A stretch of 64,000 nucleotides of DNA from an uncultured Clostridia bacterium (GTDB lineage: Bacteria > Bacillota > Clostridia > Christensenellales > UBA1242), in contig CALWKA010000001.1 in NCBI GenBank assembly GCA_944381155.1, positions 130,529 to 194,528 of the forward strand, written 5' to 3'. Shown piece by piece: positions 1 to 64,000 of the stretch. Numbering within the stretch: position 1 is the stretch's first letter; every line of letters begins with the position of its first letter. Below the pieces are notes generated by a model. It had not been told where the DNA came from. It saw only the letters and a program-made list of their open reading frames with translations, and made no database searches. Both the position numbers and the translations under genes were made by a program.

Positions 1-198
1 GTGGAATGTGACGGAATAGTGCTTGAAAATTCAAGGATAGATTCCATACCCAAAGTGAGTGCGTGCTCAAATTTGGCTTCGCTCACTCACGAAGCGGCTA
101 TTGGCAAAATTGCTAACGAGCAGATCATAAAATTGATGACTTTGGGACTAACTGAAAAAGAGGCGGAAAATAAAATCATTGAAGGTTTTTTGAAATAA
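1..198 (+). CDS. SufB/SufD-family Fe-S cluster assembly protein, C-terminal fragment (5' end outside window)
   Basis: Frame is open from base 1 to the TAA at 196-198. The tail THEAAIGKIANEQIIKLMTLGLTEKEAENKIIEGF resembles the conserved HEAxxGKxxEEQLFYLxSRGxxxxEA C-terminus of SufB/SufD. Confidence 0.6.
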   Translation: MECDGIVLENSRIDSIPKVSACSNLASLTHEAAIGKIANEQIIKLMTLGLTEKEAENKIIEGFLK

Positions 199-584
199 TA
201 AATTGAATAAAATTAAAAAATAAAAATTTATAAAAAATTAAAATAAAAATTTATTAAAAATATTTTAAAAAAATAAACAAAACAAATATTATTATAAAAA
301 ATAAATAATAATTATTTTTTAAAAAATATTAAAAAATCAAAAAATAATGAAAAAATAGCAAAAAATAGCAAAAATTTTAAAATTTTATAAAAAAAATATT
401 AAAAAATTGATAAAATTAATTTAAAATAATATATTAAAAAATTAGTAAATAACAAAAAATAATTATTGTTAAAAATATTAAAATTAATTATTATAAAATT
501 ATTTTAATTATAAAAATACAAAAAATTTCAATTTAATAAAAATATAATTTCAATTTAGATATAAAAATTATAAAAACAAAAGGT
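199..584. other. near-pure A+T low-complexity intergenic spacer between convergent genes
   Basis: Direct count: bases 241-300 contain 2 G/C out of 60 and bases 301-360 contain 4 out of 60. Short words such as ATTATAAAA and AAAAATTAAAAAAT recur. No ORF. Confidence 0.9.
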
Positions 585-618
585 GATGAAAAAATAAAGT
601 GAGCGATATCACTCACTT
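585..618 (-). terminator. intrinsic terminator of spoIIID
   Basis: 7-bp stem AAGTGAG (597-603) pairs with CTCACTT (612-618) around an 8-nt loop. A T-run follows on the minus strand (585-596). The hairpin lies 19 nt past the spoIIID stop. Confidence 0.75.
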
Positions 619-636
619 CAAAATTAATCGCCTTTT

Positions 637-936
637 TTATATTCCATACAGGGCTTCACTTTCATCATTTTTGTTTATTTCTTTTTTTAGTGCTTCATAT
701 TTCAATTTGGTTGATTCGCCACCGTGTATATGTTTTATGCTGAAATTTTCTTCCATCAATTTTTTTACTTCCAAAAATAGATTGTAGTTTATATATTTAA
801 GCTTTTTGCTCAAATCATTATGCACAGTACTTTTAGGGATATTGAAGGCTTTTGCAGTGGCGCGAATTGTGGTATGATTTTCAAGTATATAATAGGCTAG
901 TTTTATCGTTCGCTCGTCAAGGTCATTATATTTCAT
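637..936 (-). CDS. spoIIID: stage III sporulation transcription regulator SpoIIID
   Basis: 99 aa. ERTIKLAYYILENHTTIRATAKAFNIPKSTVHNDLSKKL ... HIHGGESTKLKY matches the B. subtilis SpoIIID HTH and its C-terminal GGEATKLKY motif. Confidence 0.9.
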   Translation of the reverse strand: MKYNDLDERTIKLAYYILENHTTIRATAKAFNIPKSTVHNDLSKKLKYINYNLFLEVKKLMEENFSIKHIHGGESTKLKYEALKKEINKNDESEALYGI

Positions 937-1175
937 TTTTATCTCCTTGATTTAACCTATTTTTTCATTTGCTAAAATATGACAAAAAAGACAAAAAAAG
1001 TACAAAATTAGTCATTTTGTGCCTGCAATAACAATGAAAGGTATCTATTGAATTTGTCATTTCTTTAAATAAAAATAGATTTCATATTGTATATCTAAAT
1101 ATAAGTTTATGAAATTCAATTTTGCGTAATCATACAAAAAAGCAACTATCTATAAACTAATTGAGCATCATTTGA

Positions 1176-1895
1176 TTAATTTTTGCCCACTTTATCTAGA
1201 AGATTATAACTTTCGTCAGACAATATAGCTGTTTCAATGCGTTTTTTAGATAGTGGGAATTGTTTATCAAGCTGTTTGATAAAGTCTGTAATCTCTTTTC
1301 TTTTTGAATTGTCGTTGGCTGGGCACTGACTTTTAAGAATTGGATAATTTTTGCTACAATTAATTATCTTTTTTTCGTCTGTTAGGTACAATGGTCTAAT
1401 CAATGTTATACCCGCTCTCGACATATATGATTTTGGTAGCATTGTGGATAGTCTGCCTTCGTATAGTAGTGAAATAAAAAATGTGGTCACCACATCTTGC
1501 AAATGGTGGGCGAGCGCAAGTTTGTTGCAATTCAGTTTTTTGCAAACACTATTGAGTGCGCCCCTTCGCATTTTAGCACAGAGCGAACAGGGATTTTTTT
1601 CTTTCCTGATATCAAAGACAATATGTTTAATATCCGTCTTTTCTATTGTCAAAGGGACATTGATTTCACTACAAAATTTTTTGAGTTTATCATAGCTAAC
1701 TTCGCCCGAATAAATATCTATCGTCACCGCAAAAATTTCAAAATCATACAATTTGAATTTTTTAAAATCGGATAACGCTTTAAGCAAAACTAAACTATCC
1801 TTTCCGCCAGACACCCCGACTGCTATCCTATCTCCGTCTTGGATAAGGTCGTATTTTTGAATTGCCTTTCGCATACTGCTCAAAACTTTTTGCAT
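1176..1895 (-). CDS. ttcA: PP-loop ATPase, TtcA-like tRNA 2-thiocytidine synthetase family
   Basis: 239 aa. Has the PP-loop SGGKDS near the N-terminus and CSLCAKMRRGAL, typical of the TtcA family. Confidence 0.7.
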   Translation of the reverse strand: MQKVLSSMRKAIQKYDLIQDGDRIAVGVSGGKDSLVLLKALSDFKKFKLYDFEIFAVTIDIYSGEVSYDKLKKFCSEINVPLTIEKTDIKHIVFDIRKEKNPCSLCAKMRRGALNSVCKKLNCNKLALAHHLQDVVTTFFISLLYEGRLSTMLPKSYMSRAGITLIRPLYLTDEKKIINCSKNYPILKSQCPANDNSKRKEITDFIKQLDKQFPLSKKRIETAILSDESYNLLDKVGKN

Positions 1896-2181
1896 CTTTT
1901 TTCTCCTAAAAAAAATTTAAAATATTAAAAAATTATATCAAAAAATATCAATTTTTCAATAATTTTTTACAAAAAATAAAAAATTTTAATAAATTTACAT
2001 ATTTTTCAAAAAAAATATAATCAAAAACGATATTAAAAATTTTTAAAAAATTGAATAAGTAATTAAAAAATATCATTTTATTTTCCAAAATTAAAAACGA
2101 TTTATGCAAAACTCTATCTCGACACATCATTTTGATAAAATCAAAAATAATATTACAAAAATAGATATTTATCCAAAATTC
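1896..2181. other. A+T-only divergent intergenic spacer (ttcA / giant gene)
   Basis: Runs of A/T with only sporadic G/C, for example AAAAATTTAAAATATTAAAAAATTATATCAAAAAATATCAATTTTTC. Confidence 0.85.
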
Positions 2182-2211
2182 TTGACTTTATCTCCCATTA
2201 TTTTATATAAT
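2182..2211 (+). promoter_or_regulatory. sigma-A-type promoter of the giant gene
   Basis: TTGACT (2182-2187), 18-nt spacer, TATAAT (2206-2211). The SD AAGGTGAGGGG (2244-2254) precedes the ATG at 2257. Confidence 0.6.
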
Positions 2212-2256
2212 TAATTATATTATTTAGGCATTAGCACAAATTAAAGGTGAGGGGTT

Positions 2257-5200
2257 ATGAAAAAGAAAATATTTAGTATTTTGACAGCGGTATTTATCTT
2301 CGTAGTTTGCGGAGTGTTTTCTGCGTGCGGAGATAAGTACAAGGATATGGAATTCAAAATCTATTACGCTTTCTCTCAAGAGGCTGGCGAGTGGTATGAC
2401 GCTACTGACGGCATAGTGTTGAACTATGGCGGGGCGGATGATGAATTTCAAATTGATCAAAACACGGGCGTGGGCACTCTGTATTTAAAAGTTGAAATTG
2501 CCAATGTGAAATCGAAGCACATTGACGAGATCATTGTCACCAAGCGCGGTACTAGTGGTGGAGTAAACTTTTCTACGGCAACAGTTGATCAAAACGAAGT
2601 GTTTGGTATAGATATTACCGGCAACACAAATTCTTCATTGCGATTTTTTGAAACCAATTCGGGCAAACAGGTAGACATTGATCTGTCTATCTATCGCAGT
2701 TTGACCGGCATTCAGGTGGACGCATCAATCAAACCAGCGGTTAAAGTGGGCGATGCAATTAGCTTGACAAGTTTGAAAAATCTATATTATTTGCCAATGC
2801 AAAATGGCAATACTCTTACCAATCAAACAGGCGTGGACTATGAAATTGTGGGCTTAGGGTATTATTCAGATCAAATTGAAGATGGACATAAGAAATTTAT
2901 CCAGACAGAAGATTACTTGTATGCATATAATTATATGTCCATTTCAGAAGATGGTGTTTTGTATGTGTATTCTGATTATATGATTTCGAATTATGAATAC
3001 ATAGTGCGCGTGAGTGCCGTTTCAAAGCATAACCCTAGTATATATACAGAATTTGATGTTTACATAGTGGAAGATCAAGAATTTTCGCCAAAAATATATT
3101 ATACTGATTATACTGACGATTCGAGTCAAAAAGATGTGGGCTCAAGTTTCACATTGTATGACGGAAGTGAGGACTATTCTTCTGTAAATCTAACTATTAA
3201 TAATGACGAACTAGAGAGCGAGTATAAAACAGCAATCAACACAATAGACGCGACGGCTAAATATGAAATTTGTATTTATGTGGACAATAAACTTGTAGAT
3301 TTATCATCTCCAGAAGTAATAAACGGCTTGCTAGTGGAAAGTGTGAATGAGCAAAACAATATTATCCGTTTAACTTCTACCACCGACTACTATCCAACGA
3401 ACAAAATTAAAATTAGTTATGAATTGCGAGAATTTGATTTTTCAGGATCGACAGCTCCCGATTATTCACGCGAAATAGTGATAAACAAAAGTGTTTTGCC
3501 TGAAAATATTTCAATAAACGGAGAATTGGCAGAGCTAAATGATGATTTAATAGGCGAGATGCAGGGGATGATTTATAGTTCAAATAGTTCTTCATATATA
3601 GGATCAAAGCTAACTCTTCTAGCCGAACCAACAAATGCCAATGAAACCACAGATATTTACATTGAAGCCAATGAAAATGTGAGAATCACAGGGCAAATAA
3701 AAAATCAAGAAGGAGATATATATACGATTGAGAGCGGTGCTACAATATTTGTCCGTGTAGCATCAAATGTTGACGAGGATCAAACTATCACAATCAGAAC
3801 ACAGGTTTCTCCTTCAATATTTGAAAATCAAGCGATTTCAGAACGATTTGTAGTGATTTCGTATACACTCAAAAAGGTTGTGACCGCGGATAGTATTGAC
3901 ATTTATGCAGATGAAGATTTAAATATTCCAATAAATAATTCAAGTCTAAACATTGATACAAAAAATGAAACGCACGCCTATATAAAGGTGTATTATACAG
4001 GAACCACTCTTGAAACATCTTCAATATCATTGGAAAGTGACAATAGCGCAATCAAATTTGCAAATAATTCTACTTCAATATTATTAAATGATCCAACAGT
4101 GGAAAGATGGGTTGCTGAGAACGATGAAAATGGTAAATATGATCTATTCCGTGTTTCATTTTTAGGGGCAAACACATTGGGTCAAGCTAGTATTTCTGTT
4201 GTTGCGGGTGAAGGCTCGGTGGGTGTAGATACCAGATTTGTAGCAAATAGTGTATATTTGTTGCAAGAAGAAACGATTGCCGTTGAATCTGGGAGTGCAG
4301 ATGCTAAAGAATTTACAGATATAGAAAATGGGCATTTCAATTTTGCGGTAGCGAAAAATCGATTGATAGAATTTGAACTTTTAGGGATTGTAGAGGGTGC
4401 TAATGTATTTACCGACTTAGGAATTGTAGATTCTAATATTACAATAAACACATTTTATGATGCAAATTATTCGGGTAATAATTTTAGCATTGACGCAGTG
4501 TCTTACAACCAACTAGATAAAAACAAATTTAGTTTAAGAGGTGAGACGGGCGCAAAGACAACCGTATTTTCTATAGAGGTTACATATTATGCAAAAGATA
4601 TAACTTCAGGAATAATAACTCTTGCTAATACGACCGTATATTTAGACATTGCGGTATATGATCCTATCTCCATTATAGATAGGACTATATCTCAGGATCA
4701 AATCGTTTATATTAATGAAAAATATGATTTTGCGTCTACTAGTGAAATAACCTTCTCGTCTTATGCTTCAAACTATTCAGCAGCCTCTAATAGCGTGGTG
4801 TTTAGCGGAGCAGGAAATACAGAGATTATCAAAACAGACGCTTCTCAATTAATGATAGATATAAACCGCGACCTAGATGATGACAACGCGATTGAAATCG
4901 TTTTAGTCAACGAAGATGGTGAAGAAGAAGCAATTTCAGACGGAACAGTTTTGAAAAATGGATCTGAAAATATTTTGTCTGGTAGATTGAAAGTAAAGTT
5001 GAACGGAGTGAGCGATTATGAAGATTTGACATTAAGTTTGACTGCGTTGCGTTTCGGAGATGAATCAAACACTTCTACATCTGTCACCATTGAATTTGCA
5101 CAACATGAACCGGTGGATGGAATTACTTTGTCCGGCAATAGCATAGTTCAAAATGGTATAGATAGTTATTATATATATATGTCTTTCATGGGTGTGGCGG

Positions 5201-8200
5201 AAAATGGCGACACATCTTCTAATTTTAGTGCAACACCATATTATGAATCAAATGTGGCTACCGGACTCAGATATGATGATTTAACTTACAACTTATATCA
5301 AATCGTGCAGGATGAAAATGGAAATATTGTGCGAGATGAGAATGGTAGAGCATTGGAAGATCAAGTGACTTCCACAAGATTAAATATAACAATAGATTCG
5401 GATACGCATAATGTGACCATTCGCGCGTTGAGAAGTCTGGCCGGTGGATTATTCAGATTGGAATTGGCTAGTATGGATTCGTTTGATTCTGCCACACAAT
5501 CATATATGACCACGCAGTCGTTGTTCGTTTCAATCAGCGATGGTACTCCACAAAATAAATATGTGATTACAAACACAAAAGATTTGATTAATATCAACAA
5601 CGATTTGAACGCTAATTATGTATTGAGAAACAACATTATAGTAGACGATATTACAGAAGAAAATACAGAAGAAAAAACGATATTTCCTATTGGCGGAGAG
5701 AGCGCATTCAATGGCACACTCACCGGCAAGGTGCAGAATCTCAATTCAGATAATGAAATCGTGACATCTAGATATAAAATCACATTAAATGTGAATGAAT
5801 CAGTAACAAGCGGTGATAGCGTTTATGCTGGATTGTTCGCACGAATTGGGGAAAATGGTGAGATATCCGATCTGGATATTGATGTAAATTTTGATACTTC
5901 TAGTTTTGGATCGACGACAACTAGTGGCGAATTGAATATTGGCGCGCTAGCAGGAGCAAATGAAGGGGGTACAATTAAAGGCGTTAATGTCACATTGCTA
6001 GGCGGTAGTAAAGACAAAATTAATTTTGTTGCAGGGAATATATCCACTCCTATCAATTTTGGTGGAATAGTTGGCTTAAACACAGGATATATAGATCTCA
6101 CTAGTTCAAATGTGAGCGCAGACGCTCAAATTAAAATCACCACATCCGCCATTGTTCGACACAATATTGGTATGGTGGCGGGCAAAAATTCGGGCGAAAT
6201 TTTTGGCGGATATTTAGGCAAAGAGAGTCTAAATAGCGTCAATTATTCTGTTATTGCAAACTTGAGTTTAACTAACGCTGCCACGAATAATCCTACTCTA
6301 TATCTAGGTTCAATTGCAGGATATAATGCGGGCGGATATATTCATAATTTGATTGTGGGCGGACGCATCAGCGTTTCAGACGATACTTCGATTGCTAATG
6401 TGGACGAAATCGAGGGCTTCGTGGCAGGTATTGTCGGTGGGGCTGAAAATGTTGCCGGTTCGACTGTAAGCGTACAGGGAATTGAAACAGTGGCAGTTTT
6501 GGGCTTGGATCTATCTGCATACAATCCTAGTATGGCTGTCGCTGGTATTGTGGGGCAATCGAGCAGTTCTACAATATCGGATGTGCGCGTATTGGCCTCA
6601 AAAGTTAGTTTTGACCAGGGCGGATTGACGAGTTATGGAAAAATTTATGGGCAAGGAATTGTGGCAGGTATCGTCGCAAATTCAAATGGTGATAAGATCA
6701 CTCTTGCTAGTGTGGAAAGTTTCATTTCAAACACTTTAAGCGCGAGCGGAAATGTAGAACCATTCTATATGTTGAAAAGCGATGCAAACACTGTGGCAGG
6801 TTTGATATATACTTCGTCATCTGGCACAACTCTAAAAAATTCATTCATTTCAGCAAATATAGATACTAATGCATATCTAATTTCAGCGTATCAAACTATC
6901 ATTTTGACATCAAATGCAAATGAAACAAATGTGTATTTCTTGGGTAGAGTAAACAATCTCGAACAGATAAAAGACAATATTTTTGCAAGAGAAACAAGCT
7001 CGGGCTATTATGTTGTGTATACAGACAATTCTATCCTAGACTTTAATGCAGATTCAGTAAATGAACTTGATTTGACTGCTTATTATGTGGCAGAAGAGAT
7101 AGGAAAAGACACTTTATATACTATTCAACAATTTTGGAATGAAGAAGTAGTTATAACTAGTGAAAACTTTGATAGTCAAAAAGAATATTTATATGTTAAG
7201 ACTGGCGAAACTTATGAAAAAGTTGCAAACAGCGCAACCTTTGACGACGCGCTAGAGTATTATTTGCTAGACTACACTTTGTGGCAAAACAATAGAGCAA
7301 GTCTATATGTGGCTGATAAAGACGGATATTTATATAGTTTGACCGATTTCAACTTTAATCCAAATATTACATATTATTCTATAAATAATGTAAATATAAG
7401 AGATTATTATATTAAAGAAACTGAAGAAGCTGAAGAAGATGCTGGAAATGTTCATTATATTAAAAATGACAATTCTAATATCAATATAAATTTCACTTAC
7501 TATCAAATTAGTTGGGAAACACCAGACGATGGTTGGAGAAATACAATAAATGGCTGGCTGGGCGAGGATACAACAAATTGGGAAACAAATTCAGAACGCA
7601 ATTTCATAACAATTTACGGATTGAATTTCTATTTCCCATATCTAGTGGACGATGAAGAAAACATAGTGATGATAGAGCGCCCTACACAGATTCAGGCAGA
7701 TATCAACACAGACTATATTATAGAAATCAATTCATCCTACATTGATAGAGATTATCCAATGCAGGGATATAATATAACTAGCAGTACGATAATCAATTAT
7801 CATAGCGATCTAAACAATCCTTTGAACAACGAATCATACAATAGATACAATATTGTCAACACAGCATCAGCAGGCGAGCAACCAAACGGACTAGTAGATT
7901 TGAATGTCATTCCGTCCAATGCGCAAGGTGGAGTGGTGTTTGAAATCGTGCGCGGTTCGGCTTATGCGTACATCAATTCGCAAAATCAAATAGTGTTCAC
8001 GGGAGTGAGTGGAGCGAATCCAATAATTGTCAGATGCTATTCGCTATTCAATGACGAATTGGAAGAGTTTGTAGCATTCTTTACTCAACTAGGATTGAGC
8101 GATTTGATGCTTACTTCAAATTCAATATATGAAGTGCAAGAAGATGATGTAGATTTTGAACTATATACGCATACAGGAGCAAATTCTACACTCGTCAGCA

Positions 8201-11200
8201 TTTCGGCAGAAAATATTTATCAAGGACAAGCGTTTGCTACAATTTTGGATGCGGGAATAAACAATTATCTTGAAGTGGAAGCAATTTCAAACACTTCTAA
8301 TTCAATTTTAAACATTGTGAACGCAAATTCAACAAATGGCATAATGCTTGAAGTGATAGATGACGAATTTGAGGGCAATATGAGAACAGAGATGATCACA
8401 TTTACTCTCAAATTGAATCTCACTGAATATTTTGGAGAAGAATTCTATCCGGCAAATGCTGGAGTGGATCAATATCTTGATTTGGCTAGTACGAATTTGC
8501 GAGTGGTTATCTACAAAACTGCTACAGATATTGAGATAGAAGGCGGAGATTATTCGGTATACACCAATGCAAACATCGATTTCAATGTGAATTTATATAC
8601 CGGATATGTGAGCGGTGCAGAATCGGGCTCTGTGGGCTATCACAATGTAAACAACACTATAATGTTGGACGAAAGTGATAAAGATAGCATCAACTTGACT
8701 ATAGATTTAATTTCAGGGCAGGACGAACTAGACAAATTAATGCAAAATGCGGGCGTAACAAACATTGTGCAATTGTTCGATTTTGACTTCTATTATTCAC
8801 TTCTAAAAGCGAATGAAGAAGTGCAAGGTTATCAATACACTGTAGAGATGAATCTAAAAGACGAATTTAATTTTAGATATATCACATCTAGCATAGAATT
8901 TAGATTGAGTGTGTATGGAGCAAACAATACAAACATATTAGATAGTATATCAATCGTGTTCAATCCAACCGAATTATCCACTATGCGTATTGAAAATTAT
9001 ACCGCAACCAGCGTAAACACTATCACAAATTATACATCTTTAATAGAAAGTAACACCACCGAAACATCTGTGTTATCACCAGGCGGTTATGGTGGAGTTA
9101 TGATGATTTATTTAGAGCCAAGCTACTCTAATATTGTTTCTGCTACCCTTACTAGCACGAGCTTGTATGTTCCGTCATTAGGCAGGAGCGTATCTATCAT
9201 ATTTGAGCAGTTGGTGAAGAATGAAGATGGGAGATACGAAACAGTATATCCAAACAACGAACAAGTGACCGGCGGAATCAAGTTGCGTTTAGTGTCAAGC
9301 GTGGATGATGAAGGAAATTATAGTTATAATGGTATCATCTATATTCACACTCAAATGGATAAATTCGTAGGAATGTCGGGCACGGTGGAAGCAAATTTAT
9401 CTGTGCAAACGGGCGCAGGCAACACATTTGAACAGACCAAAACTTTGATCACAGAATATTTGCCAGGTGCTACCCTTTATTATGACGGCATCAGTGTAAA
9501 CAACAGCACAAACGAATATTTGATTCAAAAAGACACATATAGCAATGAAGTAAATATCCGTATCTATGGATATCAATTTAACAACAATCCAAGCATAAGT
9601 TTTGTTTGGAAATTGAATGACGGTGATCTTAATTATACCTATGGCAAACAGGCAGTTACAGTTGCCAGCGAAGAAGATTTTGAAAATAGGAAATTGTCAC
9701 TATATTTTAAAGATGAAATTAGTGGGAACTATACTAAATGTGATGAAAATTCAGAATATGATGGAACTAAAACCTATTATGAAGATAATAGAAATGTCAT
9801 AATTGATAAAGGCGGACAATCATATAATATATTAGATTATTTGAGTTATAGATTCTTAAATGATTATAGCGAAGTTGAGCAAAATCAAGACGGTTCGTAC
9901 ACGATGACGGTGTTGCTAAACATTTATCCAGACATTCCAGCGGGCTTTGAGATGAAGGCTAGTTTGACCTTGGCAACGGACGAATCATTGATTACAAGCG
10001 AGCAAGAAAATAGTTTGATTTTCTATCCGGTAGATTATATATTGACGGATATTAATGTGGCTAATCTCAACAATGGTGTTATGAATATCGCTTATAATAG
10101 ATCGTCTGCAATCAATCTATCTTTTGGCACAAACAATCCAAATGCGGACCTATCAGAATCGATATATGAAAAACTTTTGACAGATATTAGCGTGGACGAA
10201 CTAGCAAGTTTATTCACCTATGCGGATACGCAAGGAAATATCATCAAGTTTAGCGATGCGATTGAATTGCATCCAGAGTTTTCTGTGAATATAATCAATG
10301 AAAAATTGACTATCACAGGCATCAATTCGCTTTATAGGACGATTGAATTTGAAGTTCATTATGGATATGTGTTGGAAAATGGTCAGTATGTATTGAAATT
10401 TGGCACAATGTCTAGTAATTCACTAAATAGGACGATGGAATTTAGTTTTGTACTAAATATCTATGCTAGCACTACTGAAGAAAATGCCATTCCAATATAT
10501 TCAGTGGATGATATCTTCGATCCAGAGACGGGCGCGTGCTTGCTAGGAGAAGATGCGGACTATATTTTGATGAACAATATAGTTTTGGAAAATCTCGAGC
10601 CAATCGATGTGGATATTGCCAGCTTTGACGGAAACAACAAAGTGATTAAAATCAGAAGTTTCGCAGTGGGTGTTGATAGGACAGAATATGGATTATTTGC
10701 AAACATTGGCACATATCAAGACATCAATGGAGATACGCAAACTACTATTTTGAAAAATGTAATCGTTGATTATAGCGAGTTTAATTCAAGTTTGAATTTG
10801 ACAAACAATGAGATTACAGATATTGCCTTTGGTGGCTTGGTGGCAAACAATGGCGGTTTGATTTACAACTGCGATGTGATGAATTTGAGTTCAACTGCAA
10901 AAGTTATCAACATTTTATTAGACAATAATAGCGAAGTCGAGATAGTGTTCGGTGGCTTAGTGGCAAACAATTCGGGTATCATCACAAATTCGCGCGTGGG
11001 GAGACTTGGATACACGAAAATCACTGCGGATCAAGACAGCGAAACATCCGTTCAGTTGGGTGGCGGAGCGCTCACATTCGTGATTGGGGATAGCACTCAC
11101 AGCACAGAATCTGGGCAAGGCTTCGTGGGCGTAACTGCGGGCTTTGTAGGAAGAAATACAGGCACGATAGCAAGTTCGTATGTGGCAAACACAGGCATCA

Positions 11201-14200
11201 CAAACTATTCTACTGCGCCAGAAGGCACCTCGTCAAATTATAGTATGACGGCAGGTTTTGTGGGCGAAAATGCTAGCACGGGTGTGATTTCGTATAGTTA
11301 TGTTAAGGCGCTTGAAAACACGATTAGTGAAACAAATCCACGCTCTACGGGGGTAGAGATATATTCGCCAACAAATGGAAATGTGGCAGGATTTGTATAT
11401 CTTAATGCGGGCAGAATCAGCAATTCGTTTGCAAATACTGTTCTAACTTCTACATCTGCGTATGTGGCTGGGTTTGTGTACAACAATCAGTCGGGCGCAG
11501 AAATTAGCGAGAGTTATGCGGCATGTACTCTAAACGGAGTGTTCACAGCAAACGATGCATCCGAACAACCTTTCGTTGGAGTCAGCAATAGTGACGAATT
11601 GTTGTCATATGGCGTAATGGACAATGCTTATTATTTAATAGACGGAGATAATTCGTATATTGTCAAAACAGAATCGGGCAAAGATCAGGCAATCGGACTA
11701 AATCAAGAGAATTTCACGAATAGCGGTAGTCTAAATGGTTTCGTGTTCATTGAAAGCAATTCTAGAATTGAACGAAGTCAGGGCGTGTGGTCATATTATA
11801 ATCAAAACAATTCATATAGAATTTTGCCAGAATTGCCAAATGCAAATCAAGTGTCACATTCGTATAGATATCTGTTGCGTCAAGAAAATTCTATGTACAT
11901 ATATTCAAATGCAGTCTCATACGAACCGGGTAGTGCAAACAATCCAAATATTATTCGAAGTGTGGAAGAATACAATGAAATAATGTTGAGCGGAAACACA
12001 AGCAATAGTTTGACAGGTTATGTGCGATTTATCAACAACATTGATTTTGCTAGTGACGAAACCGCAATCAAAACTCGTGTAAATTTTGTACTAGGCGATG
12101 TCAATAATGAAACGGTTACATCTGTGGATGGAAACGGGATGACGATCAGCGGAATATATCTTGATGTAGGCAATGCACAAGAAGAATCAATCGGTCTATT
12201 TGCCGAAATACACAACGCATATGTGAAGAATTTGAATCTAGAATTTGCTACAACCGCAGAAACGGACGGGCAATTCAGCTCATTGAGTGCAATATATTCG
12301 GGCGGACTAGCAGGATTAGTAGATAATGGAGTGATAATAAATATCACATTGGATGGTGCATCCACCACTATCAGCGGTCAAAATTTTGCAGGAGGATTGG
12401 CAGGAATCATCAAAGGTGCAAGTTTAATTTATGGAATAGATTCAAATTTGAGCGTGAAAGCGGTCAATACTGATGTGGCTAATTATTACAACTATTATAG
12501 CGAAGAAGAGTTCGCCACAATGCGTGCCTTCGGAGCAATCTCATATACAGGGAGTTATGATTCATATCTAACTCAATTGTCTTTTGCGGGCGGTATTGCA
12601 GGCGTGTTTGATTTAGATGCTAGACAGTATGCAGATTTCAATATCTCATATATCAATGTATATGGCAACGAAATGTATGACAAGCGTGAAATTGACGCAA
12701 ATATCCTTGCAGACTATGCGGGCGGTATTGCCGGATATGCAGGAAAAGAAACATCAAGTTTGCGATTGAAGTATTATGTGGGTCAAAACAATCTCATTCG
12801 TGGTCAATTTGCAGTAGGTGGGATCTATGCGGTGAGCAGTGGAGATATCACAGCATCGCAAGTGACAGCAGAAGAAGACGAACAATACACTTATGATACC
12901 ACTTTGGGTAAATATATAATTGACATAGAAAATGGTGAAGAAACTGAAATTGATACCGCCAATGCGGGAAACTTGAATTTGCTTGAGACATACGGATATG
13001 CAGGCGGATTGATTGGAATTTCTATCAATTCGCATATAGATTCTTGCTATAGCAAAGCAGGTTTCAAAGTGGGTTCCACAATCGGTGGTCTGATCGGAGT
13101 ATCTATAGCTTCAAATACTGTATACTCGTACGCAGTACCTTACATAAATGTGGATGACACATATTTGACAAAAGTGGGCGGTTTGATTGGTTCTGCATAC
13201 GGGGTGCGCAGTGGAACGATAGACAGAAATCAAGCAGTTAACGAATATATCAACTATCTCACTTTAATTTTAGGCGAGAAAAACAAAAATACAGATATTC
13301 AATTTACTTTCTCTACAATTTTGGTGGATGTAAACGATATTTCTACAAAAAATGTTGAGACAGACAAATATGTCAATTTTGATTATATTTGTGCAGATTA
13401 TGGACAGTTGGAAAATGGCGACGCAGGATATTTAACGAGCAATAATGGTAGTGCATTTATATATGTATTTGCAGGACTTGTGGATGCTTATAGTAGAGTT
13501 GTGGATGAAGATGGATTGTCTATCTTGAAACATACAAACGAAGCACGATCTAGCGATGAAGAACTCAATTTATTGTATGACACGAGCGAAGACAATGTTG
13601 AACAAGTATCCACATTCAATAATATATTCTCTAGTTGGGATACAACTTATTGGACAATGGATCCTGAAAGATATTTCCCATTATTGTTGAACGAAGATCC
13701 AAAAAATTATATTCTCATTGAGACGGCAGACGATTTCTATCAAATGTTGGCGCGTCCAGACGAGAACTTTATGATTGTGGAAGATATTGATATGAGCGAA
13801 TGGTGCGCACGAAACAACACAAATTTCATATTCGATATTGAATTCACCGGAATATTAGTGGGTCAGAAAGAAGACAATTCAATTCCTGTTTTGTATAATC
13901 TATATCTATCTCCTACAAACGAAGAAGATGCAGGATTATTTAGGGCAACCAACGAAGCGACACTGCGAAATATCACATTTGAATGGGGTCCTAATATAAA
14001 TGAAGGGACGGCATCGGAAGTGTATAGTTCAGTATTATTAGGCACCACAGTTGACACTTTCGGCGGAGTGTCTGCGCAAGACGAGGGTTCATTATTTAGC
14101 AATTTGACCGTTCGTGTGAAGAGTAAGGAAGTAGATAAAACAACCAGTCTATTCAATTCTAATAATGGTACTATTGCAGGGTTTGGCGGAATTGTAGGTC

Positions 14201-17200
14201 GCGCTACCAATAGCAACATATTGAATTGTACTTTCTCGGGCAGAGTGGATGTGACATTAACATCAAATGATGGATCAATTAATTTTGGTGGTTTAGTGGC
14301 AGAGGCAAATAGAGAAAGCGAAGATGAAGAAAATGTCAATATGACTATTATGAATTCGCATATAGGTTTAAATGACACGAACATTGCAGAAGATATTGAA
14401 ATAACAGAGTTTAATTTGACCATAAATGATGCCATCAATTCATATATAGGCGGAGCGGTAGGGTATGCTAGTGGCGCTGCTGTTACATCTATTTCAGTAG
14501 GAGATGTTAGTTTTAATCCGGAATATAGGAGAATTAAATTCAATATCAATTTGGCTAATTCAAGTGCCAACAACTATTTTGGCGGTATGGTGGGCGGACT
14601 AGAAAATAGTCAATTGTCCACAACGAATGCTATCACAGAGATAAATGTTTCGGGCAAAGAACAAACGAGTGTAGATATAGCTACAAGATCCTATATCAAC
14701 GCATACGCAGGTTTGGTTGGATATTATAGATTGTCAGGTTCAAATCCAAATCTTAACATAAATTCGTCTAATACATCGGCAAATATTAATGTTGCTAATG
14801 ACACATATATTACCAATTTATTAATATCCACAGGTGTGGCTTATGCTGAAAGTTCTAGCGAAATAGAGATGCTGATTGAACAATCGTTATTCACAGGTAT
14901 GATCAATACAGAATTGGCAGAAGATAGTGCCAACAATTTGAAAAATGTGTATGCGGGCGGAGTGTTTGCTTATGCTAGTTCAGAGAGTAGCATAAATGTG
15001 TCTGAAGTGATGACCACATCGAATTTGATAGTGGGTAGCGTAGAGACAATTCAATTATATGCGGGCAGTTTAATTGGACAAGGAAATGTCGTAAAAGCAA
15101 CAAACTTTGCGTCTACTGGCAGGATCGTGCCTATCACAGGATATTCAGAAGATCCTACTAACAACCACTTCTATATAGGTGGATTCGTGGGTCAAGCAAA
15201 TAGCGTGGAGATCACGAACGCATATTCGCTCACGAGCATTATTGCAGACAGCATAGAATATCAAGCGCTACAAGCGTTGAATATCAATGCATTATTCGGG
15301 GATATCACGGACGACAATATCAGCACTGAATATGTGTATTATTCATCAGATTATGCATTGTTTACCGAAGAGAGTGGCGCGGGATACAATCTTTCTGCCT
15401 ACACTTTGACTAGGACAAATATGTGGAGAACAGATGTAGATAATGGTTTGAACTATCGCGCTGGATTCTGGACCGAGATAGAATCTGCATCTGGATCATA
15501 TTATTTGCCATACATATCTAGCCTTGATACTCAATTGGTAAATTATGGCATTTTGAAAGAAGATAACAACACATATAGTTATCAATTGAATGCACTCACT
15601 CCTACTATTGTTGACAATGGCGCATCTACTAATATTTTAGTTTCAGATGTAGAGCCAGAGGACTTTAAATATTATATCCTTTCAAACAATCTCACACAAT
15701 TGTCGTTTACAGGCGGAGGTGTATTGAACGGAATCCTGATTGGTGGTGAGAGCGAATATACTGAATTTGGCACTCAAACTTCAGGAGAATACACGGGTAT
15801 TATTCCACAAGTTGGCAGACATAGTGCAATATCCAACCTTCATATTAGACTCTCTGCAAAGGAAGACGGATACAAAATAGGGGGAGCAACTTCAGGAATT
15901 ATTGCAGGGCTTAATGAAGGTGTGATTTTCAATAGTTCAATTCAAGGCACAGGCATAACAATAAATTCAACCAATATGGGATTAGTTTCTGGAAGAAATT
16001 CAGGATTGATTTCATATTCATATTCATCATTGGAAATCGTAGAAGCAAATGCAACTTCGCTTGCTGGAATCACATATCAAAATCAGGGAATGATTTTATC
16101 CTGCTACTTTACAGGGTATATCAACAATGCTAATGTTGCAGAAGATGGTAATATTACTCAAAAGTTCCTTGCCGCTTCAATCGTTGTAGAAAATGTTGAA
16201 ATGGGTGGCGGTGGCGAATATGTGAGCAATTTCATATACAACACCTATTCTGCAGGCGTGATAGAAGCTGTCAGCGATCAAGGAAACTCATTCATCGCCA
16301 AGGAAATAGGCCTAATGGGGGCAAACAACTATATTGATGAATTGGCGAATGTAGAAAATGTCACCATTAAGAATGAAGTAGGAGAAGAGGAATATGTAAT
16401 ATTATCCACCATAGACACTGCCCAATTAATGTCTGCAGAGGTGTTAGATGGGTATGATGATGGAAAATGGTATTACACCACATATAAAATAAATTTTCAG
16501 TCATATTATTTGATAGATAGAGATAGTGAAACATTTGGCTACAACTATCTATATCCAACTTTAAGAGTTGATAAAATTATAGTAGACGACTCTACAGAAT
16601 GGGATTCTCCGCATAATTTCGCATATTTCGACAATGAATATTTATTGTACACAGGCACTGGCGCTATCAATATGGCAGACGGTGGAAGCGTTGTAGGATA
16701 TGAAGAAGTTTTGAATGCACTTGCATCTTCCACGGATGAAGATGTGGTAGCGGGCGAAGGTGCAGCAGTCGATGATGGTGCCGGCGGAGACACGGGAGCC
16801 GCTGATAATGCTCTAGCAGAGCTAGTAAAAAGAGATATTATGAGGATTCCACATTTGGGATTGTTGTCAGCAATCAGAAGTTTAATGATAAACTATGGAG
16901 AAGTTTTCCCAGAGACAGAAATAGACTATGAAATAATACAATTATATTATGTATTGATCTATGATATAGATGGAACATATCAAGAAGGGGAAGAAGGTGG
17001 ACTTACCCAAATTTATGATTGGACACCAGTAGGCAACGCAAATTCTTCAGAATCTAATACTTTCTACATTGGTTCAGCGTCGGCATTTGAAGGCTTCTTC
17101 GTGTCAAACAAAAATTATGATTTCACCACTTTAAGTTTAAAGGACGCTTGTGCTATTAGCAATCTAAGCGATGGAATATTTGAAAATATCCAGGATGCAT

Positions 17201-20200
17201 ATTTCGGCTATCTAAAATTAGGTGGCGGAGAAGTAAATTTACAAGAAACGGGACTATTGGGAGTAAATGTCAATGCTGAAAGCGAAATTGGTGATGCAAC
17301 GGACGATGTGACTGTAGACAAAATTCAAATTTTGAAGAATACAATAATAAATGCTAGTGAATATGTCGGCGGATTGTTTGGAGTCATATCTGCTGGCAAT
17401 ATAAGCATAAAAGATTTGGTCACATACAATGGCGAAGGAGTGGAAAATGCACGACCAAATTTAACGATTAATAGTGCAGAATATGCAGGATTAATTGCAG
17501 GTAAAATTGAAGGCGGAAATATTAAATTAGGATTCACTCCAGAAGGATTAAAGGGTCTAGAAGAGATAGGAATAGAAGAAGAAAATGATTCTTTCTATAT
17601 AAGATATGGTAAAAATATTTCTTATGCTGGCGGACTAGTTGGATATATAGGAAATGAAAAGGAATCTTCTATAGATGTCAGTGCATATACGCAGGAAGAA
17701 AAAGAAGAAACTGGAGGAGAACCAGAAGGAGAACCGGATAATTCGAATAACAATAAAATAGTTATATTTATTTCGGAAGGCGGATTACAATTCTTGGGCG
17801 GTCTAGTGGGTGCTTCATTAGAAGGAAACAATTCAGAAATTGTAATATATAATGGCACAGTTAAAATAAATCAAATCAAAGATGATGAAGGTGTACCGAT
17901 AGGCACTATCGAAAATGTTTACTCGTTTGGCGGATTAATCGCCACATTAGACAATATTAGCGATAATGCTGCGATCACATTCAATAATTGTGGGCTAGAC
18001 TTAGGTACAGAAGGGCTGGCTATATCTAGTGATATAGCTAATATAGATGTGGGTAACTTTTTTGGATTGCTTGCCGCGAAAGTGAACGGCGGGACATTGA
18101 ATGTTCAAAACTTCTATTTCACAGAGGGATCAGACGCGTCCAAAATTACTTATGAACTAATTAATGCGGAAGAGGAGGATGATCACTCAAACGAAGGAAT
18201 GGGCATACTTGTAGGGATACTCAGTGGTGGTAACATAATATTTGATTCTTCTTCATTAATTATGCCAGATTTATATGCGGTGAACCTTTACAATTTAGGC
18301 GGTATAGTGGGAGTATATGATGCGGGTAGTATAGGAATAACAAATGAATCAGCATATCAAGTCTCACTATATGGTACAAGTAATGTAGGAGGCGCTATTG
18401 GTTATGTAACAGGAAATAGTGGAGACATCAAAGATATAGTTATGTCTTCTACAGACGAAGGGGAAGCTGAAGGGTCTGTCGAGGCAGAAGTTGGCAAAAC
18501 AGAAGCGGTAGAATATTTTGATTTCATTCATTCAGGTATGCCTTTCGCTAGTTTATATATAAATTCAGAAGGCTATACTGATCGATCTAATTGGGGCGGT
18601 CTGTTTGGCTATTATGATAAAGCAGATTTCAACGCTGAAGAAACCGATGACGATTTAGGCAGAGCAACAGAGGTAATTGAAATAATAAATGGCAATGCAA
18701 TAATCATAAGCGAAGGTACAACAGAAAGAGCTATTACTATTACTAATGTTGGCGGAGTGGTTGGCAAAATCAGTGGAAATACTAAAGCAATCAACAAATT
18801 ACAGAATAGTGCTTTAATAGGACCAGAAGAAGAAACTGAAGTTTGGGGGCTAGCCGAATCCAATGCATTCATTATGAATGCAGTGAATCCAGAGGACGAT
18901 GATTCAAAAAATACAGTCACATTGAACAATGTTGGCGGAGTGATAGGATATATCAGTGGCGCAACTGACGAAATTGCCATCACTGAATTAAATAATTCTG
19001 GAGTGATTCAAGGAAATCAAAATATCGGCGGAGTGATAGGATATATCAGTGACAGTGAAGGCGCGGACGAAATGACAATCTCTGCGATATCTAATGAATC
19101 AAACATGATTCAAGGATATCAAAATGTAGGCGGAGTGATAGGATATGCAGGCGGTGCGACAATCACAGGAATATCTAATAATACAACTGAAATGGTTCAA
19201 GGATATCAAAATGTAGGCGGACTGATAGGATATGCGGATGCCGAACTGATAGTTTCAAACGAATTAGATTTTGGTGAGACAACTCCTGTTGCCGGAGAAT
19301 TATATTTCAAAAAGATAGAGCCAGACGAAGCCACCAAAGAAGGTGCAAGGGCGGAAGATACGAATAAAGAAACTTATGAATTGTATATAGCAAAAGATGA
19401 TGAAACAGAGACGCTTTACAATTTGACTAGTAGTTCAGCAAACTCTGGCACAGTGTCTGGCGTGCTGAATGTGGGCGGAGCGTTCGGAATATTCAATGGA
19501 GAATTGGCAGAAAATATTTTCTCTGAAGCTGATGTTTATGGCAACGCAAATGTCGGCGGATTTGTGGGTTATGTGTTCAATGGGGATTCGACACTCTCAA
19601 ATAATATTGTGGCACTAAAATCCGAACCAGGCAGTAATTTAATAATAAAAGGCGTGTATTTAGCTATCAATTTTGAATCAGAGTCAGAGGTAGGAAAGTC
19701 AGAAATAATTTCAGAGATGTTCATTCCTACTAGCGTGGGTGGATTTGTAGGCACCATGGAGGACGGAATATTGAGAAGCAATTCTTTGTTCAATTCCAAT
19801 GTGATATCTTCACAAGAAGGAGATACTAGCGGAATAACCGCCGATGACTACAACAACAAAATTATCTCTACCGTTTCAAACAATATGTTGAAAATAAATG
19901 TATCCACAGGTATGGACTTATATCAAGATCCGGAAAAAACATTTGAATATTACACTTTTAAAGATGATGACTATGAGATAGCGGAGAATGTTTCCATAGT
20001 GTTCAATTCAACCAGTTCAGGCTTTGGCGGTTTCGCAGGTACAATGTCCTCATATACTGCACTAGCAGATGAAGACGACCAGTATTTAATTCAGTCAAAT
20101 GGTTTCCAAGTTAATGTCAATGCTCAATTAGGAATAAATGTCGGCACATTTTATGGATATTATTATGGTGGATCAAGCACAGGTGTAGAAGAAAAGGTGA

Positions 20201-23200
20201 TCCTCACTCCTAAGTTTTTAGGATCAGACACTGTTAATACGGTGGCTGGTGGATACAATATTGGCGGAGTGATAGGGCAATATTCAGGTTCTCAAAATTT
20301 GAGTCAATTTACATTGAGTGATACAAATAGTCAAGGAACGATTTCGTTGCAACCAATATACACTGGCATGTATGTGGGCGGATTGTTTGGAGTGTTACAA
20401 TCTAACGAAGTAGAAGGATTGGTATTAGATTCTACTAAAGACGGTGTCAGCATAAACATCAATTTGGAAAACACATATTACGCAGGCGGACTTGTAGGCA
20501 AACTTTATGTAACTGAAGATGCTAGTTTTGAGGGTCAACTAACGCAAAATGTGGCTTCGGGCTCTACGCTGATTGCTGAAAAATTCGGTGCACTTATAGG
20601 CTTGTTGAAAGTTGACGGAAGATCTGGCGGATCAGGATATAATGTGACAGTCAAAGGCGATCATGGCTATCCATTCACTATCAACACCATAGAAAATTCA
20701 AATTATGAAGACGGAGAAAGTAAATCTGGTGTATCATTATCTGGAGAATCTTCGGTGGATCTAGTAGCAATGGCTACTTATATCAATAAAGATACTTTCA
20801 ATATATCACCATCTAATAGTAGCTATGATAAAAATCCTACCCGAGCTGATTCGTGGGGATGGGCAAAAGAATATACAATGTTCAAGACTATGCAAAGGTG
20901 CATTCCAGCTAGCGACAACAAAGGTGCTCCATGGGATGCAATATCTGTGGTGTACGATGCTTCGAATATCACAAATGTAGGCACGATCAGCAATCTAAAT
21001 CTAACGAATACTTATTTATACGGAGAAGAAATATCTTCTAGCGAATGGAAAAATATGATGGATGAAGCAGAAGAAAAAGAAATGTGGGATGGTGAAAAAA
21101 TAGTAGAGCCAAGTCAAAGCGATGAAGGCTATGAAGAGAAACGATCTTTTTACAATAGTTGTAAAGTAATAGGGAAGAAAGATGGAAAATATCTATTCAA
21201 TCCAAACTATATTTGCTATACGATATATGAAGAAGCGGATGGCATAGAGAGAATGTATTCAGCAATTGGTATTGCAGAACCATATTTTGACATGGATGGT
21301 AATTACGCAATACCAAAAGTAGATAAGGAATTGGATTCAATGGAAGATTTCTTTGGTTGGTTAGGTTCAATCATTCTAGGACTAGATCCTCCAAGCTCAT
21401 ATTACCCATTAGTATTGAATAAAGGTACAGGATATCAGGGATTGACATATATAGATTTCAATGCTTCATATCCAGATGTGAATGGTGAAAGGCAAGGATT
21501 CTGGCCGTCAGCTAGTTCTTATAGAGATTATTTCTGTACAATTGATCATTTCTATGCATACGATGAAGATGGAGAAAGTCGAGAAGAAAGAACCGATACA
21601 ACATATTTTATGTTCACATATTTCTATACTAATGGCACTTTGGAAAATGGAGTTTTAAATACATTAGCAGATAGTGGGTCAATGTTTGATGTGAATGGAT
21701 TGCATTCTAGTGCTTTTGAAGATGTAATGAAAACAAAAGCTGAAGGAGAAACTTATCCTTGGTTAAAATATGCTCAATGGGCAACCGTTGCGGTAACGGT
21801 AATGGTAGGATTCTTTACAGCGGGAGGCGGTTCTTTACTTCTTTCAGCAGGAAAAGCACTTCTCAAGAAAATAGGTCAAACAATAGCAAAAATGACTGTT
21901 AAAAAATTCTTAAAAGGAGCATTAGTTGTGGGCATAGGTGCGGTGATTGCTAATACATTTGCTAATATGATAATATCGCAATCAATTGCTAGCCAATCTG
22001 CAGAAACTGTATATTATAATATTAAGAATGAGAATTTGGGTTACATTGGCGAATTATATAGGCGCGAGATAGCATATGAAATCACAGATGATGGCGCTAT
22101 ATTGAAGAATCAAGTAGATGCCGTTACCTCAGATAGCAAGGATGTGAATTATGTATTCTATTCAAAGGATAGACCAGACGATTATTACACGAATAGGTAT
22201 TTCGTATATATCCCTGCTGGAGATAATTATGAAACTATATATATGGAATCTATTGAGAATGCCGAGTTGGTAACAAGTGGAAATTTTGAAGGTGCATACG
22301 AATTTGAATATCTAGAAGGAACTGCTTATGCGTATGAATACTATATTTATCAAAATGGAGAATATTATGTATTGATGGACGCAATGCAAACCAGCACGGT
22401 TCCTACGCAAATGCCTCTTCCAGATGCATTGAGAGAAAATTATGATTATATATATTCATTTGGCAACATTTATGTCCGTGGGAAATACGAAGGCACTGAT
22501 TATGTATACGATCAAAATAGTGGAGAGATAGACAATGCAATAGTATGTGATGAGTATGGAAATTATACTATTAATGGTGTGAAATGGGATACTAAATGGG
22601 GTTTTATAACTGCAACAAAAGGATTGAAATATACTATTCTAAACGATGATAGTGTAAAGGAAAATAAAGATGACACAACGGGTATGTATTATATTCCAGA
22701 TGACGGAATGGGGGATGGCAGATATTATTACGGATATGGCTATATGAAGAATGCCTATTATACAGCAATAGGTGATTGGAGGATAGAAAATGCAGTTGAA
22801 AAAATTGGAACATTTAGTAATCGCACAACATCTGTTCCAACAGACAAAGACAAAGAAGGCATAGATTATGTGACCAGAACCTATATAGAATATGGTACTG
22901 ACGACGATGGAAATCCTATTGTCGAGAAACAAATAACTTATTATTATACTATATCAAAAATAGAAGATCGAGATAAGGACGATGCAACAATTGAGAATAA
23001 ATTTGAAAATGCGAGCAGTCTATCTGGAACGATTACTGATCTATCTGAGCTTCCAGATGAGGTTTATGTAAAGTTATATCCAGATTCATTTGATAATCCA
23101 TATGATGAAAGTATAAATGATGAAATAGTTTCTGATTCTCAAGATAGTTATATTTATCAGTTAAATGCAGATAAAGATGTTCCAGGAGTGGGTCATGCGA

Positions 23201-23865
23201 CTACCTATTATTATTACGAAGGCGGTTATATCACTAAAGAATATGGAGAAAAGGGAGAATTAGTAGCATACCAAAAGGTGTATGATTCGTCTAATACTTC
23301 TTCAGGTAAAGAGCAAGTCATTAAGCTTTATGAGGAAGATGGTGAAATTTTGCCAGATTGGTATTCATATTACTATATATTTAAACATTATAACGATTTA
23401 AGTTCATACTATGTTCAAGACATCACTGGACTTAAAGAAGGCACAGATACTGACATCTATAAAGTTAGCAATCAATACATTAAAAAAGACAATAGGTACT
23501 TGTATCAAATGATTTCAGATAAACAGATTTCTGAAGACGGCAAATTAAGTACGATCATGGTGTCATTTCCTAACGCGACTGACGAAAGTTTCAACAAAAA
23601 TAAATATCTGATGCAAGCAGAAATTCAACTCTTTACTAGATATAAATATAACGATATAGAAGACGAAGTTAACACATCTTTGTTCTTTGGAGGATTGTGG
23701 GAATATACGGATGACGAAAACAACAAAGAATATTATTACTTTTATAAAGAAGACAGCAACACGCCGAATCCAGGAATGACCACTTATCTGGTTGAGAGTT
23801 GCAGAGTGATTCTAGGTGGGGCATCCATTAGCGGAGCCTCCGGTGGAGGAATCAATTTAGCATAA
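2257..23865 (+). CDS. giant (7,202 aa) cell-surface lipoprotein-signal protein with Ig-like segments and repeated FDGNG/GLUG-type beta-helix modules, C-proximal TM hairpin
   Basis: Uninterrupted 21,609-nt ORF with an SD, a promoter and a downstream terminator. N-terminus is MKKKIFSILTAVFIFVVCGVFSAC with lipobox Cys24. Module-entry motifs include SAFNGTLTG (about 5701), SFDGNNKVIKI (about 10621), SVDGNGMTISG (about 12121) and LSFTGGGVLNG (about 15703). Each is followed by GLF and dozens of GG(L/I/V)(V/I/A)G turns. Two hydrophobic helices lie at nt 21772-21990. Confidence 0.9.
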   Translation: MKKKIFSILTAVFIFVVCGVFSACGDKYKDMEFKIYYAFSQEAGEWYDATDGIVLNYGGADDEFQIDQNTGVGTLYLKVEIANVKSKHIDEIIVTKRGTSGGVNFSTATVDQNEVFGIDITGNTNSSLRFFETNSGKQVDIDLSIYRSLTGIQVDASIKPAVKVGDAISLTSLKNLYYLPMQNGNTLTNQTGVDYEIVGLGYYSDQIEDGHKKFIQTEDYLYAYNYMSISEDGVLYVYSDYMISNYEYIVRVSAVSKHNPSIYTEFDVYIVEDQEFSPKIYYTDYTDDSSQKDVGSSFTLYDGSEDYSSVNLTINNDELESEYKTAINTIDATAKYEICIYVDNKLVDLSSPEVINGLLVESVNEQNNIIRLTSTTDYYPTNKIKISYELREFDFSGSTAPDYSREIVINKSVLPENISINGELAELNDDLIGEMQGMIYSSNSSSYIGSKLTLLAEPTNANETTDIYIEANENVRITGQIKNQEGDIYTIESGATIFVRVASNVDEDQTITIRTQVSPSIFENQAISERFVVISYTLKKVVTADSIDIYADEDLNIPINNSSLNIDTKNETHAYIKVYYTGTTLETSSISLESDNSAIKFANNSTSILLNDPTVERWVAENDENGKYDLFRVSFLGANTLGQASISVVAGEGSVGVDTRFVANSVYLLQEETIAVESGSADAKEFTDIENGHFNFAVAKNRLIEFELLGIVEGANVFTDLGIVDSNITINTFYDANYSGNNFSIDAVSYNQLDKNKFSLRGETGAKTTVFSIEVTYYAKDITSGIITLANTTVYLDIAVYDPISIIDRTISQDQIVYINEKYDFASTSEITFSSYASNYSAASNSVVFSGAGNTEIIKTDASQLMIDINRDLDDDNAIEIVLVNEDGEEEAISDGTVLKNGSENILSGRLKVKLNGVSDYEDLTLSLTALRFGDESNTSTSVTIEFAQHEPVDGITLSGNSIVQNGIDSYYIYMSFMGVAENGDTSSNFSATPYYESNVATGLRYDDLTYNLYQIVQDENGNIVRDENGRALEDQVTSTRLNITIDSDTHNVTIRALRSLAGGLFRLELASMDSFDSATQSYMTTQSLFVSISDGTPQNKYVITNTKDLININNDLNANYVLRNNIIVDDITEENTEEKTIFPIGGESAFNGTLTGKVQNLNSDNEIVTSRYKITLNVNESVTSGDSVYAGLFARIGENGEISDLDIDVNFDTSSFGSTTTSGELNIGALAGANEGGTIKGVNVTLLGGSKDKINFVAGNISTPINFGGIVGLNTGYIDLTSSNVSADAQIKITTSAIVRHNIGMVAGKNSGEIFGGYLGKESLNSVNYSVIANLSLTNAATNNPTLYLGSIAGYNAGGYIHNLIVGGRISVSDDTSIANVDEIEGFVAGIVGGAENVAGSTVSVQGIETVAVLGLDLSAYNPSMAVAGIVGQSSSSTISDVRVLASKVSFDQGGLTSYGKIYGQGIVAGIVANSNGDKITLASVESFISNTLSASGNVEPFYMLKSDANTVAGLIYTSSSGTTLKNSFISANIDTNAYLISAYQTIILTSNANETNVYFLGRVNNLEQIKDNIFARETSSGYYVVYTDNSILDFNADSVNELDLTAYYVAEEIGKDTLYTIQQFWNEEVVITSENFDSQKEYLYVKTGETYEKVANSATFDDALEYYLLDYTLWQNNRASLYVADKDGYLYSLTDFNFNPNITYYSINNVNIRDYYIKETEEAEEDAGNVHYIKNDNSNININFTYYQISWETPDDGWRNTINGWLGEDTTNWETNSERNFITIYGLNFYFPYLVDDEENIVMIERPTQIQADINTDYIIEINSSYIDRDYPMQGYNITSSTIINYHSDLNNPLNNESYNRYNIVNTASAGEQPNGLVDLNVIPSNAQGGVVFEIVRGSAYAYINSQNQIVFTGVSGANPIIVRCYSLFNDELEEFVAFFTQLGLSDLMLTSNSIYEVQEDDVDFELYTHTGANSTLVSISAENIYQGQAFATILDAGINNYLEVEAISNTSNSILNIVNANSTNGIMLEVIDDEFEGNMRTEMITFTLKLNLTEYFGEEFYPANAGVDQYLDLASTNLRVVIYKTATDIEIEGGDYSVYTNANIDFNVNLYTGYVSGAESGSVGYHNVNNTIMLDESDKDSINLTIDLISGQDELDKLMQNAGVTNIVQLFDFDFYYSLLKANEEVQGYQYTVEMNLKDEFNFRYITSSIEFRLSVYGANNTNILDSISIVFNPTELSTMRIENYTATSVNTITNYTSLIESNTTETSVLSPGGYGGVMMIYLEPSYSNIVSATLTSTSLYVPSLGRSVSIIFEQLVKNEDGRYETVYPNNEQVTGGIKLRLVSSVDDEGNYSYNGIIYIHTQMDKFVGMSGTVEANLSVQTGAGNTFEQTKTLITEYLPGATLYYDGISVNNSTNEYLIQKDTYSNEVNIRIYGYQFNNNPSISFVWKLNDGDLNYTYGKQAVTVASEEDFENRKLSLYFKDEISGNYTKCDENSEYDGTKTYYEDNRNVIIDKGGQSYNILDYLSYRFLNDYSEVEQNQDGSYTMTVLLNIYPDIPAGFEMKASLTLATDESLITSEQENSLIFYPVDYILTDINVANLNNGVMNIAYNRSSAINLSFGTNNPNADLSESIYEKLLTDISVDELASLFTYADTQGNIIKFSDAIELHPEFSVNIINEKLTITGINSLYRTIEFEVHYGYVLENGQYVLKFGTMSSNSLNRTMEFSFVLNIYASTTEENAIPIYSVDDIFDPETGACLLGEDADYILMNNIVLENLEPIDVDIASFDGNNKVIKIRSFAVGVDRTEYGLFANIGTYQDINGDTQTTILKNVIVDYSEFNSSLNLTNNEITDIAFGGLVANNGGLIYNCDVMNLSSTAKVINILLDNNSEVEIVFGGLVANNSGIITNSRVGRLGYTKITADQDSETSVQLGGGALTFVIGDSTHSTESGQGFVGVTAGFVGRNTGTIASSYVANTGITNYSTAPEGTSSNYSMTAGFVGENASTGVISYSYVKALENTISETNPRSTGVEIYSPTNGNVAGFVYLNAGRISNSFANTVLTSTSAYVAGFVYNNQSGAEISESYAACTLNGVFTANDASEQPFVGVSNSDELLSYGVMDNAYYLIDGDNSYIVKTESGKDQAIGLNQENFTNSGSLNGFVFIESNSRIERSQGVWSYYNQNNSYRILPELPNANQVSHSYRYLLRQENSMYIYSNAVSYEPGSANNPNIIRSVEEYNEIMLSGNTSNSLTGYVRFINNIDFASDETAIKTRVNFVLGDVNNETVTSVDGNGMTISGIYLDVGNAQEESIGLFAEIHNAYVKNLNLEFATTAETDGQFSSLSAIYSGGLAGLVDNGVIINITLDGASTTISGQNFAGGLAGIIKGASLIYGIDSNLSVKAVNTDVANYYNYYSEEEFATMRAFGAISYTGSYDSYLTQLSFAGGIAGVFDLDARQYADFNISYINVYGNEMYDKREIDANILADYAGGIAGYAGKETSSLRLKYYVGQNNLIRGQFAVGGIYAVSSGDITASQVTAEEDEQYTYDTTLGKYIIDIENGEETEIDTANAGNLNLLETYGYAGGLIGISINSHIDSCYSKAGFKVGSTIGGLIGVSIASNTVYSYAVPYINVDDTYLTKVGGLIGSAYGVRSGTIDRNQAVNEYINYLTLILGEKNKNTDIQFTFSTILVDVNDISTKNVETDKYVNFDYICADYGQLENGDAGYLTSNNGSAFIYVFAGLVDAYSRVVDEDGLSILKHTNEARSSDEELNLLYDTSEDNVEQVSTFNNIFSSWDTTYWTMDPERYFPLLLNEDPKNYILIETADDFYQMLARPDENFMIVEDIDMSEWCARNNTNFIFDIEFTGILVGQKEDNSIPVLYNLYLSPTNEEDAGLFRATNEATLRNITFEWGPNINEGTASEVYSSVLLGTTVDTFGGVSAQDEGSLFSNLTVRVKSKEVDKTTSLFNSNNGTIAGFGGIVGRATNSNILNCTFSGRVDVTLTSNDGSINFGGLVAEANRESEDEENVNMTIMNSHIGLNDTNIAEDIEITEFNLTINDAINSYIGGAVGYASGAAVTSISVGDVSFNPEYRRIKFNINLANSSANNYFGGMVGGLENSQLSTTNAITEINVSGKEQTSVDIATRSYINAYAGLVGYYRLSGSNPNLNINSSNTSANINVANDTYITNLLISTGVAYAESSSEIEMLIEQSLFTGMINTELAEDSANNLKNVYAGGVFAYASSESSINVSEVMTTSNLIVGSVETIQLYAGSLIGQGNVVKATNFASTGRIVPITGYSEDPTNNHFYIGGFVGQANSVEITNAYSLTSIIADSIEYQALQALNINALFGDITDDNISTEYVYYSSDYALFTEESGAGYNLSAYTLTRTNMWRTDVDNGLNYRAGFWTEIESASGSYYLPYISSLDTQLVNYGILKEDNNTYSYQLNALTPTIVDNGASTNILVSDVEPEDFKYYILSNNLTQLSFTGGGVLNGILIGGESEYTEFGTQTSGEYTGIIPQVGRHSAISNLHIRLSAKEDGYKIGGATSGIIAGLNEGVIFNSSIQGTGITINSTNMGLVSGRNSGLISYSYSSLEIVEANATSLAGITYQNQGMILSCYFTGYINNANVAEDGNITQKFLAASIVVENVEMGGGGEYVSNFIYNTYSAGVIEAVSDQGNSFIAKEIGLMGANNYIDELANVENVTIKNEVGEEEYVILSTIDTAQLMSAEVLDGYDDGKWYYTTYKINFQSYYLIDRDSETFGYNYLYPTLRVDKIIVDDSTEWDSPHNFAYFDNEYLLYTGTGAINMADGGSVVGYEEVLNALASSTDEDVVAGEGAAVDDGAGGDTGAADNALAELVKRDIMRIPHLGLLSAIRSLMINYGEVFPETEIDYEIIQLYYVLIYDIDGTYQEGEEGGLTQIYDWTPVGNANSSESNTFYIGSASAFEGFFVSNKNYDFTTLSLKDACAISNLSDGIFENIQDAYFGYLKLGGGEVNLQETGLLGVNVNAESEIGDATDDVTVDKIQILKNTIINASEYVGGLFGVISAGNISIKDLVTYNGEGVENARPNLTINSAEYAGLIAGKIEGGNIKLGFTPEGLKGLEEIGIEEENDSFYIRYGKNISYAGGLVGYIGNEKESSIDVSAYTQEEKEETGGEPEGEPDNSNNNKIVIFISEGGLQFLGGLVGASLEGNNSEIVIYNGTVKINQIKDDEGVPIGTIENVYSFGGLIATLDNISDNAAITFNNCGLDLGTEGLAISSDIANIDVGNFFGLLAAKVNGGTLNVQNFYFTEGSDASKITYELINAEEEDDHSNEGMGILVGILSGGNIIFDSSSLIMPDLYAVNLYNLGGIVGVYDAGSIGITNESAYQVSLYGTSNVGGAIGYVTGNSGDIKDIVMSSTDEGEAEGSVEAEVGKTEAVEYFDFIHSGMPFASLYINSEGYTDRSNWGGLFGYYDKADFNAEETDDDLGRATEVIEIINGNAIIISEGTTERAITITNVGGVVGKISGNTKAINKLQNSALIGPEEETEVWGLAESNAFIMNAVNPEDDDSKNTVTLNNVGGVIGYISGATDEIAITELNNSGVIQGNQNIGGVIGYISDSEGADEMTISAISNESNMIQGYQNVGGVIGYAGGATITGISNNTTEMVQGYQNVGGLIGYADAELIVSNELDFGETTPVAGELYFKKIEPDEATKEGARAEDTNKETYELYIAKDDETETLYNLTSSSANSGTVSGVLNVGGAFGIFNGELAENIFSEADVYGNANVGGFVGYVFNGDSTLSNNIVALKSEPGSNLIIKGVYLAINFESESEVGKSEIISEMFIPTSVGGFVGTMEDGILRSNSLFNSNVISSQEGDTSGITADDYNNKIISTVSNNMLKINVSTGMDLYQDPEKTFEYYTFKDDDYEIAENVSIVFNSTSSGFGGFAGTMSSYTALADEDDQYLIQSNGFQVNVNAQLGINVGTFYGYYYGGSSTGVEEKVILTPKFLGSDTVNTVAGGYNIGGVIGQYSGSQNLSQFTLSDTNSQGTISLQPIYTGMYVGGLFGVLQSNEVEGLVLDSTKDGVSININLENTYYAGGLVGKLYVTEDASFEGQLTQNVASGSTLIAEKFGALIGLLKVDGRSGGSGYNVTVKGDHGYPFTINTIENSNYEDGESKSGVSLSGESSVDLVAMATYINKDTFNISPSNSSYDKNPTRADSWGWAKEYTMFKTMQRCIPASDNKGAPWDAISVVYDASNITNVGTISNLNLTNTYLYGEEISSSEWKNMMDEAEEKEMWDGEKIVEPSQSDEGYEEKRSFYNSCKVIGKKDGKYLFNPNYICYTIYEEADGIERMYSAIGIAEPYFDMDGNYAIPKVDKELDSMEDFFGWLGSIILGLDPPSSYYPLVLNKGTGYQGLTYIDFNASYPDVNGERQGFWPSASSYRDYFCTIDHFYAYDEDGESREERTDTTYFMFTYFYTNGTLENGVLNTLADSGSMFDVNGLHSSAFEDVMKTKAEGETYPWLKYAQWATVAVTVMVGFFTAGGGSLLLSAGKALLKKIGQTIAKMTVKKFLKGALVVGIGAVIANTFANMIISQSIASQSAETVYYNIKNENLGYIGELYRREIAYEITDDGAILKNQVDAVTSDSKDVNYVFYSKDRPDDYYTNRYFVYIPAGDNYETIYMESIENAELVTSGNFEGAYEFEYLEGTAYAYEYYIYQNGEYYVLMDAMQTSTVPTQMPLPDALRENYDYIYSFGNIYVRGKYEGTDYVYDQNSGEIDNAIVCDEYGNYTINGVKWDTKWGFITATKGLKYTILNDDSVKENKDDTTGMYYIPDDGMGDGRYYYGYGYMKNAYYTAIGDWRIENAVEKIGTFSNRTTSVPTDKDKEGIDYVTRTYIEYGTDDDGNPIVEKQITYYYTISKIEDRDKDDATIENKFENASSLSGTITDLSELPDEVYVKLYPDSFDNPYDESINDEIVSDSQDSYIYQLNADKDVPGVGHATTYYYYEGGYITKEYGEKGELVAYQKVYDSSNTSSGKEQVIKLYEEDGEILPDWYSYYYIFKHYNDLSSYYVQDITGLKEGTDTDIYKVSNQYIKKDNRYLYQMISDKQISEDGKLSTIMVSFPNATDESFNKNKYLMQAEIQLFTRYKYNDIEDEVNTSLFFGGLWEYTDDENNKEYYYFYKEDSNTPNPGMTTYLVESCRVILGGASISGASGGGINLA
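18925..19245 (+). repeat. tandem ~30-aa (about 90 bp) repeats inside the giant gene
   Basis: NNVGGVIGYISGATDEIAITELNNSGVIQGNQNIGGVIGYISDSEG...MIQGYQNVGGVIGYAGG...MVQGYQNVGGLIGYAD. The DNA strings GGCGGAGTGATAGGATATATCAGTG and CAAGGATATCAAAATGTAGGCGGA recur almost verbatim. Confidence 0.85.
21772..21990 (+). other. predicted two-helix membrane hairpin within the giant protein (aa about 6506-6578)
   Basis: AQWATVAVTVMVGFFTAGGGSLLLSAG, then the Lys-rich loop KALLKKIGQTIAKMTVKKFLK, then GALVVGIGAVIANTFANMIISQSIA. The positive loop suggests it faces the cytoplasm. Confidence 0.6.
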
Positions 23866-23895
23866 AAATACGCTAGCATATGCTAGCGTATTTTT
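23864..23895. terminator. bidirectional intrinsic terminator shared by the giant gene and the convergent lipoprotein gene
   Basis: Near-perfect palindrome AAAAATACGCTAGCA TA TGCTAGCGTATTTTT, with A-runs and T-runs on both sides. Confidence 0.85.
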
Positions 23896-23919
23896 CATTA
23901 TTTAGTTTTAAAATCTAAT

Positions 23920-25023
23920 TTATTTTGTCAAATTGCTTTGCATAACATTATCAATGTTTACAACTATGTAGTCAGCTTTATTACCTGGGGAGATAAAATA
24001 TGTCATATCTTCTACGCTATTTACATAAGCATCAAAATCTACAGCCTTTGCATCTCTAGGGCCATTAAATATTGTGCTATCATATCCCTCTGTGCATACA
24101 TCTTGTCCAATAGCAGGGACCATTTCCAAATATCTAATTTCACCTGAACTTACGAAGCCGATTTCTTTTGCAGTATGAGCTCGCACCGCAATATTTATCG
24201 TTTGATTTGAAACGGATGCGTCTAGCCAGTCCATTTCAATATTGTCATGGCCCCAAACATCCATTGTATAAGTGTCTGAATTTTTTAGTAATTTATAAAA
24301 TGAGTCAATCACATCTTGCGTCACTTTGATTGAATGTTCTTCTGCAGGTTCGCGCTGCTTTGACAATTCCTGAATATAAAATCCTGATTGAATTGCTTTT
24401 GATTCATTTAGTATTTCAAATTCTTCATACTCTTTATCAGATACCTCATACATTAAAGTGGTGAAAATGTAGTATGGGTCTGGCGCATTATTAACTGTAA
24501 TTTTCGATGAAACATAAAGATGATTTGGGTCATCATTTTTAATATAAGAAACGATAGAGGAAGTCATACGACTTTCAATTATCTCTTCTGGACCTAATCC
24601 GAATTCTTTTTCTAGATAGCCATAAGGCAAAGCTTTACATTCTGCCAATGCGGCTTCTCCATTTTCGTATTGTTCTAAAAGGTTGACATAGTATGAATCT
24701 TCTTTCACTGCGGTCAAGAGTTCGGAGTAGGTGGAATCGGGCTCAGGATTTATAGGATCTGGGTTGATTGGCGTATTTGGATTGCTTGGATTGAATATAT
24801 TGTTACATCCTGCTAGCCCCGCGGTGCCCAAAGCGAGCGCACCAGCAAGAGCCACTGCTCCTACTTTCTTTTTAAGTCCGCTAGATTTTGTTTTAGTTTT
24901 TTTGCGCTCTTTTGATTTTGAAAGCATACGAGATATTATACCGTTTCTTTCACTAGTTTGAGTTTCTGCTTTTGCAAAAACTTCGGCATTTGACGCATTT
25001 GATGCATTCGTTTTCTTTTCCAT
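23920..25023 (-). CDS. hypothetical lipoprotein with an unusually long charged N-region
   Basis: 367 aa. Strong SD (AAGGAGAAATTATG on the minus strand). The signal KKKVGAVALAGALALGTAGLAGC (lipobox LAGC) is preceded by about 50 polar or basic residues. A Pro/Asn linker (NPSNPNTPINPDPINPEPD) precedes a globular domain. Confidence 0.75.
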   Translation of the reverse strand: MEKKTNASNASNAEVFAKAETQTSERNGIISRMLSKSKERKKTKTKSSGLKKKVGAVALAGALALGTAGLAGCNNIFNPSNPNTPINPDPINPEPDSTYSELLTAVKEDSYYVNLLEQYENGEAALAECKALPYGYLEKEFGLGPEEIIESRMTSSIVSYIKNDDPNHLYVSSKITVNNAPDPYYIFTTLMYEVSDKEYEEFEILNESKAIQSGFYIQELSKQREPAEEHSIKVTQDVIDSFYKLLKNSDTYTMDVWGHDNIEMDWLDASVSNQTINIAVRAHTAKEIGFVSSGEIRYLEMVPAIGQDVCTEGYDSTIFNGPRDAKAVDFDAYVNSVEDMTYFISPGNKADYIVVNIDNVMQSNLTK

Positions 25024-25433
25024 AATTTCTCCTTTTGTTTAGAATAAAATATTCTCCACTCATATTAGCACACATATAGGCATTTGTCAATACAATTTTT
25101 TGTTTTGAACACGCAAGAATTTTTTTAAAATGCTTTTTTAATTTATCGATTTTGTCGAAATAATATGAAGAATATAGAATAAACTTATAAAATAACTCCA
25201 ATAATATAATACTTAATCTATAATAGATAGATAATTTTAATTGAAAGATAATTTTTAAAGCTATCTAATTTTATAGCGCGATTTATTATTTTCATCTTGA
25301 TTATACTAGAAATATAGCAATCAAGTTGATTTATTTTAGCAAATTGCAAACATAAATTAATTATAGTTAGATAGCAAAATGTGCTAAATTGCACGAAAAT
25401 CATTATTGAATTGAAAAAAATTAGCAAAATCTA

Positions 25434-25462
25434 TTGACAATTGTTTTCATTTAGGGTAAAAT
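25434..25462 (+). promoter_or_regulatory. sigma-A promoter of rplJ-rplL
   Basis: TTGACA (25434-25439), 17-nt spacer, TAAAAT (25457-25462). Confidence 0.7.
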
Positions 25463-25469
25463 AAACGCA

Positions 25470-25616
25470 GTTAAATAAAATTCTGTGCCAAAGACCACAA
25501 GTGCGAAAGCGTAAAACATAAGTTGCTTGTGTAGGAGAGAAAAAGAATGTCGATTGTAGTGTTCCTTTTGTCTTGGCAAAAGGAATTTTTATTTAATAGC
25601 ATAAAGGAGGATTAAA
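25470..25616 (+). promoter_or_regulatory. ribosomal protein L10 leader with attenuator hairpin
   Basis: About 150-nt untranslated leader immediately upstream of rplJ. Stem TTCCTTTTG (25562-25570) pairs with CAAAAGGAA (25577-25585) and is followed by TTTTTATTT. This fits the Firmicutes L10(L12)4 autoregulatory attenuation leader. Confidence 0.6.
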
Positions 25617-26102
25617 GTGTCAGCAAATCAAGAAGCTAAAAAAGTTGCGGTAGAAGAGATCAAAAAGTTGATAGAGTCTTCAAAGTCAATCGTTTTGGTG
25701 GACTATCGTGGTATCACAGTTAGTCAAGACACCGCTTTGAGAAAAGAAATGCGCAATAACAATGTTGTTTACAAAGTTATCAAAAACACTCTTTTCAAAA
25801 AGGCTTGTGAAGCATTGGGTATCACTGGGTTCGACGAAGCTTTGAATGGTACTACTGCATTTGCGTTTGGCTTGGATGATGAGACAGTTGCTCCTAGGTT
25901 AGTTAAAAATGCTATGAAAGATTATACTTCATTGTCAGTAAAGGCGGGCTATTATAATGGCAAAGTCATAGACGAAAATGAAGTTAAAGTGCTTGCTAGC
26001 ATCCCTACGAAAGAACAACTTGTTGCACAATTGTTATTTGTCCTCAATGCACCAGTTTCAAGTCTTGCTCGTGCATTTAAAGCTATCGCAGAAAAAAAAT
26101 GA
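25617..26102 (+). CDS. rplJ: 50S ribosomal protein L10
   Basis: 161 aa, GTG start after AAGGAGG, TGA stop. Sequence is typical of L10 (VLVDYRGITVSQDTALRKEMR...). Confidence 0.95.
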   Translation: MSANQEAKKVAVEEIKKLIESSKSIVLVDYRGITVSQDTALRKEMRNNNVVYKVIKNTLFKKACEALGITGFDEALNGTTAFAFGLDDETVAPRLVKNAMKDYTSLSVKAGYYNGKVIDENEVKVLASIPTKEQLVAQLLFVLNAPVSSLARAFKAIAEKK

Positions 26103-26133
26103 TTAAAAGACTAATATAAAAAGGAGATAAATT

Positions 26134-26505
26134 ATGACAACACAAGAAATCGTTGAAGAAATCAAAAAGAAAACCGCCGTTGAACTTAACGAGTTGGTAA
26201 AAGCATTAGAAGAAGAATTTGGTGTCAGCGCAGCTGCTGCTGTTGTGGCAGGTCCAGCTGTTGCAAGTGATGCCGCAGCTCCAGCTGAAGAAAAGACTGA
26301 ATTCAATGTAGTATTGAAGGAAGTAGGCGCAAACAAGATCGCAGTCATCAAAGCAGTTCGTGAAGCTACAGGACTTGGCTTGATGGAAGCTAAAAACCTT
26401 GTTGAAAGTGCTCCAGCTACTGTGAAAGAAAATGTTCCTACTGAAGAAGCAAAGGCATTGGAAACAGCATTGAAAGCTGCAGGCGCTACTGTTGAACTTA
26501 AATAA
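26134..26505 (+). CDS. rplL: 50S ribosomal protein L7/L12
   Basis: 123 aa. Has the Ala-rich hinge and the C-terminal domain [24 protein letters not shown]. Confidence 0.97.
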
Positions 26506-26515
26506 TTCTTTATGC

Positions 26516-26548
26516 TAAAAATAGCCCGAAGTGGCTATTTTTTTTATT
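26516..26548 (+). terminator. intrinsic terminator after rplL
   Basis: AAAAATAGCC CGAAGT GGCTATTTTT followed by a T-run. Confidence 0.85.
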
Positions 26549-27256
26549 TATTAAAGGTGATTGTTTTTGTTAAAACGGAACAAAAGATTTTAAACAAAAT
26601 TTTCATTTTATTCTAAATTTCAATTTTTATCAATCTAAATACTCACGAAAATAAATTTTATTTTGCTCTAGCGCACATATTCTTATTTTGCAAATATTCT
26701 CTGAAAACTAATACTAGTTTAAGTGATTAATTAATATAATTTGCGGGCGAAATAAAGCTATAATAATATATGATATAATAATATATGGCTATATGAAATA
26801 AATAAATTTTATTTGTGATTAATATAAAGCAGTTTATATAGATTATAAAAAAATTAGAAAATTATAAAAAAATATTATATAAATCGTTAAAATTTATATG
26901 AAATAAATAAAAAAATAATAAATTTTAATTATTTTTTTGTTGAGTATAAAAAATATAAAATAGAATATGATTATAATGCTTTGAAAAAATATAATAATAT
27001 AGTAAAATATATTAAAATAAAAACCATAAGAAAATTAAAGAAATCATAAAAGTTTAATAATATAAAATTATTATAAAATTAATAATTTTAATATAATTGT
27101 AAAAATAAGAATATTAAAATGTTATAATAAAAATTAAAAAATAATTATAAATTTTATAAAAATATAATTAAAATATATAAAAATATGTTATTTTTAATAA
27201 AAATTAAAAAAAATTATCACATTAAAAAATCATCAAACTTTTAGATATGAGGACAA
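26549..27256. other. 708-bp A+T-rich intergenic region, purest from about 26821 to 27240
   Basis: Direct count: bases 27061-27120 contain 2 G/C out of 60. Same word content as the spacers at 199-584 and 28004-28550. Confidence 0.85.
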
Positions 27257-28003
27257 ATGAAAAAATTGAATTGGAAGAAATTAAAAGAAAATATATTAGA
27301 TATTATTTATCCGCGTCATATAAAATGTATTTTTTGTGGAGAAGAATTGAATGACAAATCGCATAACGACACTTGTGAAATGTGTTTGAAATCTTTGCCA
27401 TTTATCACACATTCGTGTGCTCGTTGTGGTGCTCCGGTGGCATTGGATAACGATGGGGTATGCCTTAATTGCAAGGCGAACAACTTTGATTTTATACTAG
27501 CTAGGAGCGTGTTTGAATATAGAGATAGGGTGGCGTCTGTCGTGCACAAGTTCAAATACAATAGTATGAAATTTTTATACGAACCATTAGCAAATTATTT
27601 ATGCGAATATCTGTCGCGTTGGGATATCTCGCCAGATATTATAACCTGCGTTCCGCTATTCAAATCAAAGGAAAAGGCTAGGGGATACAACCAATCTGAA
27701 CTTATGGCTAGGCATTTAGCGGAAAAATCTGAAATACATTTCCACATTTTATGCACAAAAATTGTGGATAACACAAGTCAGACAAAATTGAATCTTAAAC
27801 AAAGAAAAGAGAATGTAAAAGGTGTATTCAAATTCATCGACGACTGCAAACCATTAATAAAGGATAAAACAATTTTGATTATTGACGATGTATATACCAC
27901 GGGTTCCACCTGCAACGAGTTGAGCAAAATTATTAAGTCAAAAGGTGCAAAAGAAATATATGTTTTGACTCTAGCACACGGTTTAGGTCATCAGGAATTG
28001 TAA
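27257..28003 (+). CDS. comFC: ComF-family phosphoribosyltransferase-like competence protein (ComFC type)
   Basis: 248 aa. N-terminal Cys clusters (CIFCGEE...CEMC...CARCG...CLNC) and a C-terminal PRTase motif ILIIDDVYTTGST. Confidence 0.8.
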   Translation: MKKLNWKKLKENILDIIYPRHIKCIFCGEELNDKSHNDTCEMCLKSLPFITHSCARCGAPVALDNDGVCLNCKANNFDFILARSVFEYRDRVASVVHKFKYNSMKFLYEPLANYLCEYLSRWDISPDIITCVPLFKSKEKARGYNQSELMARHLAEKSEIHFHILCTKIVDNTSQTKLNLKQRKENVKGVFKFIDDCKPLIKDKTILIIDDVYTTGSTCNELSKIIKSKGAKEIYVLTLAHGLGHQEL

Positions 28004-28550
28004 TAGGAAATTTATATTTTAAAATATCTAATCAGTAAATAAGATTGCAACAAAAAAATCTCATTAATATAATCTATATTAGTGTGACTTTTTTATCATT
28101 AATTTTAATTTTTAAAAATAATTATTTTTAACTATAATTTTTAATTATTTTATATAAATTAACAAATTAAAAATTATTTACAAATATTAAAATATCCAAT
28201 AGTTTTATTAATTTATTATTAAAAAATTATTTATTCTTAATTTATATGCTTTTTAAAATTCATTGTTATTCGATTTATAAAAATTAAAAAATATTAGAAA
28301 TATTGTGTTTTATATCTATTTTTTTATGATTTTTTTAATAAAAAATAAAAATTTTTTGTATTTTTTAATTTTTTTAAGGATAAAATTAAATTAAAAAGAT
28401 GAATTTTTTGTTAATTATTATTAATAATGATAATTCGATTTTAAATTTTTGTTTAGATTTTTGCAATAAAATGAAGATTTTTATAAATGAAAAAATAAAA
28501 ATATCTATAAAATTTATAAATAAATACGAAAGAAAAAAGATGAAATAAAA
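28004..28550. other. 547-bp near-pure A+T spacer between convergent comF and recD2
   Basis: Direct count: bases 28141-28200 contain 4 G/C out of 60. No ORF and no hairpin terminator is obvious. Confidence 0.9.
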
Positions 28551-30764
28551 TTAGTCTTGACTAAATTCTTCTATTAGAAAATCTTTTAATAAAGTGTATC
28601 GCTTCGCTGTGTAATTATTGTGAATCATACGCGCTAAAATTTGTTTGCTACCAATCAATACAACCGTCTTTTTTGCGCGAGTGATCGCGGTGTACAATAG
28701 ATTCCTAGTGATGATTATTGGCGCGCCCGGAACGAGCGGAATGACCACGCAATCAAATTCACTGCCTTGACTTTTATGTATTGTAATAGCATAGGCAAGG
28801 CTAATTTGATATAAATCTGTTTTTGCATACTTACACACTTTGCCATCGTCAAAACGAATCGTCACTTCATTTGTGTCCGGAGTGATATGTGTGATATACC
28901 CAATGTCGCCATTAAACACTCCTGTACCTTCCTGGATCGTTCCATTGGCTTCGTATTTTTCGTATTTTTGTTCATAGTTGTTTTGCGTTTGCATAATTTT
29001 GTCACCCACGCGGAATCTCAATGTGTCTGAAACTAATTCAACTCCGCTAAAATGCGGATTAAGCGTCATCTGCAAGCGTTTGTTTAAATTATCTATTCCG
29101 CACGGACCTGCTTTCATAGGTGCGAGAACTTGAATATCTTTTGGATCATATCCAAAATAATTTGGTAGTCTAGTGCTGACTAGGTCAATGATAGTTTCAC
29201 TATTGCTAATCAAATCTTTTCCGCTTTCATAGAAAAAATCTTTGCTTGTGTTGTCTATTATAGGCATTTTGCCACTATTAATCAAATGGGCGTTTGTGAT
29301 GATCAAACTATCATTCCCTTGCCTATAAATATTCACAAGTTGAGTCACATTCAATCGTTTTGAATCAATGATATCGCGTAGGACATTGCCTGCTCCCACG
29401 CTGGGCAACTGATCTTTATCTCCCACCATAACAATGCGGGTGGTGGAGCGGACGGCTTTCAGCAGATGATAAAACAAACCAACATCAACCATACTCATCT
29501 CGTCAATCACGATCACATCCGCATCCAGCGGATTATTTTCATTTCTATGGAAGATTCCGTCATTTTCGGTTGGGTTCATTTCTAACGCTCTATGAATTGT
29601 CTTTGCTTCAATTCCTGCGCTTTCGCTCAAGCGCTTTGCCGCTCTGCCTGTAGGGGCACAGAGCAGGACGCGTTTATTTTGCTGTTTAAACAATTCCAAA
29701 ATGCAACGAACGATCGTCGTTTTACCCGTGCCCGGCCCGCCCGTGATTACAGACACACCTTTTGTTTGACTCGCAAGCACAGCATCCGTTTGTTCGCCGT
29801 TTAGTTCGATATTGTGGATGCGCTGATAGTGATTGATGCTATCAATAAAATTAGTGTTTTCCTCAAACTGATTGTATGACAATTTATATAGTTTTCTCGC
29901 GATATATTTTTCTTGAAAATAAAATCTTGTCAGTACGCTAATATCTTCTCCGTGATATGAAAAATTTTTAATTAATCCTTCAATTTGCAAATAATCTACG
30001 CATTTTTGCACAATTTCGCGCTCATTTTCGCTAAAATTTAAAATTTCTATACAATTTTGAATCAAATTTTCACGCGGTAGATAAGTGTGCCCTTCGCGCT
30101 CGCTGTAAGTTTTCAAGGTGTAAATTAGTCCTGCTTTTATTCTATTTTCACCATACATATCTATTCCAAGCTTCAAAGCAATCTTGTCTGCTGTGGCAAA
30201 TCCCACTCCGTCAATATCCTCAATGAGTTGATATGGGTTGTTTTTCACGATCTCTATAGTTTTATTTTTGTATACATTATAAATTTTAATTGCTAAATTG
30301 GTGCTAATAAAGTGCGATTGCAAAAACATAATGATATTTTGCATATCTTTCATTTCGTTGTAAGCATTGGAGATTTCAATCGCTTTTTGTTTGCTAATTC
30401 CTCTGATTTTGCTCAATTTGACCGGATTGAATTCCAAAATTGAAAGTGTGTCTTCCTTAAATTCGTTCACGATTTTTTTTGCGGTCACCGGGCCGATTCC
30501 ATAGATCAATCCGCTAGATAGATATTTTTCAATTGCTGGCAAGCTGGTAGGCTCAACGATAGATATTTCGTCCGCTTTGAATTGCTCTCCGAATTTTTTG
30601 TTTACCACATATTCGCCTGTGAGTTCAAGTGTTTGACCTTCAAAAACTTCGGGGAAATTGCCTACTGCGGTCAACTTCTTTTTGTCACACGAAAGATTGA
30701 CGACTGAATAGCCGTTTTCTTCATTCCTAAAGACGATGTTATCAACAGTTCCAATAATTTTCAT
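28551..30764 (-). CDS. recD2: RecD2-type SF1B ATP-dependent DNA helicase
   Basis: 737 aa. Walker A is GGPGTGKTT. Also has VIVIDEMSMVD, VGDKDQLPSVGAGNV, TIHKSQGSEF and an N-terminal OB/HhH region, as in RecD2/YrrC. Confidence 0.9.
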   Translation of the reverse strand: MKIIGTVDNIVFRNEENGYSVVNLSCDKKKLTAVGNFPEVFEGQTLELTGEYVVNKKFGEQFKADEISIVEPTSLPAIEKYLSSGLIYGIGPVTAKKIVNEFKEDTLSILEFNPVKLSKIRGISKQKAIEISNAYNEMKDMQNIIMFLQSHFISTNLAIKIYNVYKNKTIEIVKNNPYQLIEDIDGVGFATADKIALKLGIDMYGENRIKAGLIYTLKTYSEREGHTYLPRENLIQNCIEILNFSENEREIVQKCVDYLQIEGLIKNFSYHGEDISVLTRFYFQEKYIARKLYKLSYNQFEENTNFIDSINHYQRIHNIELNGEQTDAVLASQTKGVSVITGGPGTGKTTIVRCILELFKQQNKRVLLCAPTGRAAKRLSESAGIEAKTIHRALEMNPTENDGIFHRNENNPLDADVIVIDEMSMVDVGLFYHLLKAVRSTTRIVMVGDKDQLPSVGAGNVLRDIIDSKRLNVTQLVNIYRQGNDSLIITNAHLINSGKMPIIDNTSKDFFYESGKDLISNSETIIDLVSTRLPNYFGYDPKDIQVLAPMKAGPCGIDNLNKRLQMTLNPHFSGVELVSDTLRFRVGDKIMQTQNNYEQKYEKYEANGTIQEGTGVFNGDIGYITHITPDTNEVTIRFDDGKVCKYAKTDLYQISLAYAITIHKSQGSEFDCVVIPLVPGAPIIITRNLLYTAITRAKKTVVLIGSKQILARMIHNNYTAKRYTLLKDFLIEEFSQD

Positions 30765-31273
30765 ACTAGTTATAATATAATAAATTCATATTTTTTGCAA
30801 ACATTTTTTTTAGTCTGATAGTTTGAATATTTTTAGCGTTTTGCGTCTTGAAAAATGGTCAATATTAGCGTCTTTATTATTATATTAAAAATATAAATAA
30901 ATAGTTTAAATATATATAAACATTTTATGATAAATTATTTACTTAATCATTTAATTATTTGAAGATTATATAAAAAATTATCTAATTCATATTTGACGAT
31001 GTCGTGCAAAAGATATATAATGAAATTTTAATGTTGCAACACAAATTATGTGCTAGTAAGTTAGAAATAATCAATATGTTGCGCTAAACGAGTTTAATAT
31101 CTATTTCGTTTAAGATAAAATAAGTTTATGTGTATTTTCTTCTATCCTAAAACAAGTTTAATACTATCAAAAATTTTATCTTTGAAATATTTTTAGCATT
31201 ATTTATAAAAAAATTCCAGAGATTCTGACTAAATTTCCGCCTAACTAAAACTAAATTTTTTTTAATCAAGATA

Positions 31274-31302
31274 TTGACAAGCAAGTATATTAATGATAGA
31301 AT
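31274..31302 (+). promoter_or_regulatory. sigma-A promoter with extended -10
   Basis: TTGACA (31274-31279), 17-nt spacer, TGaTAGAAT (31294-31302). Confidence 0.65.
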
Positions 31303-31333
31303 ATGGATAATTTTGATAGATTGGGAGGAATTT

Positions 31334-32743
31334 ATGCCTAAAAAAAAGCAAGCACAAGCAGGCGCAACAGGCGTTGAAGGAGTAAAAAAAGAAATATTTA
31401 ATCTTTTTGCAAAAAAGGATGCGTCCGCATTCAATCAATGTATTGATTTAATCAACGAATCTAAAATTGATGCTAGTTTAAAGAAAGATTTTATGGAATA
31501 TATTGTTCAAATCATTAGAGATGAGTTGAAACAATCAAGAGAAAAACAAGATTTTACCACAGTAACTATCACGCTGTATTTTTTAAAAGAATTAAAACTT
31601 GATCAAAGCGTAAAAAATGGAATAATTAATGAATTTAGAATATTACACAATGAATTGTCCGCAAAGGAAGATGAACAATTAAAGCAAAGTCAGCAAGCAG
31701 ATAAGGCACAAGCGACAGTAGGCGGAAAATCGACCAAGAAAAAGGTGAGCACAAAACAACCAAAAGCTAAAAAGCCGGCAGAACAAAATTTAGCAAAATC
31801 GACAGAAACAAACGCAGGTAAGAAACAATCCAACGCAGGCACACAAGTTGGCGGAAAAACAAAAGTAGACAACAACACGCCAGCAGTAAAAACGCAAAAA
31901 CCCCAAGCCAAGACACCTATAAAGAGCGCAGACAAACAAGCTAAAACGCCAGCAAAGAGCAAGAAAGCAAAAGTGGAAGAAACAGAAAATACAGGAAATA
32001 AAAAACAGACCGCAGGAAATTCTATTATAAGAAAGAGTCAAGGAATAAACAAAACCGCCAAAACCGCGGTAGCAAATACAAAAAATAAGCAACCAAAAGA
32101 AGGACAAAAATCAACAATATTGGCAGAACAGAGACAAAAGACAACGGAAGAAAAGAGCGCAGAGCAAAATCCAGCTGAAGTAAAAGCAGAGCCAAAGACT
32201 ACCGTGAAAAATGAAGAAAAACCATTAAAACCACTAATTAAAAAAGAATTGATAAATATGAAACCAAAGCAACTAACTCAAGCAGAGATTGACGCAAAGG
32301 TAAAAGAATTATTTACTCGCGGAACGCTAGATTCAATCACCAATTTCTTATTTGAGCATGGAGAGAAAGTTTCGGACGAGCAAAAGCTCAAGTTGGTCAA
32401 TATATTAAGCGCGCGAACCAATTCGGACGGACTATATTTGACCGCGCGTGATATAGGCAAGATGCATTTTATTTCAAATGAAACAGAGCAAAAAGCATTA
32501 GATAAACTATCTAAAGCAATGCTCAAAAAGAATAGTGCGGATGATGTTGGCTTAATGTATTCATATATTAAAGGTATAAAAAATGCGCCTGTAGACGATT
32601 TAATAGAAAAAATGGCAAAAATTTGTGGAAGTTTGGAAAAATTGAAGGAAAGATTACAACGAGATTATGGCGTAAATTTTGATTCAAATATTGCAAGGAT
32701 GATAGAAGAAAAAATTGCAGAGTCGAACAATAAACCCGAATAA
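31334..32743 (+). CDS. hypothetical protein: two helical domains joined by an approximately 220-aa Lys/Thr/Gln/Ala/Pro-rich basic linker
   Basis: ATG at 31334 follows the SD GGGAGG. The ORF-track start at 31274 is the -35 box itself. The linker contains KTPIKS, KTPAKSKKAK and AKKPA. Confidence 0.8.
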   Translation: MPKKKQAQAGATGVEGVKKEIFNLFAKKDASAFNQCIDLINESKIDASLKKDFMEYIVQIIRDELKQSREKQDFTTVTITLYFLKELKLDQSVKNGIINEFRILHNELSAKEDEQLKQSQQADKAQATVGGKSTKKKVSTKQPKAKKPAEQNLAKSTETNAGKKQSNAGTQVGGKTKVDNNTPAVKTQKPQAKTPIKSADKQAKTPAKSKKAKVEETENTGNKKQTAGNSIIRKSQGINKTAKTAVANTKNKQPKEGQKSTILAEQRQKTTEEKSAEQNPAEVKAEPKTTVKNEEKPLKPLIKKELINMKPKQLTQAEIDAKVKELFTRGTLDSITNFLFEHGEKVSDEQKLKLVNILSARTNSDGLYLTARDIGKMHFISNETEQKALDKLSKAMLKKNSADDVGLMYSYIKGIKNAPVDDLIEKMAKICGSLEKLKERLQRDYGVNFDSNIARMIEEKIAESNNKPE

Positions 32744-32820
32744 ATTTTGCCTTTGATTGATAAACAATTGGCTAAAAACAGAACTTGTAAACATTTCAAA
32801 ATTAAAGCGAACAACCGACC

Positions 32821-32856
32821 AAAAAGGCGATTATCTAGCGAATAATCGTCTTTTTT
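32821..32856 (+). terminator. intrinsic terminator
   Basis: AAAAAGGCGATTAT CTAGCGA ATAATCGTCTTTTTT, with one G-U pair in the stem. Confidence 0.7.
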
Positions 32857-33173
32857 CGTGGAAAGCAAAGTATTTTGCAAAATTTATTAAAAAAATTGAT
32901 AAATGAAATCGCATATTTAACAAATATTTCGATTGAAAATCTTGAATTCACGAATTTAGAATCTATATCTAAACTTTTTTGATAAAAAACAAGCAATGAC
33001 GAGATGTGAAAATGAAAAAAGTGGTCAAATTCATTGAAACAATTATGGAAGCATTCAGTCAAACATTCGTGCAATTTTGAAAATTTTAATAAATTTATAC
33101 TAAAATTCATAATTTTATTTAAAATTGCTAAATTATAAAATTTTATAAATTTTAACAAAATTTGAATTGAGTA

Positions 33174-33201
33174 TTGACAAATTTCGAATTTAGGTTATAA
33201 T
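33174..33201 (+). promoter_or_regulatory. sigma-A promoter of the 1,114-aa surface protein gene
   Basis: TTGACA (33174-33179), 16-nt spacer, TATAAT (33196-33201). Confidence 0.65.
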
Positions 33202-33229
33202 AATCGTAACAAATTATTGTGGGGGAATT

Positions 33230-36200
33230 ATGAAGAAATTTTTAATTTTTCTAGTAGCAATCGTTGTGGTAGTTTGTATTGGGCTTACCACATATTATTT
33301 TTTGCGCAATGACGAAGCGATAGATTTTAAGACAAAAGTGATATATTGCAATGTGGGCGATGTTGTCACATTGGATGACCTTGGCTATAGCGTGTATAAA
33401 GAGCATAGAAATACCACTTATGACTACAATGCAGGTGGCGAAGAAGTCACTAAATGCATCAGTTTTGATGAAGACAAAGGGTATTATGTGGCAAAAGATG
33501 GTGGCGAAGTGAATATCATCATCACCACATCAAATGACAACTATCCAGAATTCAAAATCCTCGTGCACATTGGTGAAGGTACTCAAGAAAATCCATATTA
33601 TATAAACAGTCAGTCAGATCTTGAAAAAATTGGCGAGACTTACACATTGACTTCGAGTTACCTTTTGTTGTCCGATATCAATTTGACTGAAGATTTCAAG
33701 CCAATTGGATATTCAAATACGGCAGTAGGGTTCAGCGGTACATTCAATGGAAATGGCAAGACGATTAGTTCGTTGCATTTAAGCGGAACGGAATATGCAA
33801 ATGCGGGATTATTCACTCAATTAAGCGGGACAGCAAAAGTGAGCGATCTCAATCTGTGCGATGTGGACATCACGGGAAATTATCAAACAGCGGGCGCTTT
33901 GGCAGGAATCGTGAATGGCACTGTCACTCGCGTGCAAGCAGTGGATGTAAGCATTAATAACACGATGAACAATTCAAAAACGGGTGGCTTGATAGGCGTT
34001 CTTTCAGGCGAAAACGCATTGGCAACCATTTCAGGCGTGCAAAATGCGTCAATCGTGGTGGGCACAGCGGGTTCGTCGAACACAAATGCTACCGTAGGCG
34101 GATTCGTGGGCGAAGTTGATAAAGCAAAAGTGCAAGCAACCTTTGCCGATGCAGATATTGTTATGATGAATGCTGCGGGAAGTGTGGGCGGATTTGCAGG
34201 GAAGTTGATCATCACCACATACAATGGCACCATTCAAGAATCATATTCAGTATCCACTAGCGCATACGCAAATTTTGGCTCATTCTTGGGAAGTATTGAA
34301 AAAGGCACGAACTTTGTTCAAGCAAACGCAAATCAATTGAGATATTTGATCGGGAATTATGCTATTAATGTCGGTACGGGTGCAGTGAATAGTTATGATA
34401 GCACATTCTTTGATAAAGGCTTTTATGATGTACAGAATCATATTTATTTCATCGTTACATACAATACCGAAGACGAATTGAAAGCGAATACCGAATATAT
34501 CTTCTATGCAATCGATGCAAGCAACAGAACTTATTGGGACAATTCGGCTTGGGATATAACTATTGGCGAACTTCCAGAACTTCGTATGACGAACGCAACT
34601 TTAAGTTCAGTATCTAGTGAATATTTCTTAAGAGATTTGGAAGAAGATCACATTGGGCAACCTACAGATCCGGATGACCCAAGCGATCCGGATGATCCAA
34701 CCGACCCAAGTGATCCGGATGATCCAACCGACCCAAGCGATCCGGATGATCCAACCGATCCGAGTGATCCAACCGACCCAAGCGATCCGGATGATCCAAC
34801 GCCTCCAGACGATGGCACAGCAGAAGAAAATGGTCAATCATTTGTTCAACAGATAGAAGAATACAAGCAGAAAGACAATGGACAAATCGTAAATCGACAT
34901 TTTAGTTTGAACGGAGATGTAGACCTAACAGGGATACAATGGACTCCTGTGAAATTGGTAAATAGTATATTTGACGGAAATGGATTTACTATTCGTGGTT
35001 TAAATTTGACCACTTTAGAAAATGGATGCACGGGGCTATTCTCTGAAATGGAGGGCTCAACAATAAGGAATTTGAACATTGAAGGTGTGACATTCAATTT
35101 GACCAGTTCGGCTACCAATGTTGGTGCAGTGGCAGGAAAAATGATTGAAGGCATAGACGGAGAATCTACTCTTGATAATGTAAATGTTGAATATTTATCT
35201 AATGTAAATGTTGATTCAACATACTTTGGCGGATTGACTGCAGAGATAGATGATGGCTCAATAATTAGGAATAGTAGTGTAGATGGATTGAATATATCTT
35301 CTAGTGCAGATATAGACTATGCTGGCGGAATTGTGGGCAGAATGAGTAGAGGCACATTGTCAAATTCGACAGTATCAGTTGTCAACCTTTCTGCAAATAC
35401 CGGATTAGGTGGTGTGGTAGCAGTAAATGTTGATGGAACTATAGATAATATTTCAGGAAATGTGAGTCTCGCATATTCGCACAATGGAGTAAACGCAAAT
35501 GTGGGTGGAATCAGTGCTGAAAATGGCGGAATCATCAAAAATTCTTCATTAGAAGTAAGAACGGTCATCGAACGCACAAATACTACTTTGTATGTAGGTG
35601 GCGCAACTGCAATAAATAATGGCAGTATATCAAATGTCAGATTGACAGGTGATGGTATAGAAATAGAAAATATCAGCGCAACTAGTATCTATGTGGGCGG
35701 AATTGCTGCTACAAACAACGCAACAATTGCTAACGCATACAACTTAATGACATCTATTGGATCATACTATGAAGGAAAGAATTTCTATGTTGGCGGAATT
35801 GCAGCGAACAATTCAACTAGTAGATCTACAATTAGTCAATCTATTGCAGGTTCGGATGTGTATGGAAACTATGTGTCTGGTGCAGTGGTGAATATGACTA
35901 ATGCAGGTGCAAAACTTGATCAAATTTTGATAGGCAAATACAATTCAGCAAATGGAAATATCTCACAAAATTATATTACTGGTGATAAATTTGTAGCAGG
36001 CGTAAGTTATAACTTCAGTGCGGGAAATATGACAGATATTCAAGCAGTAAGCGAACTTTACGGAAAGTTAAACAGCACAAGGACTTCATTACTAGTATTG
36101 ATCTTCCCAAATTCTGCTAGCCTAATTAACGCAACAGTAAATAGCAGTGTGGACGGATATGGTTCATTCTATCGTGAAACTTGGAGAGATTATACCAACA

Positions 36201-36574
36201 CAATGTCTTCAGGGACGGCAGACAATTACAATATTTATGCAGGCACCGCTGCTTCTGGTAGAATGGAAAGTGTGGTAGTCAACAATGATGAAGCAGTCTC
36301 TCACGGCAAGACACTGATTGTGGCTGAATTCAATAGCGGACAATGGAACACTTCTTATGGTCAAAGCAACAACAACAACAATGTAAAAGTGGTAACATCT
36401 AGTGAATTCAATAGATCTTCAACCTTTACAGGTACGCACACTTTGACAGCTAAAGTTTGGTATCTATTCATTCCGATTAATCAAAATTATGTACGCGAAT
36501 TGACATTTGATTTCTCAAATAATATATGGACTAGAACTACAGGAATTGAATTGTCATTCTTGGAAAATGTATAA
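33230..36574 (+). CDS. membrane-anchored surface protein with two FDGNG/GLUG-type modules (relative of the giant protein) separated by a Pro/Asp repeat linker
   Basis: 1,114 aa. N-terminal signal anchor is MKKFLIFLVAIVVVVCIGLTTYYF. Module entries are FSGTFNGNGKTISSLHL (about 33730) and IFDGNGFTIRGLNL (about 34966). Many GG(L/I/F)(I/V/A)G turns follow each entry. Confidence 0.9.
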   Translation: MKKFLIFLVAIVVVVCIGLTTYYFLRNDEAIDFKTKVIYCNVGDVVTLDDLGYSVYKEHRNTTYDYNAGGEEVTKCISFDEDKGYYVAKDGGEVNIIITTSNDNYPEFKILVHIGEGTQENPYYINSQSDLEKIGETYTLTSSYLLLSDINLTEDFKPIGYSNTAVGFSGTFNGNGKTISSLHLSGTEYANAGLFTQLSGTAKVSDLNLCDVDITGNYQTAGALAGIVNGTVTRVQAVDVSINNTMNNSKTGGLIGVLSGENALATISGVQNASIVVGTAGSSNTNATVGGFVGEVDKAKVQATFADADIVMMNAAGSVGGFAGKLIITTYNGTIQESYSVSTSAYANFGSFLGSIEKGTNFVQANANQLRYLIGNYAINVGTGAVNSYDSTFFDKGFYDVQNHIYFIVTYNTEDELKANTEYIFYAIDASNRTYWDNSAWDITIGELPELRMTNATLSSVSSEYFLRDLEEDHIGQPTDPDDPSDPDDPTDPSDPDDPTDPSDPDDPTDPSDPTDPSDPDDPTPPDDGTAEENGQSFVQQIEEYKQKDNGQIVNRHFSLNGDVDLTGIQWTPVKLVNSIFDGNGFTIRGLNLTTLENGCTGLFSEMEGSTIRNLNIEGVTFNLTSSATNVGAVAGKMIEGIDGESTLDNVNVEYLSNVNVDSTYFGGLTAEIDDGSIIRNSSVDGLNISSSADIDYAGGIVGRMSRGTLSNSTVSVVNLSANTGLGGVVAVNVDGTIDNISGNVSLAYSHNGVNANVGGISAENGGIIKNSSLEVRTVIERTNTTLYVGGATAINNGSISNVRLTGDGIEIENISATSIYVGGIAATNNATIANAYNLMTSIGSYYEGKNFYVGGIAANNSTSRSTISQSIAGSDVYGNYVSGAVVNMTNAGAKLDQILIGKYNSANGNISQNYITGDKFVAGVSYNFSAGNMTDIQAVSELYGKLNSTRTSLLVLIFPNSASLINATVNSSVDGYGSFYRETWRDYTNTMSSGTADNYNIYAGTAASGRMESVVVNNDEAVSHGKTLIVAEFNSGQWNTSYGQSNNNNNVKVVTSSEFNRSSTFTGTHTLTAKVWYLFIPINQNYVRELTFDFSNNIWTRTTGIELSFLENV
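34661..34812 (+). repeat. 27-bp tandem repeat encoding (DPDDPTDPS)n linker
   Basis: PTDPDDPSDPDDPTDPSDPDDPTDPSDPDDPTDPSDPTDPSDPDDPTPPDD. The DNA unit GATCCGGATGATCCAACCGACCCAAGC recurs. The region is locally GC-rich and open in several frames on both strands. Confidence 0.95.
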
Positions 36575-36657
36575 TAAAAGTCAAACAAAATTTCAATCTA
36601 AATAATAGCAACACAAAAAACGAACAATAATAAATTAGATTGAAATAAGAGTGAAAT

Positions 36658-36699
36658 AAAAGGAGATTTATTTGTCATAAAGCTCCTTTTTGCTTTTTT
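36658..36699 (+). terminator. intrinsic terminator after the 1,114-aa gene
   Basis: AAAAGGAG (36658-36665) pairs with CTCCTTTT (36683-36690), with an inner TTTAT/ATAAA extension. A T-run follows. Confidence 0.7.
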
Positions 36700-36948
36700 A
36701 AAGCAATTTGATTTTTTGTGTTTTTAATTTTATGTAAAATTTTTAATCTAAAAAATTAATTTATTAGTTGGCAATGCTGATTTTTTGTATGAAATCATTT
36801 TAATCAAAATCGAATCGTAAGATTTTTTAACTTTTTCAAATAATGAAAAATGCCTTTTAAGTCATAAATAGAAAAATTGAAAAAGATTTGAAAGCCTTGA
36901 ATTGTGTATATCATCTTTAAGTTTGATATATTTTAATTTCATTTTTTG

Positions 36949-36984
36949 GCAAAAAAAATCTGCATAGTATTGAACTAATGCAGA
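36949..36984 (-). terminator. intrinsic terminator of spoVG
   Basis: On the minus strand, TCTGCAT and ATGCAGA form the stem around a 12-nt loop, followed by TTTTTTTT. Confidence 0.8.
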
Positions 36985-36996
36985 AGTGTACTGAGA

Positions 36997-37263
36997 CTAT
37001 TGATTATTTTTTTCTTTTTCATAAGCGGCTAATACAGCAGAACTAATTTGTTCTCTTGTCTCAGTGTTGGATGGGTGTACAATATCTCTGTACTCGCCAC
37101 TAGGTGCTTGCTTTGATGGCATAGCGATAAAGTTGCCATTGGTGCCTTCAATAATCTTCACATCGTGCACAACAAATGCATTATCAATCGTGAATGAGGC
37201 AACGGCCTTCAACTTGCTATCATCTTTGCTGACCAATCTGATTCTAATGTCTGTGATGTCCAA
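36997..37263 (-). CDS. spoVG: septation/regulatory protein SpoVG
   Basis: 88 aa. MDITDIRIRLV...AVASFTIDNAFVVHDVKIIEG.NGNFIAMPSK..PSGEYRDIVHP closely parallels B. subtilis SpoVG. Confidence 0.95.
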   Translation of the reverse strand: MDITDIRIRLVSKDDSKLKAVASFTIDNAFVVHDVKIIEGTNGNFIAMPSKQAPSGEYRDIVHPSNTETREQISSAVLAAYEKEKNNQ

Positions 37264-37436
37264 GTTTATTCACCTTCCCCTTTTTTAGATTAACTACATC
37301 GTAGTCATTAATATTTTACATTATTCAAATTTATTTTGCAAACATTTTTCACTATATTTATCTAAATTTTGGAAATATAATTCGTTTTTGTTATACGAAA
37401 GCGAGATAAATTTCATATATGAGTATAGGTGAAAAG

Positions 37437-38687
37437 ATGAAAAAAGTTTTTCGATCGGTATTGTTTTTAGGCATAGGCGGAGTGAGTATGCATCAACTAG
37501 CGCTTGCATTCAAAGAAAAGGGCTATACAGTGTACGGCTACGACCAGAAAAAAAGTGAATATACAAACAAATGTATAGAAGCGGGCATAGTCGTGACGAA
37601 TAGATTTAGACGCGAATATTTGCAGGTAGATTTTTGCGTGAAAACGGGCGCTATCAAAGACGACAATAAATATGTGATCAATCTAAAAAAATTGAATAGC
37701 CCAATATTTGATCGCGCAGAGATATTGGCAAACTTGTGTAGAGAATTTAAGTGTGTGATAGCAGTGGCAGGCACGCACGGGAAATCTACCACCGCTTCAA
37801 TCATTTATGAGATTTTGCATAGAGCGGGCAAAAAAGTCTCTTGCCATATTGGAGCGGATGTTTTCGCTCCGCGCTTTAAGTGCGGGGATGATTTTTTGGT
37901 GGTGGAAGCGTGCGAATACAACAAAAGTTTTTTGCGATTGAAACCAACTATATCCGTGGTGACAAATGTTGAGGCGGAGCATTTGGATACATACAAAAAT
38001 ATATTCAATTTGAAAACAGCATTTTTGACATTTTTAAAGCGTGGGGAAAAAAGATTCGTGTTTGATAGTGCGAGCGTAGATTTTTTAAAACGGACAAAAA
38101 ATGTCACATTTGTATCAAAAACTAAACTAAATATAAACCCAAAGATAAAGGGTGAATACAATTTGAATAATATTTCGCTTGCCATAGCAGTGGCGCACGA
38201 ACTAAATATTGATGACAGCACGATAATAAAAGCGGTGAATTCATTTTCTGGAGTGCCCAGAAGATACGAATATCTGGGCAAATATGACAACGCAAAAATT
38301 TTCATAGATTATGCGCATCATCCCACCGAATTAAAATCATTTATACAGGCGTTTTCGACCGAATTTCCTGATTATAAGATCGTGTTTCAACCGCATACAT
38401 ATTCGCGAACAAAAATGTTTTTGAAAAAATTTTTGCAGGCACTAAAGGATGTAAAAAATCTTTGCATTTTCAAAGAATATCCCGCCCGCGAGAAAAAGAA
38501 TTTGGGGCTTGGTGCGCACGACTTGTATCTCGAATTGAAAAAATATAATCAAGGGGTGAGATATGGTGCGTCTATGAAAAGTTTGCTAAATTTTGTGTCA
38601 GGGTGTGAACCCGTGGCGTTTGTGGGAGCGGGTGATATAGACAAATTTGCCAAAAAGATTGTGAAAAGTTATCAAAAAAACTGTTGA
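37437..38687 (+). CDS. murC: UDP-N-acetylmuramate--L-alanine ligase
   Basis: N-terminus is FLGIGGVSMHQLA and the ATP-binding motif is GTHGKSTT, with overall Mur ligase layout. The start was placed at the ATG after AGGTGA. The upstream ATG at 37419 lacks an SD. Confidence 0.8.
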   Translation: MKKVFRSVLFLGIGGVSMHQLALAFKEKGYTVYGYDQKKSEYTNKCIEAGIVVTNRFRREYLQVDFCVKTGAIKDDNKYVINLKKLNSPIFDRAEILANLCREFKCVIAVAGTHGKSTTASIIYEILHRAGKKVSCHIGADVFAPRFKCGDDFLVVEACEYNKSFLRLKPTISVVTNVEAEHLDTYKNIFNLKTAFLTFLKRGEKRFVFDSASVDFLKRTKNVTFVSKTKLNINPKIKGEYNLNNISLAIAVAHELNIDDSTIIKAVNSFSGVPRRYEYLGKYDNAKIFIDYAHHPTELKSFIQAFSTEFPDYKIVFQPHTYSRTKMFLKKFLQALKDVKNLCIFKEYPAREKKNLGLGAHDLYLELKKYNQGVRYGASMKSLLNFVSGCEPVAFVGAGDIDKFAKKIVKSYQKNC

Positions 38688-38712
38688 CAAATGTATATTT
38701 TCAAGTTATAAT
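38684..38712 (+). promoter_or_regulatory. sigma-A promoter of rpmE
   Basis: TTGACA (38684-38689), 17-nt spacer, TATAAT (38707-38712). It overlaps the murC stop region. Confidence 0.7.
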
Positions 38713-38741
38713 CATTTAGCTAGAATAATTAAGGAGTAGTT

Positions 38742-38960
38742 ATGAAGAAAGATATTCAACCTAATTATGTAGAAGTTACTTTTCTATGTGCTTGTGGCAA
38801 TGAGTTCAAAGGCAAGACTTCAAAACAAGGAGTAAAAGCAGGCGACACTGTTAAATTGGAAGTTTGTGATAAGTGCCACCCATTCTTTACTGGTCAGCAA
38901 AAACTCGTTGATACCGAAGGTCGTGTAGATAGATTCAATAAGAAACATAAATTGAAATAG
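38742..38960 (+). CDS. rpmE: 50S ribosomal protein L31 (Zn-binding type A)
   Basis: 72 aa. MKKDIQPNY...CACGNEF...[10 protein letters not shown]. Confidence 0.95.
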
Positions 38961-39012
38961 CCAATTTACGCGTCTTTTTTTGCATATGCAGATTGGGCGC
39001 GTATTTTTTTTG
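38961..39012 (+). terminator. probable intrinsic terminator after rpmE
   Basis: CCAAT pairs with ATTGG, with an inner GCATATGC palindrome. GCGCGTATTTTTTTT follows. The structure is imperfect. Confidence 0.45.
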
Positions 39013-39040
39013 TTTATAAACAAATTGAAACTAAAAATTT

Positions 39041-39862
39041 ATGAAATTGATTGAATTGAGAAACGAATTGAAAAAAACATATCGTCAGCACGGAAAAGAT
39101 GTTGCTGATATTGATTTTATTGTTTCCGAATTGTTGAAAGTGTCGCGAACAGAGTTGTCGCTGATAGACGAAATTTCATCCGCGCAGGAAAAGAAAATCA
39201 GGCAATATGCAAAATTCAGATTGGACAAGTCAATACCAATAGACAAATTGTTTAAAAAATCATATTTTTATGGCTTGCAGTTTTTTGTGGATGAAAATGT
39301 GCTTTCTCCGCGTCAGGATAGCGAAACGCTTGTGGACAGTGCGATAAAATATATTAAACTGATGGATCTTAAAAATGTGTTGGACTTATGTACGGGGAGC
39401 GGATGTTTGGCTATTGCTATCGAAAAAAATTGTATGGTCAATCTGACCGCTTCAGACATTTCAAAATCTGCCCTAAAAATTGCTAAATTGAATGCAAAGC
39501 GATTAAGCGCAAATATTAGATTCGTGTTAAGTGATCTATTTGAAAATATTGATGAAAAATTTGATCTGATAATTTCAAATCCGCCATATATACCTAGCGA
39601 TGTGATCGATTCGCTTGATCGTGAAGTGAAAGATTACGATCCAATGTTGGCGCTGGATGGTGGCGCGGACGGACTAGATTTTTATAAAAAGATTGCATCT
39701 GATTTCTCCACACATTTGACCGAACGCGGAATATTGATTTTGGAGATAGGATATAATCAGTGTGAAGATGTGATTTCAATATTCAAAGATTATAAATTTT
39801 TGGAAAAGGTGCCTGACTTAAACGGAATAGATAGAGTTTTGGTATTTCAAAATAAGGAGTAA
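39041..39862 (+). CDS. prmC: release factor glutamine N5-methyltransferase PrmC (HemK)
   Basis: 273 aa. SAM motif is LDLCTGSGCLAIA and catalytic motif is NPPY (ISNPPYIPS). Confidence 0.9.
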   Translation: MKLIELRNELKKTYRQHGKDVADIDFIVSELLKVSRTELSLIDEISSAQEKKIRQYAKFRLDKSIPIDKLFKKSYFYGLQFFVDENVLSPRQDSETLVDSAIKYIKLMDLKNVLDLCTGSGCLAIAIEKNCMVNLTASDISKSALKIAKLNAKRLSANIRFVLSDLFENIDEKFDLIISNPPYIPSDVIDSLDREVKDYDPMLALDGGADGLDFYKKIASDFSTHLTERGILILEIGYNQCEDVISIFKDYKFLEKVPDLNGIDRVLVFQNKE

Positions 39863-39865
39863 TTT

Positions 39866-40936
39866 ATGTTGGAAAAATTGAAAGGTATCAAAGAAAAGTA
39901 CGATATTTTGACTCGTGAGATTGCAGATCCGCAAGTGATAGCGGACACAAAAAATTGGCAAAAAAAAGTGAAGGAACATTCTTCACTTCAACCATTGATG
40001 GAAGAATATGAAAAATATGAAAAGTTAAATAAGGATTATGAAGATGCGCGCTGTTTGATTGAGACCGAAACGGACAATGAAATGAAAAATATGCTCAAGG
40101 AAGAATGCGAAGATCTAAAAGGCAAAATTAATGAAAGTGAAGAACAATTGAAAATTTTGCTTTTGCCAAAAGATGAAAACGATACAAAAAATGTCATTTT
40201 GGAGATTCGTGGCGGAGCAGGTGGGGAAGAAAGCGCGCTTTTTGCACATAGTTTGTTCCGTATGTATCAAATGTATTGCGATTCGCACAAATTCAAAATG
40301 GAGATAATGAATATTGAAGAAACCGAACTGGGCGGAATCAAAGAAGTGCAGGCAATGATTAAAGGTAAAAATGCATACGCGCGTTTCAAATATGAATCGG
40401 GCGTGCATAGAGTTCAGCGTGTGCCCGAAACAGAGAGTCAGGGCAGGGTGCACACTTCTACTGCCACCGTGGCTATTTTGCCCGAAATGGAAGACGCAGA
40501 AGTGGAAATAAATGACAAAGATATTCGAATTGACCTATTCAGAAGCAGTGGCGCGGGCGGTCAGCACATCAACAAGACAGAATCTGCTATTAGAATTACG
40601 CACTTTCCTACGGGAATAGTGGTCAGTTGTCAAGACGAGCGCAGTCAGACTCAAAACAAAGAAAAGGCGTTCGCCATGCTTCGCGCGAAAGTTTATGATT
40701 ATTATCAACAACAAAAAGAGGCGGAGTATAGACAAAACAGGAAGAGTCAGGTGGGCACAGGGGATAGAAGCGAGCGAATTCGCACATACAATTTTCCACA
40801 AGGTAGGGTAACCGATCATAGAATAGGACTCAGTTTATACAATATTGAAGATTTTATGAATGGCGATTTGGACGAAATGATGGACGCGTTGACTCTTGCA
40901 GATCAGCAAAGGAAATTGAGCGAACAAGAAACCTAA
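39866..40936 (+). CDS. prfA: peptide chain release factor 1
   Basis: 356 aa. Has the RF1-type tripeptide region VQRVPETESQGRVHTS and the GGQ motif SGAGGQHINKTESA. Confidence 0.95.
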   Translation: MLEKLKGIKEKYDILTREIADPQVIADTKNWQKKVKEHSSLQPLMEEYEKYEKLNKDYEDARCLIETETDNEMKNMLKEECEDLKGKINESEEQLKILLLPKDENDTKNVILEIRGGAGGEESALFAHSLFRMYQMYCDSHKFKMEIMNIEETELGGIKEVQAMIKGKNAYARFKYESGVHRVQRVPETESQGRVHTSTATVAILPEMEDAEVEINDKDIRIDLFRSSGAGGQHINKTESAIRITHFPTGIVVSCQDERSQTQNKEKAFAMLRAKVYDYYQQQKEAEYRQNRKSQVGTGDRSERIRTYNFPQGRVTDHRIGLSLYNIEDFMNGDLDEMMDALTLADQQRKLSEQET

Positions 40937-41080
40937 ATCGCAATCAATCTAATAAAATAAAACATTTTAAATTAAATCAATTCAATTAAAATGTATACAC
41001 AAATTATGATCTATTTGTAATAATTAGCGATCAAAATATTTCATAACACACTCAATCAATTAATTTATTAAAAAAAACAA

Positions 41081-41108
41081 AATAGTGCATTGGCGCTATT
41101 TTTTGTTT
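41081..41108 (+). terminator. intrinsic terminator after prfA
   Basis: AATAGTGC ATTG GCGCTATT followed by TTTTGTTT. Confidence 0.6.
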
Positions 41109-41135
41109 GCGAATTTCAAATGACTATGCTATAAT
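41107..41135 (+). promoter_or_regulatory. promoter with extended -10 for the 616-aa gene
   Basis: TTGCGA (41107-41112), 17-nt spacer including TGc, TATAAT (41130-41135). Confidence 0.55.
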
Positions 41136-41152
41136 TTATTTAGGAGAATTAT

Positions 41153-43003
41153 ATGGCTAAGTATTTGAAACAGGATTCTGAATTGGGGTATGTAGAAGAC
41201 AGCGCAGAGATTGAATATTTGAAATTCAACAATTTGCGACATACAATTCTTGGTTATATGTGGGGAGATTTCAATTCTTCAGGTGAATATGTGCTATCTC
41301 CTGAGATTCAGCACGAAATGATTGCTATGCCAAAATATGTCGTGGAGACGATTGATAACATTGATGTGTGTTTGGGCAATGTCAAGTTTGACAAGCAAAT
41401 TACATTTATGGTGACCACCGAGGGCAATCGTGCCACGCTTTCTTTGGTGGAAAAAATCAGTTTTGAAGCGAACAACAAATTAAATAGTGGCACATATAGC
41501 AACATAAACGAATATGTGTTGGATGAAGTTGAAACATCTGGCGTGGTGGACAAAAATGCACTATATAGGCGCTGGAATATCTCTACTGCTCCGAGCGAAG
41601 TGCTGGACATTTTCCATATGGATGAAGAGAGTTTGGCTACGCTTTTTGGGTTGGTGTCACGATTCAAATATCTTATCAAAGCGAATGCTATTTTGTTGAA
41701 AAGCGAAGAAAAGTTGGAAGAAATCGAAGCGGAATATTCGGTCAATCTGCTCTCAATTATAGACCATTATCCAAAATTGAAAGTTTTGGTGGATGAAGAC
41801 TTGAAAAAGACGCTATCAGAGAAAAAAGATTTTATCCGTATAGATAGACCAAATTTTGCCAAGACCTTGAACGAAGTCATAGAGAAATCTATTAATTCAA
41901 ATATGAATGTTTTGACAGATGAAGAAAAGGCAGATTTATTAGCAGAAAGGCGCAATGCGCAATTAGCATATAATATCAAATCTAGGGATGAAATCGCTGT
42001 TAAGACGGAAAAGATAGAAACAAATAGAGCAGAAAGAATAGATACAAATAATTTAGAAAGTGTAGAGTTAAGAGAAGATAGTTTTGATAACGAACCGGAT
42101 GAGAAGAAAAGAGATAGGATCGTTTTAGATACACAGAATTTGGAGCGGGATATGTCTGTTGTGGATCTTATGAAAGAAACTTTGCAGGCAGAAAAGGAAG
42201 TGATAGGACGAACAGAAGCGGAAGCGGTGGCGGTCAATGTGGGCGCAGTTAGAGAATCAGCTAAAGAAAATGCGTCCAAATTGATTGAATCAATAAGGGA
42301 AAACGGAAAAGAATTAGTTCCGCGCACCGAGTCCGAGCAGGGCGAGCAGGTACAATCTAGTCGCGCACAATTGCTAAAAGCTTTAACAAATAGGGGCGCT
42401 GAAGTAAATGCAAATATTAGCCCGTCTACGAATAAGCAAATAACAGAAAGCCAGAAGAAACAAGAGATTGAATCTACCAAAGCATCAGCAGCTGTCAATA
42501 CTAATAAAGAGAAGAAAAACGAAGTCCAATCTACACCGAAATCTCCTGCGCCAACAAAATCTGCGAGTGCATCCGCTGACGCAAAAAAGGGTGGCTCTGG
42601 CGGTGGTAAGAGCAAGGGAGGCAATTCAAATAAACCAACGAATGGTAAAACCTCTAAAAATCAGGAAAGAAATGTAAGGGGAAATGTTTCCAATAATATA
42701 AGCACGGGTTCATCTGATCGTAGAATATTAAGCCGTGTAAACGCTGATGATAGGCGGGCGAAAACTGGACAAACCAAAACGGAAAAAACTGTAGTGGGAA
42801 TGATGTCGGAAGGCGATTTTAAACGAATTGAAGAGGAAAAATTACAGATGAGGACAGCAAACAAAACAGTTCAAGAAGTCAAACTAGAAAACACAACTCA
42901 ACCGGTTAGACTAGGAAACACAAATGAAGAAACAATCCATTTAGACGACAATCCATATACACAAGGAGAACTTCAAGAGAATGATTTATTAAATATGCAA
43001 TAA
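41153..43003 (+). CDS. hypothetical cytoplasmic protein: ordered N-terminal domain of about 250 aa plus a charged, probably disordered tail of about 360 aa
   Basis: 616 aa with SD AGGAGA. No signal peptide. The tail is rich in E/K/R/T/S/N and includes KKGGSGGGKSKGGNSNKPTNGK. Confidence 0.8.
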   Translation: MAKYLKQDSELGYVEDSAEIEYLKFNNLRHTILGYMWGDFNSSGEYVLSPEIQHEMIAMPKYVVETIDNIDVCLGNVKFDKQITFMVTTEGNRATLSLVEKISFEANNKLNSGTYSNINEYVLDEVETSGVVDKNALYRRWNISTAPSEVLDIFHMDEESLATLFGLVSRFKYLIKANAILLKSEEKLEEIEAEYSVNLLSIIDHYPKLKVLVDEDLKKTLSEKKDFIRIDRPNFAKTLNEVIEKSINSNMNVLTDEEKADLLAERRNAQLAYNIKSRDEIAVKTEKIETNRAERIDTNNLESVELREDSFDNEPDEKKRDRIVLDTQNLERDMSVVDLMKETLQAEKEVIGRTEAEAVAVNVGAVRESAKENASKLIESIRENGKELVPRTESEQGEQVQSSRAQLLKALTNRGAEVNANISPSTNKQITESQKKQEIESTKASAAVNTNKEKKNEVQSTPKSPAPTKSASASADAKKGGSGGGKSKGGNSNKPTNGKTSKNQERNVRGNVSNNISTGSSDRRILSRVNADDRRAKTGQTKTEKTVVGMMSEGDFKRIEEEKLQMRTANKTVQEVKLENTTQPVRLGNTNEETIHLDDNPYTQGELQENDLLNMQ

Positions 43004-43026
43004 AAAATCGCCGAAAGGCGATTTTT
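43003..43026. terminator. bidirectional intrinsic terminator
   Basis: AAAAATCGCC GAAA GGCGATTTTT, a perfect 10-bp stem with a GNRA-like loop, between convergent genes. Confidence 0.9.
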
Positions 43027-43043
43027 CAATTATTAAATTTTAT

Positions 43044-43511
43044 TTACAACTCCACATTTTGACCAAGAGCATAATCAAGTCCGCGATTAGCCAAATCTGT
43101 AAAATTTCTAGTAAGATCGTACAAGAAGTCGGTCACCTCTTTTGTTTTTGCAATTGTGCGAGCCTGTTCTGAATTTTCAGCCAAGATAGTTTCAAAATCA
43201 TATACAATATTTGCCATATTAAGTTTATAACCTTGAGGTATATATGTAACGATTCTTAAGTATAGAGCCGTGACAAAATAATCAAATGGAGAGCCCATAA
43301 TTGATCTAGATTTTTCAAATCTATATCTATCAGTCTTTTCGTCCTTAAGCCTAAGAGCATTCATTGAATCATCAGTTATTTTCCAGTTTGGGTTATTCGT
43401 AGGCATAAAATATCTTTCAAATAATTCTTGATCGCTCAAAGCGTCAATTCTTTTTGCTGCTGCAGAATTGTATTTTAATGAAAATTGTATGTTTTCATTC
43501 TCGTTTGGCAT
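43044..43511 (-). CDS. hypothetical protein (155 aa)
   Basis: Strong SD (AAGGAGTGAATTATG on the minus strand). No family recognised. Confidence 0.7.
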   Translation of the reverse strand: MPNENENIQFSLKYNSAAAKRIDALSDQELFERYFMPTNNPNWKITDDSMNALRLKDEKTDRYRFEKSRSIMGSPFDYFVTALYLRIVTYIPQGYKLNMANIVYDFETILAENSEQARTIAKTKEVTDFLYDLTRNFTDLANRGLDYALGQNVEL

Positions 43512-43867
43512 AATTCACTCCTTATTTCTATTTGTTACGCAAATTTTAACACATAATTTTATTTTTGTAAATACCTTTTTTTAAACTTTTTTAATATTAT
43601 TTCAATAATTGTGCTGATTTTGCCCTAATTGCGCGTTTGCTTTTTGCCAATTTTATATATTAATTTATTGTTGATATTAAAATTTTATGTATTTGCAAAC
43701 TAATTTGACAATATAAAATCAATGTGCATTTTCCAATATATAGTTTAAAATGATAATGTTCAAGTTAAATATCTCTATAAAACTATAATTTGTTTCAAAA
43801 TTCAATAAATTAATATTTATTATTCCGTCATCATTAATTTTGTCGCTAGTTTTTCTAATTTTAAAAA

Positions 43868-44203
43868 TTATTTTTCATTTTTGTAGTCAAGTGGGGAGTA
43901 AGTTTTGTTCATCACTTTTAGTATTGTGGAGAATTCGTCGTCTTGAGCAGATTTGTTGTTGTGAAGTTTTCCACATTTGCTACACTTATATTGTATTATA
44001 TATCCTTTTTTTCCACTAATTGTGACATCAATGGGGAAAAGTATTCCGCAACACTCATTCGCCCTATCCCCAGGGTTGACATCAATGTGCAGGGAAGCAA
44101 GGCAGTGAGTGCAGTGGTCACGCGAACTATATTTCAATTCGGGCACGCGCTTTTTGCACCAAACGCAAACAAAACTATTATCATTCTTTTCAAATTGTTT
44201 CAT
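43868..44203 (-). CDS. RNHCP-domain zinc-ribbon protein
   Basis: 111 aa. CVWCKK...SSRDHCTHCLASLHID...ECCG...CSKCG follows the RNHCPxCLxSxHVD pattern of the RNHCP domain. Confidence 0.6.
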   Translation of the reverse strand: MKQFEKNDNSFVCVWCKKRVPELKYSSRDHCTHCLASLHIDVNPGDRANECCGILFPIDVTISGKKGYIIQYKCSKCGKLHNNKSAQDDEFSTILKVMNKTYSPLDYKNEK

Positions 44204-44534
44204 AGTTATAGTATATCATATTTTTTCAATTGAGTAAAGGATAAGTATAGACGAAGGAAAAATCAAAGCCATATTAATAAGAGTATAAATATAAAACGAT
44301 CAATTGATTACAATAGAACATATAAAAATAAATTATATAAATCATATTTATTCAATGACTAAATATAAAAGCAATAAATATTAGAAAATTAATAATAAAT
44401 TTATGGAATAAATATTAAAAGACAGAAGTTAATTCGGTCAAAAATTAATATGTATTTTTTAAGTAGATACAAACATTTGTTTTCATTCAGATTTTTGATT
44501 GTGTTCAAAATTTGTTTGTGATAATATATTGATT

Positions 44535-45176
44535 ATGAAACAAGACAGGATTTCACATAAAAAATTTGTAAAGATTAGAAAGCAATTTTTCTTGGTGCAT
44601 CAAGAACCTGATTTTTTTGTTGATACAAAATCTAGTCCAATATTAATATCTGTCCCGCACGCAGTCAAGCAAACGCGCTTGGGCAAGCAGAAAAATGAAG
44701 AGATAGGCACTCTTTCCACAGGCATCATATTGGCGGATAGGCTAAATTCGTCTTTGATAATAAAGACAAAAAACAATTTTGACGATGCTAATTTTGATAA
44801 AGAATCGAATTATAAGGATAAAATCAAATATCTGATTTCTGCAGTTGGTATAAAGTATATTATAGACATACACGGATTAAAGAGAGAGCGAGATTGCGAT
44901 ATAAATCTCGGAATCAACTTTGGCACGAATATAAAAAATGATGTTAATCTGTATGACAAAATCTTATCTGGTTTGAAAAACGCGGGATTTGTCACCACCA
45001 TAGACAATCCGTTCAGGGCGGGAGAGCGAACAATCTCGGGTTATTTTTCTACGAATTACAATGTGTGGACAATTCAAATTGAGATAAATAGCCGAATTAC
45101 GAACGATAGCAAATACATATCAAAACTGAACGAGCTTTTAGATATTTTAATCTCTGCATTCAAAACAATTAAATGA
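44535..45176 (+). CDS. putative N-formylglutamate amidohydrolase-family protein
   Basis: ILISVPHAVKQTR, DDANFDKE, YIIDIHGLKRE and WTIQIEINSRI resemble conserved blocks of the FGase family. The start is uncertain: ATG 44535 or GTG 44499, neither with a clear SD. Confidence 0.45.
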   Translation: MKQDRISHKKFVKIRKQFFLVHQEPDFFVDTKSSPILISVPHAVKQTRLGKQKNEEIGTLSTGIILADRLNSSLIIKTKNNFDDANFDKESNYKDKIKYLISAVGIKYIIDIHGLKRERDCDINLGINFGTNIKNDVNLYDKILSGLKNAGFVTTIDNPFRAGERTISGYFSTNYNVWTIQIEINSRITNDSKYISKLNELLDILISAFKTIK

Positions 45177-45276
45177 TAAAGAAAGGTTTGATTAGTAAAA
45201 TGTTGTAAACGCAAAGCTTGAATAAAAATGGTATAGTGCAATCGTAAAAATTTCATAAAAAAGTTCATAAAAAGGG

Positions 45277-45305
45277 TTGACAATCATTATTTTCTTTGAT
45301 AAAAT
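45277..45305 (+). promoter_or_regulatory. sigma-A promoter with extended -10 upstream of the S10 cluster
   Basis: TTGACA (45277-45282), 17-nt spacer, TGaTAAAAT (45297-45305). Confidence 0.65.
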
Positions 45306-45311
45306 AAAATT

Positions 45312-45677
45312 GCTGATTAATGGTTTGACGCATAAGGTTGCATTTGTTAGCAAGCGACAAATGGGAATTTATGTTGACCTAGTCTAGTTTGACGCCGACC
45401 AAAATATAGGGCATAGCCCAATTTATTTTTGAAGATCAGCACTTTACACCCGGCATCGTGTAAAATCGAGTAAGTGAGCAATCAAACTGCCGAAATACAC
45501 CTTAAACATCTAAAATTTCATTCAACCTGCGCTATGTATTTAGATTTAGCAAATTAAAACAGATAAATATATTAATATATACCTATTAAAAGCGGTTGGT
45601 GAAAGCGATGGATAAGTCTATGCTGGAAGTAAACGAAAGTCGGTTTAGTGTTGACTATAAGTAAAAGGAGAAGAAAA
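45312..45677 (+). promoter_or_regulatory. long (about 365 nt) untranslated leader or possible small RNA upstream of rpsJ
   Basis: GC content is higher than in other spacers. Hairpins are CATTTGT/ACAAATG (45341-45363), GGGC-ATA-GCCC followed by AATTTATTTTT (about 45409-45430), and TTTACAC/GTGTAAA (about 45443-45464). GTTTGACGC occurs twice. No ORF. Confidence 0.4.
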
Positions 45678-45986
45678 ATGGCAACAACAAAACTCAGAAT
45701 CAAACTTGCATCATACGATACAGGTTTGCTAGAAAGCGTGGTATCAAGAATACTTGACACTGCGACAAAGTCTGGATGTAAAGTTTCTGGACCTGTTCCA
45801 CTACCTACAAAAAAGGAAGTGGTGACAATCATTCGTGCTACACACAAATACAAAGATTCGCGTGAGCAATTTGAATCTCGCACGCACTTTAGATTGATTG
45901 ATGTGTTTGCACCAAACGCAAAAGCAGTAGACACATTATTGAAGATGAATGTTCCTGCTGGCGTAGACATTAAGGTAGAATTATAA
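45678..45986 (+). CDS. rpsJ: 30S ribosomal protein S10
   Basis: [14 protein letters not shown]... after the SD AAAGGAG. First gene of the conserved S10 cluster. Confidence 0.97.
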
Positions 45987-45996
45987 GGAGGGAACT

Positions 45997-46629
45997 GTGG
46001 AAAAAGCTATTATTGGTAGAAAGATCGGTATGACGCAAGTGTTCACCGATGACGGCAGAGTGGAACCTGTGACAGTTATTGAAGCAGGTCCTTGCTATGT
46101 GACTCAAATCAAAACGACAGATACAGACGGCTACAATTCAGTGCAGGTAGCATTTGGCGACATCAAAACAAAGAATGTAAACAAGGCACAGACGGGCGCA
46201 TACAAGAAAGCGGGAGTTGAGCCAAAACGCGTGATGAAAGAGTTTAAATATGACGATGTATCAAAATTCAGTCTTGGTCAAGAGATCAAAGCTGATATGT
46301 TCAGCGAAGGCGACCTAGTGGATGTATCCGGCATTACGAAAGGGCACGGATTCACAGGTGTTATCAAACGCTGGAATCAACAGAGATTAAAGATGACTCA
46401 CGGTGTAGGACCTGTGCATAGAGAAGTGGGTTCAATGGGTGCGAACTCAACACCAAGTCGTGTATTCAAAGGTAAAAAGATGCCTGGACATTACGGTAGC
46501 GAAGCCGTGACAGTGCAGAATCTTAAAGTTGTACGCGTGGACGCAGATAGGAATTTGATTTTGGTAAAGGGCGCTATCCCTGGTCCAAAGAAATCAATAG
46601 TTACTATCAAGTCTGCAGTGAAGGCTTAA
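45997..46629 (+). CDS. rplC: 50S ribosomal protein L3
   Basis: GTG start. [12 protein letters not shown]... and conserved cluster position. Confidence 0.97.
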
Positions 46630-46640
46630 AGGAGTAAACT

Positions 46641-47264
46641 ATGGTGAAACTAAAAGTTTATAATATGAACAAAGAGGCAGTTGGCAATATTAGTTTGAAC
46701 GATTTAGTGTTCGGCGCAGACTATAACGAACCACTTGTTCATCAAGTGGTGGTGGCATTGCACAACAACGCAAGACAAGGAACGAAATCTACTCTTACTC
46801 GTAGCGAAGTGAACGCTAGTAAGAAAAAGATGTATAGACAAAAAGGTACGGGTGGTGCGCGTCACGACGAAAGAAGTGCTCCACAATTTGACGGCGGTGG
46901 CGTAGTGTTCGCTCCAAAGCCACGCGATTTCAGTCAAAAGATCAACAAAAAGATGAGAGATATAGCATTTTCTTCTGCAATATCACAAAAGATTAGGCAA
47001 GATGAAGTGTATATCCTAGACGAAGTGAAGTTTTTAGACAACAAGACAAAGAGCGCTAGCGAATTTTTGAAGACTTTTGGACTAGATAAACGCACTATCA
47101 TCCTAACAGACGGAAAAGACGAAGGCGTGATGAGAGCAACTGCCAACATTCAAAAGGTAAGTTGTGAAGATGTTATGCTACTTAATGTGGCGCAGGTTGT
47201 GGAAAACACATATCTTGTGTTCACAAAGGATGCTATTAAGAAATTAGAGGAGGCATACGTATAA
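46641..47264 (+). CDS. rplD: 50S ribosomal protein L4
   Basis: 207 aa. KGTGGARH motif and cluster position. Confidence 0.97.
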   Translation: MVKLKVYNMNKEAVGNISLNDLVFGADYNEPLVHQVVVALHNNARQGTKSTLTRSEVNASKKKMYRQKGTGGARHDERSAPQFDGGGVVFAPKPRDFSQKINKKMRDIAFSSAISQKIRQDEVYILDEVKFLDNKTKSASEFLKTFGLDKRTIILTDGKDEGVMRATANIQKVSCEDVMLLNVAQVVENTYLVFTKDAIKKLEEAYV

Positions 47265-47566
47265 TGAAAGCGCAAGAAATAATCTTGGAGCCTATTATGA
47301 CTGAAAAGTCGTACGCAGGCTTCCCAAACAAAGTGTATACATTCAAAGTGAATGTCAATGCAAACAAAGTAGAGATCAAAAAGGCAGTTGAAGAATTGTT
47401 TGAAGTGCAAGTTGCGCGCGTAAACACTGTAAACTGCACAGGAAAAGAAAAATCAAGAAATACAAAAAAAGGTCGAGTAACTGGTCGAACGAGCGATTAC
47501 AAGAAAGCTATTGTTTTCCTAAAACCTGAATCAAAGGCTATCGCATTCTTCGAGAGCTTGAACTAA
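47264..47566 (+). CDS. rplW: 50S ribosomal protein L23
   Basis: 100 aa. TAATG overlap with rplD. ILEPIMTEKS... is typical of L23. Confidence 0.96.
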   Translation: MKAQEIILEPIMTEKSYAGFPNKVYTFKVNVNANKVEIKKAVEELFEVQVARVNTVNCTGKEKSRNTKKGRVTGRTSDYKKAIVFLKPESKAIAFFESLN

Positions 47567-47578
47567 AAGGAGTAGATT

Positions 47579-48415
47579 ATGGCGATAAGAAAGATAAAAC
47601 CTACATCTGCCGGCAGTAGATTCAAAACCTACAAGACATACGACGAATTGACAAAAGATGCAGTAGCACCAAAGTCATTGCTGACAGAAGTGAAGAAGAC
47701 AGGCGGTCGTAATGCTCAAGGAAAGATCACCGTTCGAAACATCGGTGGCGCTAATAGGCGTAAATATAGGAAGATCGATTTCAAGCGTAACAAAGATGGA
47801 ATCGTGGCAAAAGTTGAAAGCATACAATACGATCCAAACAGAACAGCATATATTGCATTGTTGACTTATGCTGACGGAGAAAAAAGATTTATCCTTGCTC
47901 CAAAAGGACTGAATGTAGGGGACAAGGTAATGAGCGGAGCGGGCGCAGAGATCAAGCCGGGCAACGCTCTTGAATTGAAAGATATTCCGCTAGGAGCTAT
48001 CGTTCACAACATTGAATTGCAACCAGGCAAGGGCGGACAGATGGCAAGAAGTGCGGGAATGTCTGCACAACTTATGGCAAAAGAAGGAGCGTACGCAACT
48101 TTGCGTTTGCCTTCTGGCGAAATGAGGAAAGTGCTTGCAGTATGTCGTGCCACAATCGGTACGATTGGCAATGAAGAAAATGAAATCGTGTCCTTGGGAA
48201 AAGCTGGACGCAAACGCCATTTGGGCATCCGTCCATCAGTGCGTGGTTCTGCAATGAACCCAGTGGATCACCCACACGGCGGTGGTGAAGGTAAGTCACC
48301 AGTTGGACACGCAGGTCCTGTCACTCCTTGGGGTAAACCAGCTCTTGGATACAAGACTAGAAAACATAAAAAGGCTAGTGACAAATTGATTGTCAAGAGA
48401 GCCAAAGCTAAGTAG
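47579..48415 (+). CDS. rplB: 50S ribosomal protein L2
   Basis: 278 aa. [15 protein letters not shown]... and [12 protein letters not shown]. Confidence 0.98.
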
Positions 48416-48424
48416 GAGTAGTTT

Positions 48425-48703
48425 ATGAGTAGAAGTTTGAAGAAAAAACCATTTGTGGAAGAAAGATTGATGCAACGAATTACTGAAATGAACGAAAAGA
48501 ACGAGAAAAAGGCAATCAAGACTTGGTCGCGTTCAAGCACGATCTATCCAGAATTTGTAGGGCATACAATTGCTGTACACAATGGTAAAAAACATATACC
48601 TGTATATTGCACTGTGGATATGGTGGGTCACAAGTTGGGCGAATTTGCACCTACTCGTACCTTCAAAGGTCACAAGCAAAAAGAAGTAAAAGGTAAAAAG
48701 TAG
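48425..48703 (+). CDS. rpsS: 30S ribosomal protein S19
   Basis: 92 aa. [11 protein letters not shown]... and [16 protein letters not shown]. Confidence 0.98.
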
Positions 48704-48712
48704 GAGTGAACT

Positions 48713-49105
48713 ATGGCAAAGAGAATTAGAGAAAAAACAGAAAAAATCAAAGCAATCAAAGATACTCGTCCGTATGCTTGTGTTCGTCATGTTCGTCTTT
48801 CTCCTACAAAGGCAAAGATTGTTATCGACACAGTACGAGGCAAGAGTTATGATGATGCAGTGGCAATTTTGTCAAATATGCCACAAGATGCAGCGGCAAT
48901 TCTTTTGAAAGTGGTAAAATCTGCGGGCGCAAATGCTGAACATAATAAAGGAATGAATGTTCACGATTTGAAATTGGCAGAAGTGGTGCTAGGAGCGGGT
49001 CCTACACGCGTAAACAAAGTTTATTTCCGCGGAAGAGCACACGGTGCTGATAGAATTGTCACAAGAACTAGCCATATCAAAGTTGTGCTAGATGTAAAGG
49101 AGTAG
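48713..49105 (+). CDS. rplV: 50S ribosomal protein L22
   Basis: 130 aa, cluster position. VRLSPTKAKIVIDTVRGK. Confidence 0.96.
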   Translation: MAKRIREKTEKIKAIKDTRPYACVRHVRLSPTKAKIVIDTVRGKSYDDAVAILSNMPQDAAAILLKVVKSAGANAEHNKGMNVHDLKLAEVVLGAGPTRVNKVYFRGRAHGADRIVTRTSHIKVVLDVKE

Positions 49106-49109
49106 AAGT

Positions 49110-49784
49110 ATGGGACAAAAAGTTAATCCGAATGGAATGAGAATTGGTATCAACAAGACTTGGAATTCTTTTTGGTACACAGACAAAAAGAACATCGCAA
49201 AGAACATTAAGGAAGATAATGTAATCCGTAACTATATCCTTAAAGAATATAAAAGTTGTGCAATTTCAAGCGTTTTGATTGAGAGAACGAACGATTCAAT
49301 CACAGTGACTATCACCACTGCAAAACCTGGAATTTTGATTGGACAAAAGGGTGCAGGAGTGGAAGCACTTAAGAAAAATGTTGAAAAATTGACCAACGCA
49401 AAGAAAGTCAATGTAAATATAGTTGAACAGAAAAATCCAGACTTAGATGCAAAGTTGGTGGCAGAATCAATCGCTAGTCAACTTGAAAAGCGTGCTCAAT
49501 TCCGCAGAGTGATGAAGTCTGCTATGCAAAGAGTGATGAGAGCGGGCGCAGTAGGCGTGAAGACAATGGTATCTGGCCGTCTAGATGGTGCAGAAATTGC
49601 GCGTAGCGAACACTATCACGAAGGTTCACTTCCTCTCCACACTATCCGAGCAAATATTGACTATGCTTGCACAGAAGCGCACACGACTTTTGGTGTATTA
49701 GGTGTAAAAGTTTGGATAAACAAAGGTGAAATTTTGGGTAAAGTTTCTCAAAGTTCAGTAAATCACAAGAAAGGAGAAAACTAA
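49110..49784 (+). CDS. rpsC: 30S ribosomal protein S3
   Basis: 224 aa. [14 protein letters not shown]... Confidence 0.98.
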
Positions 49785-49785
49785 T

Positions 49786-50217
49786 ATGTTAATGCCTAAG
49801 AGAGAAAAGAGAAGAAAGCAACATCGTGGACGAATGACAGGTCGTGCTATTCGTGGTAGCAAAGTGGTGTACGGAGATTATGGGCTTCAAGCCACTGAAC
49901 CTTGTTGGATCACACCTAACCAACTTGAAGCAGCGCGTGTTGCAATCAACAGATATATGAAGCGTGGCGGTAAACTTTGGATAAAAGTTTTCCCAGACAA
50001 ACCTATCACGAAGAAACCTGCAGACACTCGTATGGGTAGCGGAAAAGGTGCGCAGGTTGGTCACGTAGCAGTTGTGAAGCGTGACAGAGTGATTATCGAA
50101 GTGAGCGGACCAAGTGAAGAAATTTGTTTGGAAGCACTCCGACTTGCTTCACATAAACTTCCTTGCAAGACTAAAGTAGTCTATAAGGAAAAAGGCGGTG
50201 AAAACAATGAAGAATAA
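49786..50217 (+). CDS. rplP: 50S ribosomal protein L16
   Basis: 143 aa. [17 protein letters not shown]... Confidence 0.97.
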
Positions 50218-50404
50218 TTATAGAGAACTATCAATTCAAGAGTTGACAGCGGAAGAAGGAAAATTGAGAAGCGAACTATTTAATCTCACTTTCCAGCACA
50301 AAGTTGGTCAGCTGACAGACACATCAAGAATTAAAATTGTTCGCAAGAACATCGCTAGGGTAAAGACTGCCCTAAAAGAAAAATTGGCTGGAACGAAGGA
50401 GTAA
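50207..50404 (+). CDS. rpmC: 50S ribosomal protein L29
   Basis: ATG at 50207 overlaps the rplP end (the track's GTG at 50198 is an alternative). [20 protein letters not shown] is typical of L29. Confidence 0.93.
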
Positions 50405-50407
50405 TGT

Positions 50408-50668
50408 ATGGAAAGTAAAGTAGTAAACCGCAAGACGATTCAAGGTGTTGTTGTTTCTGACAAAATGGACAAGACCATTACTGTTTTGGTCACCAGCAAG
50501 AAAAGACACCCAATATATAAAAAATATACGACTTATACAAAAAAATATAAAGCTCACGATGAGAAGAATGAAGCGCATATTGGCGACACAGTTTTGATTG
50601 TGGAAACTCGCCCTATGAGCAAAGACAAATATTTCAGACTTCTTTCTATCGTTGAAAGAGCGAAGTAG
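50408..50668 (+). CDS. rpsQ: 30S ribosomal protein S17
   Basis: 86 aa. [18 protein letters not shown]... Confidence 0.97.
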
Positions 50669-50677
50669 GAGGCAGGT

Positions 50678-51046
50678 ATGATTCAACCATTATCAAGATT
50701 GAAAGTTGCCGACAATACAGGTGCAAAAGAAATTATGTGCATCCGTTGTTTAGGTGGCTCAGTGAGAAAATTTGCAAATATCGGTGATATCATCGTGGCT
50801 TCTGTCAAAAAAGCGGATCCAGACGGAAAGGTGAAAAAGGGCGATGTGGTTATGGCAGTAATCGTGCGCTCTAAAAAGGGAGTGCAAAGACCAGACGGCA
50901 GTTCAATCAAATTTGATGAAAACGCCGCTGTGATTATTGACAAACAAAAGGCGCCAAGAGGTACGCGTGTGTTTGGACCGATTGCAAGAGAACTTCGTGC
51001 TAGGGGATTCAATCAAATAATCTCATTGGCACCAGAAGTATTATAG
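50678..51046 (+). CDS. rplN: 50S ribosomal protein L14
   Basis: 122 aa. [18 protein letters not shown]... Confidence 0.98.
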
Positions 51047-51055
51047 GAGGCAGAG

Positions 51056-51556
51056 ATGAAGTATAGTATAAAGAAAGGCGACAATGTACTTGTACTTGCG
51101 GGAAAGGATGCAAAAAAATCTGGTGAAGTGCTAGAAGTGAATAGAGAAACCGGACGCGTGATCGTAGCGGGAGTAAACATTCAAGCGCATCACAAAAAAC
51201 CTAGAAGCAAGGATGATAAGGGTGGTATTTTAAAGACTGAAGGCGCTATTGACATTAGCAATGTTCAAGTCATCTGCCCAGTATGCAAGAAAGCAACTCG
51301 CGTATCACATTCAGTACAAGGAGATACAAAATCTCGTATTTGCAAAAAATGTGGCGCATCTTTGGATGTTGCAAAGGCAAAGAAGGCTACCAAAAAGGTA
51401 GAATCTAGTGCAAAGAAGGCTCAAAAGGCTGAAAAAACAGAAGCGGAAGAAAGCAAGAAAGCGACAAAGACAGCTTCTAAAAAGAAAGTTCAAAAGAGCG
51501 AAAGTGCAGAAAGCACAGCTACGAAAAAGACTGCAAAAAGCAGTAAAAAGGCATAA
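51056..51556 (+). CDS. rplX: 50S ribosomal protein L24 (Cys4 zinc-ribbon form) with a Lys/Ala/Ser-rich C-terminal extension of about 60 aa
   Basis: 166 aa. KOW region KKGDNVLVLAGKDAKKSG. The Cys4 motif CPVCKK...CKKCG matches Thermus-type L24. The tail is KAKKATKKVESSAKKAQKAEK...KKTAKSSKKA. Confidence 0.95.
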   Translation: MKYSIKKGDNVLVLAGKDAKKSGEVLEVNRETGRVIVAGVNIQAHHKKPRSKDDKGGILKTEGAIDISNVQVICPVCKKATRVSHSVQGDTKSRICKKCGASLDVAKAKKATKKVESSAKKAQKAEKTEAEESKKATKTASKKKVQKSESAESTATKKTAKSSKKA

Positions 51557-51569
51557 AGGAGTATGACTT

Positions 51570-52127
51570 ATGGAAAAAGAAATTAATAGGCGTCATGCAT
51601 ACTACAACGAAGTGGTCAAAAAAGCTTTGAAAGAGAAATTTGGTTATAAAAATGTAATGGAAATACCAAAGCTCGACAAAATTGTTTTGAGTCTTCGTCT
51701 AGGTAAAGAAAAAGGAAATGCAAAAAGTTTCAACACTGCAGTAGAAGAATTGACTTTAATTGCAGGACAAAAGGCAGTGGTGACGAAAGCGAAAAAATCA
51801 GTTGCAAATTTCAAACTTCGTCAAGGGGAAAAGATTGGTGCAAAAGTGACTCTACGCGGAGAAAAGATGTATGAGTTTTTTGACAGATTGATCTCAATAG
51901 CACTTCCACGCGTGAGAGACTTCCAAGGACTCAGCACAAAATCTTTTGATGGACGAGGAAATTATAGTTTCGGTGTGAAAGAGCAGATCATATTCCCTGA
52001 AATCGTATACGACAAAATTGATTCAGTGAGAGGATTTGATATCATATTCGTAACTACCGCAAAATCGAACGAAGAGGCGCTTGAATTGTTAAAATTGATG
52101 GGCGTTCCGTTCAAGAAGAGTAAATAG
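51570..52127 (+). CDS. rplE: 50S ribosomal protein L5
   Basis: 185 aa, cluster position, typical L5 sequence. Confidence 0.97.
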
Positions 52128-52136
52128 GAGTGAATT

Positions 52137-52322
52137 ATGGCAAGAAAAGCAATGGTAAATAAACAACAAAGAAAGCAAAAGTTCACAACTCGTGAATACA
52201 CGAGATGTTCTATTTGCGGTCGTCCACACGCCGTACTTAAAAAATATGGAATTTGCAGAATTTGTTTTAGAAATTTAGCTAGCAAAGGTGAAATCCCTGG
52301 CGTTAAGAAGGCTAGTTGGTAA
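52137..52322 (+). CDS. rpsZ: 30S ribosomal protein S14 type Z (zinc-binding)
   Basis: 61 aa. [22 protein letters not shown]. Confidence 0.97.
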
Positions 52323-52334
52323 AAGGAGAGAAGT

Positions 52335-52733
52335 ATGTTAAGTTTAGACCCTATCGCAGATATGCTTACTCGTATTCGTAATGCGAATGCCAATAAGCAC
52401 GAAAGTGTGCTTGTTCCACAATCAAAGACTAAACTCGCAATCGCCAAAATCTTGAAAGATGAAGGATATATTGTAGATTACAAGTCTAGCGAAGAAAATG
52501 GAATCAAGATGATAGAAATCACACTAAAATATGGTCCTAATGGTGAAAAAGTCATCCAAGGATTGAAAAGAATCAGCAAACCGGGATTAAGAATTTATGC
52601 TAATACTGAACAATTACCAAAAGTTCTTAACGGGTTGGGAATAGCAATTGTGTCTACTAGCAAAGGCATCATCACAGATAAAGTTGCTAGGAAAATGAAT
52701 GTAGGCGGCGAAGTGCTAGCCTATGTATGGTAG
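52335..52733 (+). CDS. rpsH: 30S ribosomal protein S8
   Basis: 132 aa. [13 protein letters not shown]... Confidence 0.98.
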
Positions 52734-52744
52734 AGAGGTGAGTT

Positions 52745-53290
52745 ATGTCAAGAATTGGAAAATTGCCTATCTCAATACCTAGTGGCGTGACAGTGGAAGT
52801 CAAAGACAATGTGGTCACAGTCAAAGGTGCAAAAGATACTTTATCTCAAGCATATTCAAAAAATGTGACAGTGGAAGTCAAAGACAACGAAGTGATCGTC
52901 ACCCGCAATGATGACACAAGAGATTCGAATGCAAAACAAGGCTTGTATCGTCAACTTATACACAATATGATTGTAGGGGTAAAAGATGGATTCAAGAAAT
53001 CTTTGACCGTACAAGGAGTTGGTTATAAATTGTCAAAACAAGGCAAAAAATTAGTAATGAATTTAGGATTGAGCCATCCGGTTGAATTTGAAGAAGTTGA
53101 AGGAATCACGCTTGAAGTTCCAGACAACAACACCATTTTAGTAAAAGGTGCAAACAAAGAATTGGTTGGTGAAATCGCTGCGAAAATCAAAGCATTAAGA
53201 CCTATAGAACCTTACCACGGATATGGAATCCACTACACGAGCGATCGCGTGATTTTGAAACCTGGTAAGTCTGCAGGCAAAAAGAAGTAG
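52745..53290 (+). CDS. rplF: 50S ribosomal protein L6
   Basis: 181 aa. MSRIGKLPISIPSGV... Confidence 0.98.
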   Translation: MSRIGKLPISIPSGVTVEVKDNVVTVKGAKDTLSQAYSKNVTVEVKDNEVIVTRNDDTRDSNAKQGLYRQLIHNMIVGVKDGFKKSLTVQGVGYKLSKQGKKLVMNLGLSHPVEFEEVEGITLEVPDNNTILVKGANKELVGEIAAKIKALRPIEPYHGYGIHYTSDRVILKPGKSAGKKK

Positions 53291-53301
53291 GAGGTTAAGT
53301 T

Positions 53302-53670
53302 ATGATTAGTAAGATTAATAAAAATTCTCAACGCGTAAAACGCCATATCAAATTACGTCACGACTTAACAGGCACTAGTGTTCGCCCAAGACTATGTGTG
53401 TATAGAAGTTTGAATCACATCTATGCGCAGATAATTGACGATACGAAAGCAAAGACATTAGTTGCTTGCAACACTACTCAAAAAGAAATACAAGAAAAAG
53501 TAAAAGGTATGACAAACAAAGAGCAAGCAAGATATGTGGGAACTGAAATTGCTCGCCTAGCAAAGAAGAAAAAAATAGATGAAGTTGTATTTGATCGTGG
53601 CGGATACCTTTATACAGGAAGAGTGAAAGAACTTGCTGACGGCGCTAGAGCTGCTGGCTTGAAATTTTAA
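53302..53670 (+). CDS. rplR: 50S ribosomal protein L18
   Basis: 122 aa. RPRLCVYRSLNHIYAQIIDD... Confidence 0.97.
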   Translation: MISKINKNSQRVKRHIKLRHDLTGTSVRPRLCVYRSLNHIYAQIIDDTKAKTLVACNTTQKEIQEKVKGMTNKEQARYVGTEIARLAKKKKIDEVVFDRGGYLYTGRVKELADGARAAGLKF

Positions 53671-53679
53671 GGAGAAATT

Positions 53680-54195
53680 ATGGCACAAAAACGAGAATTT
53701 AGAAAACCAAGGGTTGAAGAAAAAGACGAGTTTGACAAGAAGATGTTGGATGTTAGGCGTGTGACGAAAGTTGTCAAAGGCGGTCGTACTATGCGTTTCT
53801 CTGCTCTTGTTGTAGTAGGAGATAAAAAAGGTAGAGTTGGTATGGGTATAGCAAAAGCTAGCGAAGTGCCAGCCGCTATTGAAAAAGCAACTAAAGCTGC
53901 GAAAAAAGCAGTTATCCTTGTTCCAATCATAGACGGAACAATTCCACACGAAACTATTGGAAAGTTTGCTAAAACTAGCGTGAAAATGCTTCCTTCTAAA
54001 AAGGGTAGCGGACTCATCGCTGGTGGTGCTGCTCGTACAGTTTTTGAAATGGCAGGTTATACTGACATCAGTGCAAAAATTTATGGTTCTACTGACAAAA
54101 TCAATGTGGTTAGAGCAACTCTCAATGGACTTAAAGATATGAGGACAAAAGAACAAGTTGCTATGCTTCGTGGTAAATCAGTAGAAGAAATTTAG
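53680..54195 (+). CDS. rpsE: 30S ribosomal protein S5
   Basis: 171 aa. VRRVTKVVKGGRTMRFSALVVVGD... Confidence 0.98.
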   Translation: MAQKREFRKPRVEEKDEFDKKMLDVRRVTKVVKGGRTMRFSALVVVGDKKGRVGMGIAKASEVPAAIEKATKAAKKAVILVPIIDGTIPHETIGKFAKTSVKMLPSKKGSGLIAGGAARTVFEMAGYTDISAKIYGSTDKINVVRATLNGLKDMRTKEQVAMLRGKSVEEI

Positions 54196-54203
54196 GAGGA
54201 CTT

Positions 54204-54401
54204 ATGGCTAAAAAACAAGAAAAGACAATCAAAGTGACGCTTGTTAAGAGCGCAACAGGCTTTGACAAACGCCAAGCAAAGATTTTGGAAGCTTTGGGCT
54301 TCAAAAAACTTGGTCAGACAAGAGTTCTTCCTGACAATGATTGCATAAGAGGTAGCATCTTCAAAGTAAAACACTTGTTGAAAGTGGAAGAAGACGCATA
54401 A
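54204..54401 (+). CDS. rpmD: 50S ribosomal protein L30
   Basis: 65 aa. [24 protein letters not shown]. Confidence 0.95.
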
Positions 54402-54412
54402 AGGAGAAAATT

Positions 54413-54859
54413 ATGTATATACACGATTTAAAAAACGCAGAAGGAGAGAAGACTAGCAAAAAAAGACTTGGCAGAGGTATCGGTAGCGGTATAGGCAAGA
54501 CTTCTGGTAAGGGACACAAAGGTCAGAATGCGCGTTCTGGCGGTGGAGTTCGTCCTGGCTTTGAAGGTGGTCAAAATCCTTTATACAGGCGTATACCTGC
54601 ACGCGGATTTAGCAATGCTAAATTCAAAAAGGTGTATTCAGTGGTGAATGTGAGCAGTTTGAATAACTTTGAGCCTAATACTGTCGTTGACGCTGTGAAA
54701 CTTCTCGAAAGTGGAATTTTGTCAAAGATTGAAAAAGATGGCGTAAAGATTTTGGGCAATGGTGAATTGTCTGTCGCTCTCAAGGTTGTGGCAAATAAAT
54801 TCACTGCGCAAGCAAAAGAAAAGATTATAGCACAAGGTGGCAGTGTAGAGGAGGTATAA
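54413..54859 (+). CDS. rplO: 50S ribosomal protein L15
   Basis: 148 aa. Gly/Lys/Arg-rich N-terminus [19 protein letters not shown]. Confidence 0.97.
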
Positions 54860-56166
54860 TGTTCAAGACATTAGCTGACGCATTCAAAATCAAAGAAATA
54901 AGAAACAAGTTGCTATTGACTTTGGTTCTTCTCTTTGTTTATCGTCTCGGCTGTTGGTTGCCAATTCCAGGCATAGACACTGACGCGCTCGGTGTCAATG
55001 TGGAAGGTAGCACATTTTTAAGTTTGTTAAGTGCGGTGAGCGGTGGAGCGCTAGCGCAAGGCTCGTTCTTGGCACTCGGTGTGTCACCTTATATCACTTC
55101 TTCAATCATAATTCAGTTGCTTGCAGCAGTGATTCCTAGTTGGCAAAGGATGTCAAAAGAAGGCGCTGATGGTAGGAAAAAGATTAGCAGATATACAAAG
55201 ATCGCTGCCTTGATTATCGCACTCGCTCAAGCTATTGGTATAGCGGTGGGGTTCGGTACAGCAGGAAGTGCACATCTTGATATATTTGGCGGAAATGAGG
55301 CACTTTGCTATACATTCATAGTCATTATGTTGGTTGCAGGTGCTATGTTCACTGTTTGGCTTGGCGAAAAGATTACTGAAATCGGCATCGGCAATGGTAT
55401 GTCATTATTGATTTTCGTGGGAATTTTGGCTAGTGCCGCTAGCGGTATTGTAAACAATTTCCAAAACTTGTTTGTGGGTGGAGAGACCACTCAAACTGCT
55501 ATTTGGCAATTGGTGTTATTCCTTGTGGCATTGATTGCAATATTTGCTCTCGTTGTATTCGTCGATGGTGGCGAAAGACGCGTGGGCGTGCAATATGCAA
55601 AACAGATGAAAGGTAGGAAACTTTATGGTGGACAATCTACTTATATTCCTATCAGAGTGAACGCAAATGGCGTTATGCCTATCATATTCGCAAGTGCGTT
55701 GCTCACTTTCCCACAATTATTGATGAGCATTTTCGATTCAGATTCTAGTTCTGGGTTCGTGCAATGGTGGAATAAGTGGATCGGCGCAGGAAGTTGGGTG
55801 TATGCAATATTGTTGGCACTTTTGATTCTAGCATTTGCATACTTCTATACTATGATAAACTTTGATACAGAAGAAATCAGTAGGCAAATTCAGCAAAATG
55901 GTGGATTTATTCCAGGCATTCGTCCGGGTAAACCTACATCTCAATATTTGAATGGCATAAACAAACGCATCACATTATTTGGCGCAATATTCCTAGCATT
56001 TATGGCGCTCATTCCTACTCTCGTATTCACAGCAATCGGCACGGGTGGATTAAACAGCGCATTCAGTGCTACAGGTATGTTGATTGTCGTATCAGTTGCA
56101 CTTGAATTTGACAAGCAATTGGAAGCACAGATGATGATGAAAAATTATAGAGGATTTTTGAAATAG
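54859..56166 (+). CDS. secY: preprotein translocase subunit SecY
   Basis: 435 aa, polytopic. TAATG overlap with rplO. Conserved position in the spc cluster. Confidence 0.97.
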   Translation: MFKTLADAFKIKEIRNKLLLTLVLLFVYRLGCWLPIPGIDTDALGVNVEGSTFLSLLSAVSGGALAQGSFLALGVSPYITSSIIIQLLAAVIPSWQRMSKEGADGRKKISRYTKIAALIIALAQAIGIAVGFGTAGSAHLDIFGGNEALCYTFIVIMLVAGAMFTVWLGEKITEIGIGNGMSLLIFVGILASAASGIVNNFQNLFVGGETTQTAIWQLVLFLVALIAIFALVVFVDGGERRVGVQYAKQMKGRKLYGGQSTYIPIRVNANGVMPIIFASALLTFPQLLMSIFDSDSSSGFVQWWNKWIGAGSWVYAILLALLILAFAYFYTMINFDTEEISRQIQQNGGFIPGIRPGKPTSQYLNGINKRITLFGAIFLAFMALIPTLVFTAIGTGGLNSAFSATGMLIVVSVALEFDKQLEAQMMMKNYRGFLK

Positions 56167-56174
56167 GGGTGAAA

Positions 56175-56789
56175 ATGAATATTGTTCTATTAGGAATTCA
56201 AGGTTCAGGAAAGGGCACTTTGGTGCAAGATTTGTCAAAGCATTTAGATTTCTCACTCGTATCTGTGGGCGCGCTACTTCGTGAGGAGATCGCCACAGGT
56301 TCGCAGTTGGGCAAATTGATAAAATCAAAGACGGACAAAGGCGAATTGGTAGATATCAAAATCGTCATTGAAACGGTGAAGAAAAAGTTGTCAGAAAATA
56401 AAAAACCTATTGTTATATTCGACGGCTTCCCACGCTCAAAAGAGCAGGCGGATGAATTGGATAAAATTTGCAATGTTGACCTTGCAATCTATCTCAATTT
56501 GAAAAAGGATGACGCTATCAAGCGCATTATGAATAGACTCACTTGTTCAAAATGTGGGAATATCACCACGCGAACGAATTGTCCAGATATGATTTGTCCG
56601 ATTTGCAAAGGAAAGTTGACAGTGCGTAGCGACGACACGCCTGAAGCGGTGAACAAACGATTTGAACAATACGAATTGGAGACCTATCCATTGATTGAAA
56701 GATATAAAAAACGCGGAGTTTTGGTAGAGATTGATGCTTCCAAAACTCCAAACGAAGTTTTAAAAGCAGTTATGAAGGTAATAAAATGA
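56175..56789 (+). CDS. adk: adenylate kinase (zinc-lid type, divergent P-loop)
   Basis: MNIVLLGIQGSGKGT..., lid CSKCG...CPICKG. The ATG follows AGGGGTGA. The GTG at 56169 is an alternative start. Confidence 0.9.
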   Translation: MNIVLLGIQGSGKGTLVQDLSKHLDFSLVSVGALLREEIATGSQLGKLIKSKTDKGELVDIKIVIETVKKKLSENKKPIVIFDGFPRSKEQADELDKICNVDLAIYLNLKKDDAIKRIMNRLTCSKCGNITTRTNCPDMICPICKGKLTVRSDDTPEAVNKRFEQYELETYPLIERYKKRGVLVEIDASKTPNEVLKAVMKVIK

Positions 56790-57532
56790 ACATAACTATC
56801 AAAAACGAAGAAGAAATAGAGAAGATGCGAAAGGCGGGCAAGATTTTGAAAGAAACGCTTGACCTAATGGAGCAGTCAATCTATCCGGGCCAGACCAGTG
56901 CGCACCTTAACGATTTGGCCTACAATTATATAATTTCACAAGGTGCAAAACCTTCCTTTTTGAATTATGAAGGATTTCCGTACACGATTTGTGCTAGTGT
57001 AAACGCGCAAGTGGTGCACGGATTCTGTTCATCCGTTCCGCTAAAAGAAGGAGATATCATCTCAATTGATTGCGGAGTGATTTGGGAAGGTTATCATTCA
57101 GATGCAGCAAGGACATTTGCTGTGGGGAACATATCTATTGAAAAAGCTAACTTAATAGAAGCTACACGCCAATCCTTTTTCGAAGGAATCAAAGGAATCA
57201 AGGCGGGCGATAGATTAGGGCACATCAGTCACAGGATTCAAACATATTTGGAAGATCGTGGCTATGGAGTGGTGCGCGAGTTGTGCGGTCACGGTGTGGG
57301 CAAAAATTTGCACGAAGATCCACAAGTCCTAAACTATGGCAAGTACAATTCAGGTATTCAGTTAGTTTCTGGTATGACCTTGGCGATAGAACCAATGTCT
57401 ACTATGGGAAAGCGTTATGTGTATCTAGAGGACAACGATTGGACAGTGACCACGCAAGATGGTTCACCTAGTGCACATTATGAAAACACTGTTCTGATTA
57501 CAGATACAGGTGTGGAAATCTTGACTTTGTAG
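56786..57532 (+). CDS. map: type I methionine aminopeptidase
   Basis: 248 aa. ATGA overlap with adk. Typical MetAP metal-binding blocks (DCGVIWEGYHSD, HGVG, LAIEPM). Confidence 0.96.
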   Translation: MNITIKNEEEIEKMRKAGKILKETLDLMEQSIYPGQTSAHLNDLAYNYIISQGAKPSFLNYEGFPYTICASVNAQVVHGFCSSVPLKEGDIISIDCGVIWEGYHSDAARTFAVGNISIEKANLIEATRQSFFEGIKGIKAGDRLGHISHRIQTYLEDRGYGVVRELCGHGVGKNLHEDPQVLNYGKYNSGIQLVSGMTLAIEPMSTMGKRYVYLEDNDWTVTTQDGSPSAHYENTVLITDTGVEILTL

Positions 57533-57539
57533 GAGTGTT

Positions 57540-57809
57540 ATGGATATAGAATTTTCAGTGGGAGATATAGTGAAATCAGTATCAGGACACGATAAAAATC
57601 GCTTATTTGTAGTCACAGCTATTGACAAAAATGGATATCTTGCTATAATAGATGGTAAGTATAGAACTATGGACAAGCCGAAGATGAAAAATCCAAAGCA
57701 CTTATTGAAAGTTGCCCACGACGACGAGATAATCAAAAGGGTTAATTCGTCCGTTGCAACGAATACAGAGATATATAAAATGATTAAAGTTTATTTTGAA
57801 AAGGAGTAA
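57540..57809 (+). CDS. KOW-domain RNA-binding protein (conserved between map and infA in Clostridia)
   Basis: 89 aa. [18 protein letters not shown] is a KOW-like motif. Position between map and infA. Confidence 0.7.
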
Positions 57810-57810
57810 T

Positions 57811-58032
57811 ATGTCGAAGGAAGACCTTATTGAAGCAGAAGGCGAAGTGATCGAAGTTTTGGGAAATACCAACTTCAAAGTTAAGATTATGAACAACCAT
57901 ATCATCACCGCATATATATCTGGTAAATTGCGTACCAATTATATCAAGATATTAGTGGGTGACAAGGTAAAAGTAGAGATGAGTCCGTACGATTTGACCA
58001 AAGGTCGAATTGTATGGAGAGACAAAAACTAG
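57811..58032 (+). CDS. infA: translation initiation factor IF-1
   Basis: [24 protein letters not shown]... after the SD AAGGAG. The track's upstream ATG at 57796 is unlikely to be the start. Confidence 0.96.
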
Positions 58033-58043
58033 AAGGAGAAATT

Positions 58044-58160
58044 ATGAAAGTTAGACCATCAGTTAAACCAATGTGCGAAAAGTGCAAAGTGATCAAACGC
58101 AACGGCAAGGTTATGGTGATTTGCTCAAAAAATCCAAAGCACAAACAGCGTCAAGGTTAA
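58044..58160 (+). CDS. rpmJ: 50S ribosomal protein L36
   Basis: Not in the ORF track because it is under 60 aa. By hand it reads [38 protein letters not shown], following the SD GAAGGAG. Confidence 0.95.
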
Positions 58161-58239
58161 TAAAATTGAAAATTAGCACAATGTCTCGCGGCATTTTGGC
58201 ATTGTGAGTAAATAAATTACATTAAGTGGAGGAAAAATT

Positions 58240-58608
58240 ATGGCACGTATATCAGGCGTGGATTTACCTAATGAAAAAAGAGTGGAGATCGGGCTTACTT
58301 ATATTTATGGTATAGGAAGGACCAGCGCGAACAAGATTTTGCAAGCTACTGGCATCAATCCTGACACCCGAGTTAAAGACCTTACAGAAAATGAAATCGC
58401 TTCTATTCGTAAATATATAGAGGCTAATTTTGTCGTAGAAGGTGAAAAGCGTAAAGATGTGGCTATGGACATCAAGCGCTTGAAAGAAATTAGGTGCTAT
58501 CGTGGGCTCAGGCATATTGCTAACCTTCCAGTGAGAGGGCAATCTACTAGGCATAATGCGCGTACACGCAAGGGACCTAAAGTGACGATAGCTAATAAGA
58601 AAAAGTAA
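58240..58608 (+). CDS. rpsM: 30S ribosomal protein S13
   Basis: 122 aa. [26 protein letters not shown]. Confidence 0.98.
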
Positions 58609-58621
58609 TAAGGAGTAAATA

Positions 58622-59017
58622 ATGGCTACTAAAAAAGAAACAAGGAAAAAGAAAATTTTAGTTAGTAATGGCGAAGGTGCTGTGCACATTCAAGTAAGTT
58701 CTAACAATACATTGGTATCTTTAACGGATAGTCAAGGCAATCAATTAGCACAAAGCAGTGCAGGAAAACTTGGTTACAGAGGTGCCAAAAAGAGCACTCC
58801 ATTCGTTGCTCAACAGGTGGTAGAAGATGTTTTGAGCAAAGCAAGTTCTTTTGGTATCAACAAAATTGCTATCTATATTAAAGGTGCTGGTACTGGTGGC
58901 GGTAGAGAAGCTGCAGTCAGAGCTGCTACAACATTTGGATTGGGAGTTACTATGTTTAAGGATGTATCTCCTATTCCGCACAATGGATGCAGACCACCTA
59001 AAAAGAGAAGATTGTAG
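58622..59017 (+). CDS. rpsK: 30S ribosomal protein S11
   Basis: 131 aa. Typical S11 C-terminus SPIPHNGCRPPKKRRL. Confidence 0.98.
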   Translation: MATKKETRKKKILVSNGEGAVHIQVSSNNTLVSLTDSQGNQLAQSSAGKLGYRGAKKSTPFVAQQVVEDVLSKASSFGINKIAIYIKGAGTGGGREAAVRAATTFGLGVTMFKDVSPIPHNGCRPPKKRRL

Positions 59018-59025
59018 GAGGATAT

Positions 59026-59643
59026 ATGGCAAAAAATACTAGTCCAGATTGTAAGCAATGTCGTAGAGAAGGTATGAAGCTTTTCCTAAAGGGCGAGAGA
59101 TGTCTTACTAAATGTGCTTTTGACAAACGCCCAGTGGTCCCTGGTCAACACGGTACTGCAAGGAAAAAGTTTTCAGAATACGGAATGCAACTTCGTGAAA
59201 AACAAAAAGTTCGCAGAGCTTATGGCTTGCTAGAAAAACAATTCAGAATATATTATGAAAAAGCTACTCGTAGCAAAGAAAGTACGGGTTGGGCATTATT
59301 GAAAATGCTTGAATTAAGATTGGACAATGTTGTTCATCGTATGGGTATTGGTTCATCTAGAGCAGAGTCAAGGCAGATTGTCAATCACGGTCACATCACT
59401 GTAAACGGCAAGAAAGTGAACATTCCTTCTTATCAAGTGAAGGTAGGAGATGTGATTCAAGTGAAAGAAAACAAGCAAAGTTTAGAGATGTTCAAAGCGC
59501 TAAAAGATGCTAAAGTGAACACTCCAAAATGGTTGGAATTCAATCCAGAAACTCTCACAGGAAAAGTGTTAGCGCTTCCTGAACGCGATGACATTGATAT
59601 GAACATTCAAGAACATTTGATTGTAGAATTTTATTCAAGATAA
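59026..59643 (+). CDS. rpsD: 30S ribosomal protein S4
   Basis: 205 aa. Cys-rich N-terminus CKQCRREG...CLTKC and an S4 domain. Confidence 0.97.
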   Translation: MAKNTSPDCKQCRREGMKLFLKGERCLTKCAFDKRPVVPGQHGTARKKFSEYGMQLREKQKVRRAYGLLEKQFRIYYEKATRSKESTGWALLKMLELRLDNVVHRMGIGSSRAESRQIVNHGHITVNGKKVNIPSYQVKVGDVIQVKENKQSLEMFKALKDAKVNTPKWLEFNPETLTGKVLALPERDDIDMNIQEHLIVEFYSR

Positions 59644-59658
59644 TAGGAGAAACTAATT

Positions 59659-60615
59659 ATGATGGAAATCGAAAAACCAAAAATATCTTTGGAAGAAAAA
59701 GACAATGGTGCAAATGCGATTATTACAGTTGAACCATTGGAAAAAGGCTTCGGTATCACGATAGGCAATATGCTTCGTAGGACTTTGTTGAGCTCGTTGC
59801 CTGGTGCAGCCGTTGTCGGAGTGAAAATAAAAAATGTGTTGCACGAGTTTTCAACAATTAAAGGCGTCACTGAAGATGTGCCAGACATTGTTTTGAATCT
59901 CAAGACTCTTGCAGTTAAGACGGAGAGTACTGACGAAGATTTCAAAGGTACTATGACTCTTAAAAAGAAAGGTCCTGCTGTGGTATATGCAAAGGATATT
60001 GAGTGTGAATCTGGTATCAGCATCGTAAATCCTGATTTGTATATTTGCACAATCGACGATGATGCAGACCTTGATATGACTCTATATGTTGGTAGAGGTA
60101 GAGGCTATGTTCCGGCAAGTCTGAACAAAGATTTTTCAGATGAAGTAGATTTTATAGCGATTGATTCATTGTTTACTCCTGTCAAACGCGTCAACTTTGA
60201 AGTTCAATCTAGTCGTGTTGGTCGTAGTCTAGACTTTGACAAACTCGTTTTGGATGTTCAAACACGCGGTACTGTTAGTGCAAAAGAAGTCGTTGCGCTA
60301 TCAGCAAAATTATTAAACGATTATGCAACTATGTTTGTCGACCTTGTTGAAGGTATGGACGGAATGAACATCTTGGTTGCTAGAAAAGAAGATGAAAGAA
60401 CAAAATTATTCGAAAAACCTATTGAGGAAATGGAATTAAGCGTTCGTAGTTACAACTGCTTGAAGAGAGCAGGTATTGATACAATTGGCGACCTTGCTAA
60501 AAAGACGCGCGCAGAAATGATGAAAGTACGCAATATGGGTGCTAAATCTATGGAAGAAGTTATCAATAAGCTTGAATCTTATGGAATTGTCCTTGAAGGT
60601 AATGAAAATTATTAA
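59659..60615 (+). CDS. rpoA: DNA-directed RNA polymerase alpha subunit
   Basis: 318 aa. The C-terminal domain motif ELSVRSYNCLKRAGIDTIGDL is present. Confidence 0.97.
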   Translation: MMEIEKPKISLEEKDNGANAIITVEPLEKGFGITIGNMLRRTLLSSLPGAAVVGVKIKNVLHEFSTIKGVTEDVPDIVLNLKTLAVKTESTDEDFKGTMTLKKKGPAVVYAKDIECESGISIVNPDLYICTIDDDADLDMTLYVGRGRGYVPASLNKDFSDEVDFIAIDSLFTPVKRVNFEVQSSRVGRSLDFDKLVLDVQTRGTVSAKEVVALSAKLLNDYATMFVDLVEGMDGMNILVARKEDERTKLFEKPIEEMELSVRSYNCLKRAGIDTIGDLAKKTRAEMMKVRNMGAKSMEEVINKLESYGIVLEGNENY

Positions 60616-60626
60616 GGAGTGCCAGT

Positions 60627-61136
60627 ATGAAAGTGAAACAATTAGGACGCCCTACCGAAGAAAGATTGGCTATTATGCGAAATCAAGCTACTGATCTTCT
60701 TTGGAAAGGTAAGATTGAAACTACTCTTGCCAGAGCAAAATCACTTAAAAGTTATGTTGAAAAGCTTTTAACTTTGGCTATCAACTCGTATGAAGATGTT
60801 GTCACTGTGCAGAAGACCACAGTGAACAAAAAGGGTGAAAAAACCACTCGCGAAGTTCTAAACGATGGACCAAAGAAACTTTCAGCGCGCAGAAAGATTA
60901 TGGCAAAAGTTTACTCTGTGAAAGAAGAGCGCAAGCCAGGCGAGAAAAAGGCGGATTATCTGTTGCGTATTGACAATATCAAGAATCCACTTCTTGAAAA
61001 AATATTCAATATTTATGCACCAAAGTATGCAGAACGCGCAAAAGAATTGGGTTCAAAGGGTGGATACACCAGAATTTTGAAAACAGGGATTCGCAAAGGT
61101 GACAATGCTGAAATGGCAATTATAGAATTGATATAA
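60627..61136 (+). CDS. rplQ: 50S ribosomal protein L17 (long form)
   Basis: 169 aa. N-terminal block LGRPTEERLAIMRNQATDLL and C-terminal block GGYTRILK...RKGDNAEMAIIEL, with an internal basic insertion. Confidence 0.95.
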   Translation: MKVKQLGRPTEERLAIMRNQATDLLWKGKIETTLARAKSLKSYVEKLLTLAINSYEDVVTVQKTTVNKKGEKTTREVLNDGPKKLSARRKIMAKVYSVKEERKPGEKKADYLLRIDNIKNPLLEKIFNIYAPKYAERAKELGSKGGYTRILKTGIRKGDNAEMAIIELI

Positions 61137-61170
61137 AAACTTGATTAATTTCAAGTTTTTTTATTTTTTT
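61137..61170 (+). terminator. intrinsic terminator ending the alpha operon
   Basis: AAACTTGA TTAATT TCAAGTTT followed by TTTTTATTTTTTT. Confidence 0.85.
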
Positions 61171-61271
61171 AACTAATTTACTTATTTTATCAAACAAGTT
61201 TTTTTATTTTTTAAAATTGATTTTATTTAATCATTTTATTGTTTCAACATCGTGCTAAATACAAAATTTGT

Positions 61272-61300
61272 TTGACAGATATATAAATATTTGGTATATA
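61272..61300 (+). promoter_or_regulatory. promoter with extended -10 for the terminal surface-protein gene
   Basis: TTGACA (61272-61277), 17-nt spacer, TGgTATATA (61292-61300). Confidence 0.55.
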
Positions 61301-61315
61301 TTATACAGGGGTATA

Positions 61316-64000
61316 ATGCAAAAAATAAGTAAGAAGCATAGTATGGTTATTTGTATAGCATATATTGTGCTATTGCTTTTTCTATCCTTTGTGGGAGTGT
61401 ATGCTTGGTTCACCGCGCGAGCAAATCGCTCGGACGATGTCAATTTTGCCACTCTTGAAATCAATATCCGTTCGGGATCGAATACTATTTCGGATACAGA
61501 TTTTACCACTACATATCTCAACAATATCAGTCCGGGTAGCACTGTCAATTTCAATACGCTATCAATAGCAAATGTTGGCAACGCGCCCGTTTATACAATA
61601 ATAAAATTAAAATTGAAATTTCAAATGGATGGCAACGACCATTCACTAATTTATTATTATAACCTTAATGGTGAACTCATAGATTATAAAGCGCTTGAAA
61701 ACAATTCCACTCCAGCATCTTTGATTGAAGCGAATCAGACCAAGTCTGTTGATCTATCATTCACTTTCGACGGGGATGAATTTACCAATGACTTCAAACA
61801 AAATAGTGTTGAAGTTACATTCACCGCATTTGCTATTCAGTCATTAATTCCTGCAGACGAAACGGGTACATATCCTACTAGCGAATTATATGCAGTGTAT
61901 TATTTGGTGGAAGAAGTGGATACCGATACAGACATCGCGTCAAACAAAGTTTATTTCTATGACGAAACGGGCGATGATTTAATCTATATTGAATATGTCA
62001 ATCAAAACGCGGATAGCATTTATTCAGGCGTTCCAACGAAAGAAAGTACAGAAATGTATAGTTATGTTTTCACGGGTTGGGTGGATGAGAATAATAGACC
62101 AGCAAATCTAACGAATATTACATCGGATGTTGCGGTATATGCATCATTTAGTCAAACATTGCGCGAGTATGAGCTTGAAATCGTCAACTCCACCACGGCA
62201 AACTTGACTGTCACTAGGCAAGGGAACAACCTTCAAAATGGCGCTATCTTGCATTATGGGGATATTTTAACTATTAGTTATACCGAAAATCAAGGCAGTA
62301 CAGGTCATTTAGTAGTGACAGGCGCAGATCTCCAATCGGGTAACAGTTATCAGGTGACGGGCAATGTTTCAATCTATTATTCAGAAGAAAATATTCCATA
62401 TTCGCTTTCGATTGTCAACAACACGGGCGCAAAAATTACAATTTTGAGAAACGATGTCATTTATAATGGCGGGGTAGTATATTATGGCGATATATTGGAA
62501 ATAACCTTTGATTCAAACGCAGGATATACGGGTTCAATTTCAGTCTCGGGCGCTAGCGCACAATCAGGCGGATATAGAGTGACAGGCAATGTGACGATCA
62601 CATATACTGAGACTCGCACCCCATATTCAATTCAAATGATCAACAATACGGGCGCGCAGTTGAAAGTGACGCGTGGGGATGAAACAATCACTTCTTCCAG
62701 CACGCTGTATTATGACGATATATTGAATATCTCGTTTGTGGCAAACGCGGGCAAATTAGGGCAATTAGAAGTGACAGGCGCAGTGCGTAGCGGGGGAGAA
62801 TTTACATATTTAGTTCGAGATGATGTGGTCATCACATACAGCGAAATTTTGGAAGATTACTTCCTGTTGTCCGTTCCAAATGGCGTAACTGTCAATAGAG
62901 ATGGATCCGATCTTTCTACAGGTACAATCATACATTATGGCGATGTCTTGACCATAAGTTATGACCTGCCAGACAATTATGAATTGGTTGACTTTTCAGT
63001 CAGCGGTGCAGATCACACATCGGGCAACAACTATTCAGTAACAGGCAATGTGAATGTCGTATTCGAAATAAATTTGGTGGCAACACCTTTGCCATTTGAA
63101 ATCAATGAAAATGGCGAAATCACCGCCTACACAGGCACCGCCACCGAAGTCACAATCCCTAGCACATATTCATTGCTTGAAGATGGCACAGCAGTCGAAG
63201 GCACAGACCACACAATCACCGGCATAGCCGATGCATCCAGTTATACTGCAGGCGCTTTCTACGGCAAAAATATAACAAGCGTAACTTTGCCAGCCACCTT
63301 AGAAAAGATAGGAAGTTATGCATTCTATAGATGCACCAATCTCACCAGCATCACCATACAAGATAGTGTGACCAGCATAGGAAATTATGCATTCTCTTAT
63401 TGCGACAAACTCACCAGCATCACCATACCAGATAGCGTGACCAGCATAGGAAATTACGCATTCAGAGATTGCACCAATCTCACCAGCATCACCATACCAG
63501 ATAGTGTCACCAGCATAGGAGGAGGTGCATTCTATGATTGCAGGAATCTAACAGAAATCAACTTCAATGCTACAAATATGGCAGATTTATCTAGCAGTAA
63601 TAGAGTATTTTATAATGCAGGGCAGGATGGAGCAGGCATAACAGTGAATATAGGAGCGAATGTCACCCGCATTCCAGCATATTTATTTTATACTGGAAGT
63701 TCTTCATATGCGCCAAATATCACCGAAGTAAACTTTGCGCCTAATAGCCAATGCACAGAGATAGGAACTTATGCATTCAGAGATTGCACCAATCTCACCA
63801 GCATCACCATACCAGATAGTGTGACCAGCATAGGAAGTTATGCATTCTATAATTGCAGGAATCTAACAGAAATTAACTTCAATGCTACAAATATGTCAGA
63901 TTTATCTAGCAGTAATAGAGTATTTTATAATGCAGGGCAGGATGGAGCAGGAATAACAGTGAATATAGGAGCGAATGTCACCCGCATTCCAGCATATTTA
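61316..64000 (+). CDS. large surface protein (3' end outside window): TasA/camelysin-like signal and N-domain, one Listeria-Bacteroides-type repeat, four tandem repeats of about 76 aa, BspA-type leucine-rich repeats
   Basis: Not in the ORF track because it runs off the window. My own translation from ATG 61316 is open for 895 codons to base 64000. It reads MQKISKKHSMVICIAYIVLLLFLSFVGVYAWFTARANRSDDVNFATLEI..., then YSYVFTGWVDENN, then four copies of (Y.L.IVN.TGA.L.V.R...YGDIL.I.Y...VTGNV.I.Y), then IPDSVTSIGNYAF.DCTNLTSITIPDSVTSIG. Confidence 0.85.
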   Translation, partial: MQKISKKHSMVICIAYIVLLLFLSFVGVYAWFTARANRSDDVNFATLEINIRSGSNTISDTDFTTTYLNNISPGSTVNFNTLSIANVGNAPVYTIIKLKLKFQMDGNDHSLIYYYNLNGELIDYKALENNSTPASLIEANQTKSVDLSFTFDGDEFTNDFKQNSVEVTFTAFAIQSLIPADETGTYPTSELYAVYYLVEEVDTDTDIASNKVYFYDETGDDLIYIEYVNQNADSIYSGVPTKESTEMYSYVFTGWVDENNRPANLTNITSDVAVYASFSQTLREYELEIVNSTTANLTVTRQGNNLQNGAILHYGDILTISYTENQGSTGHLVVTGADLQSGNSYQVTGNVSIYYSEENIPYSLSIVNNTGAKITILRNDVIYNGGVVYYGDILEITFDSNAGYTGSISVSGASAQSGGYRVTGNVTITYTETRTPYSIQMINNTGAQLKVTRGDETITSSSTLYYDDILNISFVANAGKLGQLEVTGAVRSGGEFTYLVRDDVVITYSEILEDYFLLSVPNGVTVNRDGSDLSTGTIIHYGDVLTISYDLPDNYELVDFSVSGADHTSGNNYSVTGNVNVVFEINLVATPLPFEINENGEITAYTGTATEVTIPSTYSLLEDGTAVEGTDHTITGIADASSYTAGAFYGKNITSVTLPATLEKIGSYAFYRCTNLTSITIQDSVTSIGNYAFSYCDKLTSITIPDSVTSIGNYAFRDCTNLTSITIPDSVTSIGGGAFYDCRNLTEINFNATNMADLSSSNRVFYNAGQDGAGITVNIGANVTRIPAYLFYTGSSSYAPNITEVNFAPNSQCTEIGTYAFRDCTNLTSITIPDSVTSIGSYAFYNCRNLTEINFNATNMSDLSSSNRVFYNAGQDGAGITVNIGANVTRIPAYL
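63458..64000 (+). repeat. near-identical 315-bp (105-aa) tandem duplication within the LRR region
   Basis: 63458-63685 matches 63773-64000 with only a handful of substitutions (GCATTCAGAGATTGCACCAATCTCACCAGCATCACCATACCAGATAGTGT...GCGAATGTCACCCGCATTCCAGCATATTTA). The second copy is truncated by the window edge. Confidence 0.9.

Follow-up and report, generated by a model that had tools for sequence, protein, structure and literature searches.

Gene structure and expression signals

The window (the whole 64-kb stretch of DNA that was analysed) contains a real, intact gene of 21.6 kb for a surface lipoprotein of 7,202 residues (Table 1). Given a GC content of ~36%, composition arithmetic predicts a stop at ~7% of codons; therefore, 7,202 codons in a row would be free of stops by chance with a probability of ~1e-227. 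This confirms the claim of an earlier, sequence-only reading that there is a single open reading frame and that it does not arise by chance. The promoter, strong Shine-Dalgarno (SD) sequence, and palindromic terminator that the same reading had assigned to the gene were all located around it.

Table 1. Coordinates of the giant gene, its signals, the segments of its product, and the convergent neighbour (positions in the window)
Feature	Position	Strand	Remarks
Giant lipoprotein gene, 7,202 codons + stop	2257..23865	+	ATG start, one terminal stop
Sigma-70-type promoter-like site, TTGACT-18-TATAAT	2182..2211	+	11/12 matches; consensus match only
SD sequence, AAAGGTGAGGGG	2243..2254	+	Read directly; ends 2 nt before the ATG at 2257
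Palindromic, bidirectional intrinsic-terminator-like hairpin	23864..23895	.	14-bp stem, 14 pairs; convergent genes on either side
Lipoprotein signal peptide, lipobox FSAC, Cys24	2257..2328	+	[ASG]-C context and Cys conserved in orthologs
~10 Ig-like beta-sandwich domains, aa 25-1100	2329..5556	+	AlphaFold2, Foldseek
Module M1, GLUG/M26_N-like solenoid module, aa 1101-1560	5557..6936	+	hhalign, GG-turn cluster
Indel-rich, poorly conserved linker, aa 1561-1800	6937..7656	+	Ortholog alignment
Conserved central orphan region, aa 1801-2750	7657..10506	+	950 aa, interrupts module array
Module M2, aa 2751-3230	10507..11946	+	Entry motif FDGNNKVIKI...YGLF
Module M3, aa 3231-3790	11947..13626	+	Entry motif VDGNGMTISGI...IGLF
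Module M4, aa 3791-4420	13627..15516	+	Single Pfam Glug match at ~aa 3977-3997
Module M5 (short), aa 4421-4800	15517..16656	+	hhalign M1-M5 96.5%
Acidic spacer, low conservation, aa 4801-4990	16657..17226	+	No homology to modules
Module M6, aa 4991-5450	17227..18606	+	hhalign M6-M7 96.6%, M4-M6 94.8%
Module M7, aa 5451-6150	18607..20706	+	Four diverged 29-34-residue units (QGYQNVGGVIGY...)
Pre-membrane orphan domain, aa 6151-6500	20707..21756	+	Recombinant, hypervariable among strains
Transmembrane (TM) hairpin, two hydrophobic helices + Lys-rich loop, aa 6501-6590	21757..22026	+	Kyte-Doolittle peaks at ~aa 6510 and 6551
Tyr-rich (12.9%) acidic orphan tail, aa 6591-7202 (612 aa)	22027..23862	+	Defines family, strain-hypervariable
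367-aa lipoprotein, LAGC lipobox, Pro-rich linker	23920..25023	-	Convergent neighbour

The frame could in principle be an artefact or a decaying gene, that is, a mis-assembled chimera or a pseudogene staying open by chance. Every assembly is a short-read metagenome, and in one relative (L003, GCA_947853785.1) the gene is split by a frameshift. However, the identical 7,202-aa protein is present on at least five public contigs, strain variants from three independent samples (96-97% identical) carry the gene intact, and the frame is unbroken in four samples from different assemblers as well as in 12 diverged orthologs. In the strain comparison, omega is 0.07-0.3 across most of the gene. No tandem DNA repeats were found inside it and internal BLASTP similarity within the protein is almost nil; assembly collapse is thus unlikely, and the mis-assembly or interruption about which the earlier reading had cautioned is not seen in the independent assemblies. 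Together with the minute probability of so long an open frame, these observations make an artefact extremely improbable. A separate "tail gene" in L003 (encoding the 839-aa P0049) was rejected, since the gene in this relative is continuous but for one frameshift.

Architecture of the giant protein

The N-terminus, MKKKIFSILTAVFIFVVCGVFSAC, contains the lipobox that had been recognized from the sequence, and Cys24 with its [ASG]-C context is kept in 11 of 11 full-length orthologs; the protein is predicted to be lipidated at this residue. Neither lgt nor lspA lies within the 64-kb window. AlphaFold2 models aa 25-1100 as an all-beta structure (pLDDT 82.5), whose Foldseek matches are Ig-like chains (Nup210, the MG domains of complement C3/C5, Sap, SbsC, and cadherins). 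The Ig-like segments proposed earlier therefore hold as a generic fold, but their likeness to Big_2 has no support from Pfam, which makes no Big_2 call in the giant protein. Among strains, omega of this region is 0.11.

The module array consists of seven mutually homologous modules (hhalign probabilities 92-98.7%), with M1-M2 at 98.7%, M1-M4 at 98.5%, M1-M5 at 96.5%, and M4 against M1, M2, and M3 at 95.6-98.5%. Thus, the FDGNG/GLF/GG-turn modules first read from the sequence are real, but there are seven of them rather than five or six. Entry into a module follows the grammar (I/V)xxxxDLxxI...NYxLxxDIxL...F(D/N)GNGxxIxxL...GLF, after which GG(L/I/V)(V/I/A)G turns recur every 29-34 residues; the runs of such turns that had been claimed amount to 40 GG[LIV][VIA]G-type turns in the protein. 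A DNA repeat family, D3, is present at 18897-19235, inside M7.

The single match to Pfam Glug in the giant protein scores 20.5 bits, equal to the cut-off. The M2-M3 block matches Pfam Glug/M26_N in two of eight orthologs (best E 5.5e-6), and two 4,400-aa ortholog segments have no Pfam match. A profile of aa 2760-3790 retrieves proteins annotated with PF07581 or PF05342 (E 6e-60 to 4e-4); by this profile test the modules are remote homologues of GLUG/Peptidase_M26_N proteins. The GLUG pattern of the sequence-only reading consequently stands as remote homology detected by profiles, but not as a clean HMM match. The literature treats GLUG repeats as solenoids (PMC4021314) and assigns no function to GLUG itself (PMC9723798), and the NTD2 domain of the M26 IgA1 proteases is a beta-helix (PMC9637739); a beta-helix is predicted for the modules of the giant protein as well. 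Two further GLUG-type surface proteins are encoded near the giant gene. In an hhalign comparison, M3 and the M26_N-matching stretch of the 1114-aa neighbour reach 83.7%; phmmer of this neighbour against the PDB matched only its low-complexity Pro/Asp linker.

M2 and M3 together are the most conserved part of the protein. Identity here is 50-60% within the family and 86% in comparison with the nearest species; dS is close to 0 between strains, and many polar residues are invariant. M1 is variable among strains, as is the linker at aa 1561-1800 (17-20% identity and 37-45% gaps across orthologs); within M5, aa 4500-4700 form a block that is recombinant among strains (dS 0.17-0.22 at aa 4498-4692), and across orthologs aa 4801-4900 of the acidic spacer show 19% identity with 38% gaps. 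The central orphan region (omega 0.09 among strains) gave no Pfam or PDB match and no relation to the modules by hhalign.

For the pre-membrane domain, dS is up to 0.41 and omega 0.46 among strains, and a 17-sequence profile found no relative in Pfam or the PDB. The TM hairpin of the sequence-only reading is upheld: two hydrophobic segments flank a loop whose net charge is +7 in this protein and between +3 and +17 in 11 of 12 orthologs, and omega of the hairpin is 0.07 while both flanks are hypervariable. Some orthologs have a weak second hydrophobic segment, and in one (P0054) the loop is uncharged.

The tail, which ends the protein with ...GGASISGASGGGINLA, is acidic, as is the ectodomain. 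Homology covers all of it in the 17 sequences compared, dozens of its Tyr and Gly residues are invariant, and no family matched it, in agreement with its earlier description as unassignable. Strains that are otherwise 99.7-100% identical share only 82-89% identity here, with omega of 0.76-1.35 (1.24-2.03 at aa 6762-6944), and the raised dS indicates recombination. The middle of the giant protein is nearly invariant among strains; recombination and hypervariability are found on both sides of the hairpin. A diversity-generating retroelement was rejected, since no DNA repeat matching the tail occurs in window positions 1-30000; no reverse transcriptase was seen among the Pfam-scanned neighbours. 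AlphaFold2 modelling of the pre-TM domain, hairpin, and tail with four sequences reached a pLDDT of 30.8 and was discarded.

Searches for known families

HExxH is absent anywhere in the giant protein, and Pfam and NCBIfam contain no match to Peptidase_M26_C or another peptidase family. LPxTG is also absent, and Pfam detects neither SLH, CWB2, or choline-binding domains nor RTX or Ca-binding repeats. Motif scan and Pfam therefore agree with the earlier statement that HExxH, LPXTG, SLH, and choline-binding sequences are missing. Membership in the RTX/type 1-secreted adhesins (LapA, SiiE type) was rejected: the signal is of the Sec/lipobox type and the adjacent genes have housekeeping roles. Searches of the PDB by sequence and by profile with all segments, including 8- and 17-sequence profiles, gave no match, NCBIfam yielded no relatives, and toxin, pre-toxin, and immunity families were not matched. 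A phage or prophage origin was rejected, given that PHROGs, phage genomes (tblastn), and IMG/VR contigs all lack relatives. With the Pfam, NCBIfam, PHROGs, and PDB sequence/profile searches all negative or marginal, the giant protein, as judged from its sequence, cannot be placed in any adhesin or S-layer family described so far; the earlier reading had likewise been unable to assign it to a described adhesin family. In the literature searched for Onthoplasma, UBA1242, giant genes, and GLUG, no account of the family turned up. The ~2,150 residues that have no detectable relatives (central region, pre-membrane domain, and tail) could give room for a hidden enzymatic or other function.

Distribution, synteny and neighbouring genes

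A search with the tail profile gave 72 matches among 1.84 billion representative proteins. Twelve of the 72 are 5,866-7,185 aa long, and in every full-length match the tail is C-terminal. Twelve representatives align with the giant protein end to end and collinearly at 34-60% identity; the full-length members all possess a lipobox, and their GG turns are distributed alike along the length. When the N-terminal 1,150 aa were used in a word-index search, no match was obtained, which says little because the index returned only fragments of the family, never members >5,000 aa; the exhaustive search of representatives found the family. Proteins of 1,000-1,500 aa that match the M2-M3 profile (P0127-P0140) were rejected as a small standalone family and are read as fragments, since they have no signal peptides and start inside domains.

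Among GTDB genomes, 18 species-level loci were found, all in Clostridia, Onthoplasma, or 'Christensenella sp.' metagenome-assembled genomes (MAGs), and in these the 10-kb upstream flank is open in frame throughout. The relatives of the giant protein come from animal-gut MAGs, including Candidatus Onthoplasma. The gene is single-copy, syntenic, and retained in all relatives found, in the order giant gene, convergent lipoprotein gene, rplJ. As to whether the locus is conserved or hypervariable, a check that the earlier reading had proposed, synteny is conserved across the family and the C-terminal parts are hypervariable among strains. Onthoplasma is a genus of UBA1242, a family of Christensenellales in which most genomes are <1 Mb; biosynthesis pathways and standard transporters are predicted to be missing, and these bacteria are predicted to be partner-dependent obligate symbionts or parasites (PMC12306168). 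The small, low-GC host genome surmised from the sequence is in line with this size. In chickens, UBA1242 has a negative association with body weight (PMC13155120). The giant gene is specific to a lineage of reduced-genome gut Clostridia, most likely the family UBA1242, to which the host of the window is assigned through the relatives found. It takes up ~2-3% of a <1-Mb-type genome. That the whole family has kept it, collinear over ~7,000 residues, implies a central role.

The genes that flank the giant gene are housekeeping genes. The gene for the 367-aa lipoprotein lies directly downstream in 19 related loci, and it is the convergent neighbour in every related locus that includes downstream sequence. 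Neither Pfam nor PHROGs match its product, a possible candidate for a partner of the giant protein. Between strains with tails that differ by 11-18%, the identity of this product is 99.5-99.7%.

Proposed function and alternatives

We lean towards the view that the giant protein is a doubly anchored adhesin or tether, a lineage-specific surface protein of reduced-genome Clostridia, for which it would most likely be the main attachment fibre. After export via Sec and lipidation at Cys24, ~6,480 residues would lie outside the membrane, comprising the Ig-like stalk, M1, the linker, the 950-aa orphan region, M2-M7, and the pre-membrane domain. The chain would then cross the membrane as a hairpin, with its Lys-rich loop in the cytoplasm, and the 612-aa Tyr-rich acidic tail would re-emerge outside the cell. 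Since the ectodomain would be tethered at both ends, its middle, M2-M3, could reach furthest from the cell, where it may adhere or tether to a ligand that is conserved on the surface of a host or partner. Next to the membrane and in the tail, the protein diversifies fast through recombination and relaxed or positive selection, which suggests pressure from antibodies, phages, or partner specificity. The extracellular tail, the hairpin topology, and the adhesive function are what we infer from sequence, the topology from the positive loop between hydrophobic segments in 11 of 12 orthologs, from the acidity that the tail shares with the ectodomain, and from the hypervariable flanks of a hairpin that itself has a low omega. 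Adhesins are usually most variable at their distal tips. Here the variable parts adjoin the membrane, an arrangement that would be in keeping with two anchors only as long as this geometry holds true. Overall, the structural interpretation made at the outset (gene, lipoprotein, Ig-like string, modules, hairpin, and unassigned tail) is supported.

It is plausible, though unlikely, that the protein is instead an envelope scaffold or S-layer substitute, serving as a structural coat or spacer for a minimal-cell wall rather than as a ligand-binding adhesin. The resemblance of the Ig-like string to Sap/SbsC assembly domains at the fold level is consistent with this, as are the predicted anchoring at both ends, the two more GLUG-type surface proteins encoded nearby, and a single-copy, syntenic gene that is kept in all relatives under purifying selection over most of its length. 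However, Pfam detects no SLH, CWB2, or other wall-binding domain, the Foldseek likeness has low TM-scores and is generic for Ig-like chains, and S-layer proteins are usually 40-200 kDa and form self-assembling lattices, while no sign of lattice contacts is seen here. A surface enzyme array, in which beta-helix modules or orphan regions would have glycan-degrading, lyase, or peptidase activity, like pectate-lyase-fold enzymes, tailspikes, or M26 proteases, and would obtain nutrients from mucus, diet, or neighbouring cells, is distinctly unlikely. Beta-helices often scaffold bacterial enzymes (PMC9637739), the organism needs external metabolites (PMC12306168), and the most conserved block, M2-M3, contains the many invariant polar residues. 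Against such an array, HExxH is absent, no enzyme family in Pfam or NCBIfam is matched by single sequences or ortholog sets, and there is no PDB profile match.

Very unlikely is a polymorphic toxin or contact-dependent effector, whose tail would be the delivered toxin and whose 367-aa neighbour the immunity protein. CdiA-like and Rhs-like systems typically have a giant, filamentous N-terminal part; in the giant protein, the C-terminus is the most strain-variable part, and a fast-evolving small gene always adjoins the giant gene. Yet every ortholog has a tail that is homologous from end to end, with no replacement of cassettes, and the tail is preceded by the TM hairpin. Toxin, pre-toxin, and immunity families are unmatched, and the neighbouring lipoprotein gene is convergent and has a promoter region of its own. 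A toxin-immunity pairing with this neighbour was rejected, as it does not co-vary with the tail. Rather unlikely, finally, is the proposal that the giant protein forms a lineage-defining partner-contact organelle of UBA1242-type bacteria, with the M2-M3 apex attaching and the hairpin and tail coupling contact to the membrane. These bacteria would then be Firmicutes turned into Patescibacteria-like dependants in animal guts, attaching to a host or bacterial cell, and the hairpin and tail might serve in signalling, as a conduit for metabolite uptake, or for insertion into the envelope of the partner. If true, this would be the first conserved "symbiosis fibre" in reduced-genome Clostridia, with three fold-level orphan domains.

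The giant protein provides a concrete handle on the attachment targets and the way of life of UBA1242 bacteria, which are uncultured and widespread in the guts of chicken, rabbit, and ruminants. Its invariant M2-M3 block is a candidate for probing ligand binding; the hypervariable tail lends itself to use as a strain marker and is likely to be targeted by antibodies or phages. The protein also adds three sizeable domains that have no detectable relatives, together with an unusual topology of lipid anchor plus TM hairpin.

Comparison with known systems

With the GLUG/M26_N proteins (PF07581, PF05342; streptococcal and Gemella IgA1 metalloproteases), the modules of the giant protein share the entry grammar and the GG turns. 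Unlike these proteins, it has no M26 catalytic domain or HExxH and embeds seven modules in a 7,202-aa lipoprotein with orphan domains; most of its modules fall below Pfam thresholds, and two orthologs lack any Pfam match. The likeness to the Bacillus S-layer proteins Sap and SbsC (PDB 6hhu, 9g93, 4uj6) is a Foldseek match to the Ig-like chain at aa 25-1100. The giant protein differs from both in having no SLH anchor and no sequence similarity to them (9-12% identity). This match is generic for Ig-like strings, since Nup210, complement, and cadherins score equally well or better.

Among the giant surface proteins that span the wall of Gram-positive bacteria, Ebh of Staphylococcus aureus is similar to the giant protein in its megadalton scale, its export signal at the N-terminus, its long ectodomain built of modules, and its membrane anchoring at the C-terminus in place of a sortase signal. 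However, Pfam finds no FIVAR, GA, or DUF1542 repeats in the giant protein, whose modules are anciently diverged rather than near-identical tandem repeats. In addition, the giant protein has an N-terminal lipid anchor and, in place of a short cytoplasmic tail, a large one that is predicted to be extracellular.

The SPEARE proteins of Nanohaloarchaeota and the giant proteins of Omnitrophota both come from ultra-small, partner-dependent prokaryotes. The Omnitrophota proteins exceed 30,000 aa, and the Clostridia giants reported in the same preprint are RCC1 or Listeria-Bacteroides-repeat proteins, not members of the giant lipoprotein family (bioRxiv 10.1101/2023.11.21.568195). Compared with the Omnitrophota and SPEARE proteins, the giant lipoprotein belongs to Bacillota of the animal gut, is much smaller than the Omnitrophota proteins, and has one TM hairpin and no SecA-like, peptidase, or dockerin domains. 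What it shares with them is a mixture of beta-helix (here predicted) and Ig-like elements in a very large, lineage-specific, membrane-anchored surface protein whose gene fills a sizeable part of a reduced genome, the host being predicted to depend on other cells.

The reading frame and its integrity

The giant gene occupies window positions 2257-23865 (+) as one ORF of 7,202 codons with an ATG start. At ~36% GC, stops are expected at roughly 7% of random codons, and the probability of such an open run by chance, computed from this composition, is ~1e-227. The identical 7,202-aa protein is present on at least five contigs (NCBI, ENA, Logan), and intact variants, with 96-97% identity to it, occur in three further samples (ERZ24773471, 7,220 aa; SRR27728197, 7,227 aa; SRR7457757, 7,209 aa). 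Thus, the single frame proposed in the sequence-only reading is borne out; the promoter, pre-ATG site and terminator that it named were also all located. A search of the gene for tandem DNA repeats found none, self-comparison of the protein by BLASTP yields practically no internal similarity, and the sole recognisable DNA repeat is one stretch of four diverged units, corresponding to a solenoid repeat length of 29-34 residues. Consequently, repeat-driven collapse or expansion during assembly is not a concern.

Features of the giant gene, its protein and two neighbouring genes (aa, residues of the giant protein; other positions, window nucleotides; dS and omega, a dN/dS-type ratio, come from only four strain variants, and pairwise values are non-independent)
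Feature	Position	Strand	Description	dS	omega
Promoter-like site	2182-2211		TTGACT-18-TATAAT, upstream of giant gene; sequence match
AAAGGTGAGGGG	directly 5' of giant-gene ATG		read from sequence
DNA repeat	18897-19235 (aa ~5548-5660)	+	four units of 87-102 nt, encoding ...QGYQNVGGVIGY...
Terminator	23864-23895		palindromic, 14 pairs; common to giant gene and convergent gene
Signal peptide	aa 1-24		lipobox FSAC, Cys24
N-terminal segment	aa 1-200			0.13-0.17	low, 0.02-0.08
Ig-like string	aa 25-1100		AlphaFold2 on eight orthologs, mean pLDDT 82.5, all-beta
M1	aa 1101-1560
Variable segment	aa ~1200-2000			<=0.17 in most 100-aa windows	0.38 over aa 1201-1800
Orphan region	aa 1801-2750
Near-identical segments	aa 2100-4400 and most of 4700-5990		99.7-100% protein identity	~0	not measurable
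M2	aa 2751-3230
M3	aa 3231-3790
M4	aa 3791-4420
M5	aa 4421-4800
Variable segment	aa 4500-4700			0.17-0.22	0.25-0.27
M6	aa 4991-5450
M7	aa 5451-6150
Orphan pre-TM domain	aa 6151-6500			0.21, peak 0.41 at aa 6390-6472	0.46
Hairpin interval	aa 6501-6590			0.03	0.07
Predicted TM hairpin	aa ~6505-6580		two hydrophobic segments, loop SAGKALLKKIGQTIAKMTVKKFLKG between, net charge +7
Orphan tail	aa 6591-7202			0.10	0.87 pooled, 0.76-1.35 by pair (four strains, non-independent pairs)
Inside tail	aa 6762-6944			0.05-0.14	1.24-2.03 in 6/6 pairs (four strains, non-independent pairs)
367-aa protein	23920-25023	-	internal lipoprotein signal (…ALGTAGLAGC), Pro-rich linker
1114-aa protein	33230-36574	+	N-terminal TM anchor; Pfam Peptidase_M26_N E 2e-9

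Domain organization

The lipoprotein signal claimed earlier is found at the N-terminus, and all 11 N-terminally complete giant orthologs also begin with a lipoprotein signal peptide. In the AlphaFold2 model the region that follows resolves into ~10 beta-sandwich units. Its Foldseek matches in the PDB are Ig-like chains (Nup210, complement C3/C5 MG domains, Bacillus Sap/SbsC S-layer proteins, contactin and cadherins); their low TM-scores are in keeping with flexibly strung domains. Pfam assigns neither Big_2 nor any other family to this region. Of a previous "Big_2-like" label, the Ig-like part is thus supported at fold level, and the Big_2 part is not supported by Pfam.

Profile-profile comparison of ortholog alignments reveals seven mutually homologous modules, M1-M7 (linking pairs, 92-98.7% probability), where at least five or six module entries had been counted. 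BLASTP does not detect this homology, the modules being too diverged. The first four, if not more, begin with the pattern I..t.eDL..I...nY.L..DI.L...F(D/N)GNG..I..L...GLF, which is also that of the 1114-aa neighbour. The giant protein contains 40 GG(L/I/V)(V/I/A)G turns, ~29-34 residues apart where regular, and these turns are distributed identically along the length of 12/12 long orthologs.

The link of M1-M7 to the GLUG/M26_N family, as judged from profiles, is real but remote. The giant protein has one Pfam Glug match, exactly at the gathering score; the M2-M3 block has a Pfam GLUG/M26_N match in two of eight orthologs, and two long ortholog segments have none. M3 scores 83.7% in hhalign against the M26_N-matching stretch of the 1114-aa neighbour, and an M2-M3 profile retrieves proteins annotated PF07581 and PF05342, besides same-family fragments that public records call "hypothetical protein", where they are named. 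The GLUG pattern reported from sequence therefore stands as remote profile homology to PF07581/PF05342, but not as a clean HMM match. Given this link, and since NTD2 of M26 IgA1 proteases is a beta-helix (PMC9637739) and published work treats GLUG repeats as solenoid repeats (PMC4021314), it is reasonable to infer that M1-M7 adopt a beta-solenoid fold.

For the three orphan segments, Pfam, NCBIfam, PHROGs and the PDB yield no relatives, including when profiles of 8-17 sequences are used. Between the last two of these lies the putative hairpin, whose two hydrophobic segments are present in 12/12 aligned full-length proteins, though its sequence is not conserved. The loop carries a net charge of +3 to +17 in 11 of the 12 and is uncharged in the ortholog P0054; by the positive-inside rule, it is predicted to be cytoplasmic, with both flanks outside. 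Acidic residues prevail in the tail (111 D+E vs 51 K+R), a net-charge character shared with the ectodomain, and Tyr makes up 12.9% of it.

Orthologs and host lineage

The C-terminal 1,053 residues, taken as a profile and searched against 1.84 billion cluster representatives, matched only 72 proteins. Twelve of these are 5,866-7,185 aa long and carry the match at their extreme C-terminus, and 11 of the 12 align end-to-end with the window's protein at 34-60% identity. At locus L003 (GCA_947853785.1, contig CANTXG010000021.1) the ortholog is apparently split into ORFs of 1,960 and 839 aa by a single frameshift (L003:5860-6010) in an otherwise continuous frame; this could be a sequencing error or true inactivation.

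When one genome per GTDB species was scanned, 18 giant-gene loci emerged, a lower bound because the scan depends on exact peptide patterns. In all 18 the frame is open across the whole available upstream flank (<=10 kb). Their sources are animal-gut MAGs: "uncultured Clostridia bacterium" (BRZ_, Lapin- series), Candidatus Onthoplasma faecipullorum and faecigallinarum, and "uncultured Christensenella sp." Onthoplasma belongs to GTDB family UBA1242 of the Christensenellales (PMC12306168). UBA1242 genomes are mostly <1 Mb (671-1,611 kb in the published set), lack biosynthetic routes to amino acids, nucleotides and lipids as well as standard transporters, keep sporulation genes despite genome reduction, and are proposed to belong to obligate symbionts or parasites (PMC12306168). 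These bacteria are frequent in the caeca of chickens and show a negative association with body weight (PMC13155120). Housekeeping genes of the window share 93-96% identity with those of the nearest species (L009, L010) and ~79-83% with those of Onthoplasma; from these relatives, rather than by direct classification, we infer that the window's organism is a UBA1242 member. In a genome of this type the giant gene (21.6 kb) would make up ~2-3%. The window also encodes a SpoIIID-family sporulation regulator (99 aa, 637-936 (-)), consistent with the retention of sporulation genes reported for UBA1242.

Gene neighbourhood

Synteny is strict. A convergent homolog of the 367-aa lipoprotein gene lies directly 3' of the giant gene in 19/20 related loci examined, the 20th (L006) stopping within the giant gene; the rplJ leader and rplJ come next wherever the sequence reaches that far. 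The 367-aa protein, for which a family match was sought and none found, evolves fast between species (24-46% identity) and is near-invariant among strains (99.5-99.7% within its own 90% cluster). At L023 the tail is 85% identical to the window's, yet the DNA over the 367-aa gene is 99.7% identical. Thus, this neighbour, which may be a functional partner of the giant protein, does not co-vary with the tail.

In the 1114-aa protein a low-complexity linker, PTDPSDPDD, connects two canonical GLUG-type modules (FNGNGKTISSL...GLF and FDGNGFTIRGL...GLF), and the gene for this protein keeps its syntenic place after RecD2 in at least six related loci. A second giant gene (2,982 aa, L001:1-7942) lies ~2-10 kb upstream of the first, mostly beyond the window; its product has a Glug match (E 3.5e-9) and an M26_N-like region. 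With it, at least three GLUG-type surface proteins, totalling 11,298 aa, are encoded within ~45 kb of a genome that is probably <1 Mb. It is followed by an S26 signal-peptidase-like gene (193 aa) and four genes (792, 208, 205 and 264 aa) with no Pfam match.

An L10 leader (Rfam RF00557, 56 bits) precedes rplJ and rplL (25470-26505). The next genes are not rpoB/rpoC, so the usual rplJL-rpoBC linkage is broken, but a ComF-like gene (27257-28003) and RecD2 (28551-30764, minus strand). Two proteins, of 489 aa (31274-32743 (+)) and 616 aa (41153-43003 (+); member of a 14-sequence cluster that spans several assemblies), contain long Lys/Glu/Gln/Thr/Ala-rich low-complexity stretches and have no Pfam match. 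Extremely A+T-rich intergenic spacers at 160-600, 1900-2180, 26800-27230 and 28100-28400 contain degenerate A/T-rich direct and inverted repeat families; window 1-2000 has 26% GC overall.

Conservation and strain variation

M2-M3 is the best-conserved part of the protein (50-60% identity family-wide, 84-86% to the nearest species). Identity declines toward the C-terminus, reaching 51% in the tail for the nearest species, whose RecD2 and L10 are ~96% identical. The four strain variants show the gene to be a mosaic: tail identity is 82-89% in proteins that share 99.7-100% identity in their middle part. Along the gene dS varies roughly 50- to 100-fold, which indicates that divergent alleles were brought in by recombination. 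A diversity-generating retroelement (DGR) template repeat for the tail was searched for within window 1-30000, and none is present. Whether the locus is conserved or hypervariable, as the sequence-only reading had asked, thus receives a double answer: it is conserved and syntenic and, toward the C-terminus, strain-hypervariable.

Possible function

The giant protein would be exported via Sec and lipid-anchored as a very long, modular molecule on the cell surface. Its far end would be stitched back into the membrane through the hairpin, beyond which it would carry an extra C-terminal domain, exposed and evolving fast. If both ends are fixed in this way, M2-M3 would be the part reaching furthest from the cell and is a natural candidate to bind a conserved ligand on the surface of a host or partner. 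Attachment is the most economical reading, and we lean toward it, since the organism, according to predictions, cannot make its own building blocks and has no standard transporters. The hypervariable parts do not fit it neatly, as they adjoin the membrane instead of lying at a free tip.

Next in rank is a structural coat or S-layer substitute, which we consider unlikely, followed by a displayed enzyme array, for which the chances appear slimmer still. A polymorphic toxin with the 367-aa neighbour as its immunity protein is improbable: the tail is homologous among relatives, and the neighbour does not co-vary with it. Last comes an artefact or pseudogene, a reading that is scarcely credible beside the intact copies in other samples.

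Relationship to known systems

The defining features of M26 proteases, LPXTG adhesins, SLH S-layer proteins and RTX adhesins were each looked for in the giant protein and not found, and membership in these groups was rejected. It was likewise rejected for polymorphic toxins, on the evidence of tail and neighbour, and for DGR targets, by the missing template repeat. The literature on Onthoplasma, UBA1242, giant genes and GLUG yielded no description of the family. What is new is an undescribed, clade-restricted family of proteins of ~7,000 aa, with an unusual predicted topology (lipid anchor plus TM hairpin), three orphan domains and a striking pattern of strain-level variation. The modules fall remotely within the GLUG/M26_N solenoid superfamily. 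In its working mode the giant protein may be likened to giant modular adhesins found in Gram-positive bacteria and in ultra-small symbionts.
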